From the NCBI RefSeq assembly GCF_036588685.1, contig NC_086373.1, positions 41,292,001 to 41,356,000 on the forward strand: 64,000 bases of DNA. Direction: 5' to 3'. Both the position numbers and the translations under genes were made by a program. The stretch's first letter is position 1, and each line of letters starts with the position of its first letter. A model generated the notes under the pieces. The model made no database searches. It saw only the letters and a program-made list of their open reading frames with translations, and was not told the origin of the DNA. Origin of the DNA: Mytilus trossulus. Its lineage: Eukaryota. This document shows positions 1 to 64,000 of the stretch, one piece after another.

Positions 1-298
1 CTTTATATAAGAAGTGATGAATGGTATTTCTTAAAAAAAAGTTTCATTAGAAATTTTTCAACCCCGGAACGATTTTAGACTTCTTCGGTTTGTGACAGTA
101 CCATGAGTATTTTGACCTCGTTATGTCTTTTTGTGTTTCCATTGACGTATATCTCACACCAATCTTATCCATATATCCCAAACTCTGATTCAAAATCCTT
201 CTGCTTTTTATTACACATACCTGACATTATTATTATTATAAACTGTTCATTTTAAACAATATTTGTTTTACTTGATTATATTAAAAGATAAAACTTAC

Positions 299-3200
299 CG
301 ATTCCAAAGGGAACATTCGTATAGTTAAAAACACCATCGTCTACGGCAAATACAAAATTTCCGTCTTGATCAGGACTATTTGCACCAGTCCATATGTAGT
401 TCACTAAAAGGAATTGACTTATAATTAATATCATTGGATTCATAATCACATTCAGTTAGCAAATACTGTCTTAGACGTGCCCAAAAACTTATCCCACATA
501 GTTATATGAAAGACAACTGAAACTTAAATAAGCACACAATTCACTGTCCTCACAAGCTGACCTTGGTGATACGTCTGTATCTCAACTCACTAACCACATG
601 CTTTCACATTCTCAGATCTTTTAATAGCGTAAAAGTCGTTTCATCTGTAATGTTTCCAATTTTGTCCTTTTCCCGATAATAAAATTTTGTCTGAATTTCG
701 TCAGGATGTATTACAGGAGACGCTTATCCTGTCGACGCAATCGGTATCACTCGGTATCACTCGGTATCACTCCCTTTGGAGCTCATGCGACTCCCTCAGT
801 TTGTTTCCTCGATTTTTCCACTTGTCTTCGGTTTGTGCATAAAACGCATTGATTCGTAAATATAAAAAACGAAGATGTGGTATGATTACCAATGAGACAA
901 CTCTCCACAAGACACCAAAATGACACAGAAACTAATAACTGTAGGTCACTGTACGGCCTTCAACAATTAACAAAGCCCATGCTGCATAGTCAGCTATAAC
1001 AGGCCCGAAATGACATTGTAAAACAATTCAAACGAAAAAAACCAACCACATAATTTATGCACAAAAGCTACGAAAAACAAATATGCAACACATGAACAAA
1101 CGACAACTACGGAATTTTAGGTTTCTGACTTGGGACAGTCACATACAAAAATAATATGTCGGGGTAAAACTTTTTTACCGGATCCCCTAACCTGGGAGAG
1201 TGGCGTAACAGTACAAAATAAGAACAAACTAAAAAAAAGGCTGAACTCATCAGATGGATAAAAACAAAAATACTACATATACAAGTGAACGTGGCCGGAT
1301 ACCTATACAGAAATAGAAGGTACAGCTCTGAGAGTACTCGAAGTGACTGACAGCTGGTTCAAAGCGACAAACAACTTATAAAAAAATCATGCATCTAAGA
1401 ATAATTATCAATCAGTACACTACCAACATCGAATGGTTTTGTGTGAAGACGTCATAAACAGTAAGAGATTAACATGACATTGTGCAATGCCAAGATACAG
1501 GTATCGACAGATATCCATGAATGTGTATATGTATATAACATTAATATTTAGTTTGCTTTTTAATTTACTAATTTCAATATCAATATTTATACCAATAAAA
1601 ACAAAATTCAGTGATCTAATAACAGTGTTGAATTGGTAACTAAGAATAAGTTGATTTAAAGGATCGATAAGTTTATCAGGATTGTTTCTTAATTTTCGGG
1701 CACGTTAAACAACATTTCCGTAAAATAAAGGAGGTGCTATATCGTTTGAAATAAGTTTTGTACAGGAACAACTAAACTTCAAAACCAAATCTTTATATCT
1801 ATTCATATTTTATTTGTAACTTATGCTGGGACAACACAATCCCTATCTGTTGTTTTTTGCACATTTCAAACACATTTTAAGACGAAAAATTATGAAGTCG
1901 GAATAACTTGATCGCTCAATCTGTTGTGCTATAGAATGACAGTAAAATCAAGAATTACAAAACCTATGTGTTTAGATACATGTCGTTCAACTGATTGATG
2001 TTAAAAAGTGAGTACTTTTCCATAATTTCTAAGAGCTGTGGTTATTTATTACAATGATAAAAAAAAATTAGTTACTTAATAATAACTTACAGCATTTGAA
2101 CTGATCAAAGGCAGCCTTAGCTTCTGCTTCACTATTTGGTCTCCATAAATAAGCTCCTGGTGTCATGCTACATATCGACTAAAATTTAAAAACAGTCTAA
2201 GTATAAGATAAAAAAAGATAATACAACAAATCATACGTGTTTTACACCGGGGAAGCACAGTAATAATAACTTATTAAGCTTTTAACTCATCGGTACTGCA
2301 ACTGAATATTACTAGCGATTTTTGTCAGGTTATCTCAAATTCTGTGGATTCAATTATTTTCGTAGATATTTAATTATGTGGCTTTGTGAACAAATATATA
2401 TTTGATCTCATGGTTTCGACAAAGTCTGACTACAAGCCTATGTGAATGTTCAGTCTTTAAATTAGAGCTTATGATATACCCATAAAACTCTATGAATAAT
2501 AATGAATCATCAATTTTAACATTGAAGTGATAATGCATACACTTTTGGTTACTTTTCAATGTATACACTATGAATGTGTTTTTAAATAGAACCAGATGTA
2601 CATGGATTAGTTTTTCATGCATTTCCATCTCTATCAAATAATACTCGAAATATGTTTGATAATTCGATCTTAGCCGATACGTTCCTTAACGATGATTGTT
2701 TTCATGGTATCACTAAGCATGCGCCTCAAATTGATACCTGTTTTTTTGCCAAAAAAATATCATGTTTAGGAGATATTGTTGAAAGTGGTGTTGAACACCT
2801 ACATCAATCAATCAACAATAAATAGAGGTGATTGAGTTAAATATTTTAAATATAATGCTATTATTCTTCGTTCTTCCATCCACATACCATAAAAAATATA
2901 TGTTAATTAATTGAAATAAAATGTGAAGCACTTTGATTGATAAAAAAACCAATGGTAGACAGGAAAAACGAGAGATCCGTTTGCATAATTTCTCAGATGT
3001 GTGCTTTCATATGTCATTACAACCATACAAAATCAACAATACCTGAATAAGAGGAAATTGAATCTCATACAACATAAAACATACTCACCAAAGCACTAGC
3101 CCATGCTTCGTAAAGGTGATCCGGTTTAGCGTGAACGTAGCAATTACGACTAGCAGTTTGGTTATCTAACTCCACATATCCTTCAGGACAGGGAACACAG

Positions 3201-6200
3201 GATACTATTTATATAACACAATAAGAGTTAAATGTTAAAAAAATAGATACAACATTGAATTGACTGATCACATCAACAAATATTATTAGGTTAAATGTAC
3301 AACATTGGCAGGATGAAAATGTAATGTATACCTGTATCGTGAAGGAAACAAAAGTTCTAAGGTGTATATTTGTATTGCATAAGCCACATTCATGTATAAA
3401 GTAACAACAACAAAAGAATGACGTTACAATGAAAGTTCCTTACCGACGTCCGGAGGACGTCACGCTAAAGTTCGTGGGTTTCTCAACATTCTCCGGGGCC
3501 GCAGAAAGTGTCTCAAATATACTGAATGAACTTTTACGAATAAATGAAATGAAATATTTCTTTTAAAATTAATGTCTGATATAAATTAAATAATTTAAAT
3601 TTACTGTCTGCTATAAAGGTTTTAAGTTGCTTCCTTGAAGATATCCAGTGTAAACTAATTTGACTGTCGCTCCATAGTACACACTTTTTAACGTTCCGTA
3701 AACTTGACATTATATGTGAAGTTATCCGTCCTCCGACTAATGCTGCCATAAGTTCAAGTTGTGGTATTGTTAACTTTTTCAAAGGTGCCACGTCTCGAAA
3801 ATTCAATCTCTGTGCATTTTTTCAAGTCTTGATCGATAGAATGCCACTGCGGTCTAATTTCATCAGGTATTTGTTCGTCCCACCCTAGTTTCTGTGTCCA
3901 TAAATCCTGCAATAGTATCTTGCTACGCACTGTAACTGGGCTTAGAATTCAAAGTGGGTCGTAGATTTTTGACGATCTTCTTAGTATTTCTCGTTTCGTG
4001 ATTTGATTTTCTGGTAGCATAGACTAACACGGTCATCTTTGGGTTTTAAAGCGGTAAGTAATCAACTTTGATGTAGGGTCTGTTGAGTCCTTTAGCCAGA
4101 AAAATCTCGTCATATCTCTGTCTTTCTCGTCTAGCGTGATTTGAAGAAACGCCTTCTCTATATCGGTAACACCAGCATATCTATTCTCTCTAAATCGCAT
4201 CAAAAGTGTTGATATGTCATTTAAGATCGGGGGTTCTTTGCGCAAACAATCATTCAGACTGGGCGTGTCTTGTGATCGACGACAGCTACAGTCATAAACA
4301 ATACGGATGGGTGTCGTAGCGGAATCTTTCTTGACTGAATGGTGAGGAATATAATGCGCATGTTCTGTGCTTGTTGTTGGGTTGTCTATGCGTTCAATAA
4401 ATCCTCTCTTTTCCTGGTCGTTTATAATCTCACCATATTTTCTAAGTAAAAACGGATCGTTGCTGAGTCTTCGTACTACATTTTCTGTTCTTCGTCTAGC
4501 TATGTCGATGTTGGACGGAAGTGGTTTATGTTCGTCTTTCCATGGAAGTTTTGCTGTGTATTTACAAGTATTGGCATCGTACGATATATTTGTAGATATG
4601 AAGTTTTCCAAATATTCTGCGTTTGATTTTTCCTTATTCTGAGGCGTTATTCCTAATGACTCGATTTTCCAGAAGTTTTCTAAATCATATTCCTCTTCTT
4701 TGTGTCTAATTAAAATGTTCATCATTGAAGTAGTTCCTTCTGTTGATTTCTGTGTCGGGCCAGAAAGCAAATACCCTATTCTTGACTTGACTGCAATTGG
4801 ACCGTTGCCTCGTATTATCTTATCTTCAATGAAATCCCAATAATGGTCAGCGCCTATCTATAAATTTACGGAGAACACGTCATGTCCTGAAAGCGGGTGT
4901 GCCAGTATTAATCCGCGCAAGTATGGTAAGTTAGTTGTCTCGGTAGTATGTATCCGTATCGGTGAAGCTATTTCAGGAACAATGAGTATATTCAGCTGTA
5001 TGCGGCTTCCGTCTTCCGTGAGTACAAATATGTCAGCGGTTTTCAAATGGCGTACTGATCCGTTACCTCCTCCAAATCCAGAAATTGATATGGCTTCTGT
5101 TCCGTTTTGTTTTAGTTCTAGTTGCTCCGCTAGACTTTCTGTAATAAATGAGCGCTGAGCCCCTTCGTCGAATAGTATGTTTGCATCCATACTGACTTGC
5201 GCGTTTGAGTGCACCGTAGCTATCGCGGTCTTGAGAAGTACTTGTGAATATGTAGTACAGTGCATTGCTGATGCGGATTCGGCTAAATCTTGCTTATCTG
5301 ATGAAGCGGGTTTATTATCTTTATTGTTATGATTCGAAATACTGTTGCTAGAAAACGAAGACTGACTCTTATTTAAACAAATACTGGTATGATGTTTTCG
5401 TCCACATTGTTTACAAGTTCCTTTAGAGTTACAATCTGTAACTCGGTGGTTGCCAAGACAATTAAAACAAGCTTTCTTTTGTTTAAGGATTTCTAGACGG
5501 TCTTTTTGGTCAACAATTTTCATACATGTATTAGGGCTATGAGACTCACCACAATAAATACATGGTTTCCGCGTGTGAACGGCTACCTCACTTTTCTGTG
5601 GCTTTCTGTTATTGTTATTGTAGTTATTTTTTGTGTCAGTTTTTGCAAGGTATACTGTGCTATGCAATGTTTCATCTGATTCTAAATTAACTCTTTGTCC
5701 GGCTTCTAATATACTTATCTCATTAAATAAGTGTTGTCTGAGTTCATCAAGCGACCACTGTTTTAAACCATGTTCACGGGTAATATTCTCCTTAATTCTA
5801 CTTGGTAATTTGTTGACCATAATAGGTATAAGAAATGCACCATATGATTCCTGACTTTGACCTAGTGATTCTAGTCCTCTTATGAGCGTTTCTTATTTGT
5901 CATAAAATCTGCGGCATGATTGTACTGTACTTTCGGGTGCGGGTAGAGCTAACAAAGTCTGCATGTACGTGTGCGTGATTTTTTGAGTCTGTCCAAATCG
6001 CTGGTGTAATAAATCTATTGCTTTACTGTAGTTTAAATTTATAAGCGTAAAACCCGAAACTGTAGTCAAAGCCTCGTTTTGAAGTAGTGTTTTCAAATAG
6101 TTGAATTTCTGGGCGTCTGTTAATGAGGGATTACTATGCATTGCTGTGTCGTAAGATTCCCAGAATGCTTGCCAATTAAGAATGTTGCCGTCGAATTTAG

Positions 6201-9039
6201 AAAGTTCTAACTTTGGGAATTTGTGAAATTGAGAAAGTTGCTGTTTGACATATGAGGAGCATACATGAATTGTGAATTGAACGATGCTGTTTGGTTTCTA
6301 TTGACATCAAAACTCTGAGCTAAGGGGTTAAGTGAACTATCTGTTACTGGGAGTGAATAGCTACGGGTGGTTGGTTCTAGAAATTTACGCATTTTGCGTA
6401 TTTTTGTCTCTAAAGTTATAGAATACTCATCTGAATCAGAAATTTCCACTTCAAGTTCCTCTTCCGATAATTCACTAATAATTTGATTGTTCAAGTCTTT
6501 GCTCATCAATGATCAAATCCAAAATGGTTGAAACTTCGTCTCTGTCAAATTCTTCTTTAGATGTCACATCGTCAAATCTCCACAAAAGCCTTGTGAGAGC
6601 GCTCCTGTGTCCCGAACGTGTTCCTTTTAACTTTGTTGACATTTTCCAGCAGTCACGGCACCATAATATCGTGAAGGAAACAAAAGTTCTAAGGTGTATG
6701 TTTGTATTGCATAAGCCCCATTCATGTATAAAGTAACAACAACAAAAGAATGACGTTACAATGAAAGTTCCTTACCGACGTCCGGAGGACGTCACGCTAA
6801 AGTTCGTGGGTTTCTCAACAACCTTTCTTGGAGAAGAGTACTATTTCGTCAAATTAATTCCATGGTATTTTGACGACATACACACAGTGATAAACCTATA
6901 TAGAATGGTTGTACTGTATAATGCAGCCGTTAACAACTAAATAGGGTAAATAAAAATAAAAAGCAGTTACTCGCAAAATACTATGATTATTGTTATGAGG
7001 TGAGTACTATGCATACCTTATTTGTATCAGCATTATAGATATATATATATAAAGTAAAACATATATTTTCAGACTTAAGTTATAAAAATGATATGACTTA
7101 AGTTTAGATATCTAAGTTTTTATACACGGGTAGTGATTTGGTCAAGCTAAAAATGGTTAAAATTTACCATTTTAGAAGCTGTCAACAGTTTTTAGATCCC
7201 CTTCACATAAAATGATTAAAGTGTCTATATTTTGAATTAGAACAGATGAAATTTTCCATTATTTTGATATAATTCATCCCGAAAGTACAACATACTGTAA
7301 ACATATTAATGAGGAAGAGCAGGTCGGCACTGGGCTCCAACCATGCGATTGTTCACGTAAACATATTAATGAGGAAGAGCAGGTCGGCACTGGGCTCCAA
7401 CCATGCGATTGGTCACGTAAACATATGTAACGCAGACAAAGTTGCAGAAAAGTAGCAAACAATAGGCTTGGTTGCTAAATAATTCCATTTATTTACTTTT
7501 TCCAGATCACATAAAACAAATTGTGACGTGTTTAAATTGTTATTGTCCAAATAAATAAACTCATTATAGATATCAGGACTAAATTTTGTATATACGCCAG
7601 ACGCGCGGTTCGTCTACAAAAGACTCATCAGTGACGCTTAAATCCAAATAAGTTAAAAAGGTCAAATAAAGTACGAAGTTAAAGAGCATTGAGCTAAAAA
7701 TTTTGCCAAATCCAAGTATACTAGTATTCATAAAGTAACGGGTATTGATCTATGAAACTTAACCGAAATAAACTTATTACAATTAAATTTTATTCTTCTG
7801 GTGTATCCTTTGTGATGACTCTAGTTAAATTCACAAACAAGCGTATACATTAGCCATGGCGTTGTCAGTTTGTTTTAGATTTACGAGTTTGACTGTCCCT
7901 TTGGTGTCTTTCGTCCCTCTTTTATCGGCATAGTTTTCCCATACAAATGTAAAAAAAACAAGTGTTTGATATCGCAATTGCTTGAGAACCTTGTGTTCTC
8001 ATAATATTTTGTTATATTTTTTTGTTATCATAATTTAATAAATTGTGTCAAATATGTACGTTTAATTTAAAGACAATAATATATTGCTTTTTATAATGTT
8101 CAATTTTATTTAAAACATGATTATTTATTCCAACACATGCCTATGTTTCATTTTTGAAATAGAAAGAACTATCGATCATGTTTACATTTACAACATGGTC
8201 CTCCATTACAACATTTTCCTTTTTCGATCCATCCTTCACCAAACGCATCATCACAAGTCAGACCTTTTCGTCCACACGTGCCATTTGAAGCCAGACAATT
8301 CCTAGTAAGTCCTAAAGAGTACAGTTCTTAAATATAATGTGATATAATGAGCTCCAATCTCTGCATTATACAATATTGTACTATGACGTGCTTCTTTCAC
8401 TTAGTGAATAAACCCATGCTCTAAATCCAATAAAATTTGTGTGCACATGCGTATATTGACTACTGCAGAATAATGAGTTTTACCAAATTGGCATGCATTT
8501 AATATATTTCATTAACTGAAAACACTTGAAACACTTAAATGATGCACATGTTGTTACGAATTCATTTATCATGACTGTAATGTGTTGCAATTCTAAATTG
8601 ACATATTTGACCTAGATACGACAACTGTTCAAGCTGGCTGTTCAAAACTCCCCCACTAAAAAATCACGTTGCCAGTCGTTTGCTTGTTTACGAATAAAAA
8701 AGGAAGGTGCACGGAAGAGCCTACACAAACACTATATACACTTAAACACATCGCAAATAGCAATTACCTCACTATCGCTCGGGCAAAATTAATCACGCTT
8801 ATAATGCCAACCCATTTTAAAACTAGGTAAAAACTTTCGTCTTATTCTCAATAGTGAACACGTAAAACAATAACATTTAAAGCAGACAAAATACAGTCAA
8901 AATAATTTGCTTTATTTCTTTAGTGAACACGGGGAGGACAGCACATACCTGTAATGATACATAACGAATACTTACTTCCGCCAGTAGAAACATGAATTAT
9001 GCAGAGGACGATTACAATCAAACAACAACATTTCATCAT
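299..9039 (-). CDS. Secreted defensin-like + C-type lectin domain protein, 3' end outside window. Coding exons (minus): 9039-8976, 8311(or 8326)-8186, 3204-3089, 2178-2091, 403-299
   Basis: Exons have AG/GT ends and compatible phases (1,1,0,1,1). Joined translation: MMKCCCLIVIVLCIIHVSTGG-R-LTRNCLASNGTCGRKGLTCDDAFGEGWIEKGKCCNGGPCCK-L-SCVPCPEGYVELDNQTASRNCYVHAKPDHLYEAWASAL-SICSMTPGAYLWRPNSEAEAKAAFDQFKC-L-NYIWTGANSPDQDGNFVFAVDDGVFNYTNVPFGI. CPxGY..CY..W..A...C...GAxL...E...W(T/I)G..D..G.F is the long-form C-type lectin pattern. The N-terminus is hydrophobic. Confidence 0.8.
865..1805 (-). mobile_element. 3' fragment of a Penelope-like (Naiad-type) retroelement, second family
   Basis: 1640-1805 (minus) translates as RYKDLVLKFSCSCTKLISNDIAPPLFYGNVV*RARKLRNNPDKLIDPLNQL, matching the C-terminus of the 31024-31803 ORF. 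A degenerate SECIS-like hairpin (~1400-1462) and an interspersed terminal repeat follow. Confidence 0.65.
3335..3488 (-). repeat. 3' LTR of BEL/Pao element 1
   Basis: Direct repeat of 6667-6820. On the minus strand it is preceded by the PPT-position sequence GCGGCCCCGGAGAA. Confidence 0.93.
3534..6642 (-). pseudogene. Disrupted BEL/Pao gag-pol (gag, aspartic protease, partial RT, partial RNase H)
   Basis: ATG at 6642 (MSTKLKGTRSGHR). ORF pieces 6207-6509, 5893-6141, 4858-5820, 4033-4770 and 3534-3806 are colinear with the polyprotein at 42257-47718. Confidence 0.88.
6667..6820 (-). repeat. 5' LTR of BEL/Pao element 1
   Basis: Direct repeat of 3335-3488, adjacent to the tRNA-His PBS. Confidence 0.93.
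7297..7426. repeat. 60-bp tandem duplication (2.2 copies)
   Basis: gtaaacatattaatgaggaagagcaggtcggcactgggctccaaccatgcgattg(t/g)tcac occurs at 7297 and 7357. Confidence 0.9.
7555..7710 (-). mobile_element. Hammerhead-ribozyme-containing interspersed repeat (retrozyme-like), degenerate
   Basis: Minus strand 7594-7637: gcgtca-CTGATGA-gtct tttgt agac-GAAC-cgcgcg-TC-tggcgt. This is a minimal type I hammerhead with GAAA changed to GAAC. Confidence 0.75.
8186..8311 (-). CDS. Exon encoding a beta-defensin/big-defensin-like Cys module (C-x6-C-x6-C-x13-CC-x4-CC)
   Basis: Acceptor tctttag| at 8312-8313, with an in-frame alternative at 8327-8328. The donor gtaaac at 8185 is weak, with an alternative 6 nt earlier. 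Phase 1/1 fits both neighbouring exons. Confidence 0.7.
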
Positions 9040-9769
9040 GATACTGTAATACTAAAACGAAAATTTGCAAACATTGATTTTATATTCAAGGTTATTCAGA
9101 GGGGAATCGTCAATCAGTAGCATGTGCTTTTGTACTTGAATGCATTAAATGATAAATTTTGACTATTAGCTTCAGGGTCCTAAAATATGCTAATTCCTAA
9201 GTTCGAAGTAACCATAAACAGCCGAACAGACGGGTTTGATTTTTCAATAAGACAGCTTATGCTTGAGGATAGAGTTAATTCAGAATATGCACAGTGTTCC
9301 GGGATGCCCAGACCAGTGCTTTATGTTGTTGCTGAAATGTGAATTCGACTTTCATTCACCTTAATATTACTCATTGCAAAAACAAATTCATTGCAATATC
9401 TTTTTTTTTCCTGTCCGCTTTGTTAGAAGAAAATCAATTTCTGATGTAATTTTGTAGGATTTAAAAAAAAATCATTTTTCTTGCGTTCTCTACAATGTAC
9501 CTACTTTTGTTCATGTCTGTCAATCATGGAGTATTCTATTCTTGTTTATATATTTGATATGAGTTAAAGAGTTCTTATGTGATTGACTTATTTTCATTTC
9601 GGATTCTTTTATAGCCGACTAAATGTATATATACGGTATTGATTTTTTTGTTATTTCAGGCCATTTGGTTGTCTAGAATTGTATGTATCCACTTCATTGA
9701 TCTGGAGGATAGAATCATCAATCATACCACATCTCCTAATTTCAATATAGATAATAGTTAACAATCAAA

Positions 9770-11470
9770 ACATAGAAAACTAAAGAATAAGCAAGAAGAA
9801 CTCCACCAAAAACTGAGGGTGATCTCAGATGCTCCGGAAGGGTGCTCCACATGTGCCACCCGTCGTGTTGCTTATGTTATTACAATACCGGTAAATAGTC
9901 TAATTCGGTAGTTCACATTCATAAAAAGGGAAGGTGATTGTAGTTACGACGTACGAAAAATATCCGATACCATCTGTGAAACGGTTATTCCATAACGGTC
10001 AACCAACTCGTGATTGCGTCCGTAAAATAAAGGGAATGATGTCAACTTCACCATTTGGAACTCTTTGGTTTTATAGCTTTCTTGTGAGGAACAACCTTCT
10101 ATCAAGGAAATCTTGATAGTAAATGCAAGCACGGGATTATCGTTTCAATTAGGAGATGTATACTTCGTATGCAGGCGCTGCTGGAATGTTGTTACTTAGA
10201 ATTGAAAGTTCACAATTGGGAAGTTGAAATCATATCTTTTGTCGTAAATGTTTGTTTTCAATCGACCCTCATTATAAATTTCTAGATGGAAGTCAAGGAC
10301 GACTTTACTGTATCTGTTGTATTTTTTTTATCTCTAGTTCGATAGAACAGATGCGTTCAACATAGTCACCAAACTTCGAATTATTTACTGGATAACATCA
10401 TCTTTACAGTGGAAAGTAAAGTTAAAGGATATCCCTAACTTTTTATCTTTCTTCCTAAGCAGTTCCTGTATGAAATTAGCCTCCTAATAGTGAAGAAATA
10501 AGTCAGCAAGAAGAGAGAAACAATTGGTTGCTATCGGAATGCCGACAGTCCAATGTAAAAGACGTCCTCCAAACGTAACAAATATGTTGTCAATCAAGAA
10601 ATCAAGCATCTCGATAATTTCAGTTTCAGAGAAATAATAATTTTTGAATCAGAGTGATCCTTTACAAAGAAGAATGTATCCCTCCTTAAGACAAAGTACT
10701 TGCATCTACGTCGGTCTTTATTTTTATGAAAAAAAGCAATACCAACTCTTCAAATTTGTCCTTTAGTTTTGAATTGGTAAGGAAAGACAAATGTTTTAAT
10801 AATACTACAAGATGAAAGAGTCTTTTATTGTATGTACTTTAAAGATATCTTTGATTGTTTTTTAGTATATCTGATTAACCTCACCTCTCGAATGGGCAGT
10901 TTCACAATAATTTTGTAGCCCGGTTTCGAATGCTGATAAAACTGATGTTAATAATTTAAAAAAGGTTCGTGGAGCACTTTGAAGACCCAGCAGTATACCG
11001 TTGTTTGTAACGGTATATTGCCGGGTCTTCCAAGTGCTCCATCTGTTCGTTTATTATCTTAAATTGGTGCAGGACATTTTAAGAAAAAATGGTGGGTTAC
11101 ACCTGGTTTTGAGGCTAACCAAACCTCCTGCTTTTATAACAATGTTAAATATGATATTAAAATGAAAATATTAAATGACAGGACTACAATACAAATAAAT
11201 GGGAGAACATACAGGAGAGAGAAACACGCAAATAATAGCAATCAAAAAGTACCATGCCTTTATGTTTCCAAGTGAATTGTCAATATCTAATTCATTTATC
11301 AAGAAGTTAATGATTTGAGTTCTACACACAAAAATGTTGATGTTTATGGCTTTATCTGCACGGGACAACAACATATTTCTCATAGAGGTATGACAAGTGT
11401 TTTGCAACATTTGGGTTTTTAAAGATTGACGTAGCATGTGTATTTATAGAGAGAACAAAGAGTAAAGTTT
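9770..11470 (-). mobile_element. Degenerate Penelope-like (Naiad-type) RT fragments
   Basis: Minus-strand translations: ADKAININIFVCR...LINELDIDNSLGN (11260-11360), YKQRYTAGSSKCST (~10965-11012), FLIDNIFVTFGG..VGIPIATNCFSLLADLFLHY*E..FNFTFHCKDDV (10390-10620). All are homologous to the 29.5-31.8 kb RT. Confidence 0.8.
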
Positions 11471-13281
11471 TAAAAGGGGTAATGAATAAAGATTCGTTCA
11501 AATGCGATGAATACCTAACGGCTTTCATTAATATGGCAGCAACTCATTAATAGAGACATCATGCAGAGCAGGTTGTGTATAATAACGATGACCATGACTG
11601 CGTCTACGTCGAGGCGTAGAGTGAAAAATATTCATCACATTCACCGAGATACAAAACGGACTATATATAATACCAATAACAACAGTATAAACGAAGTATC
11701 AATAGTGTCAAACAACTTCAATTCATTGACAAACAACGTAAGCTGACAATTTCAAATCAGACGGTTTTTTTTTCTTAATAAACACTTACCTAAATGTGCA
11801 ATATCAGAACTAATAATAATAAGATAACTGTTTAAACGAAGTGGCTACTTAAATAGCACAGGCAATTCAAGTATTCAATCGAGGAATGCTGTAGGTGTAA
11901 CAAATCATTAGCGACATATGGTGTTAAGCTTTGTTCTATTTTACTGAATATGCAAACATTGTTTGGGCGTGCAACATCTTTCATCTTTAGTTACATTTTT
12001 GCACTTCTAAAATATATTTTACAACAGCCAATTATTACCTGTACATGTAGTCTTTTAAATAAGAAAAAAACAATAATAAATTCTATATTCTATATCTACA
12101 AAATATGAACACAATTGTAACCAATTTTACGTTTTCAGGGTTGTTTTAAAAGAAACCCGTTAAACCCTCTACATAATGTGATTGACTGAATGGTATTCAG
12201 CTCCACTTTCAGCATTATTTTGTTTTATCGTGCCTTTCAAATATCGTCATGCGGTATGGAAACTGATAGTCATAGTCAAATAATATTGGAGTCGAGCGTA
12301 GCTGGCACGTCCGGGATAGAGATAAAATCGTATGATTCAATGTTAAAAGCTGTTGATACAGTAGATTCAATACCTAGATCACTTGACAAACGGGGATTTC
12401 TACATTGTAAGATAAGATAAATCTAGGTAAATCCAAGTTATGATTTTCCATAAAACAATGCAATGGTATCTTTATTTCTATGATTGGTCTATTGATCTCT
12501 ATTGTGAAATCTTATATGTGTGATAAACTGGTATTTATGTAAAACTAACATTATACATTTTCAGATATCGACGGGGTTTCTTTCGTCCTTAGTCTTTGTT
12601 AGTGAGTTGTTTTAATTCATCCTATTGGTACACTGTCTGGGTGAAATTTGTATCAGTGGTATTTTATTGAGAATATATCTATATTTAACATACCATGTAT
12701 TTTGAAAGCTGAAATAAGCGACAACGAAATAAGAAAAAATATTACTTTATTTGATTATGCAATCGTCAAATGTCACACTTGTTATCATTCTTTAATTGTT
12801 TATGCTTGATAGTGTGTCTCTTATATTAATTATTAAATGTAGTAGATAACTCAATTTTTTCCGTTTTTGCGTTGATAGTATACGCTGACCGTACATTCAT
12901 AGAGATATGATGTATAGAAGTTGTGATAATGCTGTTACCATGTTTAACCATCGATTCAAATACGTTTACCTGTTATGAAAATAGTTTCAAGAAACTTTGA
13001 TCTTTTTTTTTCATCAATGCATGAATGTCATCAAAGTACTTCAAAGGTACTGACCAGTGATGCAATAACATATGATTTGTAACAACTTTGTTTTTCTTCT
13101 TTTATCAAATTGATTATATAAATTGTGTACTTCTTGATGTTGTACTTGATGTTGTAACATCTTTAATAATTTAAATGATAAACAATAGCAAACCTTCAAA
13201 TAAGTAGACGTTTTGGTTTATACAATTTTTAATACTCCTTATTGAAAAACATTGTGTGTCGATGATACAAGGTATAGAACA

Positions 13282-13445
13282 AAGTAAAATCACAAAAATA
13301 CTGAACTTAGAGGAAAATCAATTCGGAAAGTCCATAATCACATCGCAAAATCAAATAACAAAACGCATCAAAAACGAATGGACAAGAACTGTCATATTCC
13401 TGACTTGGTACAGGCATTTTCAAATGTAGAAAATGGTGGATTAAA
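13282..13445 (+). repeat. Interspersed repeat family. Other copies at ~15125-15400, 16065-16270(-), 25990-26070(-), 32770-33050, 51860-52260
   Basis: Shared core aaagtaaaatcacaaaaatactgaactcagaggaaaat...ggaaagtccctaatcaaat..caaaa...aactgtcatattcctgactt. Confidence 0.75.
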
Positions 13446-13744
13446 GCACAGATAGAGCACAGAGTTTTGAACCTGTGATCCTGACTTTTTTTTAGGTAAT
13501 ATGCATTCAAAGAACATGGGGTTTAGTGAAGTTGCGATCATTCTTCTAACATTTCCTATCCTTAATACAAAAATCTTTGCCGGATATTGATATAGAGTAT
13601 GGTTTTCAGAAACTGTGATATTTCCTTTATCATTCAATACAATATTCTTTCCCTATATTGCGGAAACGGATGATAAATGCAGAAATTATAAACGTTATGT
13701 TTTGACATGTTTGAAGATTAAAACAATTTTGTTTTTGTATAGAT

Positions 13745-13822
13745 ATAAGCGTCACTGATGAGTCTTATATAGCAAAATGCGCTTATGGTGTATTAAATTA
13801 TAAACCTGGTATCTTTGTTACT
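13745..13822 (+). repeat. Degenerate hammerhead-repeat fragment
   Basis: agcgtcaCTGATGAgtcttatatagcaaaatgcgcttatggtgta, same family as 7555-7710. Confidence 0.6.
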
Positions 13823-16784
13823 ATTGTTATATCATATTAAGGTTTAAAGAAATAAAAAATACTAATTTGTTGTGTCATAACGGATAGGAATTATGGTTTA
13901 CACAAATGTTAATCATTTTTTCAATATGTTTCGTAGGTTATAGCTGAACCAATATGCGGTTTGGGTTTTGCTCATTGATTACGGTTGTACAGTGACTTAT
14001 AAATGTAAATGTCTATGTAGTTTTGTATCTGGTTGAATGTTGTCTTAAACATGTCATATGGCTATTACGTCACATCTTCTTATTTTATATTGATTATTAT
14101 AACAAATGTATTTGCCTGATATATATATTTAGTATTGTTTACAGAGACTGTAATTTATTTGGTAGTATATCATTTTGTCCTAACATCTTTATAGAGTGTT
14201 CTGTTATAATCGTAAATTAAGGCTCATTAAATTATTTCAATGATAATCACACGGTATTCAGATATGATTTGTAACAGACTTTGTTTTTCTTTGTTTATCT
14301 AATTGATTTTGTAAATAATGCACATTTGGATGTTGCATGTGTAAAACCTCAAATTACAAATTGTCTAGTCTAGACAATTTCATATTGTTGAATATCTTAT
14401 TCAAACTGTCTTAATTACCTATATTGATTAAAATAATCAGCAAATGTTGGATGGAGAGTTGTCTCATTGGCACTCACACCACATCTTCCTATATCTAATG
14501 TCTCTTTGAAAGAGTCAATAAAATAAATGTAAATAAAGGGTAATGATATAATTTTCTGTTGAATATGAAGATCTTGAATTAGTATATCCACGAAATGCGT
14601 CATACAATTATTTATATCCCATTATTTGATTATGAAATAAATTGTCTGTTATAGTTTTTAACATGTTTTAACCTCACCTAATTGTTGTGTCTGTTCTAAG
14701 TAAGGAGTCTCTAATCTTTGTTGGTCTTGTATGATTTTTAATGTTATTTTCTTTTGGTATATTTGTTATAACTATATACTAGCATACTTTTTTTTTATTA
14801 TGAACCAGCTGAAGTACGACTCCGGGTGCGGGATCTTCTTGCTGCATGTAAGACCCATGGGTAACCTTCGGCTGTTGGTCGGATTGTTGTCTCTTTGGCA
14901 CATTCGCCGTTTCCATTGGCTTCGGCTGTTGGTCGGGTTGTTGTCTCTTTGGCACATTCCATGTTTCCATTCTCAATTTCATTAATCATCAAAACAAAAT
15001 TATTGCCTGGTATGGACAGTAACTAAACTGTAATTGTTCTTTTATTTTTTCAATATGTCATTTGGCCTTGCTATTTTAATAACATACATGTACTTTATAA
15101 TATTCACAAATTAAAGAAAGGGCACACAAATACTGAACTCAGAGGAAAATTATCAACGGAAATTTCCTAATCAAATAGAAAAAACAAAAGCTCAAACACA
15201 TCAACGGATAGAATAACAACTATCATATTCCCTACTTTGTACAGATATTTTGTTATGTAAGAAATGGTGGATTGAACCTGGTTTTATAGATAGCTAAACC
15301 GCTCACTTGTATGACAGTCACATCAATTTCAACCGCATTGAAAACGATGCGCGAACAAAACAAACAGAATTAACAGGTAAAAATGTCAAATTTCCAGCAG
15401 TCACCAATCACTAAAAAGCATACAAAAATGAAACAAAGAAACACAAAATAACATAAATATCAAGCATATTAGAAAACAAATAAAGATAAGAATATACAAA
15501 CCTACCACAGTACAATAACACAATGACAGGATTATAAGTACAAATAAAGGTACACAATATATGTAACGAAGAGACCAAAAAAAATGCATATAAATAAAAC
15601 ATAAAGCGAAAATAAAAGACATGCAACAAACAAGTTTTCGAAGTAACAGCCAAAGGCATATAAATAAAGCACATTGGCAAAATGAAAGACATAATAACGA
15701 GAATATCATAAACAAATTAACATAATGTACAAGTACCACAAGTATCTTACATGTAATACCGTAAAACAACCCAAATATCTTAAAAAGGAGCACAAAACGC
15801 CATCAATCATGTATGAAGTAAAAGTACTTTAATGATACTAACAAGATTTGCAATCATGATTTTAGAGAAATGTGCAATGATATATTTCTCTGTGACTAGA
15901 CATGCATATGAAAATCTTAATTCGTATATCCACCAAGTGAGTCATACAATGTTTAGTTCTCCTGTATTTGATTATGAAAAGATTTGTCTGTTGATTATAC
16001 AAGGTATTGACCACAGATTTCTGAACTTGTGACATCCTTCCTATAATTGGTTATGCAATATGTTGAGACTGTCATACAAGTGAGAGGTTTAACGCTATAA
16101 AACGGGTTCAATCCACTATTTCATACATAAGAAAATGCTTTAACTAAGTCAGGAATATGACAGTTATTGTCCATTCGTTAGATGTGTTATATCTTTTAAT
16201 TTTGAAATTTCATTAGGGACTTTCAGTTTTGTATTTTCCTCGGAATTTCGTTTTTTTTGTGATTTGTCTTTTTACATGTCCATTCATAGGAAATTTGTTT
16301 TTAAAAAGTTGAAAAAATCCTTTCACAAATTTAACTATTGATATAAACATTCAAGTATGGTTTATGGTTTACATCTTTCGTCATACATATATATATGATA
16401 TTTTGTTGAACATAAAAAAGAAGATGTGGTATTATTGAATAGCTATATAGGTAAACGGTTAACATAACTGGTTATGATAAATGGTATAGATATAGAGAAT
16501 AGTTTACAGAAACTGTAATCTTTCTTTTATTTATTAAAAAGTCTTTTTGTCTTTATATATTTATCAAGAGAAATGCTTTAATGATACTTGTAAGGTATGC
16601 AACCATGATTGTTGCTCTTGCTTTATACAGACTTTGTTTTCCTTTACGAGTTGTCGTCGTCTATACAGTACTTCCGTCAATTTAGAATCAAAACACGACG
16701 ACGAAAAAAAGGGAGAGGGCTAAAATAAATTGTCTTGTCTCGAAGTACTTATACATTTTGAAACATATAAAAAGAATTTCTTGA

Positions 16785-17095
16785 GAGAAGGCCCGGTAAG
16801 ACCGCTTATTGACCCAAACATTTAGCCGTTTAACAATAGTGAAACTTTCAGCTATTTATTGGAAAATAAAAATACTTCTGCCACATAAATATGGGCGAGT
16901 TTTGACAATACAATGCACACATATCGGTTACTAGCATCATTTAGTCATGCTTAATTATAGAAATCTTCAGAATTTTCGCATTTGATTTTAATTTTAGACG
17001 GTTTCAGACTTCAATGGAAGTGGCCGCATTTGTGTTCATTCTGAATATTTAAATGTAAGTTGTATTTGATACATGATATATATTCATATGATAAA
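16785..17095 (+). repeat. Interspersed repeat (probable DNA transposon fragment), second copy at ~56955-57500
   Basis: Shared sequence, e.g. tactagca(t/c)catttagtcatgct and gaaagtggccgcatt(t/c)gtgttcat. Confidence 0.65.
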
Positions 17096-17713
17096 GACAA
17101 TGTTTCGATCAGTTTAATTGAGGTCTGGAGCGGGAATGTCAGTAACTTCTTGTAGTCTTTTGTTAATTTATGTATCATTGTCATTTTGTTTAGTTTCTTT
17201 TGTACCTATTCATATGACTCGGACTTTATTTGAACTGAGTTTTACTCTACGTATTGGTGTGTGGTTGTTTTTCTACTTTGGGGTAAAGGGGAGGGTTGAG
17301 ATCTTAAAAACAATGTTTAATCCCGTCGCATTTTTGAAAATGAAAGAAGATTCACAAATGAAAGAAAAGGAACAACAGCTTTTCATATACTCATATGTAA
17401 ACAGAAATCAAATAACTTCAATCATAATGATAAGATATGCATTGTTGATTAGTAGCAGTCTTTGTCTTGTCAAATTGTCAAATGGTCATATGGCAATTGT
17501 AACATCTGTTATGATTCAACGTTCATTAATCACTTCTTCATCAACAAATTCATTAGATTTCAGTAGCAAGTTTTCTTATATCTGTTAAGACATTTAAAAA
17601 TGTATATAGAAGTGGAATGTGAAAATCTTTAACAACAGGTGAACTGGTACTTTTCTAAACTCAACACCCTAGAAAACAACTCAAACACAGAGTAGAAAAC
17701 GTCCGAAGGAAAC

Positions 17714-17960
17714 TTTAAACTATATAACATATCTCATTTAGTTTATTAGGCTAAATAATAACTCTTATAAACTATATTTTATAAACTATATGAGATAGTG
17801 TTAAACTATATGAGATAGTGTTAAACTATATGAGCTATTTTATAAACTATATAAGATATTTTATAAACTTTGTATTATAAACTATATAAGATATCTTATA
17901 AACTGCATAAGACATGCTGTCAGCAGTAAACTTTATAAGATATTTAATAAACTATATAAG
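17714..17960. repeat. Degenerate ~20-21 bp minisatellite (taaactatat[a/g]agata....)
   Basis: About 10 recurrences of taaactata(t). Confidence 0.8.
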
Positions 17961-20862
17961 AAATCGAATCAATATTTCTTTGATATCTTGAACTTAGAAT
18001 AGATGGTAAAACGGCTTGCCATACCAAAAGATGAACCGGGTGGACTTATGTGATCCAAAAGAGTAAGATCCTGCAGCCATATAAGAAATGCTGATTAGTG
18101 TATTTTTGGTTTGTTGGTATTGATAAAAAAAAGTATGTATTGTAATACATGTATATATATATATATGAGTAAATTGAGATATTATGAATACTCAAAAAGA
18201 CAGTTATCCAACACTCAATAACTAAGATGTTAGTTTAGTCTCCAATTACAATAATTCATGTTTCTACTTACAATTAGAAAAACATTTTTTAAGTTATGAA
18301 AGAGAGCTGACCTCTGAATTTCCTTCTTTGGACTGTAAATATCAAGTATGGTTGATGAGACTTGATGGATTTGGTAGATTCGAACGTATTGAATTGAGTC
18401 TGATTTACTTTCAATGCTTGTGGTAGATTACAAATATCCAAGTATACATATTTGTTTATGGACAAGCTGAAGAAAGCCTCCGGGTGCTGGAGGTTCTCGC
18501 TGCACTAAAGACAGACTGGTGGACTTCGGCTGGTGTCTGCTCTATGGTCGGGTTGTTGGCTCTTTGACACATTCCCCATTTTCATTCTAATTTTTTTTTT
18601 GTACCAAATATTAAATATAAAATTACATATTTGCTGTCGTTTTATTTACTGAAATATAATATTTATAAAATACAAATATGCAACTTACATAATGGTTTAC
18701 ATTAGAGGACAACGAGAATTTACGGCAGCTTAAAGAGGGCACTAAACGATTTCCTACGTATCTTTTCGCTCCAGTTAACAAATAAAACATGCTTTGTTAT
18801 CAAATTTTATATATTTTAGGTGATTTTCAACTTATTTGCATATCGAAACCGACTGCTAGCATACACTTCCATATTGAATATCGAATAACGAATAACGAAC
18901 CAGCTGCTAATTTCACATACAGTTGTGGTATGGTCAGTTGCTTTTTAAATCTGTTAAGTGCAAATATAGCGTGTTATAACAAACATCCAGCAAAGTGTGT
19001 CATTTAAATAAATGAAACCGGGTGGCAATTAGCATTATATAACAGCACTCGGTTGTAAATATTATAAGAGTTCTTAATTAGGGGTCCTATGACTTCAACA
19101 ACAAATAACAGTAGTCTCAAATAACGACTCTACAAAACACAATTATAAAATACTATATATACTAGTGCAGCGAAAGATAACTCTGACATGTTAATGAACA
19201 AGTGTATCGCACTAAGTATAACATTTTAAATAGAATAATATTCTCATTCTCTTTCACATCTATATTTTCCGTCTCAAAGACTCAACTTAAACTTGTGTCT
19301 TACATTTATTAGTTTATACATCTCATAAGCTTAATTGCGAGAAATGTTCTGATATCATCTTGAATATGCATATTCTATTATTTTCTTCCAAAAGATATAC
19401 AAGAGAACTAAAATCAACAATTTATTCAAATTCACAAGAAGGAAATACACGTAAAAATAAAGGCCAAATGACACAAACCAGTAAACCAAACATAAACAAA
19501 ATAAAGTCTGAGCGACCCGAACCCAACAAAAACAAGGGGTGACCCCATGTGCTTTGAATGGTAACCATGTCCTGCTCCAAATGTGTCACTTGTTGCTTAC
19601 GTAAGTACAAACCGGTTGACTAGTCTTAAACATATCCCAAATGTGCTCTTGGTTGTCTTTACATTCTATCGTTTTTGCACACTTAAGTGTGATTGTCGGG
19701 TTAAATTATGACATGTTGTAAATGTTTAAGATTTATTTAATCGATATTACTCCGTGTCTTTGTTTTTCAATTCACAGTTGTTGTATGACCGTCCGTTTGT
19801 AAAGAATTAATCTCAAATTGGTTATATTTGCTGTTTTAAAATTGCAGTGATATGAGAGTTATTTTGCTCCGTGTTAAAGGCATCATTGAAACTTTGAGAT
19901 GAAGAATAACAAGATCGGTTCTATTCCTATTGTTTTCTTTTGGGTTTCTTTTTTTCTTTTTTTTTTGCTGTGCATTTGAATAAATAAACTCATCAGATTT
20001 GCTTTAAATGCTTTGGTTTCAGAAAAAACACCAAAATCTACATTTAACCCCTATCTTCTATTTTAGCCATCGCGGTCATCTTGGTTATTTGGCCAGGTCA
20101 CTGGACACATTTTTAAAACTAGATACCCTACTGATGATTGTGGCAAAGTTTGGCATAATTTGGCTCAGTAGGAGAAGATTTTTGTAAAAGTTCACGACGA
20201 CGGACGAAGGACGACGCACGACTGACGCCTTCAGGCCAGGGGATTAAAAAAAAAACGGAAATAAACAAACAAGAACTTTCAACATACTACACAAAGAATA
20301 GAATTGTAACACGAATTCCACCAAAAGCTTGGGTTAACTTGCTTACTTTGAAAGGATAAATATTGTCGTCTGCTCCACATACGACATTCATACTGTTGGT
20401 GATGTAAAGTAACACTCATAAAAATATAAAACGCTACCTTCAGGCGATGTCGTAAAAGAGGAAAAGAGAAGGCTACGACAGGTATGCATATAACAGATAT
20501 TACATAAGGATCATCCAAATTTGATAGGGTTTATAAAAATTTGAAGGAATGAGATCAATATAAGATGACACTCAATTTTATATCAATTCATAATTTTGTT
20601 CCAGATCTGTCAAGAAATATGTTTGTTGAAACGTTTGATTTTTTCTGAAATACTGACCATCTGAGGCTCGTGTAAAATTGGTATGCTGAGGCATCATCTA
20701 CTTGATTCTTTTCACGTTTAATACAGAAAAGATTAAAATTCTATATCAATACATATTTTATTTTGGTATCTTTACAAATATAAAAAACTATCATAATATC
20801 ACAATATTTGGATAAAGTTAGAATAACATTGCACAATTTTCTGGCCTTTGATCATGTTATAA

Positions 20863-22130
20863 TTATGTGTAACCATTGACGCGAACACATTTATTGCATC
20901 CATTTACGTTTTGACAATCCTCATTGAAGTTGCATTGTTTCCTTAAAAAACAAGTGTCGACACAGCTTTTTGGGAAAATTCGATGAACTGAACCACCAGA
21001 TACAATACGGTCAAATGAATCACCTTGGATGATACGACCTGCTGAATCGCCTCGATTAACACGGCCTACCGAACCGCCTGGAATAAGATTATGTACTGAG
21101 CCGCCTGGAATGATACTATCTCCTTTGCCGGCTAGGGTAATACGATCTAATGAACCGCTATGAATAATACGATCTAATGAACCTCTTCGAATAATACTAT
21201 CTCGATTACCGCCTAGGGCAATACGATCTACTGAACCGCCTGGCAGAATGTGGTCCAATTGGGAGTTATCAACCATTCTTTGGCAAAATCTTCTGCAATC
21301 TTGTCTTCCTGTCAATCTACAACTTCTTAAGCATCCCGATGAGACTGTATTACCAGGAAGTATTGAGTCTATTGGTACACGATCAAGTGTTCCAATGACT
21401 TCAACAGCTCTACAAAAACTATTACATCCTACGGTTTTGCAGAAGTATCCTAGTCCACAACTTCTGTCACTTAAGCATTGTTTATCACATTTCGGCTTCA
21501 TTGAGTATTCTGTAATATAAAAAATAGAAATTGTTATTTTATTGAAAATTTCATTAAATGTAAAATGTCGAAATTTAAGAGGAATGTTTTTCTTTCTTTC
21601 ACTCGGTTTTCGTGTTTTTTTTATTTCTTGAATGTTCACCGTTATTATGAACTGGATGTTTGACTAGTTATATAAACATTATGAAAGAAATGTTGACCAT
21701 TCCTTTTAGTGAAATTTTACGTTTAAATATCATACCCAGAATCATGCAGTATATTTGAGTTATTCACTACTTCTAATTTGAAGTTGTCTCATTGACATTC
21801 TGTGAGATATCACTTTTTCATGTAGACATATTGCTTAAAGAAAAGTTTATTTGCAGTACTTTTTTCGACCTTATTCGAAAGTTTTCCACGATTCCGTTAT
21901 TTTTCTTTGATTTTTTTCTGGCTTCACCTCTGATATCATACTTGATAAACACTGTACACATGAGAACACTTTGTTCGTATTAAGTTATAAATGAGATAAT
22001 TTTTGGCTTTTTGAACTGTGGACTACAAAGCGAATCATAATTACTAATATTCTATATTTTATATAAAATACAAACCTGCAAAAACACAGGAAACAAATCC
22101 TAGAAAAATCAAAACAGCTTTTCCCTCCAT
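20863..22130 (-). CDS. Cluster gene 1: secreted Cys-capped Gly/Ser/Arg/Ile-repeat protein, 233 aa. Coding exons 22130-22076 and 21509-20863
   Basis: Signal exon MEGKAVLIFLGFVSCVFA-G|gtttgt. Acceptor ttacag|AATACTCA gives EYSMKPKC... The frame is intact to VRVNGYT*. AATAAA lies at ~20757-20762 (minus). Four paralogues are in the window. Confidence 0.9.
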
Positions 22131-22321
22131 TTTAGCTGAAAAAAATAAATAAATGAAATATCAGTATAAAAAAAAACTATAAGCTGTTGATTTAAATTTT
22201 AATCAAAGAAACAACTATGTTTGAAACTTTGAAAGTATTTGCGAAAAAACTTGAAAATCTAAAACAAAAATGTGCAAATGGTATTAGGTCTTTTTAAACG
22301 CCGAAAATAAAGGAAAAGTAA

Positions 22322-22470
22322 GTATATATTTGTTTAGGGGCCAGCTGAAGGACGCCTCCGGGTGCAGGAATTCGCTACATTGAAGACCTGTTGGTGACCT
22401 TCTGCTGTTGTTTTTTATTTGGTCGGGTTGTTGTCTCTTTGACACATTCCCCATTTCCATTCTCAATTTT
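22322..22470 (+). mobile_element. Short copy of the Naiad 3' terminus in intron 1 of gene 1. Other copies at ~14800-14980, 18460-18595, 40405-40526(-)
   Basis: Near-identical to 32290-32440 (ggggccagctgaaggacgcctccgggtgc...cattccccatttccattctcaatttt). Confidence 0.85.
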
Positions 22471-24286
22471 ATTTTAAATCAGCATTAATCGATATGTTAC
22501 TATTTAATATTTATATTTATTCAATCAAACGCTCTTTTCATGTTGAATTGAGTCCAATATATGAATTAATATATTTGTTATAAAATACTTATAAGAATAC
22601 AAACTTTTGAAAGGATCAATTCAAATATAAGGAGTCATTTCAAGAAAAAAAATCATATTTTGAAATATTTTTTTCTGATCAATTCTTAATTAGTAAACAC
22701 AAATGAAAACTTGAGTATCTGATCAATAAATACTGAAAAGATTTTTTTTTCTCCAAACATTAAGATTACTTACGTCAATAGTAGACTTTCAAAAGATGTT
22801 TTTCTCCGCTTAGATTGAATCATTTATAAGTATAGAGAAAAAACTGTTCCATTCGGAGCCATTGAACTATACGAGAGGGAGTGAAGTGACACGTTTTCTT
22901 GGTTTGTACCCGCGGAATGGACCCTACTAAAGATAGAAGTCAAAATCATAGCATATTTCAACACGTTCTTTTCCTAATTACTCAAAAAACTATTGAAATA
23001 GCAAACTGTTATCGTTTAAAATTCATCCACCATTAGAGTTTTTATCATTCCAATAAGGAAAATGGATCGAAGTATTTTTTTAGAGTAATAAGGAGTCTTT
23101 GACCATTTGTTATAAAAAAAAATGAGTTCTATTTTTAATTTGAGATGTTATTTGCATCGGGAAAGGATTCTGTAGTTGTTAGAAAAATCTCAACAAAGCT
23201 AGCGGGCTTTTAAAAAATTGGTACACGGAAAGAAATAGGGCTTAACTAGTTCTTAAAAAAAAATAATTGTGCCCAATAGATTCTTTATAGAAATATCTTT
23301 CGATCATTTGTTTACTAAGAAGGGCACATTTCTAGCACAGATCTACACTTAAGATACCGCTTAGTTGCGATTTTTTTTATAAACCAAACTGTTACATTTG
23401 TATTTTGATAGATTTTTTAAATGCATCTATTCAATTTCAAGATGAAAAAAAAAAAAGTTAAAAAAAAAATATAGAAAAAAAAACTAAACAAATATAATAA
23501 AAGAATAACAACCAACAAAACGACAAGAAGACAAACAGCATTAAACACCATTTTACACCGAGGAAAAGTTGGAATACGACCTTTGAAATTTGGTTTTGTA
23601 GAAAAAAGAGTTTTTTGCCTCCATGCTTTCAGATAAAATAAAAAGCTTCAATGCCTTTAAATTAAAAAAAGAAAGAAAATAAATAGGCTGGTGACAAAAA
23701 GTTTCACATTGGGATGCTTAAATTATAGATATTGTTGATCGATCTGAGGATTCTTATATATCATATGGACCTTTCAGATACTATATGCATGTCATATTTT
23801 ATGAATATTGATACGATAATACTTTTGAAATTATACGATACTGATTTTACGTACACAAACTTGAGTTTTTTTATGCATTTACAGGGCGCGATCGTTAGAT
23901 TCCTGAATGTTTCTTTATAGATTTTTTTTTATTTGTTTGAAACTTTTGTCAGTCTTGTTTACGAGAAAGTTAGGTCAATCTTTAAATAGATTTCAAATAT
24001 ACAGGACATATTGATTTCAAGATTTATTAAATTGTGATTTGTTCTAGACCTAACGGTGATGTTAAAAGAGGCCGAATATACCATGTTATCAAGACCAATT
24101 TATTGTAACTATTAAGTAACCAATCAACAACAATTAATTGATAAGGAATTCAGAACTGTTTCGATTTGATATTTACAACTAGGTCGTTTTTAATATTACT
24201 TTTGTTATACCTGATACAACTTGAACAATTTTACTAAGCAGTGAAAAATGTAGAAATTTGGTGATAATTCATAAACTATTGTTAAC

Positions 24287-24355
<69 letters not shown>
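24287..24355. repeat. (AAT)n microsatellite, ~23 units
   Basis: Directly visible. Confidence 0.98.
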
Positions 24356-25229
24356 CTGTTATTCAATAATAATTTTAAAAAAACCACACACAGAAACTAC
24401 AGTTACTGCATTTGTTCAAAACTTTTTGCACTGATTATGTATATGACGTGCTTGTTATACATGTTATCTGATTTATTACTTACAAACCACAAAGGAGAAA
24501 TGACATGCCCTAAGTGTGTCGGTTCTACCTTTTAAACTACGTCCTAGTTGAGGTCCATGAACTCCATCAATCTATGTTTCAATTGCAACGTTTTACAAAA
24601 GCTATGTAAAAGTTTATATTTTCAGGACTCCACCGGTTTCATTTATAAAATTAATTCATTGTACATTAAAATAAACTACACCTCGTATACACTATTTCGA
24701 TACTTTAGGCTTTTCATTTGATTTTTAGTTTTGCAATATACAGAAATACATAGAATACAATATAGTCTGTAAATTCCAAGTAATATTTGGTGAAAATATG
24801 CAAAACACTTATGAAAACAATTTCTTCCACTATGAAATTTTACTTAAACGAGAATAGCAATCCTACAAAATACCGAAATATATTATATAGTTCAATATTT
24901 AATGCTCTCTCAATATCTAAAATTTTCTCAAAAACCTTTGATCAGAGTGTAATTGCATACTGACTAAAAGCTATGTCTATGATATGCTGAAGTACATTTA
25001 ATTTGACAGCAGCGGAAAATACACAGCGAGAGCAAGCTACCAAATATAATCATTTTTTTAACTGAAGCATAAATAAACAACAAAACATTAGCAAAATTGT
25101 TTCGCTATAGTTACATTCGAACCCAAATATTAAAATCCTAAGTATTTGTATTTTGCAATACAATTAAACATTCCAAAAAAACCCAGTAACTTCAGAATAG
25201 TACCTATATTTTACCGAAAGACAAACTAA

Positions 25230-25586
25230 GACCCTGTTTACACTGGTAACGAAATTTGATCAATCTTTATTTATATTGATCTTGAAAAGACCAGTTCGCG
25301 TTCACAGATAGGTTGAGCTCGATCTTATTTAATCTAATGCTTTTATACTACAACATAAAAAGAACCGGTCAGACCTTTGTTTTTTCTATCTAATATAACA
25401 AACACATTAAAAAAGATGGATCGCAACCGATCTAAGCGTTTACCCCCCAAAAAAGATCGATTCAAATAAAATCGATCTTTTTAAAACCACCTTTTGAGGT
25501 AGATTGAAGATCGATCTTACCTGTTTACACTGGACCAAAGTTCGATCTTTGTAAAGATGGATCTTTTTGTCAGTGTAAACGGGGTC
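25230..25586. mobile_element. MITE, PIF/Harbinger-like
   Basis: TIRs gaccctgtttacactg / cagtgtaaacggggtc, flanked by TAA and TTA. Many internal (C)GATC motifs. Confidence 0.75.
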
Positions 25587-27150
25587 TTACTTGCAACCTT
25601 AAACGCCTTTTTTAAATGGATAATATTTCATCTTTAAGATGCGAGAAATTGCATTTTGATACGTGTGTAGTAGTACTAATGCATACATACGGAATACTTT
25701 GAAGGAACATATCATGTTTTTTAACCTAATAAACAAATAAATAACAGTAAGAGGTTTAACATTGTTTTGCTCTTTTAAAACCACAATGACTAGCCATTCG
25801 ATTTTATTTAGATTATACTAAATCTTGGACTGCAATTATCAATTATTGATATCATGTTAAATGTTTTATGTTTATCAAAAAATTGTCAAGCTATTGTATT
25901 GTCTGCAGTTTCTAAATAAATATCTCTTTCTTTATTAAGTCAGTCAAAATTGATAATTATAAGATGGGTAGTTGTTACTCATTCCTTTTAGCTTTTGATT
26001 TTGCCATTTGATTAGGGACTTTCCGTTTTGAATTTTCCTCTGAGTTCAGTATATTTGTGATTTTACTTTTCATTTGGAAGGTTATGTAGTGTAGGAACTT
26101 CCAAATGTAAGACAGCATTTCTAAATTTATGTTATGTTATCTGTTAAAATTATCATATATTGAGTACGTAGTAATGTGGTATTTTTTTAATGATTACCTG
26201 ATAGCTACAAATGTATACCCTTTTCTTATTTCCAGTCTGTACATTTAGGGGTGTTTTACAGTAGAATGTGTACCTTTTTAATATCGTTTTTGCATATGAT
26301 CAAGCTGCAAAACTTCATAGGTAATTTTTACGTATATAAATAATGATGAAAATAGAAAGATTGACAAAATTGATTTACCGTATCATCAAACAAGTCTAGT
26401 CAAACTGACATTGCTATATTTGAAATTGAAACCATTAACTTCTTAGTAGGACATAAACTGAAGGAGTTGTGTAACGCGGACCTTATAGTTTTAGTCGTTT
26501 TATTTTCTAAATTCGCCGTGACTCCTGATAGTGCTATTCGGACTCAAGTCAATAGTATGCGATTGTTTTGCGACACATTTTCAGAGCTTTCCAAAAAAAA
26601 AAAATATTGTCTGATTATTTTTTACTCTACTAGAAAAAACACAACGGTATCCCTACTATGTTTATAAGTAGATCTTTTTAAGGCTTTTATGAAATAGTTT
26701 GAATTATACATATTTTGTTTGTATGCTGTTTTTGTCTTTGTATTTCTAACTCATCGCATATTTTCCCTTATTTGAGTTACAGCTTTTGATAGAATGTTTT
26801 TCCCTTAAGAATTTCTCATCACAGTGGAATGGTTTATGCTTTATTGCTTAAACAACTATGGAATGAACTAACTGATTGAACATATTAATACCAACACCGC
26901 ATGGAAACAGAGACGACCGTTTTTGTTTATTGTGCAACCAACAACAGTTTAATGGAAAACAATGATATATTAACATTAGAAAATACTGTCTGAACAAAAG
27001 CAATAATTTTCTGACCATACATTCTTAGATTAGTTTTGTGGTTAGATTATGCCGGATCATAATGTGTTTATGTTGAATGTGTTTTTAATGTAAGTTTGAC
27101 CTTTCATTTACAATTTGATTGATGTCGCATTAACAAGTATTTCAAAACGT

Positions 27151-27201
27151 ACGTCACACTGGCAATGAACCGTTTATTTCCTCTTGTACATTGTATATAA
27201 G
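27151..27201 (+). promoter_or_regulatory. Family core promoter of gene 2 (ACGTCACAC...GAACC..TTATTTCCT...TATATAAG). Non-coding exon 1 ends at 27270
   Basis: The same motif order occurs upstream of genes 3, 4 and 5, each followed ~65-70 nt after the TATA by a GTAA donor. Confidence 0.75.
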
Positions 27202-27716
27202 GTATCAACTGATAACAGATATCATAGAAAATCACTTTACACAACTTAGTAACGAATACATTTAAGAAAGGTAAGTCGTCTAATAATATTAATTGCTAAA
27301 ATTATAAATATCAAAGATAATGTCATTTTTTGGATATAATAAAAGGAACGACAACGTTTATGTTATCACATATTCTATTGAAGAATTGCTACTACTAGTA
27401 TCAGGAATATTGTTTTAGGTATAATATTGGTTTAAATTCCAGTAAATGCTGTGACCAAGAAAGAGCAGAAGATTGTTAAAGTAACATGATGAATTACATT
27501 CGTTAACTATTGTGCTTCTTTAAATAGATAACGACAAAATTTATATATTTTTTTTAATCAAGACTGTTATGTAAAACAATTTTTTTTATATCTATCAAAT
27601 AGAAATTGGAAAAAAGACAGTGCCATTTCTGTGTTTATATTGCTCTATCTCTATTTAAGCAACATGTTTCAAAAAATAATTTACTCACACGTTTTTTATT
27701 TGTTTTTTCAGGAATA

Positions 27717-29162
27717 ATGGAGGGAAAAGCTGTTGTGATATTTTTAGGATGTATTTCATGTGTTTTTGCAGGTATGTATCCCTCTTCGTTTCATATGCAA
27801 ACTATATTTGATCATTTTGATAATAATATATATTCAAAAGAATGTAATTAAGCAGTTATAATTCCGAAGAAAAAATTTAAAAAAAAATCGACAAACTCAT
27901 ACGTATTTTTTAAAGTACGAACAAACCATAAACAATATTCCTTCATTAATTCCAAGAGGTATTCTTTAGAAAAAATTGCCAATCGCCGTATAACAACTTC
28001 TCACTCTTTGTAAAGTGGTCAAGACCATCCAAAGACTAAATTTGCTTTCCTTTTTCGTGTTTTTATGAGATATTCCATACGTTCACACAATACTTCTTCA
28101 CAATAACGCACACAAAGTTATATGATTCTTTATTCTCTCCACAATGTTCTAAACATAATTCGGGTACACCCCATAATGAAATCACATTTTGTTCATGAAA
28201 TTCTTTGTATTTTTGATAAAATCAGTATGACACCATTGGTAATTTGAATTAGACAAACCTTATAATTGCAATAACCACAAATAGTGATATAAGTGTTTTA
28301 TGATCATCTGTCATTTTTGGTTAAAAAAACTTTTTTTAAAATATTTATGCATATAAAGCGTATTTAAACCTTTAACAGGAACGTTGAGACCAGAATTCAT
28401 CTGCACTCTATGAAATTATTACAAACAATAAAAAATAGCAACATATAATATCTAAATCAAATAATTTTCATTTACATAGAAAAAAATAGAGATAAAAATG
28501 AAAAGCAGTCTTATCTCATTATAAACATTATTTTATATCATCATTTTTAATTTTTAAAATTTATTATTACAGCAGGTTATCCAGTCACAAAAAAGTGTGC
28601 TAATGAATGTTCGAGTCGTTTAGATTGTGGAAGAGGATACTATTGCCAAACTATAGGATGCAATAGAAGGTGCACATCTCTAAACTTACCAATTGGCAAT
28701 GCTCATATTGACCAAGTAGTTTCACAAGACACATTCGCATTGGAATGCGAACTAAGATGTAGACAACAAGGAAGGGTAGGTTGTAGACGACTTTGTCAAC
28801 AAAATGGAGATCAGTTTCTAGTAGACCAAAGATTCCCAGTTGATTCCTTGGACCATTCCTTTCAAGGGTCCTCAGTAGACCGTGCCTTTCCAGGGGATTC
28901 ATTAGGAAGTATTCGTTCAGGCAGTCTTGTTGATCGTATCAGGTCAATCGGTCCAGTAGACCGTACCTTTCCAGGGGCTTCATTAGGCAGTATTCGTACA
29001 GGCAGTCTTGTTGATCGTATCAGGTCAATCGGTCCAGTTGAGTCAATTCATCATAAAGGCTGCGAAAACATGTGTATTTCTAGGAATCAATGCAAACTCA
29101 ACGAGGATTGTGTCAGCAGAGATGGATGTAACGTATGTGTTCGCGTCAGTTCATATGCGTAG
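27717..29162 (+). CDS. Cluster gene 2: secreted Cys-capped repeat protein, 213-214 aa. Coding exons 27717-27771 and 28573(or 28576)-29162
   Basis: MEGKAVVIFLGCISCVFA-G|gtatgt. Acceptor tacagcag, then GYPVTKKCANECSSRLDCGRGYYCQTIGCNRRC..., in frame with ORF 28740-29162, ending VRVSSYA*. Confidence 0.9.
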
Positions 29163-29631
29163 TGGGACAAATAAACACAGACTACATAGTGCATACCATT
29201 GTAAAATATATCAATGTATCTTCTTTTTTATAATTTTATAATAAAAAAAATAATAGATGTAGAGCTGTATTCATCTTTTTTTCGGTAGAAAGCTTTAGAA
29301 ACTTAAATACATGAAATGTTGATTTTTTTTATAATTTGCTGGAACTAAATAGAACTAAAATGAAATGCGGATGTTTTTAAAGCTGTCACATTAACAAACT
29401 GAGGTATTTTGTCAACTCGAAATCTACACCAACGAAACTATTAGGAAAAACTTAAAATATTCCGTTTCATGTGTAAATCAAAATCTAAAAAAGGAATATA
29501 TTTATTATCAAAGAAAATTTCGGGCCAATTATACCAATATTTCGGACCTAATTTCTATTTCAAAAAACAACGGCAGACATTATCTGTTAACAAAACTCTG
29601 TTCGTTACCGGTTAACAAGATAAATGAAATT

Positions 29632-31803
29632 TTGGAGGATTGCAACACAATTTCATATAGCAGTCCTAAGTATGAAATTGTTCAAATTATTATGGCATAT
29701 TGTTATTCTAAATTATTTCCCAAAATTGATCGCCCTGAAGATCATAAAAAACATTTTATTAAAATTAAGTATGTCAATAAAGGCTTTGATTTTGTAAATA
29801 TTGCCGGTATATTTAACGACCATTCTGTTAAAGAACAAATTCCTGGATATTTTGACAATACTGAGCTACCTCTTATTTGTTATATTTACAAGAAATTTAC
29901 CCGGAAATTTGTGTTTAATTATAGTCAATTGTGTAAAGATGTTAATATCAGTGAAAATACACCTACGTCATGTAATTGCAGTAGTTCCGAATATATTTAT
30001 GGACCCATTTCCCATCTTATAACAGGAGATATTAATATCGTTCAAGACCGAGAGTTAAAATTATTTCCCAGTAAAGGACCTAAATATCGTCCCCCGTCAA
30101 TTATTAATTGGAATGAGTGTCGTAATATCATCCACGACTCACTCCATACTTACTGTATGAAATGGATAAAACGGGAAAAAGCTGACAAAAAATCTTTGGA
30201 CTCTTTTTTTAATTCAGTAATGAAGATAGTTGATATACGTATTCAACATTTTAAAGAATATTTTACTATTATCAATAACCACAATAAACCTATTACTCGT
30301 ATCAAACATAAACTAAAAGAACTAGCCAAGGAATTTGTTTTTGTCCCGGCCGATAAAGCTGCTAATAATATTATTATTGTTTGACGTAAATTTTACATTG
30401 AGGTTCTGAAAAAAGAAATCACCAATTCACCAACATTCCAACTGACTCCATTTTCAGAAAACGAATCTGTAACAAACATAAACTTTTAGCCACAATGAAA
30501 GTCCCAACTATGTATTGGCTTCCGAAGCTACACAAAACCCCTTACAAATATAGATTTATTTCGTCTTCAAGCCATTGTTCAACTACTAAATTGTCTATTC
30601 TTCTTACCAGCACACTTGGTACAATTAAAAACCTTATAATAAATTGTTCAAATAAGGCCTTCGAAAATGGTGGAATAAATTACTTTTGGAGTGTCAAGAA
30701 CTCGTTGGAAGTACTTGATAAATTGCATGCTTATATTGGTGATTTTGAATCTGTTCAAAGTTTTGATTTTTCTACCCTGTATACCACATTTCTTCACATT
30801 CTCATTAAGAAAAAGTTCACACACCTAATTAAATGGGCATTCCAAAAATCAGAATGTGAATATATATGTTCAAACTCTTTAAGGTCATTTTTTAGTAGCA
30901 ATACACAAAAAAAACTATGTTAATTGGACATGCTTTGATACTATATATGCCCTTGAATTTTTACTAGATAACATTTTTGTTCGCTTTGGGGATTCCGAAT
31001 ATCGTCAGATTATCGGAATTCCAATGGGGACTAACTGTGCACCACTTATTGCGGACCTCTTTTTGTATTGTTATGAGTTACAATTTATGACAAAAATAAG
31101 CAAATACCCATCAAAACAACATCTGATAAACAAATTTAATAATACTTTTAGATATTTGGATGATATTTTGGCTCTCAATAATGACGACTTCAGTATGTAT
31201 ATTAATGAAATTTATCCTGCTGAACTTACTTTAAATAAAGCTAATACTGACAATGACCACTGCCCTTTCCTCGATCTTGATATCTATATCACTAACGGAA
31301 AGCTGAATACTAAAATTTATGATAAAAGGGATGATTTTTCATTTCCTATCGTTGATTATCCGTTTTTAGATGGTGACGTTTCCCTGTCACCATCTTATGG
31401 TGTTTATATATCTCAACTTGTACGATTCGCTCGTGTATGTAACAATGTTTTAGATTTTAATGAGAGAAATTTATGTATTACTGAAAAATTATTACACCAG
31501 GGTTTTCGATATCACAAACTAGTCAAAACGTTTACTAAATTTTATCATCGGTATAAAGACATCATTAGTAAATATAGCTCAACATGCAGACTTCTTATAC
31601 GTTCAGGTATTTCACATCCAATTTTTTATGACAATATTCTTTATAAAGCACAAAGGTGTCAGTATTCACCTCAGAAACTTACAAAACCTTTGAATAGACT
31701 TATTAAGAAGGGATATAATTACGATACTGTTGTCAAGTCATTAAAGATTGCATATTTTGGCGTTAATATTGAGTCACTGATAAGGTCTTTGCGTCGGAAC
31801 TAA
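29632..31803 (+). pseudogene. Penelope-like reverse transcriptase, frameshifted (~30465-30494, ~30910). TGA at 30382-30384 is a likely Sec codon
   Basis: Three colinear ORFs: 29632-30384, 30495-30923 and 31024-31803. The frame continues past the TGA as RKFYIEVLKKEI. Confidence 0.85.
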
Positions 31804-31853
31804 ACACATTTATTCTAAAAACAGTTGTTGACATGAAACGGGTTATGTTCTTC

Positions 31854-31920
31854 TCATATATGTTATGATTGTATGATACTAAACCCCTAACGGGAAGGAT
31901 TGTGCCTGATGTTCATATGA
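31854..31920 (+). promoter_or_regulatory. Candidate type II SECIS element
   Basis: tcatatatg-tt-ATGAt-tgtatgatact-AAA-ccc ctaac ggg-a-aggattgtgcc-TGAt-gtt-catatga. This gives helix I, an AUGA/GA core, an 11-bp helix II (2 mismatches), apical AAA and a CCC/GGG mini-helix, 50 nt after the RT stop. Confidence 0.75.
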
Positions 31921-33409
31921 TGAAATCATAATCTTTCAGTCAGTTTAATTGAAGTCTGGAGCTGGCATGTCAGTTAACTGCTACTAGTCTGTTGTTATTT
32001 ATGTATTATTGTCATTTTGTTTATTTTCTTTGGTTACATCTTCTGACATCAGACTCGGACTTCACTTGAACTGAATTTTAATGTGCGTATTGTTATGCGT
32101 TTACTTTTCTACATTGGTAAGAGGTATAGGGGGAGGGTTGAGATCTCACAAACATGATTAACCCCGCTGCATATTTGCGCCTGTCCCAAGTCAGGAGCCT
32201 CTGGCCTTTGTTAGTCTTGTATTATTTTAATTTTAGTTTCTTGTGTACAATTTGGAAATTAGTATGGCGTTCATTATCACTGAACTAGTATATATTTGTT
32301 TAGGGGCCAGCTGAAGGACGCCTCCGGGTGCGTGAATTTCTCGCTACATTGAAGACCTGTTGGTGACCTTCTGGTGTTGTTTTTTTGTTTGGTCGGGTTG
32401 TTGTCTCTTTGACACATTCCCCATTTCCATTCTCAATTTTATTATACCGAATACATTTGAAAAAAGGATTTTAAGATAGTTAAACACAAATGTTAAAGCT
32501 ATTTTATTGGCAAACTTCGAAATGGCATTGTTTCTATTGTTTTCAGTTGGAAGAAAACACTTGTCATCTTTAAAATCCTTAAGTTGTTTTTAGTTTCGAG
32601 GTTAAAGGGTAGCAATACATACAACAACTAAGAAAATATCTTGTTTAAAAAAACGTATACTTTGCATAAAGTACAAAAGAATTTAAAGAAAAATATATGT
32701 TTAAACTGTTATAAACCTGACTTTGAGCCCATTATTCAACCTCAGTCCTTTGCAATCTTTATATTGTGAAAAGTAAAATTACAAGAATAAGGAATTTAAA
32801 AGAAAAGTATTTATAATAGATAAAAAAAATTAAAAAAAAGCTCAGACACTTCTAAAGAATGGAAAACAACTATCATATTCTTTACCAGAAACTTACGTTT
32901 CCTGATGTAGCATAAGGTGGATTAATCCTGGTTTTATTGCTGGTTTAATCTATAAATTGTATGACAAATGCATAGAATTCCAATAAAATGACATGAAGCT
33001 TTTATCAAAACAAATAGTCATAATAGGTAAAAACGTAAAAAAACGGGGTAAATGAAATGCTGTTCATTATCAGAGTCGATTGAAATTTTATTTCAAAAGA
33101 ACATTCTACTTTCTTTAGAGATTTATATTTCATTTTTACATTTGTTTGAATTCGTCAAAAAGTTGATATCAAATATCCAAAATAGCTTTAGCTCTCTTTC
33201 CATTTCTATATACATACTGGTTTTAAAAGATTTAGCATATTTAAATGAAAAATTCAGATTTCATTAAATTATATTTCCGAGAAAAATAGTTTAAACATGT
33301 CTATGGTGATAATTAAGGGATTTTATTTTGTTATGGACTTGTTATAGATCCAGGTTTGATGTTTTGGTCGAGGATGCCTGAAATGAAAAGAGACAACGCT
33401 GATGCATAA

Positions 33410-34805
33410 TGCAATTCAGTTTGACAGCTTACAACATACTAATTTTTAACCTTTTTTAACTAGACCAAATCACTACTAAACATAAAAAATCAGCGCCAAT
33501 ATTTTTAACATTTAGCTCCATTCCCTTACTTAATATTTTATGCATTAAATATAAATAAATATATATTTTGGGAAAGTGTATGAAAAAACAAATTGGAAAT
33601 ATATACACGATAACATAGACAACGAAAACGACTAGGACTGATAGAAACTAGGGCCATTTTAATATTGAAATTTGGATGGTTAATTTTGACATTTAAATTA
33701 AATAATTTCAACTATCAAGATTTCAGCCGTAAAGATCAATTTTTTGGAAAATTTTGCTTTTAAAATGCCCGATAATATACTTTATTAACGATTAAAAGCG
33801 ATTGAAAACTCATTTGATTTATCAGATTTATTTCAATAAATATTCAAATGTGAAATGTATATGAGCAGGTGTCTGTCGGTCATTGTACAAGAAGTTTGAT
33901 TGCAAAAAGACTCTAGCATTAAAATCTCTGTTGAAGAGAGTATGGACTGATGCACAGTTTTTCTAAAACTATTCATTGGAAAACTTACATGTAGGTTAGT
34001 CTCAAATTGCATGTATTTGACCCCTTACTGTCCAACAGAGGAACCTATAGGTATTAACTGTAATGAATAAGGTGCAATTATCTAGTGAAGGGCTTTTTGT
34101 TTTTACAGATTTATTGAAATATTTATGATGGAATTCAAGTTTCATGTACAAAAATCTTCGCATTTCACACTCATGGTACATGCCGTTCCACCAGTGTCAT
34201 AGATACAACACATTTTGCACATTTTTCTTTGATAATCAATTTCTCTCTTGATACAGAGTTAACAAACGGTTAATAAAATTTGAATTAAAGCATACAAATC
34301 AGCAAAAACCTGTCAGATAAAAATTCAGCTTGACTCTTCAAATAAAGATGTAATTCCTGTACCTTTATTCAGTTTGTCAAATTGAAACAAACAAACCATT
34401 TAGAGATCTACATTTAATGAATTCGTGTCTAAGACCTGCGAACACAGTAATGTCATTGTGCATTTTTTAAGACGATAAAACTAAATTAAAAATTCACACT
34501 TGCTCGATCTCAAAAAGATTTTTATAGTGTAATATAATTTGGATAATTCTATGATAATGGAATATAAAATTCAGTTTGACAGCTTCCCACATAGTTATTT
34601 TTGACCTTTTTTAACTGGTTCAAATCACTTCTTAACATAAATATCCAACACCAGGTTTTTTTAACATACAATTTTATCGCCTTACTTAATATTAATGCTT
34701 GAAAATATCAAGATATAAATTGGGAACGTAAATGAAAAAAGATTGCAAGCTATACACTGTTCACACTTTGGACAATATTCGAAAACCAAAGGACGATAAC
34801 TGTGT
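33410..34805 (+). repeat. Two diverged direct copies (~33410-33640 and ~34565-34805) of a ~230-bp repeat
   Basis: Both copies read aattcagtttgacagctt..acata..atttt..accttttttaact...caaatcact.ct.aacataaa. Confidence 0.6.
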
Positions 34806-36904
34806 CCTCAAACCAAGTTCATGTACCTCTCAACTCCTTTTAAATAAAAATTTAATGTGAAACAGTCTGTCCTATTTATTGAGTGATCATTGTTTCCCAT
34901 ATTTTTTGTTAAATATGTACATGTACATGTTAGGAATATATCTACAGATTTATTGAAACCAAATTAACAATAATTCTTTAAGTCATGCTAGAATCATCAA
35001 TCTTTATGGGGAATTTGTATTCAAAGTTTCATGAGTTAACAAATCGTTAATAATGAATCTATTTTCCAGCAAAAAATATATGTGATATTATTAAAAAAAT
35101 AAGTCTCAAGATAACAACACACAATAGAAAAATAGAAGATGCCAACATTTTATTGCTCATTTTCACTTCTAAGATGACGTCAATATATTGATAAAAAGTG
35201 GTTTCCCTAATTGTATGTCGTTACTGATAATCAATTAATTAAGAGGTTTGGTAAGGTTTCATGCATTGTTCTTTCAAACAATTTTGATTATAAGCTGTAT
35301 TATGATACAGCTCATAACCAATACATATTACAGGGCTTGTGTCTCTTGATTTAAATTGGGACTATGAAATTACTGTTAATGGTAACGGTTTATTTGATTT
35401 TCCAGATTAAGACCTTGATTTAACTTCATAGTGGTACATAATAATATTATAGGGTGTTTGAATTATGTTGAAAGACATATGACCATAAAAAATGAAAATC
35501 GAAAGTCAGCATTTTATTATGCTAATTTTATGGATAAGTACCTCCGTTATTCCAAACAAAAATATAAAAGTAGAAAGCAGAATAATTTTACAGAAATGTG
35601 TCATTTAACATATTTTCTGTTAAAGATTAATTCAACATAATTTCTTAGCAGAAATCTTTTCTTCATTTATCATATGTATGAACAAATGAATATGGAATAG
35701 GTTAAATGCGTTCTCTGACTAACGTTTTTTTTTGTCAATTATGAATGTGCACTGTTCGTCAGCGGTAAGAAAACACATAAAGAAAATTGAAATGAAAACA
35801 TTGGTTGGTGATATCAAGAGTTTGTTTTTCTTGAAAGCAGATTAATTACATTTTATGAAAAATGGAAATTCCATTTCTATATATACTAAATATATGTACA
35901 ATCTTAAATTACTGCTATTTCTATTGAAACTGCTGCCTCTGATAGATGTGAAGCAGACTCCTACAGTCAAACTGGACCTTTGATAGCGTCTTATGTTTTT
36001 ATTCACTGTTACAGGTGTTATTACACTTTACTTGAGTGTGAATTTTATTAGGATACTTGAAAAAGTTATAATTATAAAAAAGACATTTAAATTTAAAGAT
36101 ATAGAATTGCCTCATGAAAATCTTTAATAAAAAAGAGGATGAAAAATCAACGTTGGAATACAAACAGACAACTGAAAAGTAGAAAAAGAAAACGGGAATA
36201 GACAAACAAGAACTTTCAACATTCTACAGAAATGTAAAACGAACTCCACCAAAAGCTTAGGGTTAACTTGACTGTGTGCTTTTAATGATGTACTCGTACT
36301 GATAGTGTTGGTAAGAAACAATTCAACGAAACACCATATTCAGTCGATGTCGTGATAGAGGACAGATGAAATTAATAAATATATTCCATAGCGATCATTC
36401 AAATTTGACTGGCTCTATACATTTTTTGAAGGGATGACATCAATATAAGTTGACACTCAATTTCAAATTAATTAATAATTTGTTCTCGATATTTCAAGAA
36501 TTATTTTTGTTGAAACGTTTGATTAATCCGAAAACCTTATTTGAGGCTTGTGTAAAATGTTTAAGTTAAACTATCAACTTTTGGCTTCTTTCCAGTTTCG
36601 TTTTAGAATTTTTTCAATATTTTACACACAATTGTCTTACATCTCCTCATAAAATGCACATACCATACAAAGAAATTAAAACAAGAATGAAGGCTTCACA
36701 ATTTCGTAATAGCTAAAGTTTAATGTGTAGTTAAGGGTTTCTTAACTGTCGATTGACAGTTGGGACTAAAAACAAATCTATATCAATACATAATTTATTT
36801 GGTATCTATACAAATAGAAAAACTATCAAAATATCACAAAATTTGGATAAAGTTAGAATAACATTGCACATTTTTTTGGCCTTTGATCATGTCATAATTG
36901 ATAA

Positions 36905-38050
36905 TTATGTGTAGCTATTAACTCGAACACATTTATTACATCCATTTACGTTTTGACAATCCTCATTGAAGTTGCATTGTTTCCTTAAAAAACAAGTGTC
37001 GACACAGACTTTTGGGAAAATTCCATCAACTGAACCGCCAGGCACAATACGGCCTAATGAACTGCCTTGAATAATACGACGTGCTGAATCTCCTCGAATA
37101 ACACGGTCTACCGAACTGCCTGAAATAATACGATCTAATGAACCTCTTCGGATAATACTTTCTCCTTTACCGCCTAGGGTAATACGATCTACTGAACCGC
37201 CTGGAATAAGATTATGTACCGAACCGCCTGGAATAATACGGTGTACTGAACTGCCTGGGATGATATGATCTAATGAACTTCCTCGAATAATACTATCTCT
37301 TCTACCGCCTAGGGTAATACGATCTACTGAACCTCCTGGCAGAATGTGATCTAATCGGGAATTTTCAACCATTCTTTGACAAAATCTTCTGCAATCTTGT
37401 CTTCCTGTCAATCGACAACTTCTTAAGCATCCCGATGAGACTGAATTGCCAGAATTATATTCTATAATATGGAAGATTGGAAATAGTTAAAATGTTAAAA
37501 TGAAGTGTAAAATGCCGAGTTTTTGGGAGAAAGAGGTCTTTGTAGTGTTTGTAATATTTTTTATCAATATTATGACTTGAATTTGTCTGAATATTTGCAC
37601 ATAAATATGAAAGAATGGTGGCACATTACTTTTAATAAACTATTACGTTTAACATCTAAGACTGAATTATGCAGTTTATGTGAGTTATTTTCTTTAATTT
37701 GCTGTCTTAATAAGAAATATTGTCTTCATTATTAACATCTATCGCCAAAAAAGTGTTTTTATTAAGTTTTTGCTGTACTTTCTTCGGCCTGTTTTGAAAG
37801 TTTTTTTCACCCGTTTCAGGTATTTTTTTTTAAATTTCTGGCTTCACCTCAGATATCATACTTGATAAAAACTGTAAAAATGAGAATTTTTTTTCCGCAT
37901 TAAGTAACAAATGAGAATATTTTCGGCTTAATGAACTTTGGACTACAAGGAGAGTCATCATTACTATAATTTTTTATTTTATATAAAATACAAACCTGCA
38001 AAAATACAGGAAACAAATCCAAGAAAAATCAAAACAGCTTTTCTCTCCAT
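36905..38050 (-). CDS. Cluster gene 3: secreted repeat protein lacking the N-terminal 6-Cys module, 203 aa. Coding exons 38050-37996 and 37461-36905
   Basis: MERKAVLIFLGFVSCIFA-G|gtttgt. Acceptor attatag|AATATAAT gives EYNSGNSVSSGCLRSCRLTGRQDCRRFC..., intact to VRVNSYT*. Closest paralogue of gene 1. Confidence 0.88.
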
Positions 38051-38511
38051 TTTAGCTAAAATAGATAAATAAGTATAAATAAAAAAAAAACGATAAACTG
38101 ATTAATAAATTCTAAATCAAAGAAATATTAAGGTCTTTTTGTAATGAAAATATAGGTAAAGTAAAATTCATTTCAAATAAGCATGAAACGATATTTTACT
38201 ATTTACTATTTATGTTCATTCAATTAAAAATCAAACGCTCTTTTCATGTTGCAATAAGTCCAATATTTGAATGAATGTATATTTGTTATAAAATACTTAT
38301 AAGGATACAAACGTTTCAAAGGATCAATTCAAATGAGAGGAGTCATTTCAAGTAAAGCATATTTTTGAAAAAAATTCGCTGATTATTTTTTAATTAAAAC
38401 ATGAGAATGTGCTTAATTAATACTGAAAACATTAAGTAAACTTACTTGATATTATATTTCTTTAATAATTTGCTTTGTTAGCGATGTACTGTCTTTATAG
38501 TCCACTACTGA

Positions 38512-38562
38512 CTTATATATAGTTTACACAAGGAAATGAACGGTCCAATGGTTGTGTGACGT
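38512..38562 (-). promoter_or_regulatory. Family core promoter of gene 3. Non-coding exon 1 ends at 38446
   Basis: Minus strand ACGTCACACaaccattGGACCgtTCATTTCCTtgtgtaaacTATATATAAG. Donor gtaagt at 38445. Confidence 0.72.
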
Positions 38563-40044
38563 CGGTTTTGTATACTTTTTATTTGTATATTAATCAAGAT
38601 CAAAATGTCAAATTTATTTTTAAATGCAAATTATTTGATAGAAGATTTTTAAAAACACCTTGCATTGTAACAACAAATAAAAATTCAGAAACCGTTGTCT
38701 TAAAAATATATAAAAAGTTTGTCTATTTGAATCTTCAGTACATGGGTCGTTTTTAAAGAGCAGAGAGTTTCAGATTTTTGTCTACACTTAGGGTGAATCA
38801 TTTATAAGTATAAAGTAAAAAACTGTTCCATTCGGAGCCAATCAAATTAATAAGACCGAGTGAAGTGATAAATTTTCTTGGTTTGTAATCTTGGAATGGG
38901 TATTTAAGAAGGCACGAATCATAATCATAGAATATTTGAGCATGGCTTTATCCCAATTACTCCAAATAATATTGATATAGCACCCACTCAACTAGCGACA
39001 TTCATCCATTATTTAAATTATTATCATTCATATGAAGACAATGAATCGAATTATCCTTGTATTGTAATGAGCAAAATTGGACCATTTGTTCTGAAATAAT
39101 GAGTTCTAATTTTCAATTCGAGATGTTATTTGCATAGGAAAAGGTTTCTTTTGATGGTAGAAAAAACACTCATTTAAGATAACGGGCTAATATACAAGGA
39201 AAGAAATATAAATTTACTACATCTTGCTTTTCACATCTGTAAGAAAAGTTAAAATTGTTTGAAAGTGATTTTTTTTTAGGAATGTATAATTCAATTATTC
39301 GATCTTCTCTAAAAATAAAAGAGGCATATTTCTAAATCAATTTACACTTAACTTACCACTTACCTACCAATCTGTTATTTTGATATATGTTTTATATGTG
39401 TCTATGAAATAAGAGATAGAAAATACCAAGGTTAAACATGATAAACAGATAAAAAAAAAAACACACACACACACAAACAGCGAATAGTCTAATTCATTTA
39501 TACAATAGTAAGAAATTGGAACACGTCGTTAACAAACTTGTTTCATAGATTAACAAAATCCGTCTTCCTGCTTTCAAAAACATAAGCAACCATGCTTTCA
39601 ACTTAAAAATTTTTGAAAAAACAGTTATGGACTTCAACTGTAGGCAAGTGACATACAGTGTCTTATGAGAATGCTTAAATAATTTTTAGTGATGAACAAC
39701 CTGAAGATTTGTTTTACATTTCATCGAATCTTTAAGACACCACATGCATGTTGTATTTCATGAATATTGATACCATATCCTTTTGAAACTAACTTATATT
39801 TTTGTTGTTGATAAAATTGAGTATGGAAATGTGGAATGTGTCAAAGAGACACATTTTTTTAAAATTATTTCAGTTTTGTTTAAAAAAAAAATTGTCAACA
39901 TCTAGATAGATTTTGTTTTTAGTAATTACTTACTTAATTATAATCAAATTTTGCTTTCATATAAACAATAAAACTTTAACAAAGTTTACGAGCAGTGAAA
40001 AATGTAGGAACTATACATATAATACTTCATTAACTTTTATTAAT

Positions 40045-40232
40045 NNNNNNNNNNNNNNNNNNNNNNNNNNNNNNNNNNNNNNNNNNNNNNNNNNNNNNNN
40101 NNNNNNNNNNNNNNNNNNNNNNNNNNNNNNNNNNNNNNNNNNNNNNNNNNNNNNNNNNNNNNNNNNNNNNNNNNNNNNNNNNNNNNNNNNNNNNNNNNNN
40201 NNNNNNNNNNNNNNNNNNNNNNNNNNNNNNNN
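40045..40232. other. Assembly gap (188 N)
   Basis: Run of N. Confidence 1.
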
Positions 40233-41096
40233 AATAAGAATTACATGTCATAAGTGTGTAGGTTTTACCTTTTATACTATTTCATATTTGAGGTCAATAA
40301 CCTATAGTAATATATGTTTCAATTGGAACTTTTTACAACATATCTTGAAAACTTCACATTTTCAAGAGACCACTTGTTTCAAATATATTATTTATTTATT
40401 GTAAATAAAATTGAGAATGGAAATGGGGAATGTGTCAAAGAGACAACAACCCGACCAAATAAAAAAACAACAGCAGAAGGTCACCAACAGGTCTTCAATG
40501 TAGCTAGAAATTCCTGCACCCAGAGGCGTGTACGTGTATGTATCTAAACAACACATCGAAATTATTTCATCTTCCCGGGGCTTTTCATTTTTCATTTTCT
40601 ACGGGTTTATTTCAATATATAAAAATATAGATGAGAAAATATAGTTACTATTTTGATTTAGTGTTCTATTGACAGACATTTTTGTTTATAGAAATACAAG
40701 TGTTAGTTGATGAAAATGTGCAGAGAAATGTAGAAAAACATGTTTCTCATCTATGAAACAGGATTTTAAAAAGAATAAAAATCTTACAAGCTACAAAGAT
40801 ATATTATGTAATATTAATATTGAAAAGTATCATTGCTACGTAGTTATTCTATGTAGACAAGGAAGCTTGCTGCTGTGATAATCTAAGGGATTTTAATCTT
40901 GCATCAAGTTCTGATTACCCGTCAGGGACACCTGAGATAAATCCAAACTTTCAGTGGATTTCGCGTTGCATGTGGTGCTCAGTCCTTGGTATACTGGGAT
41001 GGTTGTCTGTTTTTTCTTTTTACATATCAGCAATGTCATTGTCCGATTATTAACGCTTCATAAGTTTAAATATCCTTTAGTATTCTTTTTTCTCTC

Positions 41097-41245
41097 TTTA
41101 ACTCTACTTTTCGCTATATAGATGACGTTCTTGCACTAAATAATTAAACATTTGGTGACTATGTTTAACGCATCTAACACATCGAACTAGAGATAATGGA
41201 TACAACAGGTACAATTAAGTCAGCCTCATATCTTGACTTACAACT
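41097..41245 (+). mobile_element. Small Penelope-like RT fragment
   Basis: Translates FNSTFRYIDDVLALNN*TFGDYV*RI*HIELEIMDTTGTIKSASYLDL. Confidence 0.75.
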
Positions 41246-41969
41246 TGCACTTACATGTTTAACCCCGCCACTTTATTATCACACTCGTGGATCAGAGGTA
41301 ATCAATGACACATACATTCTCATACATTTATTTCAATGACTCTGTTATCGATATTCCAACTGCAAAATATCAAAACCTTACAGTTTCCTTATTTGAGTTT
41401 TAACGTTTTATATATGTATTTTAAAACTTTCTCATTTTTATGGAAAGACATAGTATGGATTGTTTTTATCCTTTAAGGTTTTAAATAATGAAATATTAGT
41501 TTTTGAACAGATTATATATGTGAGCTTTGATGAGTGGCTGAGTAAATATTATATAAATAACACATAGATGAGAGGGTGATAGAGCAGATTGGTACCCCGA
41601 GAAAACATTTTGCGAGGGGTACCAATCTGCCCTATCACCCTCTCAGCTATGTGTTATTTAATTTATTATACTAAATGTCATATCCTTATTGTCTTTTACA
41701 GATTAATTTTATTTTAAAAGTATTTTCTATGACGTCACATACATAACAACGTTATGGGTATTAGAAAAAACAACAAAATTAAGCAAGATTTTTTATTGTT
41801 TATTTTGACAGTTAAATAATAAAATCTGAGGCAAAATGTAAAACTTAAGCATTGTATTCAATAACTTGATGTAAATTCAATTCATTGTCTTTTAAATTGT
41901 CGATTTGGACCAGAGGGTAACATTGAATATTGTCACCCTCTCAGCTATGTGATAGATTTAAAATATGGC

Positions 41970-42141
41970 TATCTTAGAGTGGTATAATCAGACTTTTTAG
42001 GCACAATAAGAAATACTAGCTGTTTCTACTTGTATTGATTCTAAATTCCATTTGCACAAAAATCTCAACGTCATAAGTAGCATGACGTTACAATACATAC
42101 ATAGCGGTACCGCGAACGTCTAATGAACACAGTCCTGAACA
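41970..42141 (-). repeat. 3' LTR of BEL/Pao element 2
   Basis: Direct repeat of 47736-47907. Confidence 0.96.
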
Positions 42142-42256
42142 TCCTGGGGGCCCGCGAATGATAATTTAAGCAATAAATAAAGAAAAAACTTTAAAATGAA
42201 ATAACTATTGTCTCTCAAATGAAATAAAACTTTAACTTTTTACACTTAAACAGTCT

Positions 42257-45200
42257 TTATGTTTTACGGAACGGTTGAATCCAACTTTTGATTTTCTCCT
42301 TGGCATCAGTTTTTGCTTTTCTAGTTGAAGTAATAGTATTGTCACTGGAATCACACGGACTATCTGTTGATAAGAGTTCAAGTGGATATAGCTTACTTAT
42401 TGGTCTAGATGTCGTGCCTTTTTTAGTGCGTAAAATGGCAGTTCTACAAAGTCCATCTCTCCCATAAACTAACTTAACGATAATCGCTATATTCCACACT
42501 GTCCTTGGGGTATCATCATGAATCTGTACAATGTCGCCCACTTTAATGATTTGAGTGTTATTTCCGGTGTTTCTATGTTGTTCCCTAAGTGAAGTGAGAT
42601 ATTCTCGTCGCCATCTGTTCCAGAAGTCGTGAATAATGCGTTTTTGAACACTAGATTGTCTATTTGCTGTGTAATGTGTTAAGTTTTGTAAGTTCTCCTC
42701 ACTGCTGAAATTAATTGTTCCTGAATACGGTAAAGTTTTAACCCGTCTTCCATAGAGAAGATGAGACGGTGTAAGCGGTTCATCATCGGTAAGGTCCGTT
42801 GATACGTGGGTTAACGGACGATCATTTAATATAGCCTCTATCTCGATCACAATTGTCTCTAGCACTCTAAAAGTAACTAGTGCTCGTCCTAACACTTTCT
42901 TTATGCAATTCTTGGTCAAGCCGATCAATCGTTCCCACCAACCACCATACCATGGGGCACGTTTCGGAATAAATTTCCACTGAGTTCCATATATGTTGAG
43001 TTGTTCCTGAATAGAAGCAGATTTTGTAAGCATTTCAATTTCCTTCGCTGCTGCGGTATATGTTGTACAAATGTCAGACATCATGATTTTTGGTAACGAT
43101 TTGCGGCTGGTGAATCTCCTAAACGCTAGAATGAATGTTTGTTCTGTAAGGTCTTCGATGATTTCCAAATGCACAGCTCTAGTGTTAGCGCAGGTGAATA
43201 GACAAATATATGCTTTACTAGTACTGTTGCTTTTTGTTCTAACATGCAATGCTCCTGTGAAGTCGACACCGGTTACGGTAAACGGTGGTGAATCATTAAG
43301 TCTGTCGGACGGCAGTGGTGGTGGGTCGGGTGTATGATAGGGTCTTCCTGTAATTTTACGGCAAGTAACGCAATTACGGAGTATTGATTTAACACATTGT
43401 CGAATCGACGGAATCCAGTAAGACTGGCGAATAAATGTCACTGTACTTTCTAATCCAGAGTGAAAATTCTTTGCGTGTGCATCCATCACAATTAATTTAC
43501 AAAATCTGTCTTTGTTCGGTATTAGTACTGGAAATTTAGCTGATTCATCAATAGGTGCATTGTTTATTCTCCCACCACAACGGATAATGTTCATTTTATC
43601 CATGTACAATCAAAGTTGCTTCACTAGCGCATTTTTCTCTGATTTGTTGTTTAAACTCTCAATAACATCCGGGTATTAACGCAGTTGCGAATCTCGAATC
43701 CATGAAGTCGAAGCAGTCTGAATTTCATTGACACTAAGATTTCCTGTTAGTTTGTCATTATTTCTACAGTTGTTTATGAATCGGTACATGTATGCTGTTA
43801 TACGCAAAAGTTTTTGGTATGAGCTGTAGCGTTGTATATCCATAATTTTACTTATTCCTTCATAAAATCTTATTTTCTGTTGCGGTTCACTAGTTGATTG
43901 CCCTTGCTCAATTGTAGTGCTAAGAATGTGCGATTCTTTATTCTTCCACTGTGGCCAGTTTGATTTGTCAGTGAGCCATTCGGGTCCTTTCATCCAAAGA
44001 TCCAATTCTAGGAATTTGGTTGCAGTTACTCCTCTCGATAGTATATCTTCCGGATTTGAATATGTCGGACAGTACTTCCATGTGTATTCTTGAGTAATTT
44101 CGTTAATTTCCTTCACTCGATTACTAACGAAAACGGGTAATTGTTTCTCAGTAGTAAGCCAACTTAAAGTTATCTGACTGTCACTCCATAATGTGACGCT
44201 TGTATCCTCCAAGTGCGATTTCAAATGCTTGACGAGTCTTGCGCCTATCAAAGCTGCACTGAGTTCTAACTTCGGAATTGTTAACTGTTTCAGAGGTGTC
44301 ACTCGATTCTTTGACATGATAAGCACGGTTTCTTTTCCACTGACTAAATATGCGCATGCTCCATAGGCTTTCAAGCTTGCATCCGTAAACACATGTAATT
44401 CTACATTGTCTGATTTTTCTTTGAAATACGGTCTATTAATTTTCAAATGTGAACATTCATTAATATCTTGTAGTACACACTTCCATTCTGTTGTAATTTC
44501 AGATGTAAGAGGTTCATCCCAATTTAATCCTTTCTCCCACAAAGTCTGCATAAGCATCTTACTACGCACAGTAACTGGACCAATAAGTCCGAGTGGGTCA
44601 TATACTTTCGATGATTGTCTTAAAATCTCTCGTTTTGTCATACGTGTATCTTCAATATCGGTGTATTCCGGTTTGGCGAAAGTAAGTGTGTCGTTACAAG
44701 TGTTCCATCTCAATCCAAGCACTTTTATGAGTTCATCTTTGTCTAATACGCTGTGTGAATTTGCGCGGTCTCGCAAAAGTTGAGAATTTGAAGCCCATGA
44801 GCGCAAGTTAAATCCTGCTCTAGTGAATAAGTCTCTTGATGTATCAAAATATTTCAGTAATGCACTCTCTGTAGGAAAACTCGACAGTATATTATCAACA
44901 TACAAATCGTTCTTTAAAGTGTCAGTATATTCACAGCGGTTCTCTCTCAAGTGTTTTTGTAGAACGGAATTCAGTATGAATGGCGATGAAGTGGCTCCAA
45001 ATAATACAGACTTAAATCGGTAAGTTGATAGTGGAGTTGATGGGTCTGTTGGTGTATCGAACCAAAAGAAACGTGTGACATCTCTATCCTGTGTCTCTAG
45101 TCCCACGTTCAAGAACGCCTTCTCTATATCAGTAGTAACGGCAAATTGGTGTAAACGAAATCTTAAAAGTATGCCGACTAAGTCATTTAAATTGGGTGGA

Positions 45201-47718
45201 GTGGTCATCAAACAATCATTTAGACTAGACGATTCTGGTGTTGCTTTACAACTGCAGTCGAATACGACCCTGATTGGTGTTGTAGTTGAATCTTTTCTCA
45301 CAGCATGATGCGGAATATAGTGTACTTTGCTCTTTTCGTCGGCCTCATTAGTAGTATGCACTTTCTATGAAGCCCCTTTTCTCCTGCTCAGCCATTATTT
45401 CTCCATATTTTTCCAATAGTTTGGGTTCTTTGCTAAGTCTTCTTACTACACTTTCCGTCCTTCGTTGTGCAATGGCTTTATTTGTCGGTAACGTAGGGTG
45501 ATCCTCTTTCCATGGTAACGTTACAAAATATCTGTTGTCATGGTAACGAATTTGTTTCTCTTCATAAGTCTTTTGAATATCCATCTGTTCTTCTAACTTT
45601 GTGGTGTCAATTTTCTCGGTGACTCTATTTTCCAAAATTTCTCCAAGTCGTACTCATCGGTTTTTGTTGCGATCATCACGTTCATCATCGAAGCTCTCTT
45701 GTATCCATCTGTGTCAGAGTTGTGTGAATGTAGCGTTCCAGACAACAGGTATCCGATCTTTGATTGAACAGCTGTCGGTCCTTCGCCTCGGATAATATCA
45801 TTCTGAACAATTGACCAGAAGTAATCAGCTCCAATTAGAATAGAAATTTCAAAGTTTTCATCTGCTGTTACTGGGTGAGCTAATTTGATTCCTGACAAAT
45901 ATGTAAGTTTTGCTGCTTGACGTACATAGGTTCTCATCGGTGCTGCGATCTCTGGAACGATCAAGACTCGAATCGGCAGTTTACCATCTGTAGTTATGAG
46001 ATATACAAATCCTGTTCCTAAATGGCAAATTTTAGTACTATTTGCATTGTCTCCAAATCCGGATAGGTTAACGCTTTAAGTTCCAGTAGGTTTGAGTTTC
46101 AATTTCTCGGCTAATTCCTCTGTGATAAATGAGCGCTGTGCGCCTTCGTCAAACAATATTTTTGCATCAAGTATTTCATGTTCTACACTTACTGGGTTAA
46201 TTGCTGTCTTCAAAAGTTCACGATCTGTCGATTGCGAGTGTAAAATAGTGTCTGATTCCTCCGCGTTGTGTTGAATTGTGCCTACGGTTATATCCCCTGT
46301 TGGTTTGTTGTCTTCATTTCTTTTAACATTGTCTTTGCAAATGCTGGTGTGATGACGTTTGTGACACTTGTTGCAAGTTTTTGTAGATTTACATGCGGAT
46401 AAGCTATGGTGTCCTAGACAGTTAAAGCATAAACGATCTTTTTTCACGATTGACATCCGGCCATTGTAATCAGATACTTTAGTGCAATTAACAGACGAGT
46501 GTGGCTCCTTACAGTACGCACAGAGTGGTTTGGGTTTAGTGTTACTTGAGTTTGTATTCTTGTTACCTCTATTTCGATTACTATAATTTGTATTTGTCAG
46601 AAAGGCGGCGGTAGCTGTAGGGGGTTGTAACTGTTCTGAAGTTTTGCCTGCATCCATAATATAAAGTTCATCGAAAATTCCACGACGTAATTCATTCAGT
46701 TGTAAATCTGTAGATCTATATTGTCTGGCAAGATTTCTGCGGATTTCACCGGGTAGTTTGTTCATAATGATGGGCACTAAAAACGCTCCGTATGTGTCTT
46801 CACTTTGACCTAATGACTCCAAACCTCTAATGTGTATCCCAATTTCATCGTAGTAGTCTTTCATGCTAGATATCGTGTATTTAGGGGCTGGTATATCAAC
46901 TAGTGCTTGCATATCCTTCTGTCTTATTACATGCGATTGTCCATATCTGTCTTGCAGTAAAGAAATAGCTTTCTCATAATTTGCATGTGTAAGAGCAAAC
47001 CCTGTGACGGTTTTCAATGCTTCATCATGGAGTAGTGACTTCAAATAATTAAATTTCTGAACATTTCCAAGAGTAGTGTTTTCGTGAACGGATATCTCGT
47101 ATGAATCCCAAATGACTGCCACTGCATAATATTACCATCAAAGGTAGGAAGATTCAATTTGGGCAACTTGTTGTACTCATTTAATCTAGTGTTACTACGT
47201 GAAAACTGAGTTTCCGGTACACGGAAGTTTGAATTACATGTATTCTGTTTATTGTATATCTCGGGTTGAGCATAACTTTGTTGATCATGAGCAGGTTGAG
47301 CATAACTTGGTTGACCATGAGCGGGTTGAGCATCAGTGGGCTGAGCAGAGGCGGGTTGAGCAGAGGCGGAATGTGAAGGGTCGCTATAACTGACGAAATC
47401 TTTTGCATTTGTACTGAGTGTGGATGTATTGACAAGAATGAGCTTTTGTATTTGCGTTATTTTCCCATCTAATGTGTAAGCATACTCATCTGAATCGACG
47501 ATCTCGGCTTCTACTTCTCCTTCATCAAGATTTTCTAGAATGTCCTCATTAAGTTTTTGTAGTGTCTCTTGTTTCTTCAACAGATTGTTCACAATTTTAG
47601 TTAACTCTTCAGTGTTCACGGGCTCATCTTCGTCGTTTCGGATGTCCTCAAATTTCTTCAAAAGTCGGGAAATAACGCTTCTGTGTCCTGCACGTATAGA
47701 ACGTAGTTTGGAACTCAT
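42257..47718 (-). pseudogene. BEL/Pao gag-pol polyprotein with 3 frameshifts and 3 in-frame stops
   Basis: ORFs 47041-47727, 46076-47122, 45593-45964, 45348-45635, 43676-45361 and 42257-43609 are consecutive parts of one polyprotein. Confidence 0.93.
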
Positions 47719-47735
47719 CCTGGTCACGGCACCAA

Positions 47736-47907
47736 TATCTTAGAGTGGTATAATCAGACTTTTTAGGCACAATAAGAAATACTTGCTGTTTCTACTTGTA
47801 TTGATTCTAAATTCCATTTGCACAAAAATCTCAACGTCATAAGTAGCATGACGTTACAATACATACATAGCGGTACCGCGAACGTCTAATGAACACAGTC
47901 CTGAACA
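47736..47907 (-). repeat. 5' LTR of BEL/Pao element 2
   Basis: Direct repeat of 41970-42141, adjacent to the PBS. Confidence 0.96.
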
Positions 47908-48679
47908 ATGGCATTTTAACGTAAAGTATAATAAAATATAATATGTACTCAGCCACTTTTGTTTTTGTTTTTTTCTAATACCCATAACGTTGCTATGTAT
48001 GTGACGTCATAGAAAATACTTTTAAAATAAAATTAATCTGTAAAAGACAATAATATCATGACATTCAGTATAATAAATTAAATAACACATAGCTGAGAGG
48101 TTGATAGGGCAGATTGGTACCCCTCGAAAAAGCATTGTCACCCTTGGCTTCGCCGCGGTTTACAATGTTTTCTCGGGGTACCAATCTGCTCTATCACCCT
48201 CTCATCTATGTGTTATTTATATAATAATATATTGAAAGTACAAAGAAAAATAGGATGAAAGATGATATTTCATTAAAAACCTTCAAACAATTTTAAATTA
48301 TGGTTTGAGCCATGAAGTTGCTCTTTGAGAATTACACTGACATTTCTAAATTATGTTACTGAATTTACAGTTCCGTGATCACATCAGAACGAATGTTCGC
48401 TTAACTTTTATTTCATATCTGAAAAGGCGTAGATTTATCTAAAATTTCACGATTAAGATTTCATTTATCTCTTTTGCTTAACTTTTACTATTATCTAACT
48501 AATTGTTGATTTTGCAAAAGATTTAAGTGGAAGGTGTAATCCGCCAGTCTCCAAGGTTTGAGATAACCAATTAGTATTTGCTCGATGATTTATCAAATTT
48601 TAAATGGTATTGTTTCCTGATTTTAATTACACAAAATTGGGAAAAAGACAATTCAATTTTTATTTCGCCTGATTTATGA

Positions 48680-48850
48680 TCATAGATACCAGGACTAAAT
48701 TTTATATATAGACCAGACGCGCGTTTCATCTACAAAAGACTCATCAGACCTCGAATTCAAGAATGTAAAAAACCCAAATAAAGTACGAAGTTGAAAAGCA
48801 TTAAGAATAAAAATTCCTAAAAGGTTTGCCAAATCCAGCTAAGGTAATCT
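48680..48850 (-). mobile_element. Hammerhead-ribozyme-containing repeat (core intact, stem I degraded)
   Basis: Minus strand CTGATGA-gtct tttgt agat-GAAA-cgcgcg-TC-tgg at ~48712-48747. Confidence 0.72.
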
Positions 48851-49144
48851 AGCCGGTCTAAGATTTATGAAATGTATAACATAAGACTTAAATATAAAAT
48901 TATACTAGTATACAAATGTCGCTTAAAATATGTCTGTATAAAAAGGGCATGTGAAATTTCAAACAGCACTCAAATTATTGTTGTTTAAACTAAGATTTCT
49001 GATCAGGAAATAATCTCTTTATTTATTTTGTTTATTGTTAGACTTTAAATGAGACTTGTGTTAACATTTTATATCGGTTTACTCGATGTAAGTATGACAC
49101 TTATAACTTGATTGATGTTCATAATTACAAGTATTGCAAAACTT

Positions 49145-49214
49145 ACGTCACACCTTCACTGAACCATTTATTTCCTCTAGTACAGTATATTTTCCCTTGT
49201 AGAGTGTATATAAG
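49145..49214 (+). promoter_or_regulatory. Family core promoter of gene 4. Non-coding exon 1 ends at 49280
   Basis: ACGTCACACcttcactGAACCatTTATTTCCTCTaGTACA...TATATAAG. Donor aag|gtaatt at 49281. Confidence 0.75.
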
Positions 49215-49619
49215 ACAGAAATAAATTGAAGACTTCACACAACATTTCTGTACACCTTTAAATAACTACACGAACTCAAGGTAATTAATATGTAAATATA
49301 TACAAAAGATGTTTAGTTTAAAAATAATATAGTATATCTCGTAAATGAAATGGATTCTTATAATCAGATATATAATTTTAAAATTCAATTATGATATGAG
49401 CTTGTGTTATTGTTGAAAACGGCAAATACTTGAAACTCAGGAAAAATAAAAATAAGTTGGATGACACAAAAGATGCTACAAGAATTGTTTGTTATCTCCA
49501 TCAATTGCATGTCGATCATGCTGATAAACAAGTTACTTTCATTAATGACTTTCAATTTTCTGATGGTGACTTCTCTTGGTATATGGTATGCAGCTTTATT
49601 TTGTCATTTTTTTTTTAAA

Positions 49620-50030
49620 TAATAAGGTTTTTCTACCTAAGTTATAGATTTACTTACTGTAAATTCAGAAATTATTGCGAGGTTTTTATTATTGCGAATA
49701 ATGCGACTGAGTTGTAAACGCAATAATTAAAACTCGCATTCTGTAATATTTCAACTGAATTAAGCATGACTTTTCTCAAAATCGTAAAAATTAAAATCGC
49801 ATTCAAGTGTAAAATGACAAAATCGCAATAATAAATGCACGCAATAATTTCTGAATTTACAGTAACTGTATTTGGCAAAACTTTAAGGAATTTTTGTCCT
49901 CAAAAATCTTCAACTTCGTACTTTATTTGGCCTTTTAACTTTTTGGATTCGAGCGTCACTGATGAGTCTTTTGTACGAAAGTATGGCGAAGATACAAACT
50001 TTAATTCTGGAATCGATGATGAGTTTATTC
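49620..50030 (+). mobile_element. Hammerhead-repeat copy in intron 1 of gene 4, interrupted by a MITE
   Basis: gagcgtcaCTGATGAgtcttttgtacGAAAgtatggcg at 49951-49988. The flanks match 7555-7710 and 48680-48850. Confidence 0.7.
49655..49864. mobile_element. MITE with TA target duplication
   Basis: TA-ctgtaaattcagaaattattgcg ... cgcaataatttctgaatttacag-TA, perfect 23-bp TIRs. Confidence 0.88.
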
Positions 50031-50129
50031 ATAAATAATACATATCAGTAGAAACATCATTCAATATAAGTAAAAAATTCAAACCATACGAATTAAGTGA
50101 CATTTATTTATATATTTATTCCAGAAACA

Positions 50130-51467
50130 ATGGAAGGAAAGGCTGTTATTATTTTCTTTGGATTTATATCATGCGCTGTAGCTGGTATGTATCTTATTTT
50201 ATTACATATTCAATCATTAGTTTATTGTTTTGATGAGAGAAATTTGACAAAGAAATAAATTTTAAGCAAGCATTATTCTACAAAAATACACACAAAATAT
50301 TTGAATATCGATATACCACGATTATTTAAACAATAGACCAAATACATGTATACCTAAATCAACATTCCAACAACGCTACTTCGTTTCACCTTTTTGACGA
50401 CTCATTCTACGTATACCTTCACTCATAAGAAATATATTAGAAAACATAGGAATTTAAAATCATTTAAAGAATAAAAATTGTGGTAATCAAAACTATACGG
50501 ATTTTTTTTTTATTTGGAAAAAGTACATAGAATTTAGAGTCCAACACATTATTTATTGTTTCATTGTTAACAATATTAAATTAGCAGTCGTTTTTCATTA
50601 ATCTAATTCGCCTTTTCCACGAGTTCAAAACATATTTCACCCTCACAAGGAACGCTGAAACCACAAAATCACATTTACTCAATGCAATAATTAAAGCAGA
50701 AATTAAATTTGTAACAAACAGTGTGGATATCGAAAGTATTGAAACCAAATAATATTTATGATCTAAGTTACCAATGATATTTCATATTTAAACATTTCTA
50801 AATGAAATTTATTATTACAGTATATTCAGTCAAAAAACCAGTTTGTGAAATTGAATGCTCGAGTCATTCAGAATGTCTAGATGGATACAGTTGTCAAACA
50901 GAAGGATGTGATCGTATTTGCAGACCTAGGAGAGTGATTTTATCAAATTCAGCAATTAGATCCGACATTATTTCATCCGGATGCGTTCAGAGATGTATGG
51001 ACCGAGGAGAACTAGGTTGCAGAAGTCTTTGTCAGCGAAGTTTAGATTCATTGTCAGGAGGCCAAATCATTCCTGGTGGTTTCTTAGACAGTGGATTCCA
51101 AGATGCTTTAGTAGATCCTATTCGGTTAGATAGTCTTGTTAGACATACCTTGCCAGTAGGTGATTCTATTCGGCCAGGTAGTCTTGTTAGACGTATCTCG
51201 CCAGTAGGAGGTTCTATTCGTTCAGATAGTCTTGTTAGACATAACTCGCCAGTAGGTGATTCTATTCTGTTAGATAGTCGTCTTGGACGTATGTCACAAG
51301 TAGGTTCTATACGGTCAGGAAGTCTTCTGGGGCGTATCTCGCAAGTTGATTCAATTTTACATAAAGACTGTCAAAATACATGCATTTCACGAGGCTGCAA
51401 CTTTAACGAGGAATGTGTAACAAGAGATGGATGTTCTGTATGTGTTCGTGCCAAGACCTACGCATAA
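50130..51467 (+). CDS. Cluster gene 4: secreted Cys-capped repeat protein, 233 aa. Coding exons 50130-50184 and 50821-51467
   Basis: MEGKAVIIFFGFISCAVA-G|gtatgt. Acceptor ttacag| at 50820 gives VYSVKKPVCEIECSSHSEC..., ending VRAKTYA*. AATAAA at ~51560. Confidence 0.92.
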
Positions 51468-52379
51468 ACTTAGACAGCCGATGTCACCATAAATTGTGCA
51501 ATATTGAACTGATTTTTATCCATGTATTGTGATATTTTATAATTTTGTTTTGATACACAAATAAAAAAATTATTATGAAAGAATTTATTTTAATGTTTGA
51601 TCTTAGAATTTAGAACTGCCTCTTACGCATGTTGAAAATTTCTTGAAATATAAGACACATCAATAAAGCATTTTATTATTTTAATTCTTATGACTGCAAA
51701 ATGATTTTGGATGTGCACCAGAATAGCAAAGAACAAATGACAATATATGTCAATAAACAGAATTATTATTAAATGTTCTTCTTTGATAAAATATAAATGC
51801 TAAAGCTCAAAAATGTGTTTCATTTTTCGGAAATCTAGAAACGTGGAATGAGAGTTAAAAAAAAAATCTTAACTCCAAGGAAATTAAAAACGGAAAGTTC
51901 CATCAAATAACGAAATCAAAAGCTCAAACAATTCTAACGAATGAAGACAGTTGTCTTTGTCATGATTTAGAACAGACATGTCCTTCTAGAGAAGGTAATG
52001 GATTAAACCTGGTGTTATAGCTAGCGTTAACTCTCACATGTTTGCCAGCGGTATAAAGTTCCATTATATTGACATTAATGTGTTAGCAAAACAAACAGAC
52101 ATAAAAGATAAACATGTCAAATGATTGTGTTATGCTCGTTACCACTATGAAAAACCAAACAAATATTTCAACAAAGAAAAATCAAATGGCACATGTACGT
52201 AGCTTAAATTAAGCAAAAATAACAGATAAAAACAAATGACCATAGCAAAATAATGCAATGATGTTTCGTTCAACGCCAAAAGGATATTAACGAAAAGTAA
52301 CTAAACATTAAAGATGAGTAATTTAGAAGTACAAAAAAACACGCTATAACACGTTACCGAAAGAGAGGCGAGAATACCA

Positions 52380-52830
52380 AAGGGCATTGAAACTCATCAA
52401 TCGATAATGATCTGACAACGCCCATGGCTGAAATATAAAAAGACGAACAGACAACAATCACGGAATACCAAAGCAACAAATGCAACATGAACTCCCTTGA
52501 ACATTGGGGTTGATCTAATGTGCCCCGGAAGGGTAAGTAGATTGGGCTTCACATGTGGCATTCGCCATGTTTCTCATGTAAGTTAAAATCCGCTATTTTG
52601 TCTAATTCAGAAGGTCACATTCCTCCACGAGTTACGACAATGAAATGTATTTGTTGTCATCTGTGAAACAGTTATTTCATAAGGGTGAACCAACTCTCGA
52701 TAGCGTCAGTTAAATTAACGCAGGCATGATTTCAACTTCAACTTGGTTTAATTGCTCACTTGTGAGCACCAACTCTCTATCAAGGAATTCCTGATAGGAA
52801 ACACAAACGCTGGAATGTCATATCGAATGG
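52380..52830 (-). mobile_element. Highly degenerate Penelope-like 3' fragment (same family as 9770-10150)
   Basis: Colinear similarity, e.g. ccggaaggg..cacatgtg, catctgtgaaac.gttatt.cataa.ggt.aaccaactc, atgatttcaacttca, tctatcaaggaa. Confidence 0.6.
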
Positions 52831-53786
52831 GTTAAGTTTTTTTTATTTGTCTCAGATACTTATATATAATTAATAACTATAATTTCTTACATCCACTTCA
52901 TTTTAACGATGATAGATATTTCCATTTGTAATGGTCTTATTGGCAATCAAACGACATCTAATTATTTCTATATACTTGGTATATGAATGATTGTAATTTC
53001 GTTATGTCCCACTGTCAATTTCATCTAACCTTGACCTTATATTCATAGGCCAAAAGACAATATTTTTGGTTTGGTCTTTTTTTGAGATGCTACAAGGAAT
53101 AATGCCACATTGTAGCGTAAATGGAATAATTTTTAAGCAGTTAAGTGTACATGTCCGTCTTACATGGTGCATATGATCTTGGTTTCATTTTCATGGACTA
53201 CTGATATTGTTATTTTGATGCATGTATTGTTTCATATTTTCGACATACATTTAATCTTCAGTAAACAGTCGAGACATTTTAGCTAATTGCATAATTGCAC
53301 TCTTGTGTAAGATTGTTTTATTCAAATGTAATAGAAGGTCTTTCATTTGTGCAATTTGTAATAAGACTTTATCATGTGTGATTCGTTTGAATAAAAAATT
53401 ATCCACATGAAAAAAAATAAACATGTACAGATCAAACATATCAAATACTCTTCCGACACCTGTACATGAAAAACACGAAGTTTTATCGATCACCAATTGA
53501 ATAGTTTTATTGTTGATGTTCGCCCAAAATGTACCAAGTGTTATAATAGATTTTTTATGATATGCATGAAATTTCTTGATATTCTTAAACGGAAGATTAT
53601 ACACACAGAAAAAGAAGTATACCTAACAACAAAACTATTTCATTTAATTGTGTATAATATGACGTAAATCTTTTTCAAAGTTGATGTTTTTCTAAAAATT
53701 GTTTAACATATCCTAGCGGTTTTGATACTTATAACTTAGTTTTATTTATTTACTATTTACCTGAAGTATTCATCCCTTATTCTTTA

Positions 53787-54707
53787 TAATTAAGGTCTTT
53801 CCTTTTACTAAAGGGAAAGACCTTACTGTATTTCTTCTGATTATTATTATTAGGTCTTTCCACTTTTCTGTGGAAAGACCTATTGTTTTTCTTCTGATTT
53901 TTTTTTTTTTCTTCCGCCTAATTTTGTTCTTGCGATAAACATTTGTTTCGCAATATGTCGCTTAGATATTTTGTATATGATATCGAACAGTTTATGCGCT
54001 TTTGAAATTTACCCTGCGTAAACGAATACTTTTCTTTGTAGGAGTTATCTCCCCAAACACTGTTTTCCTTGTTATGGCATCTCCTTCGCAACCGTTAAAG
54101 ATTATGACAAATTTATTTTACAAAATTGTTCGTTACATCCTCAGTAATTTTTGGCGTATTTGGATCGAAGCGATTCGAAGAAATTTTATAGGAGTTATCT
54201 ATCTTTTCGGAATAAATTTGTCGGTATGTTTTTTTAACTCATAAACCGTTAACCGTATAACCCTGGAATGTTTTTATTTAAGTCCCCTGATTCCTAACTT
54301 AGAAAATTAGGTCAAGGTCAAAGGTCAAGGTCATATTTTAGATTTTCATATGTCTTTGATTTCCCTATAACTCTTGAACGGTTATAGATACAAAAAAAAT
54401 AAGCAGTGAAAAATGCTTGGTACTTCAAGGGACAACTTTTTTTACATTATGACTATATTGATTTTACCATCATGTAAGGGACATAACTCCCATCGATGGT
54501 TTTTAAAAGGCCATTTTTAGGCAAAACTCTTAAACAAAAGGTCCTTGACCCATAGGGTCTTTTGCAATGACTTTGTGGAGCAATGACCTTGACGAAGGTT
54601 ACAAGGTCAAAGGTCAAGGTCATCAAATTATGTGGTTTTGGCACTATTTAAACAGTTTTATGTGTGTTTGAATTTCAACTAACCAACCAACCAACCAACC
54701 AACCAAC

Positions 54708-54754
<47 letters not shown>

Positions 54755-55030
54755 GATCATGATCAATCAACCAATAATGATCATGTTCAATCAATCAATC
54801 ATGTTTCCGTCTCATGTGTTTCTTATAGGGTTCAACCAACCAACCAACCAACCAACCAACCAACCAATCAATCAATCAATCATGCATGATCATGATCATG
54901 ATCAACCAATCATGTTTCCGTCTCATGTGTGTAATATAGGGTCCAAGATCTTCTTTGTGTCTTTTTCCGTGTTTCAATTGACCCTATCCAATGTGTTTAA
55001 CCAACCAACCAACCAACCAACCAACCAACT

Positions 55031-55080
<50 letters not shown>

Positions 55081-55218
55081 GATCATGATCAATCAATCAT
55101 GTTTCCGTCTCATGTGTTTAATATAGGGTCCAAGATCTTCTTTCTTTTTCCGTGTTTCAATTGACCCTATCCAACGTGTTTAACCAACCAACCAACCAAC
55201 CAACCAACTAATCAACTT

Positions 55219-55253
<35 letters not shown>

Positions 55254-56925
55254 TGTATGACTGTTTAATCATGACAGTTTATTGAAGGAACAAACTCTCA
55301 ATTATTCAAGAAAAATTGAAATTTAATATTGTTCTTACGTCACTTCTGAAAAAAAATCCACATGTTCTCTGAAACTACAAGTACAATCGACCTCAAAATT
55401 TGCAGTCAGCAGGGCATACATGTACTAAACGTTTATAAAAAAACTTGGTGCAGATATCTCTCAAAGCTTTTCCTAGAGAAAAGAAATGGCAATGCCGTAA
55501 AAATAGCTTGCTAGGTCCGTAAATCTCAGTAAAAACCTACAATAAAATGTCCGCTCCGAGTTTGAAATACTAATCTGTGTTACAAACAGGTGCTGAAAAA
55601 TGTACATTATCAGAAAATAATCAATAAATGTGTTTTAAAGTTACACCGGATCAATTAAATCCAAAACATGCACTACTTGTGAACTGTCATCAAAATGTCA
55701 ATTTCCTACAATGACAAAAAAAATTACATTGTGTACATTCCATCTCTATAGATGTTGTCTGTTTAACGTCCCCACCTAAAAAGAAATAAAAAGACTATCT
55801 TTTCGTTATTATAAACCCGTGTCACGTGATGTGGCGCGCGCGCTGTACCTAAAATAAAACAAAAACTTTCCAAACTAAACATGAAACTTCTCCGGTAACA
55901 ATAATATAGACCCCATACAGGAAGAAAGAAAGAAACAAACAAACAAACAAACAAACACCCCCCAATTCAATTAATTTTACAGGGGGAAAGACCCCCTACA
56001 ATTGCTTTTTTAAAGCAATTGATTTATATTTATTATTCTTTTTGTTCCGCCAAACAATTTCCCTCCGTAACCGTAAGACGTGTCGCTTTCATGTTCACAC
56101 TTTGTATCGGTGTCATGAATACCTATCCGGAACTCACCCTGTGAGTCGAAATATTTTGTCGTTTCGGAGTAATCCCTACGAAACCCAAAAACCTTGTTAT
56201 CGTTCCAACACCGTAACCGTAATAGGTAGAAAAAAAATGAAGGGTGAAATTTGTTCAGGACCAGACCCCGGTTCTTCGTTACATTTGGATCCAAAAGATT
56301 CAACGACTCATTGGTAGGGTTATGCCCCTATGAAAATTAACCGGTGTCAGTTGGCCACCAAAACTCAGAAACCGTAAGTCGTAGACACATAAGATCTTCA
56401 CCAATCATCATCATTTCATGTATCTTTAAAAAATACCTCAAGGTCAAATTTGTATGTTGACCTTGACCTTTGACCTAACACCTTGTTATGGGATAATCTA
56501 TATATAACCATTATACTTACAGAAGTTTTAAATGGTGGAAAATGTTTGGGTCATTATGGCGCAACTTTGTTACATTTTGACCAAAAAGATTTGACCTTTC
56601 TATAAGGGGCATAACCCCTGTTTTAGGTTTTTGAAAAGACAAAATCAGCTTTTACTATATAACCAAAGGTCCAAGACCCTTGGGGTCTTCAGTAATGGCA
56701 TTGGGGACCAATGACCTTGACAAAGGTCAAAAGGTCAAAGGTCAAGGTCATGTCCCAGATAGCGAATTTAGTGTTTTTAACCTTATTTAAAGGATTTTTA
56801 GTGTGTTTTCGAGCTTTTTAAGGTTGACCTTGACCTTTTCAATACATTCTACGTCTGTTGAAACATGTATTTTACATTAAAAAAGGAAAGACCTCTCAAT
56901 TGTTCAAGAACAATTGACAGTTTAA
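53787..56925 (+). mobile_element. Two nested Helentron-type non-autonomous (HINE-like) elements. Inner copy ~53841-56025
   Basis: Two 5' hairpins (aggtctttcc...ggaaagacct at 53793 and 53852) and two 3' ends with ggaaagacc plus a caattg..caattg stem-loop (~55985-56022, ~56884-56917). Internal ttgacctt/aaggtcaa cores and microsatellites. Confidence 0.65.
54680..55255. repeat. Compound (AACC)n(AATC)n microsatellites within ~150-185 bp higher-order repeats
   Basis: Directly visible. The spacer catgtttccgtctcatgtgt occurs three times. Confidence 0.92.
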
Positions 56926-59489
56926 TTATGTATTTGCATTGTATCACAGATCAAAGGAGTAGATCCAGTAAGACCCCTTTTTGGCCCCAAAATATAGCAG
57001 TTTTACAAAATTGTTAAAATAAAAACTTTAAGTTATTTATTGAACATTAGATGCTTCTGCTACATGAATATGGACTGTTTTTTGACAAAACAATGTACAT
57101 ATATAGGGTACTAGCACCATTTAGTCATGCTAAATTACTGAAATCTTCACAATTCTATCATTTTGGTAAATTTTTTAGACGGTTTCCGTGTAAAACGAAA
57201 GTGGCCGCATTCGTGTTCATCCAAAATATTGAATTGTAAATTGTATTTGATGATAATACATAACATATATAAAGGTTGAGGATGAACACGTGTGCGGCCA
57301 CTTCATTTTTGACAAAAAACCCATCCGAAAAGCGACATTTTTCGGCATATCTGGTAGATTTTTCATATTTGAGCTTGAATCGGATCGTTTTTAATGACTA
57401 AATTAGTTAAAATCTTTCACATAAATTAATTGAATCAAATGAAATAGACACTTTAGTGTTTAAAAAGTGGTCAACATATTTCGTCAGATAAACCTGAAGT
57501 CTGAGTAAATTCCCAGCGACTTTTCGACCTAATTAGGTTAAAAAAAAAAATAACAATAATTATGGGTCTGATTAATTTGCCCTTTTGACATTAAAATATG
57601 TTTATAAATTTAAAATGACGATGTCTTTCACTTTTTACTGAAAGAATCGTTGAAGGAAAGTAACCTATCATTTAAACCCCAAGGGGTATTAAATATTGAA
57701 ATTTGTATCACTGTTGGTATTCATCCGTCCGGCAGTAAAACCCTTGAACATCGTAAAAAAAAAATACAAAACAAAACGGAAAATTTATATTCCCGCGTTT
57801 CGAAGAAGGTGTCTCAAAAGGAAAGTTCTTTAATACTGTATTTGTTTATGTGGTAACGTGAATCAACCATTTGTGATTGTGTAATTAATTATTCTAAGTA
57901 AATGAAGTAAAAGTAGGTATTTTTTTGCGTATGAAAATCATTCTACTCACAGACGTTCAACAAATAACTTTGATTTCTTATTACTTGGTATTTGTTTTCT
58001 ATGAGTTCGTCATTAATATACCAAGATGTGTTTACACGTCGCCCGTATACTGGTCTTCATATCAATTTTCTTAATTAAAATTATTATGTTTTCTTCTTGG
58101 TTTAAATTTGGAGGGCTGTTCAAGACAGATATTTATAGCAATAAGGACATTTAGTGCTTTCCAGCTGCATTGTTCATATGTTTATTTGTTCTTTATCTAT
58201 ATTCACTTTTGAACATCATACATGTATTGCTATTAAATAATATCAATAATGAATGTCCGGCTCAGTCAGATTTCACGACTTATTGAATTCTGTTTTTTTT
58301 TATGGAAGTACAGTTAAGAAACTCAAAAAGGAGAAGTCGAAAAACCCGACAAAATCAAACATTATACTCACTGTTGTCATCTCAATACCACAAATAAGAT
58401 AAAGGAAATGAAAATGAAAAAATGACAAATGGGACACTAATGCTTATTAGTTGTTTACCATATTTAATTATAATAACTACACTGAGTTCGGTAGCATTTA
58501 AGAGCAGTCGATTCATTTAGTGTATTCATTACAACACAATGAGTTGATGAGAAAATGTTAACACCATATCTTTCTCAAAATATCATTTAAACTTGAATAT
58601 GTAATCAAAATGTAATGTTTCATATTTAAATGATTCATAACATCACCTTATAGATTCTTATCCTAGAATTGAAAGTTTATTTGCGCCACAATTTATTTCA
58701 AAGGTCAAAATATAGAGCTGTGCGGCATATTTTTAACGTTTATATGCCCTGAACTTCTCAGAGTTTAAACTTACACTAATTTTCTTAACTACCCATACCT
58801 CGAATTAAAAGTTACCACAGATTTCAATGTAAACAATATGCTCGTGTTTATTTACTGGTAACATTCCCAAGTTCTGTCTCTGCGATATGGAACACAGAGT
58901 ATGTAAAGAAAATTAATTTTCTATGAATATTCAATTTCTCCCAAAAAGAGGCGGGTCTTCAGAAACAGCTGTATTTACAAAGTGCAACCTATAGGGTGAA
59001 TTATCAGATAACACTCCAGGTTAATCAATCTTAATAGTAATAATGAACTCGCTAGAGGCTTGTTTATTGTCATTTCGAAAGTGATATCTGAAGTTGATTT
59101 CAAGCGATATTCCATTCTCACTGGTTATGAAACCAATAGTTACGACATTCTTTTAATAAAAGCTATCAAATATAAAAAAAAAACTCACTTGCCTGTCAAA
59201 ATTCGTTTCTATTTATTTAAAGTACTAAACGTCTCAAAATTCGTTTCTATTCATTTAAAGTATTAAACTTTTTTTTAACCACAAAAATGAGATATGATAT
59301 CGTGTGGTATTTTATAAAACTTTAGATAAAATTTAAACTCTTAACTTTTGTTTAACTGAAACAATATAAACTGATCGAAAACTGAAAAAAAATTTAGGGT
59401 TTTGTGTGATATCTGCTCTTGGTCGACATCTTTAATCCAGTAACAGTATGCGTTATCTGCTCTTTGGTCGGGTTGTTGTTTCCTTGACA

Positions 59490-59675
59490 TACTGTGGATT
59501 CATTATTATTCGTTGGATACCAATTTTCGGGTACAGACGAACAACGAAATTAAATGTTCAACGAATACCAAATTTTCTATAGGCTTGTATGCAGATTTCT
59601 TCAAAACCACGAAATTGAATATCCACGAACATATAAGTTTTCCTCAATCCACGAAAATTGGTATCCACGAAAAAC
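59490..59675. mobile_element. Truncated MITE-like element
   Basis: Inverted cgttggataccaattttcg / cgaaaattggtatccacg, starting tactgtggattc. Confidence 0.5.
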
Positions 59676-59791
59676 CACAGTATTCCTCAAATCCATCCTT
59701 AATTTCATTCAACATTTTAGAGGACGACACTGAATGATATACTGAAGTTACATAATGACGGTATATCTTTGCTTGTTTGTATTGTTCTTTA

Positions 59792-60754
59792 AGCCTCGGT
59801 CGCACCTTACTGGATAGCCCGAACGGACGGCTAACGGATGAACATAAAAGTTGTCCGTTGACAAAATTGATATCCGTTGCATTGGGAATCCGTTGATGAC
59901 CAAATAAAACGGGCGCGTAACGAATGCATGACAGACACACACCGGATATGCAACGAACCAAAAACGGAAACGTATCGGACAGAACGAATGTCAACGAACA
60001 TCCAATGGACGAGTAAAGGACAAAACGGACACCTAACGGAAGTGTACCGGATAAAACGGATGAACAAGATAAAGAATTAAATTCGACGAGAAAATAATAA
60101 TAAATGTAAATGTAAATCGCATAAATATTCAAAATGTTTCTGTGCATCTGGTTTTGGTTTGTTCTTCAAAATGTCGTCAAAGGCCTAAATAAAAGATGCT
60201 TGATTGTGAGGACGTGCCCTTATACTCTAAGATCGATTATGAATAATAAGATACATGAAGCTTAAAATATTTAATTAGAAATTTCTGACGCCAAATTTTC
60301 AATTGACATTTATCCGTTCAAGATCCTTTCATCATCCGTTTTATCTGTTATACGTCCGGTAGAAGTCCGTTTCACATTCGTTCAACATCCGTTTCACATT
60401 CGTTCAACATCCGTTTCACATTCGTTCAACATCCGTTTTATCCCTTCGACGTCCCTTAGAAGTTCGTTGGTGAATTTATTTTTCAGACCTTTAACGCATG
60501 TATAATGGACACGTAACGGATACGAAAAATAAACAAAACGGACACGTTCCGTACAAAACGGAGGCCTACCGTACGTTCAACGGACGTTTCATATGTTGGA
60601 CGTCCGTTCAAAGTTTTGAATATCCTCAAAAAATTTCCAACAGACAGAACGGACGTCGACGGATAAAACGTACGTCTAACGGACATGAACGGATTGACAA
60701 AAAGTTATCCGTTAGTCATCCGTTCGAGCTATCCGTTAAGGTGTGACCGATGCT
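59792..60754. mobile_element. Non-autonomous DNA transposon, PIF/Harbinger-like
   Basis: About 55-bp imperfect TIRs (agcctcggtcgcacctta... / ...taaggtgtgaccgatgct), TTA on both sides, dense AACGGA/TCCGTT subterminal motifs and a 22-bp x3 tandem repeat at ~60366-60438. Confidence 0.82.
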
Positions 60755-60969
60755 TTATAAATTCATTAAAGCTGTTGCAATAATTGAATTGAATTGAATT
60801 GACATGTTTTAAATGCTGATAAACGAAATTATACTTTAATCATTTTCAATTTAATGAATTATCATTATTTAACGTTAGTCTTTTGTATCTAATCCGTCCA
60901 GTTGTAAAATAAACCTAAACAATGATCGTTAACCACCAGACACTGCACAAGATGCATTTAACATTAGTT

Positions 60970-61250
60970 TTAAGGTGGTACCTAACACTACAGGGAGATA
61001 ACTCTGTAACATCAGCTAAACGTTTCACTTACGTTGCTTTGTGAAGGCAATATAAAGCTTCACAATGATCAAAATTAGTGTATGTCTAACTGCTATATAA
61101 CCAGTGTAATTTTTCAGATAAAACGCTTGGTTCAAATTTTTTGATTTTTTTATATTTTTGTTAAAGGGTCAAAGTAAATACTTTGACAGAATTTTATGAA
61201 AATTAAACGAGCCAAATTAATTTTAGTGAAAGTGTTGGGTACCACCTTAA
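60970..61250. mobile_element. MITE with TTAA target duplication (Kolobok-like)
   Basis: TTAA-ggtggtacctaacact ... agtgttgggtaccacc-TTAA. Confidence 0.82.
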
Positions 61251-61796
61251 GATAAATAAATTGTATTTATAAGTAACTTAAACTTATTAAATGCCATCAA
61301 CTATAGATGCTGTCAGATTTTATGAATTCTGAGGATTGTGTCATAAAAAAAGTAAAACTTGGTGAAAAAGACAGCAATAGTCTCCAATTTCGTTGAACAA
61401 AATCAAATTCGGAACAGAGTGATTTTACGCACATCAATGGTGTCTATTTTTTAAGACCACACAATTTAAATGAATATTTTCCTGTGACAAACATCCTGAT
61501 ATATTCGCTATGGTTTCACATCTTGACCTTTGCAATATAGTTTTTGAAACTAAAAATACGTCTTTTAGATGAATATTTAACAAAATAAAAAATGCGGACA
61601 GCTTAAATCAAACGTTACTCATTTTTTTAAAAAATTTAAACAACATTTTCTGCCCAAACTGATGTGTTTTAAAATATTGTTTGATTGTGGTTAGGCGATA
61701 CGGGAGACTGGGGTCAAAGTTTTTAACATATAAACCCAATGCAAGTTTGACATTTAGAACTTGATTGATGACAATATTTACAGCATTTCAAAACTT

Positions 61797-61866
61797 ACGT
61801 CACACCTGCACTGAACCATTTATTTCCTCTAGTACAGTATATTTCCTCATATAAAGTGTATATAAG
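61797..61866 (+). promoter_or_regulatory. Family core promoter of gene 5. Non-coding exon 1 ends at 61937
   Basis: Near-identical to 49145-49214. Donor aag|gtaagt at 61938. Confidence 0.75.
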
Positions 61867-62347
61867 ACAGAAATGAATTGAAGACTTCACAAAAACATTT
61901 CTGTACACCGTTAAATAACGATACACATACATTCAAGGTAAGTTATATATGTTTATAAGGAGTTTATTTTTCAAAAAATAATAGAGTATGTTTTTATATG
62001 CAATATATGCAATTAATATTTAATTGAAAGAACAACAACGTCTATCTTGTTAAAACAATAGATTCGCAGTATAGATATATGAATACTGATGCAATTATGA
62101 TTTGAGCAAGAAATATTTCTAGGAACGTCAAATCATCGAAAATCACGGATTCAAAAGATAAATGGTTTTTTTCTTAATTCTATGATGTATGGCAAACATA
62201 CATTTTCCATGATGAGTCATGTTGATAAGTTTTGCAGTCCTCGTTTAAGGCATTAAATATACTGGTAAAATTAATTTTTCGTTTTCAGTAATATTTTCAA
62301 ACCAATCGAATTGAGTTGCATTTGTTCTAATATTCATTCCAGGTATA

Positions 62348-63882
62348 ATGGAAGGGAAAGCTGTTATCATTTTCTTTGGATTTATAGCATGTGCTTTTGC
62401 TGGTATGTATCTTATAACGTTATATATTTTTGTTATTGTTTAAATGCTGATTTATACAAGGAATTAAGTAGTTATGAGCAAACATTATCAAAACATTACA
62501 GTCCAAATATTTGAAAACAAACAATCCAAAAATTCTTAAAACAAATGATTAGATACATGAATGTTGAAATTAACATGCAAGCAATGATACATCGTTTCAA
62601 CACCTGGTTTATACGTTTACCATGTTTCTGAAGGAAAACAATCAGGGAAAAAAACAAATTTGAAATCATTTAAGAATAAAAATTGAAGCATGCAAAACAC
62701 AAATGACGGATACATAACACAAGAATACCTGATATTTTGTATTTAAAGCACAAACATGCTTAACGATCGGTGTAAGTAAATTAGAACAACGGTTTTTGAC
62801 CTTGAAAAATAGTTAATAGAACAAAGATTCCGACAAAAACAAACTTTTTTGATCTATTATTTAGAAAATACAAAAATAAACATTCATTTATTACGAATTT
62901 ATTTTACATATTTCTATGAGTAAAAGGCATTTTTCACTCTCGCTACTTACGATGAAACCATGAAAGTACTCTATGCAATGTTTATATCAGTAATACAATC
63001 TATAATAAACACTTTGTTTGTAAAAATCATCGAAACCTAATTATATTTATAATCTGATCGACGTCACTGTTGGGTCTTATGTAGATGAAATGTTCGTCCG
63101 ACTAATGAAATAAATAGCCTGGTATCTCTTATTTTTTCGATTGATAATTCATATTTCAACATTTATGATTAAAATTTATTATTACAGTATATTCACCCAA
63201 AGGCGGGAAAGCTTGTGAAATTGAATGCTCGAGTCATTCAGAATGTCCAGAAGGTCACAGTTGTCAAACTGAAGGATGTGATCGTATGTGCAGACCTAGA
63301 AGAGTAATTTTATCAAATTCAGCAGTTAGATCAGACATATTTTCATCTGGATGTCTTCAGAGATGTATGGACCGAGGTAACCTAGGTTGCAGAAGTCTGT
63401 GTCAGCGTAGTGAAGATTCATTATCGGGAGGCCAAATCAATCCTGGCAGATCCTTAGACAGTAGATTCCAAGATGCTTTAGTAGATTCTATTCGGTCAGA
63501 TAGTCTTGTTAGACATACCTCGTCAGTAGGTGATTCTATTCGGTCAGGTAGTCTTGTTAAACATATGTCGCCAGTAGGTGGTTCTATTCTGTCAGATAGT
63601 CGTCTTGGACGTATCTCACAAGTAGGTGATTCTATTCGGTCAGGTAGTGTTGGAAGACATATCTCGCCAGTAGGTTCTATAGGGTCAGGTAGTCTTCTTG
63701 GACGTATATCTCCAGTAGGTTCTATTCGGTCAGATGGTTTAGTTGGACGTATCTCGCATGTTGATTCAATTTTAAATAAAGGCTGTCAAAATACATGCAT
63801 TTCACGAGGCTGCAACTTTAACGAGGAATGTGTAACACGAGGTGGATGTTCTGTATGTGTTCGTGCCAAGACGTACGCATAA
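62348..63882 (+). CDS. Cluster gene 5: secreted Cys-capped repeat protein, 249 aa. Coding exons 62348-62402 and 63188-63882
   Basis: MEGKAVIIFFGFIACAFA-G|gtatgt. Acceptor ttacag| gives VYSPKGGKACEIECSSHSECPEGHSCQTEGCDRMC..., in frame with ORF 63286-63882, ending VRAKTYA*. AATAAA at ~63975. Confidence 0.92.
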
Positions 63883-64000
63883 AAAAATACAACAGATGAC
63901 ATAATATATTGTGCAATATTAAACTGATTTTTATCCATGTATCGTGATATTTTATAATTTTGTATTGATACACAAATAAAGTATTTATTATATCAGAGTT

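Follow-up and report, generated by a model that had tools for sequence, protein, structure and literature searches.

Five exons of one gene and their surroundings

In the window analysed here, a stretch of 64,000 nucleotides of Mytilus trossulus DNA (NC_086373.1, positions 41,292,001 to 41,356,000), five minus-strand exons join into a single stop-free frame of 166 amino acids that leaves the window in phase 1. Exon 1 (9039-8976, 64 nt, phase 0/1; 21 codons plus 1 nt, donor GTAAGT) supplies the start codon and a signal-peptide-like hydrophobic leader, and exon 2 (8311-8186, 126 nt, phase 1/1) encodes a 41-residue module with a predicted beta-defensin fold and seven cysteines, spaced C-x6-C-x6-C-x13-CC-x4-CC. 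Exons 3 (3204-3089, 116 nt, phase 1/0), 4 (2178-2091, 88 nt, phase 0/1) and 5 (403-299, 105 nt, phase 1/1) together encode most of a C-type lectin-like domain, with an additional cysteine closing exon 4 and a W-T-G core motif in exon 5, and about 45 further residues of the product are expected left of the window, beyond exon 5. AG precedes all four internal exons, GT follows all five exons and the phases are compatible, confirming that the gene is real and that a sequence-only reading of this DNA was right to propose five phase-compatible exons, among them a symmetrical phase 1/1 module exon with the cysteine spacing given above. A loose version of the module motif occurs once in the window (six frames) versus 0 times in 40 triplet-shuffled windows, and its presence is therefore not due to chance.

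Two alternative donors lie within reach of this frame. Exon 1 would be longer by 9 codons if the second in-phase donor at 8949 (minus strand) were used, and exon 2, whose own donor is weak (GTAAAC), has a second in-phase donor 6 nt upstream (8192, minus strand), use of which would lose the last cysteine. The annotated forms P0013 and P0014, which lack the last cysteine and stand alongside P0015, match use of this upstream donor.

Annotated Mytilus proteins of the same layout back the exon junctions: the window product aligns over all five exons (166-169 aligned residues) with XP_071121987.1 (P0002) at 82% identity and with P0001, P0025 and P0010 at 79-81%. The same module-lectin join is present in RefSeq and GenBank models from several assemblies, and exon 2 alone, used as a query, returned longer Mytilus proteins for 9 of 9 candidates. 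Because annotated Mytilus proteins share it, the combination of module and C-type lectin domain is not unique to the window. Among the 15 of 59 spliced joints listed for four read sets (shares 0.04-0.21, three of them only guessed to be RNA), mapped at 85% likeness and dominated by repeats, none fell at the five exons. One X1 contig covers 8201-8311 and stops at the acceptor while another crosses it, a pattern that could reflect splicing or a paralog. The exon joins, which appear strongly supported, rest on gene models rather than on spliced RNA.

Intron 2 spans 4981 nt, of which 3486 nt belong to a BEL/Pao-type LTR retrotransposon (3335-6820) in the same, minus-strand orientation as the gene. 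Its 154-nt LTRs are 99% alike, the flanking 5-mers are alike at 4 of 5 positions, a primer-binding-like site follows the 5' LTR, the gag, protease and RT frames are broken and the integrase part is apparently missing. The element is a recent insertion and, lying on the same strand as its host gene, may affect splicing. A scan of the intron that recovered exon 1 as a control found no second leader exon. The intron also holds a tandem repeat at 7297-7416, made of two 60-nt copies that are 98% alike.

Elsewhere in the window, five paralogous large frames (20863-21663, minus strand; 28551-29162, plus; 36905-37486, minus; 50802-51467, plus; 63169-63882, plus) are 38-48% identical to the first of them and match no Pfam family above cut-off. 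Conserved cysteine-rich units at their start, middle and end are separated by G/S/R/D-rich repeats, and the frames may be a tandemly arrayed family of secreted proteins, of matrix or inhibitor-like type. Two more elements were read by eye: a second BEL/Pao-like element with several frames at 42257-47739 (minus) and a reverse-transcriptase-like element at 29395-31803 (plus).

The family of Mytilus proteins that carry the module

A profile of the module recovered 97 proteins among 1250 candidates, and an exhaustive search of representatives gave 31 matches, 24 of them module-bearing; the other seven were dropped, four as repeat-derived or unrelated and three as falling below the profile cut-off. 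Annotated relatives of the same architecture were found, and wherever a species name was shown it was a Mytilus (edulis, galloprovincialis, trossulus, coruscus or californianus); among the annotated proteins of other bivalves no module-bearing one appeared. The sole match in a metagenome scan (56 of 64 parts), a bacterial frame whose surroundings look like a glycine-cleavage operon, was rejected as chance, and an Atlas search with residues 22-70 of P0002 gave no match.

The full seven-cysteine pattern is present in 111 of 136 collected proteins, and the domain after the module is a lectin in 48, Sushi plus lectin in 24, MAM in 23, Sushi in 8, fibrinogen-C in 2, EGF in 1 and none assignable in 5, counts that include isoforms, alleles and several assemblies and are not gene counts (two degenerate cases were reassigned to Sushi plus lectin in later counts). 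The module is fused to a partner in 106 of these 111 proteins, and Pfam confirmed the partner domains on subsets of the family. The chimera of module and lectin noticed at the locus is, then, present as a fusion, but it is not a one-off, since the module heads 111 proteins with five kinds of partner. It sits near the N-terminus, behind a related leader and as one full copy per protein, in 107 of 116 proteins, the other nine being extended far at the N-terminus, apparently in models that were merged or carried too far. With leader and module constant across the family, the variable part is the recognition domain. The exact pattern is missing from 15 of 125 profile matches, including P0013 and P0014 (no last cysteine) and P0053/P0054 (no Cys39). 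No complete free-standing module was found among 17 short candidates, the only two short matches being a single-exon call with no name and an incomplete model.

We aligned 91 rows of our own selection, leaving out truncated sequences, those with long N-terminal extensions and those missing the terminal cysteine. Six cysteines, two glycines and Trp27 are kept in 91 of 91 rows and Cys5 in 90, and a Phe-Gly-x-x-Trp patch in the extra helix/loop is invariant. Mean identity is 0.63-0.71 in the module versus 0.45-0.53 in the partners, the former inflated because ten Cys/Gly/Trp positions are fixed.

Sushi, EGF, MAM and lectin domains typically occur as phase 1 modules, and run-on predictions that end in Cys directly behind the CC pair suggest that relatives of the window gene may use the same phase 1 donor. 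A tree built from 74 leaders over 63 columns is weakly resolved, with many open forks, and requires 8 changes of partner type, where 4 is the minimum. On it the leader of the fibrinogen-type RefSeq protein P0039 groups with those of two lectin-type proteins (support 100/98), and the fibrinogen claim rests on P0039 because the other fibrinogen fusion, P0006, shares 56 identical residues with P0004 and might come from gene models that were merged. In a first test a single clade of direct-lectin leaders gave p-AU 9e-31, a value driven by P0122, which is a Sushi-less isoform of a Sushi plus lectin gene; the test was therefore repeated without P0122, an exclusion decided after seeing the tree, and a single clade was again rejected (p-AU 0.02). 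A single clade of MAM leaders was not rejected (p 0.35). The first 65 residues of P0044 (three Sushi domains plus lectin) and P0096 (EGF) are identical, and the two lie on different chromosome-scale contigs (71.3 and 90.6 Mb), pointing to recent copying of the leader in front of a different partner. The leader tree indicates that partners were swapped, and the exon shuffling suspected at the locus is supported.

The C-type lectin domain assigned behind the module holds up through a relative, as P0002, 82% identical to the window protein, matches Lectin_C in Pfam with 32 bits against a cut-off of 22.6; the single exons of the window gave nothing above cut-off in Pfam, Lectin_C included. Calcium-dependent C-type lectins carry EPN/QPD and WND motifs, and the last exon of the window gene, where they would be read, lies outside the window. 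The motifs are absent from P0002, P0025 and P0010, and because these nearest relatives lack them, sugar binding by the window protein is uncertain. Among direct-lectin members QPD and WND occur in 0 of 23 and EPN in 1 of 23, whereas QPD is present in 20 of 21 Sushi plus lectin members, so two types of lectin domain carry the same leader; P0034, P0043-P0045, P0048 and their kin are among the Sushi plus lectin proteins with QPD. A structure prediction of full-length P0002 from 10 sequences reached pLDDT 33 and was set aside. Secreted C-type lectin-like proteins of bivalves (perlucin-like proteins, SPL-1/2 and CTL with Sushi domains) resemble the lectin-bearing members in signal peptide and Lectin_C domain; the parts of two CTL surveys that were available do not mention an N-terminal module, and 'defensin' occurs 0 times in both main texts.

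The predicted fold and its relation to defensins

AlphaFold2, run on the 91 rows, predicted a helix-strand-helix-strand-strand order (pLDDT 83.6) that includes the helix and three-stranded antiparallel sheet of beta-defensins. The first 17 rows listed by Foldseek were all beta-defensins (probability up to 0.93, TM about 0.6, none with E <= 0.001), and seven beta-defensins ranked first in an independent fold search (VIA, 48,161 chains). Superpositions on beta-defensins gave Z 4.1-4.9 and rmsd 1.4-1.9 A over 34-36 residues, with crocodile CpoBD13 at Z 4.6 (rmsd 1.4 over 34 residues, VIA), hBD-2 at Z 4.2 and hBD-1 variants at up to Z 4.9. The Atlas model of P0044 reached TM 0.58-0.63 to beta-defensin clusters, which is below the tool's bar for naming a family. 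At the level of sequence, the module profile found platypus DLP-1 (defensin-like peptide 1; E 0.011) in a different cysteine register, a PDB search with a 7-row profile gave chance matches only, and no Pfam family matched any of 22 modules under HMMER filters that drop weak matches. A beta-defensin-like fold, already suspected before any fold prediction was run, is thus predicted consistently across methods, each score being modest for so short a chain. For a disulfide domain of 41 residues, likeness of fold is no proof of descent.

According to the available parts of PMC7203481, beta-defensins have disulfides Cys1-5, Cys2-4 and Cys3-6 and genes in which a phase 1 intron lies immediately upstream of the part coding for the Cys-rich region, and big defensins have a conserved hydrophobic N-terminal domain before the defensin domain. 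The module is like the vertebrate beta-defensins (hBD-1, hBD-2, CpoBD13, AvBD3/AvBD11 and platypus DLP-1) in its predicted helix and three-strand core, in a six-cysteine frame ending in CC (Cys 5, 12, 19, 33, 39 and 40, with Cys34 as the probable extra one) and in the phase 1 start of exon 2. It is unlike them in its seventh conserved cysteine, an extra helix between Cys3 and Cys4, low charge and lack of a Pfam match, and, where beta-defensins end as a free small mature peptide shortly after the CC pair, the mussel module has no stop but continues across another phase 1 intron into a large partner domain.

With big defensins and non-canonical big defensins, as far as the available text of PMC7203481 describes them, the module shares bivalve origin, secretion and an exon of its own behind a phase 1 intron. 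It is unlike them in being N-terminal rather than C-terminal, in its Cys2-Cys3 spacing of 6-7 and in having no Pfam or PDB sequence match to them, and no solved big defensin is among the fold matches listed. The signal peptide leads straight into the module, here and in relatives. The resemblance to big defensins first drawn from the cysteine motif does not extend to membership, as there is no N-terminal hydrophobic domain and no Pfam match in 22 of 22 modules.

The seventh cysteine and the role of the module

The module has an invariant G-x-C before Cys12 and before Cys33, which agrees with the beta-defensin register and would leave Cys34 spare. While the seventh cysteine is kept in 91 of 91 aligned rows and with all partner types, the linker cysteine (SCVP) is limited to direct-lectin members, and an extra C-terminal cysteine is present in 23 of 27 proteins with the linker cysteine versus 0 of 22 without it, proteins that are related and not independent events; the four exceptions look truncated. 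The linker cysteine more likely pairs with the C-terminal one, a pairing for which the bivalve lectin SPL-1, with an N-to-C bond (Cys1-Cys135) as well as inter-chain disulfides in the available parts of PMC12842671, offers a precedent. The sequence-only reading had suggested that the seventh cysteine pairs with the SCVP cysteine, but the latter tracks the C-terminal cysteine and the seventh is kept where the linker cysteine is missing.

In a secreted protein, an odd number of cysteines usually means an inter-chain bond. Counted from the module onward the total is odd in 46 of 58 complete proteins (21 of 23 direct-lectin, 18 of 21 Sushi plus lectin, 2 of 2 fibrinogen and 5 of 12 MAM), counts that again come from related sequences. 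The two closest complete RefSeq relatives, P0002 and P0025, have an even total, as do 7 of 12 MAM proteins, because the partner domain has one more cysteine, and in such even-count proteins the spare cysteine may be used within the chain; the cysteine at the end of exon 4 is common to the window protein, P0002 and P0025. A two-copy complex prediction of the module, run without controls, scored 0.03 against a mark of 0.32, without a verdict either way.

The reading we favour, and hold at about even odds, is that the module is a disulfide-linking cap that precedes a lectin-like domain in a likely secreted protein and ties recognition domains into dimers or larger units. Six cysteines (5, 12, 19, 33, 39 and 40) would close the defensin core, leaving Cys34 exposed to bond to another chain or, in some subgroups, to the spare cysteine of the partner domain, and in the window protein the cysteine at the end of exon 4 could either satisfy Cys34 inside the same chain or provide a second bond between chains. 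Copies of a two-exon leader that ends in a phase 1 intron would have come to stand before partner exons of various kinds, producing secreted binders on a modular plan. Collectins and ficolins have an N-terminal cysteine-bearing assembly region that is common to C-type lectin and fibrinogen-type recognition domains, together with a collagen-like Gly-X-Y stalk, and by analogy with their N-terminal cysteine regions the linking of chains by the cap would raise avidity. The mussel proteins are like them in placing one N-terminal cysteine-bearing region before lectin or fibrinogen domains, and unlike them in having a compact defensin-type fold with no collagen stalk or neck coil (no Gly-X-Y stalk occurs in the window protein and the relatives read) and in taking MAM, Sushi and EGF partners as well.

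A reusable linking cap is likely rather than an antibiotic peptide. It is doubtful, though possible, that the module is instead an effector or binds microbes, whether as an antimicrobial, by attaching to membranes or lipids or by forming nets, and that the lectin domain carries it to its target. Charge speaks in both directions here: the core is neutral in the window protein (net charge 0; +2 for the whole of exon 2), in line with the early impression that the module is not strongly cationic, and has a median of +2 in direct-lectin and MAM members, but the core is more basic in Sushi plus lectin members, with a median of +4 and values up to +7. Moreover, the available parts of PMC7203481 give big defensins charges anywhere between anionic and cationic and describe nanonets in which several trans-defensins capture bacteria; activity is thus compatible with a low charge. 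The predicted beta-defensin fold would also suit an effector; against it, no dibasic site lies between module and lectin domain in the window protein, the 17 short candidates include no complete free form, and the module is more conserved than its partners, unlike the mussel CRP-I peptides, which the accessible text of PMC10138031 describes as variable in the mature region. An antimicrobial role is unsupported, and the recognition-plus-effector idea that came with the chimera finds no backing in a neutral core, a module more conserved than its partner and the lack of an annotated free form.

Unlikely, in our estimate, is that the module serves as an address tag binding a host mucus glycoprotein, receptor, protease or matrix, and keeping different recognition domains in one place, with the spare cysteine anchoring it to mucin-like carriers, a role that one conserved N-terminal copy whatever the partner, the invariant Phe-Gly-x-x-Trp patch and the binding of host receptors by beta-defensin folds (an hBD-6/CCR2 entry is among the fold matches) would suit. 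Most improbable is that exon 2 is mostly not spliced onward at this locus, which would then either yield a 68-residue precursor that stands alone and carries a peptide with eight cysteines or be a silent allele. The weak donor, with read-through adding one cysteine before a stop after 5 codons, and the 3.5-kb LTR element might suggest this. Against it, the lectin exons show no damage, keep their phase and are 79-82% identical to relatives, the scan of the intron found no second leader exon, and the added cysteine is simply the last T of the exon read with the GT of the donor, also seen in run-on predictions of P0024, P0032 and P0066.

The proteins themselves were already public, annotated under unrelated automatic names that hide the family (perlucin-like, P-selectin-like, MDGA-like and Creld2-like); what is new is the defensin-fold module as a shuffled leader. 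A description of the module was not found in the open literature, including the available parts of PMC7203481, PMC10140915, PMC12842671, PMC10138031 and PMC5549309, and one supplementary file of PMC10140915 had no match for four accessions and two motifs; subscription papers, among them the original myticofensin and mussel big-defensin reports, could mention it.

The beta-defensin fold has been met mostly in peptides that stand alone and in big defensins, where it forms the C-terminal half. A conserved, unannotated module of predicted defensin fold, set at the head of dozens of Mytilus proteins whose partner domains are of five kinds, amounts to a new domain family. Going beyond the linking cap, we tentatively suggest, as something less than probable, that a beta-defensin-type exon has become both a class 1-1 shuffling module and a covalent cap common to lectin, Sushi, MAM, fibrinogen and EGF proteins. 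These would be a collagen-free counterpart of collectins and ficolins, and any two members could form mixed, multi-specific complexes through disulfides between them. If true, this would offer a present-day example of the exon shuffling put forward for how beta-defensins evolved, a hypothesis that PMC7203481, in the parts available, attributes to Zhou and Gao. The module family bears on whether exon shuffling took part in the evolution of defensins and on the ways in which the lectins of bivalves become multivalent.

What the first reader, a model, noticed from the sequence alone, without database searches (positions are those of the whole stretch)
20863..63882. Five-gene cluster of an unrecognised secreted block protein family: disulfide caps around a variable Gly/Ser/Arg/Ile repeat
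Seen in sequence: five intact paralogues with the same gene plan (non-coding exon, 55-nt signal-peptide coding segment, phase-1 intron, one large exon). The protein plan is an 18-aa signal, module A (C-x3-C-x5-C-x5-C-x4-C-x3-C, absent in gene 3), module B (C-x3-C-x7-C-x3-C-Q), a Cys-free repeat block, module C (C-x3-C-x4/5-C-x5-C-x5-C-x2-C) and VRxxxY[AT]*. Cys spacing is almost invariant, while repeat unit and copy number differ per gene. Inference: folded ends around a repetitive core is the design of self-assembling extracellular material proteins, so this may be a co-regulated set for byssus, periostracum, shell matrix or mucus. I cannot assign it to a named family from memory.
Basis: partly seen in the sequence, partly recalled or inferred. 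Interest (0 to 1): 0.9.

Follow-up and report, generated by a model that had tools for sequence, protein, structure and literature searches.

The report
Mussel secreted proteins with reduced-WAP caps
The five genes are real, intact and transcribed mussel (Mytilus) genes for small secreted proteins, but their cysteine "caps" are cut-down WAP domains, so this is an uncharacterised mussel-only branch of a known protein kind, and its job (defence coat or building material) is still untested.

Summary
The window is Mytilus trossulus. All five genes have the stated plan: short non-coding exon, 60-nt exon with 55 coding nt for an 18-aa signal peptide, phase-1 intron, one large exon. Cys spacing is near-invariant. 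Repeat unit and copy number differ per gene. RefSeq proteins equal four of the five models exactly, and spliced contigs cover gene 4. The N gap lies about 1.5 kb upstream of gene 3's conserved promoter-like block and touches no exon.

Three corrections:
- The cluster has eight genes; three lie just past the window end.
- It is one edge of a ~550-kb supercluster of at least 20 open reading frames built the same way.
- The caps are not an unknown fold. Module A is a WAP four-disulfide-core domain lacking C1 and C6. Module C is a derived copy. UniProt already auto-names orthologues "WAP domain-containing protein".

Homologues were found only in five Mytilus species, and no paper was found that describes them. 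The repeat block is predicted disordered, basic and weakly constrained. The C-terminal cap is strongly constrained.

Function is inferred only. I favour a crustin/waprin-like secreted defensive coat protein (~0.4) over a structural material protein (~0.3). The scan's first readers noted the sister families elsewhere on this chromosome.

The parts
20863..21509 (-). Gene 1 large exon (modules A, B, nine-residue repeats, module C, stop); RefSeq LOC134707869
22076..22135 (-). Gene 1 signal-peptide exon (5 nt UTR + 55 nt coding, AG...GT)
22774..22830 (-). Gene 1 putative first non-coding exon and TATA-like motif (inferred only; donor GTAAGT after 22774)
27087..27270 (+). Gene 2 conserved promoter block (TGATTGATG, TTACGTCAC, GTATATAAG) and first non-coding exon ending at 27270
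27712..27771 (+). Gene 2 signal-peptide exon
28573..29162 (+). Gene 2 large exon (NAGNAG acceptor; RefSeq LOC134707878 uses the second AG, 3 nt further on)
36905..37461 (-). Gene 3 large exon, module A missing by in-frame deletion
37996..38055 (-). Gene 3 signal-peptide exon
38446..38562 (-). Gene 3 conserved promoter block and putative first exon (inferred)
40045..40232 (.). Assembly gap, intergenic, upstream of gene 3; not part of any exon of the family
49086..49280 (+). Gene 4 conserved upstream block and first non-coding exon (transcript contig covers at least 49194-49280)
50125..50184 (+). Gene 4 signal-peptide exon
50821..51467 (+). Gene 4 large exon; RefSeq LOC134707892; contigs of RNA-like runs start at the acceptor
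61738..61937 (+). Gene 5 conserved upstream block and first non-coding exon ending at 61937 (inferred)
62343..62402 (+). Gene 5 signal-peptide exon
63188..63882 (+). Gene 5 large exon; RefSeq LOC134707894

Best explanation
Shown: these are five of eight tandem, intact genes of a Mytilus-restricted family of small (178-262 aa mature), basic (pI 8.4-9.8) secreted proteins. Module A is a WAP four-disulfide-core domain reduced to three disulfides: WAP Cys1 and Cys6 are gone, and Cys2-x3-Cys3-x5-Cys4-x5-Cys5-x4-Cys7-x3-Cys8 is kept. Module C is a derived copy of the same domain with the fifth Cys moved by one residue. Module B is predicted to be a two-disulfide helical hairpin. The repeat block is a fast-changing array of 8-9-residue Gly/Ser-turn plus hydrophobic/charged units (GGS-V-D-R-I-I-P type), predicted disordered. 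The family is one branch of a ~550-kb supercluster. The supercluster genes whose N-termini were read share the gene plan, and the others share the large-exon start and C-terminal module. Two members join a canonical 8-Cys WAP to 4 or 11 reduced modules. Inferred: the proteins work like type II crustins or waprins. The cell secretes them, the stable cationic WAP-type caps bind a surface (microbial envelope or the animal's own secreted matrix), and the hydrophobic Gly-rich repeats self-associate or embed. The result would be a protective, probably antibacterial, coat in mucus or in secreted materials. Elafin-style protease inhibition is unlikely because the Cys1-Cys2 loop is absent and the Cys2-Cys3 loop has only 3 residues. 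My odds: WAP-derived identity 0.85; crustin/waprin-like defensive role 0.4.
For: Gene reality: intact ORFs, exact RefSeq models for 7 of 8 genes, and contigs of four RNA-like runs that start at the gene-4 acceptor and skip both introns. dN/dS is below 1 everywhere (C cap 0.05-0.14, N caps 0.18-0.6, repeats 0.4-0.9). WAP origin: phmmer links module A to multi-module proteins P0006 and P0008, which hit Pfam WAP at 1e-15 over profile positions 9/10-41. Their M. trossulus counterpart L020 has a full WAP plus 11 A-type modules (96 bits). A genome scan with PF00095 gives about 20-bit hits over positions 10-39 for the neighbour genes. hhalign of module A against nine canonical M. trossulus WAPs gives probability 91% and E 1e-6, and 0 of 150 Cys-fixed column shuffles reach that score. 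Module A against neighbour modules gives 97.7%, and A against C gives 85.5%. In the AlphaFold2 models the best Foldseek hits are omwaprin, SLPI, nawaprin and anosmin WAP domains, for module A (39% identity, rmsd 0.8 A over 28 columns, VIA Z 3.6) and separately for module C (rmsd 1.2-1.6 A). UniProt names orthologues 'WAP domain-containing protein', and the nearest protein-atlas cluster is 100% WAP (a lead only). Crustin likeness: type II crustins are about 175 aa, pI about 8.5, with a signal peptide, a hydrophobic Gly-rich repeat, a 4-Cys region and a C-terminal WAP (PMC7381244). Here the composition and pI are similar.
Against: No Pfam model reaches E 10 on the five proteins themselves. A family-only profile of module A hits carboxypeptidase-inhibitor knottins (E 0.02-0.8) rather than WAP chains in the PDB. 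All fold matches have weak statistics (Foldseek E 0.2-0.9, Z below 4) because the domains have only about 30 residues. Module C also aligns with knottin peptides (Z 2.3-3.0), and its profile match to canonical WAP is weak. Disulfide connectivity could not be read. There is no functional evidence at all: tissue, induction by infection and presence in any proteome are all unknown. WAP-like genes are enriched in mussel foot and mantle rim (PMC5549309), which suits a material role as well.
Confidence: 0.55

Rival explanations
1. Structural material protein. The repeats form an elastomeric or beta-rich self-assembling core and the WAP-type caps act as stable terminal knots or cross-link points. The protein would be deposited in byssus, periostracum, shell matrix or mucus, much as lustrin A combines Cys-rich modules, a Gly/Ser-rich domain and a WAP-like end.
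For: PGG/GGS turn plus short hydrophobic strand repeats, with copy-number change between paralogues. The repeat block is predicted non-globular. There is a large tandem family with conserved upstream blocks. WAP-like transcripts are enriched in mussel foot and mantle rim (PMC5549309). WAP proteins occur in mollusc shells (PMC3896809, PMC5854119). Lustrin A is an extracrystalline matrix protein with Cys repeats (PMC6003135).
Against: Tyr (2-4 per protein) and Lys are very low, unlike DOPA-type byssal proteins. The proteins are small. No match to any named byssal or shell protein was found. No proteome or tissue evidence exists. Repeats evolve almost neutrally in some pairs (dN/dS up to 0.87).
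Confidence: 0.3
2. Anchored serine-protease inhibitor of the elafin/trappin or perlwapin type. The caps would inhibit proteases and the repeats would tether them to a matrix.
For: The caps have a WAP-type fold, with SLPI among the best fold matches. Proteinase inhibitors are abundant in mussel foot and are proposed to protect the byssus (PMC7971044, PMC5549309).
Against: WAP Cys1 and the Cys1-Cys2 segment are missing, and the Cys2-Cys3 loop has 3 residues. In elafin and SLPI this region carries the inhibitory loop (established knowledge, not tested here). The repeats lack the Gln/Lys transglutaminase motif of trappins.
Confidence: 0.1
3. Precursor of short bioactive peptides cut out of the repeat block at basic sites.
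For: Arg-Arg pairs occur in some repeat units of genes 1, 3, 4, 7 and 8.
Against: The dibasic sites are not conserved between paralogues (none in gene 5) and have no regular spacing. The most constrained part is the C-terminal cap, not the repeats.
Confidence: 0.03

Closest known systems
WAP 'four-disulfide core' domain (Pfam PF00095), especially waprins such as omwaprin
   Same: The Cys2 to Cys8 spacing is the same as in canonical M. trossulus WAPs and, as I recall the sequence, in omwaprin (C-x3-C-x5-C-x5-C...C-x3-C). Conserved acidic and Gly positions are shared. The predicted helix-turn plus beta-hairpin core has omwaprin as the best fold match for both caps. The proteins are cationic and secreted.
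   Different: There are only six Cys: WAP Cys1 and Cys6 (one disulfide) and the whole N-terminal loop are missing. In module C the fifth Cys is shifted by one residue. The Pfam model does not reach threshold on these five proteins.
Type II crustins of decapod crustaceans
   Same: Signal peptide, hydrophobic Gly-rich short tandem repeats, a separate 4-Cys region and a C-terminal WAP-type domain. Size is about 175-260 aa and pI 8.4-9.8.
   Different: Different phylum and no detectable sequence kinship outside the WAP core. The order of parts differs: an extra WAP-type cap and the 4-Cys hairpin come before the repeats. The WAP has six, not eight, Cys. Antibacterial activity is untested.
Lustrin A and perlwapin (mollusc shell matrix WAP proteins)
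   Same: Molluscan secreted proteins that combine Cys-rich modules, a Gly/Ser-rich low-complexity region and WAP-type domains.
   Different: Lustrin A is very large, with Pro-rich spacers. Perlwapin has three canonical WAPs and no repeats. No sequence match to either was returned, and shell localisation is unknown here.
Neighbouring Mytilus families in the same supercluster (236-243-aa Gly/Ser/Arg-rich proteins; 544- and 650-aa multi-module proteins)
   Same: Same gene plan (18-19-aa signal exon, phase-1 intron, one large exon starting x-Tyr). Same A-type six-Cys module at the C-terminus followed by a short basic tail with a Tyr near the end. All are uncharacterised and Mytilus-only.
   Different: The neighbours lack modules A and B at the N-terminus, and their low-complexity region is not a regular 8-9-residue Ile-rich repeat. 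Module C of this family has the shifted fifth Cys and the tail V-R-x-x-x-Y-[AT].

Membership tests
WAP four-disulfide core (PF00095) | Eight conserved Cys forming four disulfides | tested here: not met
   Modules A and C have six Cys each. The positions of WAP Cys1 and Cys6 are absent or non-Cys.
WAP four-disulfide core (PF00095) | Core spacing Cys2-Cys8 and conserved non-Cys residues | tested here: met
   Module A against nine canonical M. trossulus WAPs: hhalign probability 91%, E 1e-6, and 0 of 150 Cys-fixed shuffles reach the score. Module C is linked only through module A (85.5%) and the neighbour modules (80.6%; 8 of 150 shuffles reach that score).
WAP four-disulfide core (PF00095) | Pfam model above gathering score | tested here: not met
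   No WAP hit at E <= 10 on the five proteins. The model is met by supercluster relatives (P0006 58 bits, P0008 59 bits, L020 96 bits, L013 30 bits). The neighbours' C-terminal modules are borderline at about 20 bits.
WAP four-disulfide core (PF00095) | WAP fold | tested here: inconclusive
   The best Foldseek hits for both caps are omwaprin, SLPI, nawaprin and anosmin, but with E 0.2-0.9 and VIA Z 2.5-3.6. Knottin peptides score similarly for module C.
WAP four-disulfide core (PF00095) | Disulfide pairing C2-C7, C3-C5, C4-C8 | not testable with these tools
   Model coordinates are not returned; this needs disulfide mapping or a solved structure.
Type II crustin | Twelve conserved Cys (4-Cys region directly followed by an 8-Cys WAP) at the C-terminus, after an N-terminal Gly-rich region | tested here: not met
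   The order here is WAP-like A, 4-Cys B, repeats, six-Cys C. Crustin definition from PMC7381244.
Type II crustin | Antibacterial activity | not testable with these tools
   Needs recombinant protein assays.
Inhibitor cystine knot / carboxypeptidase-inhibitor knottins | Six Cys with 1-4, 2-5, 3-6 knot and matching sequence profile | tested here: inconclusive
   The module A profile hits potato-type carboxypeptidase-inhibitor knottins over the first four Cys only (E 0.02-0.8). Module C aligns with knottin peptides at Z 2.3-3.0. The last two Cys do not fit, and WAP matches rank first.
Trappin (elafin with cementoin repeats) | Gln/Lys-rich transglutaminase-substrate hexapeptide repeats plus a canonical inhibitory WAP | tested here: not met
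   The repeats are Gly/Ser/Arg/Ile/Asp-rich with few Gln or Lys, and the WAP lacks the Cys1-Cys2 loop.
RTX beta-roll nonapeptide repeats | GGxGxDxUx consensus | tested here: not met
   The unit is G-G-S-[VL]-D-R-I-I-[PL]: there is no Gly at position 4 and Asp is at position 5. There is no Pfam hit, and AlphaFold2 gives no beta-roll.

The most novel reading that the evidence does not exclude
The eight genes, together with the rest of the ~550-kb supercluster, are a Mytilus-specific toolkit of self-assembling extracellular proteins. In it a WAP domain stripped to three disulfides has been re-used as a terminal 'cap' for elastomeric or beta-forming repeats. That would make it a new class of mussel material protein (byssus, periostracum or shell) that evolved from an immune or inhibitor domain.
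Probability: 0.25. Interest if true: 0.7.

Novelty: new variant of a known kind. Interest (0 to 1): 0.45.

Why it matters
Mussels are models for wet adhesion, biomineralisation and invertebrate immunity, and much of their secreted repertoire is lineage-specific and unnamed. This work ties a seemingly orphan family to the WAP fold. It shows that the family belongs to a very large, genus-restricted gene expansion with a common gene plan. It also defines a three-disulfide 'reduced WAP' module that standard domain models miss. That gives annotators a way to name dozens of Mytilus genes. It gives experimenters a compact set of small proteins to test for antibacterial, matrix-binding or self-assembly activity. 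If they prove to be material proteins, they would show a defence domain re-used as a structural cap. If they are crustin-like, they would be an independent, molluscan invention of the 'Gly-rich repeat plus WAP' antimicrobial design.

Tried and rejected
Searches that found nothing useful:
- Pfam on the five proteins gave only sub-threshold noise: DX module at E 0.2 and carboxypeptidase A inhibitor at E 0.05.
- PDB sequence search with gene 1, with the module C profile and with P0006 found nothing useful.
- The protein atlas with the exon-only sequence gave no usable hit.
- Accession numbers of orthologues appear in no paper of the library.
- Searches for Mytilus with WAP, byssus, shell or crustin-like terms gave only general context.

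Their likeness to the M. trossulus ORF in L020 suggests a mussel source.
- The sequencing-run search returned only coded, low-share runs of unknown tissue. Expression level and tissue therefore could not be read, and the joint table was swamped by a high-copy repeat at 49655-49975.
- The joined spliced models were not typed or searched. Exons were searched by reference, and full-length proteins came from database hits.

Readings rejected:
- RTX-like calcium-binding repeats: the motif does not fit.
- Neuropeptide-type precursor: the dibasic sites are not conserved.
- Mucin: few Thr or Pro.
- DOPA adhesive: few Tyr or Lys.
- Pseudogenes: ORFs are intact and dN/dS is below 1.
- P0007 is a bacterial repeat protein, a chance hit.


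Full report
**Source and gene models.** The window is Mytilus trossulus: the gene-1 protein is 100% identical to RefSeq LOC134707869, and the window is C1:41,292,001-41,356,000 of the assembly. Self-comparison of the five loci and a motif search found one 60-nt exon upstream of each large exon. It is bounded by AG and GT and holds 5 nt of leader plus 55 coding nt for an 18-aa signal peptide. The intron that follows is in phase 1. Joining the split codon gives mature N-termini x-Tyr-... in every gene. RefSeq proteins of 233, 213, 233 and 249 aa contain my exon translations for genes 1, 2, 4 and 5 without a mismatch, and the same holds for three further genes. None was retrieved for gene 3. I searched exon by exon, by reference. 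I did not type or search joined models; full-length sequences came from database hits.

**Transcripts.** Only coded runs with a low share of words were offered. When four of them were laid on gene 4, contigs lay on the large exon from 50820, which is the acceptor. Two of these contigs carried 147 and 54 more letters upstream. There was low depth on the signal exon and on about 49194-49280, and none in either intron apart from a repeat piece. This is what spliced RNA looks like. It also shows a first non-coding exon of at least 87 nt, so the conserved GTATATAAG at 49206 lies inside the transcript and the true start site is unsure. Genes 2, 4 and 5 share an upstream block with TGATTGATG, TTACGTCAC and that TATA-like motif, followed by a GTAAGT-type donor, and gene 3 carries diverged versions of the same block. 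First exons other than that of gene 4 are inferred.

**The N gap.** The gap (40045-40232) lies about 1.5 kb upstream of gene 3's conserved promoter-like block. Sequence on both sides is collinear with the region upstream of gene 1. No exon is affected. Continuity across the gap cannot be proven, and I did not try to fill it.

**Protein plan.** Gene 3 lost module A and its linker by an in-frame deletion of about 48 codons that kept the acceptor and the first two codons. An M. galloprovincialis orthologue (P0002) instead lacks module B. Only module C is always present, and it is also the most constrained part: dN/dS is 0.05-0.14, against 0.18-0.6 for the N-terminal caps and 0.4-0.9 for the repeats. 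The repeats are 27-nt units in genes 1 and 3, an 81-nt unit in gene 2 and 48-nt units in genes 4 and 5, with different copy numbers. The repeat block holds 77-159 residues of Gly, Ser, Arg, Ile/Leu/Val and Asp, with pI 10.2-11.6 in seven of the eight proteins (7.0 in gene 2). Whole mature proteins have pI 8.4-9.8 and only 2-4 Tyr.

**Extent of the family.**
- A six-frame search of the genome finds three more intact copies just beyond the window end, so there are eight genes in about 75 kb.
- A scan of the genome with Pfam WAP then showed that C1:41.41-41.85 Mb is full of ORFs that match WAP profile positions 10-39 only.
- Reading these ORFs shows at least 14 genes of 236-243 aa. Each has a Cys-free Gly/Ser/Arg region and one C-terminal module with exactly the module A spacing, followed by a basic tail ending ...GYSS.
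- Two long ORFs (544 and 650 aa) start with a canonical eight-Cys WAP and continue with 4 or 11 A-type modules.
- RefSeq models of the neighbours have an 18-19-aa signal peptide followed by [AV]-Tyr, which is the same gene plan.
- All homologues of either family come from five Mytilus species: trossulus, galloprovincialis, edulis, coruscus and californianus. They are unnamed or auto-named 'WAP domain-containing protein'.

**What the caps are.** Pfam finds nothing on the five proteins, but several independent lines converge on WAP.
- phmmer links module A to P0006 and P0008, which hit Pfam WAP at 1e-15 over positions 9/10-41. L020, their M. trossulus counterpart, scores 96 bits.
- Canonical M. 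trossulus WAPs have C2-x3-C3-x5-C4-x5-C5C6-x3-C7-x3-C8. Module A is the same string with C6 replaced by Lys, Gln or Arg and everything before C2 missing.
- hhalign of module A against these WAPs gives probability 91%, and none of 150 controls that keep the Cys columns and shuffle the rest reaches the score. Module A against the neighbour modules gives 97.7%, and A against C gives 85.5%.
- AlphaFold2 models the caps at pLDDT 70-87. The top Foldseek matches for module A, and separately for module C, are omwaprin, SLPI, nawaprin and the anosmin WAP.

The statistics of each fold match are weak because the domains have about 30 residues. A family-only profile of module A prefers carboxypeptidase-inhibitor knottins over the first four Cys. 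Module C also aligns with knottins. I therefore put the WAP origin at about 0.85 for module A and somewhat lower for module C. Module B is modelled as a helix-loop-helix (pLDDT about 58), and the repeat block has pLDDT 25-35.

**Function.** Nothing here measures function.
- The design (signal peptide, hydrophobic Gly-rich short repeats, a 4-Cys region, a C-terminal WAP-type domain, about 180-260 aa, basic) is closest to type II crustins (PMC7381244). The best fold match is a waprin.
- The missing Cys1-Cys2 segment and the three-residue Cys2-Cys3 loop argue against elafin-type protease inhibition. This rests on established knowledge of elafin and SLPI, not on a test here.
- Mussel foot and mantle rim are enriched in WAP-like transcripts (PMC5549309). 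WAP proteins and lustrin A occur in mollusc shells. The material reading therefore stays open.
- My odds are: crustin/waprin-like protective coat 0.4; structural material 0.3; protease inhibitor 0.1; peptide precursor 0.03; other, for the rest.

**Verdict.** The family is a new, uncharacterised variant of a known kind, not a categorically new system. First readers of this scan had already noted the sister families and the reduced-WAP idea elsewhere on this chromosome. I tested that idea here.

Noticed in passing
window 42257-47727 (-): Near-complete Pao/BEL-type LTR retroelement between genes 3 and 4, with gag-like DUF1759, Pao peptidase A17, RT, RNase H, integrase and DUF5641. A second, fragmentary copy lies at about 3534-6509 (-).
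   Followed up: partly
window 29632-31803 (+): Three consecutive ORFs (250, 142 and 259 aa) of a retroelement-like insert just downstream of gene 2, with no Pfam hit at E 0.01. Another first-reader note calls it a possible selenoprotein retroelement.
   Followed up: no
window 48611-48850 and 49655-49975: High-copy dispersed repeats. Contig depth in RNA-like runs reaches thousands, with many partial joints and loose ends. The second repeat sits in intron 1 of gene 4 and swamped the joint table.
   Followed up: no
window 27116-27201, 49109-49214, 61762-61866; diverged versions in gene 3 at 38510-38562 (-): Conserved upstream block shared by genes 2, 4 and 5, with diverged versions in gene 3 (TGATTGATG, CRE-like TTACGTCAC, TTTATTTCCTCT, GTATATAAG). 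It is a candidate shared regulatory module. Gene 1 lacks it and has a different TATA-like motif near 22825, and a copy of that motif also lies upstream of gene 3 at 38799-38808.
   Followed up: partly
P0002 (M. galloprovincialis) versus window gene 1: The orthologue lacks module B, whereas gene 3 in this window lacks module A. The caps are therefore lost one at a time, and only module C is always kept.
   Followed up: partly
window 28573-28578: NAGNAG tandem acceptor in gene 2. RefSeq uses the second AG (213 aa); the first AG would add one Ala.
   Followed up: partly
G000:C1:41413495-41415345 (L020) and 41846876-41848507 (L013): Long single-exon ORFs (650 and 544 aa) that join one canonical eight-Cys WAP to 11 or 4 six-Cys modules. 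They are natural intermediates between full and reduced WAP. P0006 and P0008, from 'metagenome' sources, are close relatives of the first ORF.
   Followed up: partly
window 54675-55253: Long compound microsatellite (CAAC/CAAT and 8-mers) with strong negative GC skew, between genes 4 and 5.
   Followed up: no
G000:C13:12197956-12198663 and C2:102219184-102219816: Weak matches (25-35% identity) to the repeat block only. The C13 copy has stops, and the C2 copy sits in a 430-aa ORF.
   Followed up: no

Follow-up and report, generated by a model that had tools for sequence, protein, structure and literature searches.

Why do the predicted secreted proteins of one mussel gene cluster carry cysteine modules that look like WAP domains lacking two cysteines? 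We analysed 64,000 nucleotides of Mytilus trossulus (contig NC_086373.1, positions 41,292,001 to 41,356,000; hereafter the window), an AT-rich stretch. An initial annotation of it proposed that the six-cysteine modules are WAP domains that lost exactly one disulfide pair. Are they, how widespread is such a module, and what might it do?

Gene organization

The window contains five tandem three-exon paralogs, genes 1-5 (Table 1), with a family layout of signal peptide, six-cysteine module A, four-cysteine module B, a Gly/Ser/Arg/Ile repeat linker and six-cysteine module C. In all five, a 55-nt signal-peptide exon is followed by a phase-1 intron and then by a single exon holding the entire mature protein. 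Genes 2, 4 and 5 in addition have a first exon that is non-coding and a TATA-like box. Genes 1, 4 and 5 correspond to RefSeq proteins, and gene 2 has a close relative, P0031, in M. galloprovincialis. Gene 3 is a duplicate of gene 1 from which module A was removed by a clean in-frame deletion of 144 nt; its frame is still open and its signal exon is kept, and protein searches returned no protein matching it. Modules are thus singly dispensable, A being absent from gene 3 and B from M. galloprovincialis P0025; module C is retained in all five genes of the window.

Contigs of two public runs, X2 and X10, whose RNA nature is presumed and whose metadata name no tissue, join exons 1 and 2 of gene 4 (49266/49274 to 50118/50129). 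Intron 1 is thereby spanned in both runs and the second intron in X2, where the joint between exons 2 and 3 bears the letters of a paralog.

Table 1. Coordinates of features in the window, counted from its first letter
Feature	Position	Strand	Remarks
Gene 1 (LOC134707869, P0024)	20863-22130	-	signal exon 22076-22130, exon 3 21509-20863
Gene 1 modules	A 21412-21489, B 21283-21333, C 20887-20964	-	
Gene 2	27717-29162	+	signal exon 27717-27771, exon 3 28573-29162
Gene 2 modules	A 28596-28673, B 28746-28796, C 29061-29138	+	
Gene 3	36905-38050	-	B 37379-37429, C 36929-37006; without module A
Gene 4 (LOC134707892, XP_063424086.1, P0001)	50130-51467	+	protein identical to RefSeq
Gene 4 TATA-like box and non-coding exon 1	box 49207-49213; exon 1 ends 49280	+	GT donor next; from sequence
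Gene 4 exon 2	50125-50184	+	ATG 50130, signal peptide, phase-1 donor; P0001 N-terminus
Gene 4 exon 3, coding part	50821-51467	+	complete mature protein
Gene 4 module A	50844-50921	+	six Cys, without canonical C1 and C6
Gene 4 module B	50982-51032	+	C-x3-C-x7-C-x3-C, predicted helical hairpin
Gene 4 repeat linker	51033-51368	+	112 aa, 48-bp DNA repeat, predicted disordered
Gene 4 module C	51369-51443	+	six Cys, C7 moved by one
Gene 5 (LOC134707894, P0004)	62348-63882	+	signal exon 62348-62402, exon 3 63188-63882
Gene 5 modules	A 63214-63291, B 63352-63402, C 63784-63858	+	
Gene 4 intron 1, repeat	49650-49975		high-copy
Assembly gap	40045-40232		188 N
BEL/Pao LTR retrotransposon ORFs, in pieces	42257-47739	-	DUF1759, Peptidase_A17, RVT_1, integrase; between genes 3 and 4
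Direct repeats flanking the BEL/Pao element	41970-42141, 47736-47907		172 bp, 99.4% identical
Second, shorter Pao-like element	3335-6820		DUF1758/DUF1759 matches
Direct repeats of the shorter element	3335-3488, 6667-6820		154 bp, 98.7%
Three long ORFs directly after gene 2	29395-31803	+	
Two-exon candidate gene	8169-9039	-	signal-peptide exon from 9039 to GT donor near 8975; exon 2 ~8309-8169

Module A in the register of the WAP core

The canonical WAP domain reads C1..C2-x3-C3-x5-C4-x5-C5C6-xxG-C7-x3-C8, with cysteines paired 1-6, 2-7, 3-5 and 4-8. Modules A and C have six cysteines each instead of the eight of the WAP core (PF00095). Module A is found in genes 1, 2, 4 and 5, and a column comparison with 18 eight-cysteine cores places all four copies in the register C2-x3-C3-x5-C4-x5-C5-x-x-x-G-C7-x3-C8. 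This bears out the reading that the modules keep the C2-C8 spacing and the Gly-Cys pair and are devoid of C1 and C6. The peptides quoted for genes 4, 1 and 2 are present as well, although the coordinates given for the gene 4 copy, 50845-50922, were one base off. The module-A spacing, C-x3-C-x5-C-x5-C-x4-C-x3-C, occurs four times in the six frames of the window and never in 60 shuffled windows; as the four occurrences are paralogs, they count as one event. Could C1 be encoded elsewhere? None of the upstream exons supplies it, the sole cysteine before module A being in the signal peptide.

Relatives that carry complete WAP domains

The Pfam WAP profile gave a sub-threshold match in all nine rows of module A, over profile positions 10-40 of 41 (best E 0.0023), and no other Pfam family was matched by more than three of the nine. 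The HMM search proposed by the initial annotation points to WAP in every row, but no single module reaches the gathering cut-off (13.0-14.9 bits for genes 1, 2 and 4, against 20.8). Neither the whole window proteins nor module C gave a Pfam WAP match, and P0030, a relative with four modules, exceeds the cut-off as a whole protein (27.5 bits). Since Pfam misses the single-copy module, many such genes stay "uncharacterized". A search of the ESM Atlas produced one low match for the whole protein (0.75, in a WAP/Dickkopf_N cluster), which we treat as a lead only, and none for module A.

When 1.84 billion representative proteins were searched with a module-A profile, 35 matches were obtained, 33 of them new. 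Several low-ranking matches (e.g. P0036, P0039 and P0047) are unrelated cysteine-repeat proteins that align over the first four cysteines only. Pfam WAP is detected at E≤0.01 in 20 of the 33, and eight of the 33 combine, within one chain, a complete eight-cysteine WAP domain with copies that have neither C1 nor C6. These linking proteins are P0027 (one complete domain and 11 reduced copies), P0032 (one and eight), P0049, P0035, P0042, P0050, P0052 and P0055. Chains that carry both forms attest to the common descent of the module and the eight-cysteine WAP domain. The column of C6 is occupied by Cys in 18 of 18 eight-cysteine cores and mostly by Val (30) or Ile (12) in 67 distinct six-cysteine modules from outside the family, and the glycine before C7 is kept in all 18 cores and in 66 of the 67 modules. 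The non-cysteine residues of module A also fit the profile of these non-family modules (shuffle p≤0.0004 in four of four genes), as does module C (p 0.0001-0.044 in five of five). A Dumpy DPY reading of module A, based on one of nine rows (E 0.021), was dropped because of the glycine immediately before C7 and the linking proteins.

The linking proteins of Mytilus itself (CAG2239387.1, XP_063437527.1 and XP_052082407.1) resemble the window family in having the six-cysteine module, in 8-11 copies, low-complexity spacers and a signal peptide. CAG2239387.1 is P0027 of M. edulis, in which one full WAP domain is joined to eleven six-cysteine modules; it is encoded on a contig of 829,047 bp. Its accession directly precedes those of family members CAG2239388-91 and the contig size is the same, which suggests that the genes are adjacent. 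XP_063437527.1 lies on the chromosome-length record that also bears the genes of the window.

Is module A instead an inhibitor cystine knot of the potato carboxypeptidase inhibitor kind, its likeness to WAP reflecting a shared disulfide-directed hairpin core? Such a knottin is paired 1-4, 2-5 and 3-6. CarbpepA_inh is the best Pfam match for module A of gene 4 (E 0.0016), and of the seven best sequence matches among solved structures six are cysteine-knot peptides or carboxypeptidase inhibitors, with the seventh (WCI) aligning likewise; the module-A profile matches best the carboxypeptidase-inhibitor knottin 8se8 (E 0.00055, positions 1-25 of 35). However, the knottin matches reach the first four cysteines only, in two of nine rows, and the best PF02977 score of 18.7 bits is below the cut-off of 25, with alignments that end after the fourth cysteine. 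The last two cysteines and the glycine follow the WAP register in the 67 relatives, and eight- and six-cysteine copies share chains. A knottin origin is therefore very improbable.

Predicted structure

The AlphaFold (AF2) model gives modules A and C a pLDDT of 76-81 (76-79 for A) and a two-strand hairpin each; module B, at ~60, has two helices, and the linker scores ~25. As in the WAP core, the predicted hairpin places C5 and C8 opposite each other. For module A, omwaprin fills the top Foldseek rows (E 0.56, probability 0.98), below significance. All four VIA-align entries with Z≥2 for module A (residues 4-40) are omwaprin, SLPI (two entries) and 6atu, which we take to be elafin, with weak scores (Z 2.1-2.6, rmsd 2.0-2.8, 34-36 residues aligned). 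Knottin and EGF chains are present among Foldseek's 57 rows but outside this Z≥2 list, an absence that we do not count as evidence. In the wide fold search, the whole model drew mostly helical structures that matched module B but are unrelated to it (Z≤2.8).

Module C folded alone has a pLDDT of 73, and omwaprin is again the first Foldseek row (E 1.1). Its nine VIA-align rows comprise SLPI, omwaprin, nawaprin and 6atu, four spider or scorpion toxins and one unrelated structure. Here the knottin toxins tie with WAP, SLPI reaching Z 3.2 (rmsd 3.9 over 36) and the knottin-type toxin 8f2f Z 3.1 (rmsd 1.6 over 30). Fold scores as a whole are below significance, with no Foldseek E≤0.001 and all Z≤3.2. 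The structural check proposed at the outset gives WAP structures as the best matches for module A, but with weak scores and with knottins level for module C. The fold matches for module A agree with the sequence evidence, none being significant alone, and for module A we predict a preserved WAP hairpin fold that three disulfides hold together.

Sub-threshold Pfam matches in nine of nine rows, the linking proteins and WAP structures as the best fold matches together support the original proposal that the module derives from WAP and has lost the C1/C6 pair. We are highly confident that module A descends from an eight-cysteine WAP domain whose C1-C6 disulfide was lost, and that its six cysteines would pair 1-5, 2-4 and 3-6, as the canonical WAP pairing predicts. 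Structurally, it is very probably a reduced WAP domain.

Distribution of six-cysteine WAP modules

The modules share with the WAP core (elafin, SLPI, omwaprin) the C2-C8 spacing, the glycine before C7 and secretion. They differ in having six cysteines, without C1 and its loop, C6 or the contact loop, and in standing beside a repeat spacer. Is this reduction peculiar to mussels, as the initial annotation implied? It is not. Modules without C1 and C6 are found in predicted "WFDC3-like" proteins of Muntiacus, Bos (yak), Vicugna, dolphins, Equus, Apteryx and Dromaius, which have neither a repeat spacer nor a module B. P0035, P0087, P0048, P0052, P0055, P0042 and P0050 are such proteins, with one to four of the modules, mostly beside a full WAP domain; no description of this gene of mammals and birds was found in the literature searched. 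Furthermore, publications describe secreted Trichuris and Trichinella proteins whose WAP-type domains, arranged in tandem, have exactly six cysteines (PMC5012510; Tm-WAP, PMC6130879), and the mussel modules likewise hold exactly six each. The accessible text of PMC5012510 calls the change a trichocephalid adaptation and its function unknown. These whipworm repeats are ~50 aa long, and from the accessible text they resemble the mussel modules in cysteine count. The six-cysteine module is a widespread variant of a known domain and not a mussel invention.

Bird six-cysteine modules are closer to amniote eight-cysteine domains (identity 0.41-0.42) than to mussel six-cysteine modules (0.23, over 19 columns); mammalian modules are less clear (0.28 versus 0.21). 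This is a hint that suggests separate losses in amniotes and mussels. A tree of the modules, built on 26 columns and lacking support values, is too short for dating the losses or putting them in order.

UniProt already calls some family members "WAP domain-containing protein". The literature searched, which included few subscription journals, contains no paper on the Mytilus family or on a WAP lacking C1 and C6 by name, and the accessible parts of PMC9778506, PMC8859434 and PMC5010889 hold nothing further on the six-cysteine module. The finding brings no new mechanism, and the biological role discussed below is one that we infer. Its value lies in defining a 26-residue, three-disulfide minimal WAP scaffold. 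Moreover, a six-cysteine WAP published as a whipworm peculiarity also exists in mussels, birds and mammals, so that the effect of losing one WAP disulfide can be tested on a small synthetic peptide.

Origin of modules C and B

Module C has the spacing C-x3-C-x4/5-C-x5-C-x5-C-x2-C, in which the distance from C5 to C8 is unchanged and C7 has moved by one residue. The initial annotation took it for an internal duplicate of module A. The two are indeed homologous (hhalign 80.9%), but the duplication is not recent. Each of P0030, P0045, P0121, P0123 and P0125 contains four cysteine modules, of which almost every one shows the regular six-cysteine spacing; these proteins align with the Mytilus family end to end, including a tyrosine at both ends. 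Module A matches module 1 of these relatives best (hhalign 98.8%; modules 2-4 give 89.7-95.5%), and module C matches module 4 (96.9%, against 2-60%). Because A and C match different modules, the duplication is old, and C is an old sister module rather than a recent copy of A. What is new here is the orthology of both modules, C with its shifted C7, to ordinary six-cysteine modules, which the comparison with the four-module relatives shows. Module C is quite likely the same kind of module as A, with C7 slid by one. A sequence search of solved structures gave no match for the module-C profile or for P0125, and the DNA of P0030 was not found in a metagenome scan.

What, then, is module B? It occupies the position of the middle modules, and its alignment to them has a gap of nine residues in which canonical C4 and C5 are lost. 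Column permutation gave p 0.005-0.018 against all four modules, mainly owing to the C-terminal half (12 tests, uncorrected), and p 0.014-0.48 for the N-terminal half. The hhalign values against modules 1-4 are 16-55%, likewise by the C-terminal half, with profile shuffle p 0.046-0.24. Module B is possibly, on this weak support, a WAP module further reduced to four cysteines and predicted to be helical; it could just as well be a helical hairpin of unrelated origin. We regard as doubtful, but worth stating, a stepwise stripping within the cluster, from eight-cysteine WAP to six cysteines (by separate losses in mussels and amniotes) and on to module B, with the nine-residue deletion causing re-pairing and turning the beta-hairpin into a disulfide-stapled helical hairpin. 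The deletion on this path would remove two cysteines that are not partners. If true, module B would be a WAP remnant turned helical, a rare case of a natural, traceable fold switch whose living intermediates are neighbours within one gene cluster.

Proposed role

What would a WAP module without C1 and C6 do? Module A has seven residues before C2, C2 and C3 are three apart, and C1 is absent, so the contact loop of elafin and SLPI is not seen in its sequence and the WAP protease-contact region is missing. The cysteine spacing in the contact region of elafin is longer. WAP protease inhibition depends on the contact region around C2 and on cysteine spacing (PMC9680087, PMC1459147). The missing region would make inhibition unlikely and a secreted matrix or coating role more likely. 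Are the modules nevertheless protease inhibitors that guard byssus or shell matrix from proteolysis? Foot WAP genes of mytilids are classed as proteinase inhibitors, by annotation and not by assay (PMC7971044, PMC5549309), and the linking protein P0027/P0061 retains one full WAP domain. Given the missing C1, the missing or short contact-loop region and a long repeat spacer that inhibition does not need, we consider this function unlikely.

The linker is 88-127 aa long, rich in Ser, Gly, Arg, Ile and Asp (also Leu in gene 4) and free of Cys and Tyr; its length drifts via repeats of 27, 48 and 81 bp. The mature proteins have a pI of 8.4-9.0, the linker has a net charge of 0 to +7, and the gene 4 copy of module A is acidic. 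Two disulfide-locked ends, a disordered spacer and a basic pI would fit a secreted protein that tethers or shields within an extracellular coat. In two other mytilids, WAP-annotated genes that may or may not be orthologous to the window family show foot specificity (Perna viridis, among them pvir_s00884g60 and pvir_s00544g11; PMC7971044) or enrichment in foot and mantle rim (Mytilisepta; PMC5549309). Mussels also have cysteine-rich cuticle proteins, mfp-16 to -19 (PMC7018715). Taken as a whole, a WAP-derived three-disulfide module with a non-inhibitory matrix or coating role is probably the best explanation. Module A likely would act as a compact binding cap, without inhibitory function, at the end of a secreted protein of a matrix or coating. 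More tentatively, the protein could be a dumbbell in which a disordered Gly/Ser/Arg/Ile spacer that varies in length joins two disulfide-locked modules; an outer epithelium (foot or mantle) would secrete it, and it would tether or shield other matrix components rather than block proteases.

Do the proteins instead serve as cationic mucosal defence proteins of the waprin or crustin kind, with tandem expansion as immune diversification? Their basic pI, omwaprin as the closest fold match and a family copy number that differs between Mytilus records would suit such antimicrobials, and the non-inhibitory WAP proteins omwaprin and SWAM are antibacterial (PMC9680087). The linker charge is low, however, and gene 4 has an acidic module A; a crustin whose WAP domain is incomplete was inactive, according to the accessible text of the same source; and the modules of genes 4 and 5 differ little, at few nonsynonymous codons (4/26, 2/17 and 1/25). 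Antimicrobial defence is accordingly an improbable role.

The initial annotation was reminded of the shell proteins perlwapin and lustrin A, which are likewise secreted mollusc proteins with WAP-type domains (PMC5854119, PMC3374290), and the window proteins might modify crystal growth in the shell matrix. Shell proteomes do include WAP domains, and crystal growth is inhibited by perlwapin (PMC5854119); WAP is also enriched in the mantle rim of Mytilisepta (PMC5549309). But perlwapin and lustrin A are described, in the accessible text, as four-disulfide-core proteins isolated from shell, the sequence link to them is one weak Lustrin_cystein match in nine (E 0.051), and the window proteins are basic. 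The window family is not among the WAP proteins of shell matrices in the accessible parts of PMC5854119, PMC3374290 and PMC6641155, and no paper in the literature searched places it in shell. A special tie to perlwapin, lustrin A or the shell is not supported, and a role as crystal-growth modifier is quite unlikely.

Other features of the window

P0029 (CAG2216933.1), an M. edulis gene model in which a chloride-channel fragment is fused to a six-cysteine array, is probably a mis-joined annotation. The two-exon candidate gene at the left of the window would encode a small secreted cysteine-rich peptide with eight cysteines in exon 2; it gave no Pfam match, and its cysteine spacing is presumably defensin-like. 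The three long ORFs after gene 2 resemble fragments of a reverse-transcriptase element, an impression from the sequence, and matched no Pfam family at E≤0.01. Contig depth over the repeat within the first intron of gene 4 is very high in four of four runs. Two Pao-type elements lie in the window, and the near identity of the direct repeats flanking the larger suggests its recent insertion between genes 3 and 4.
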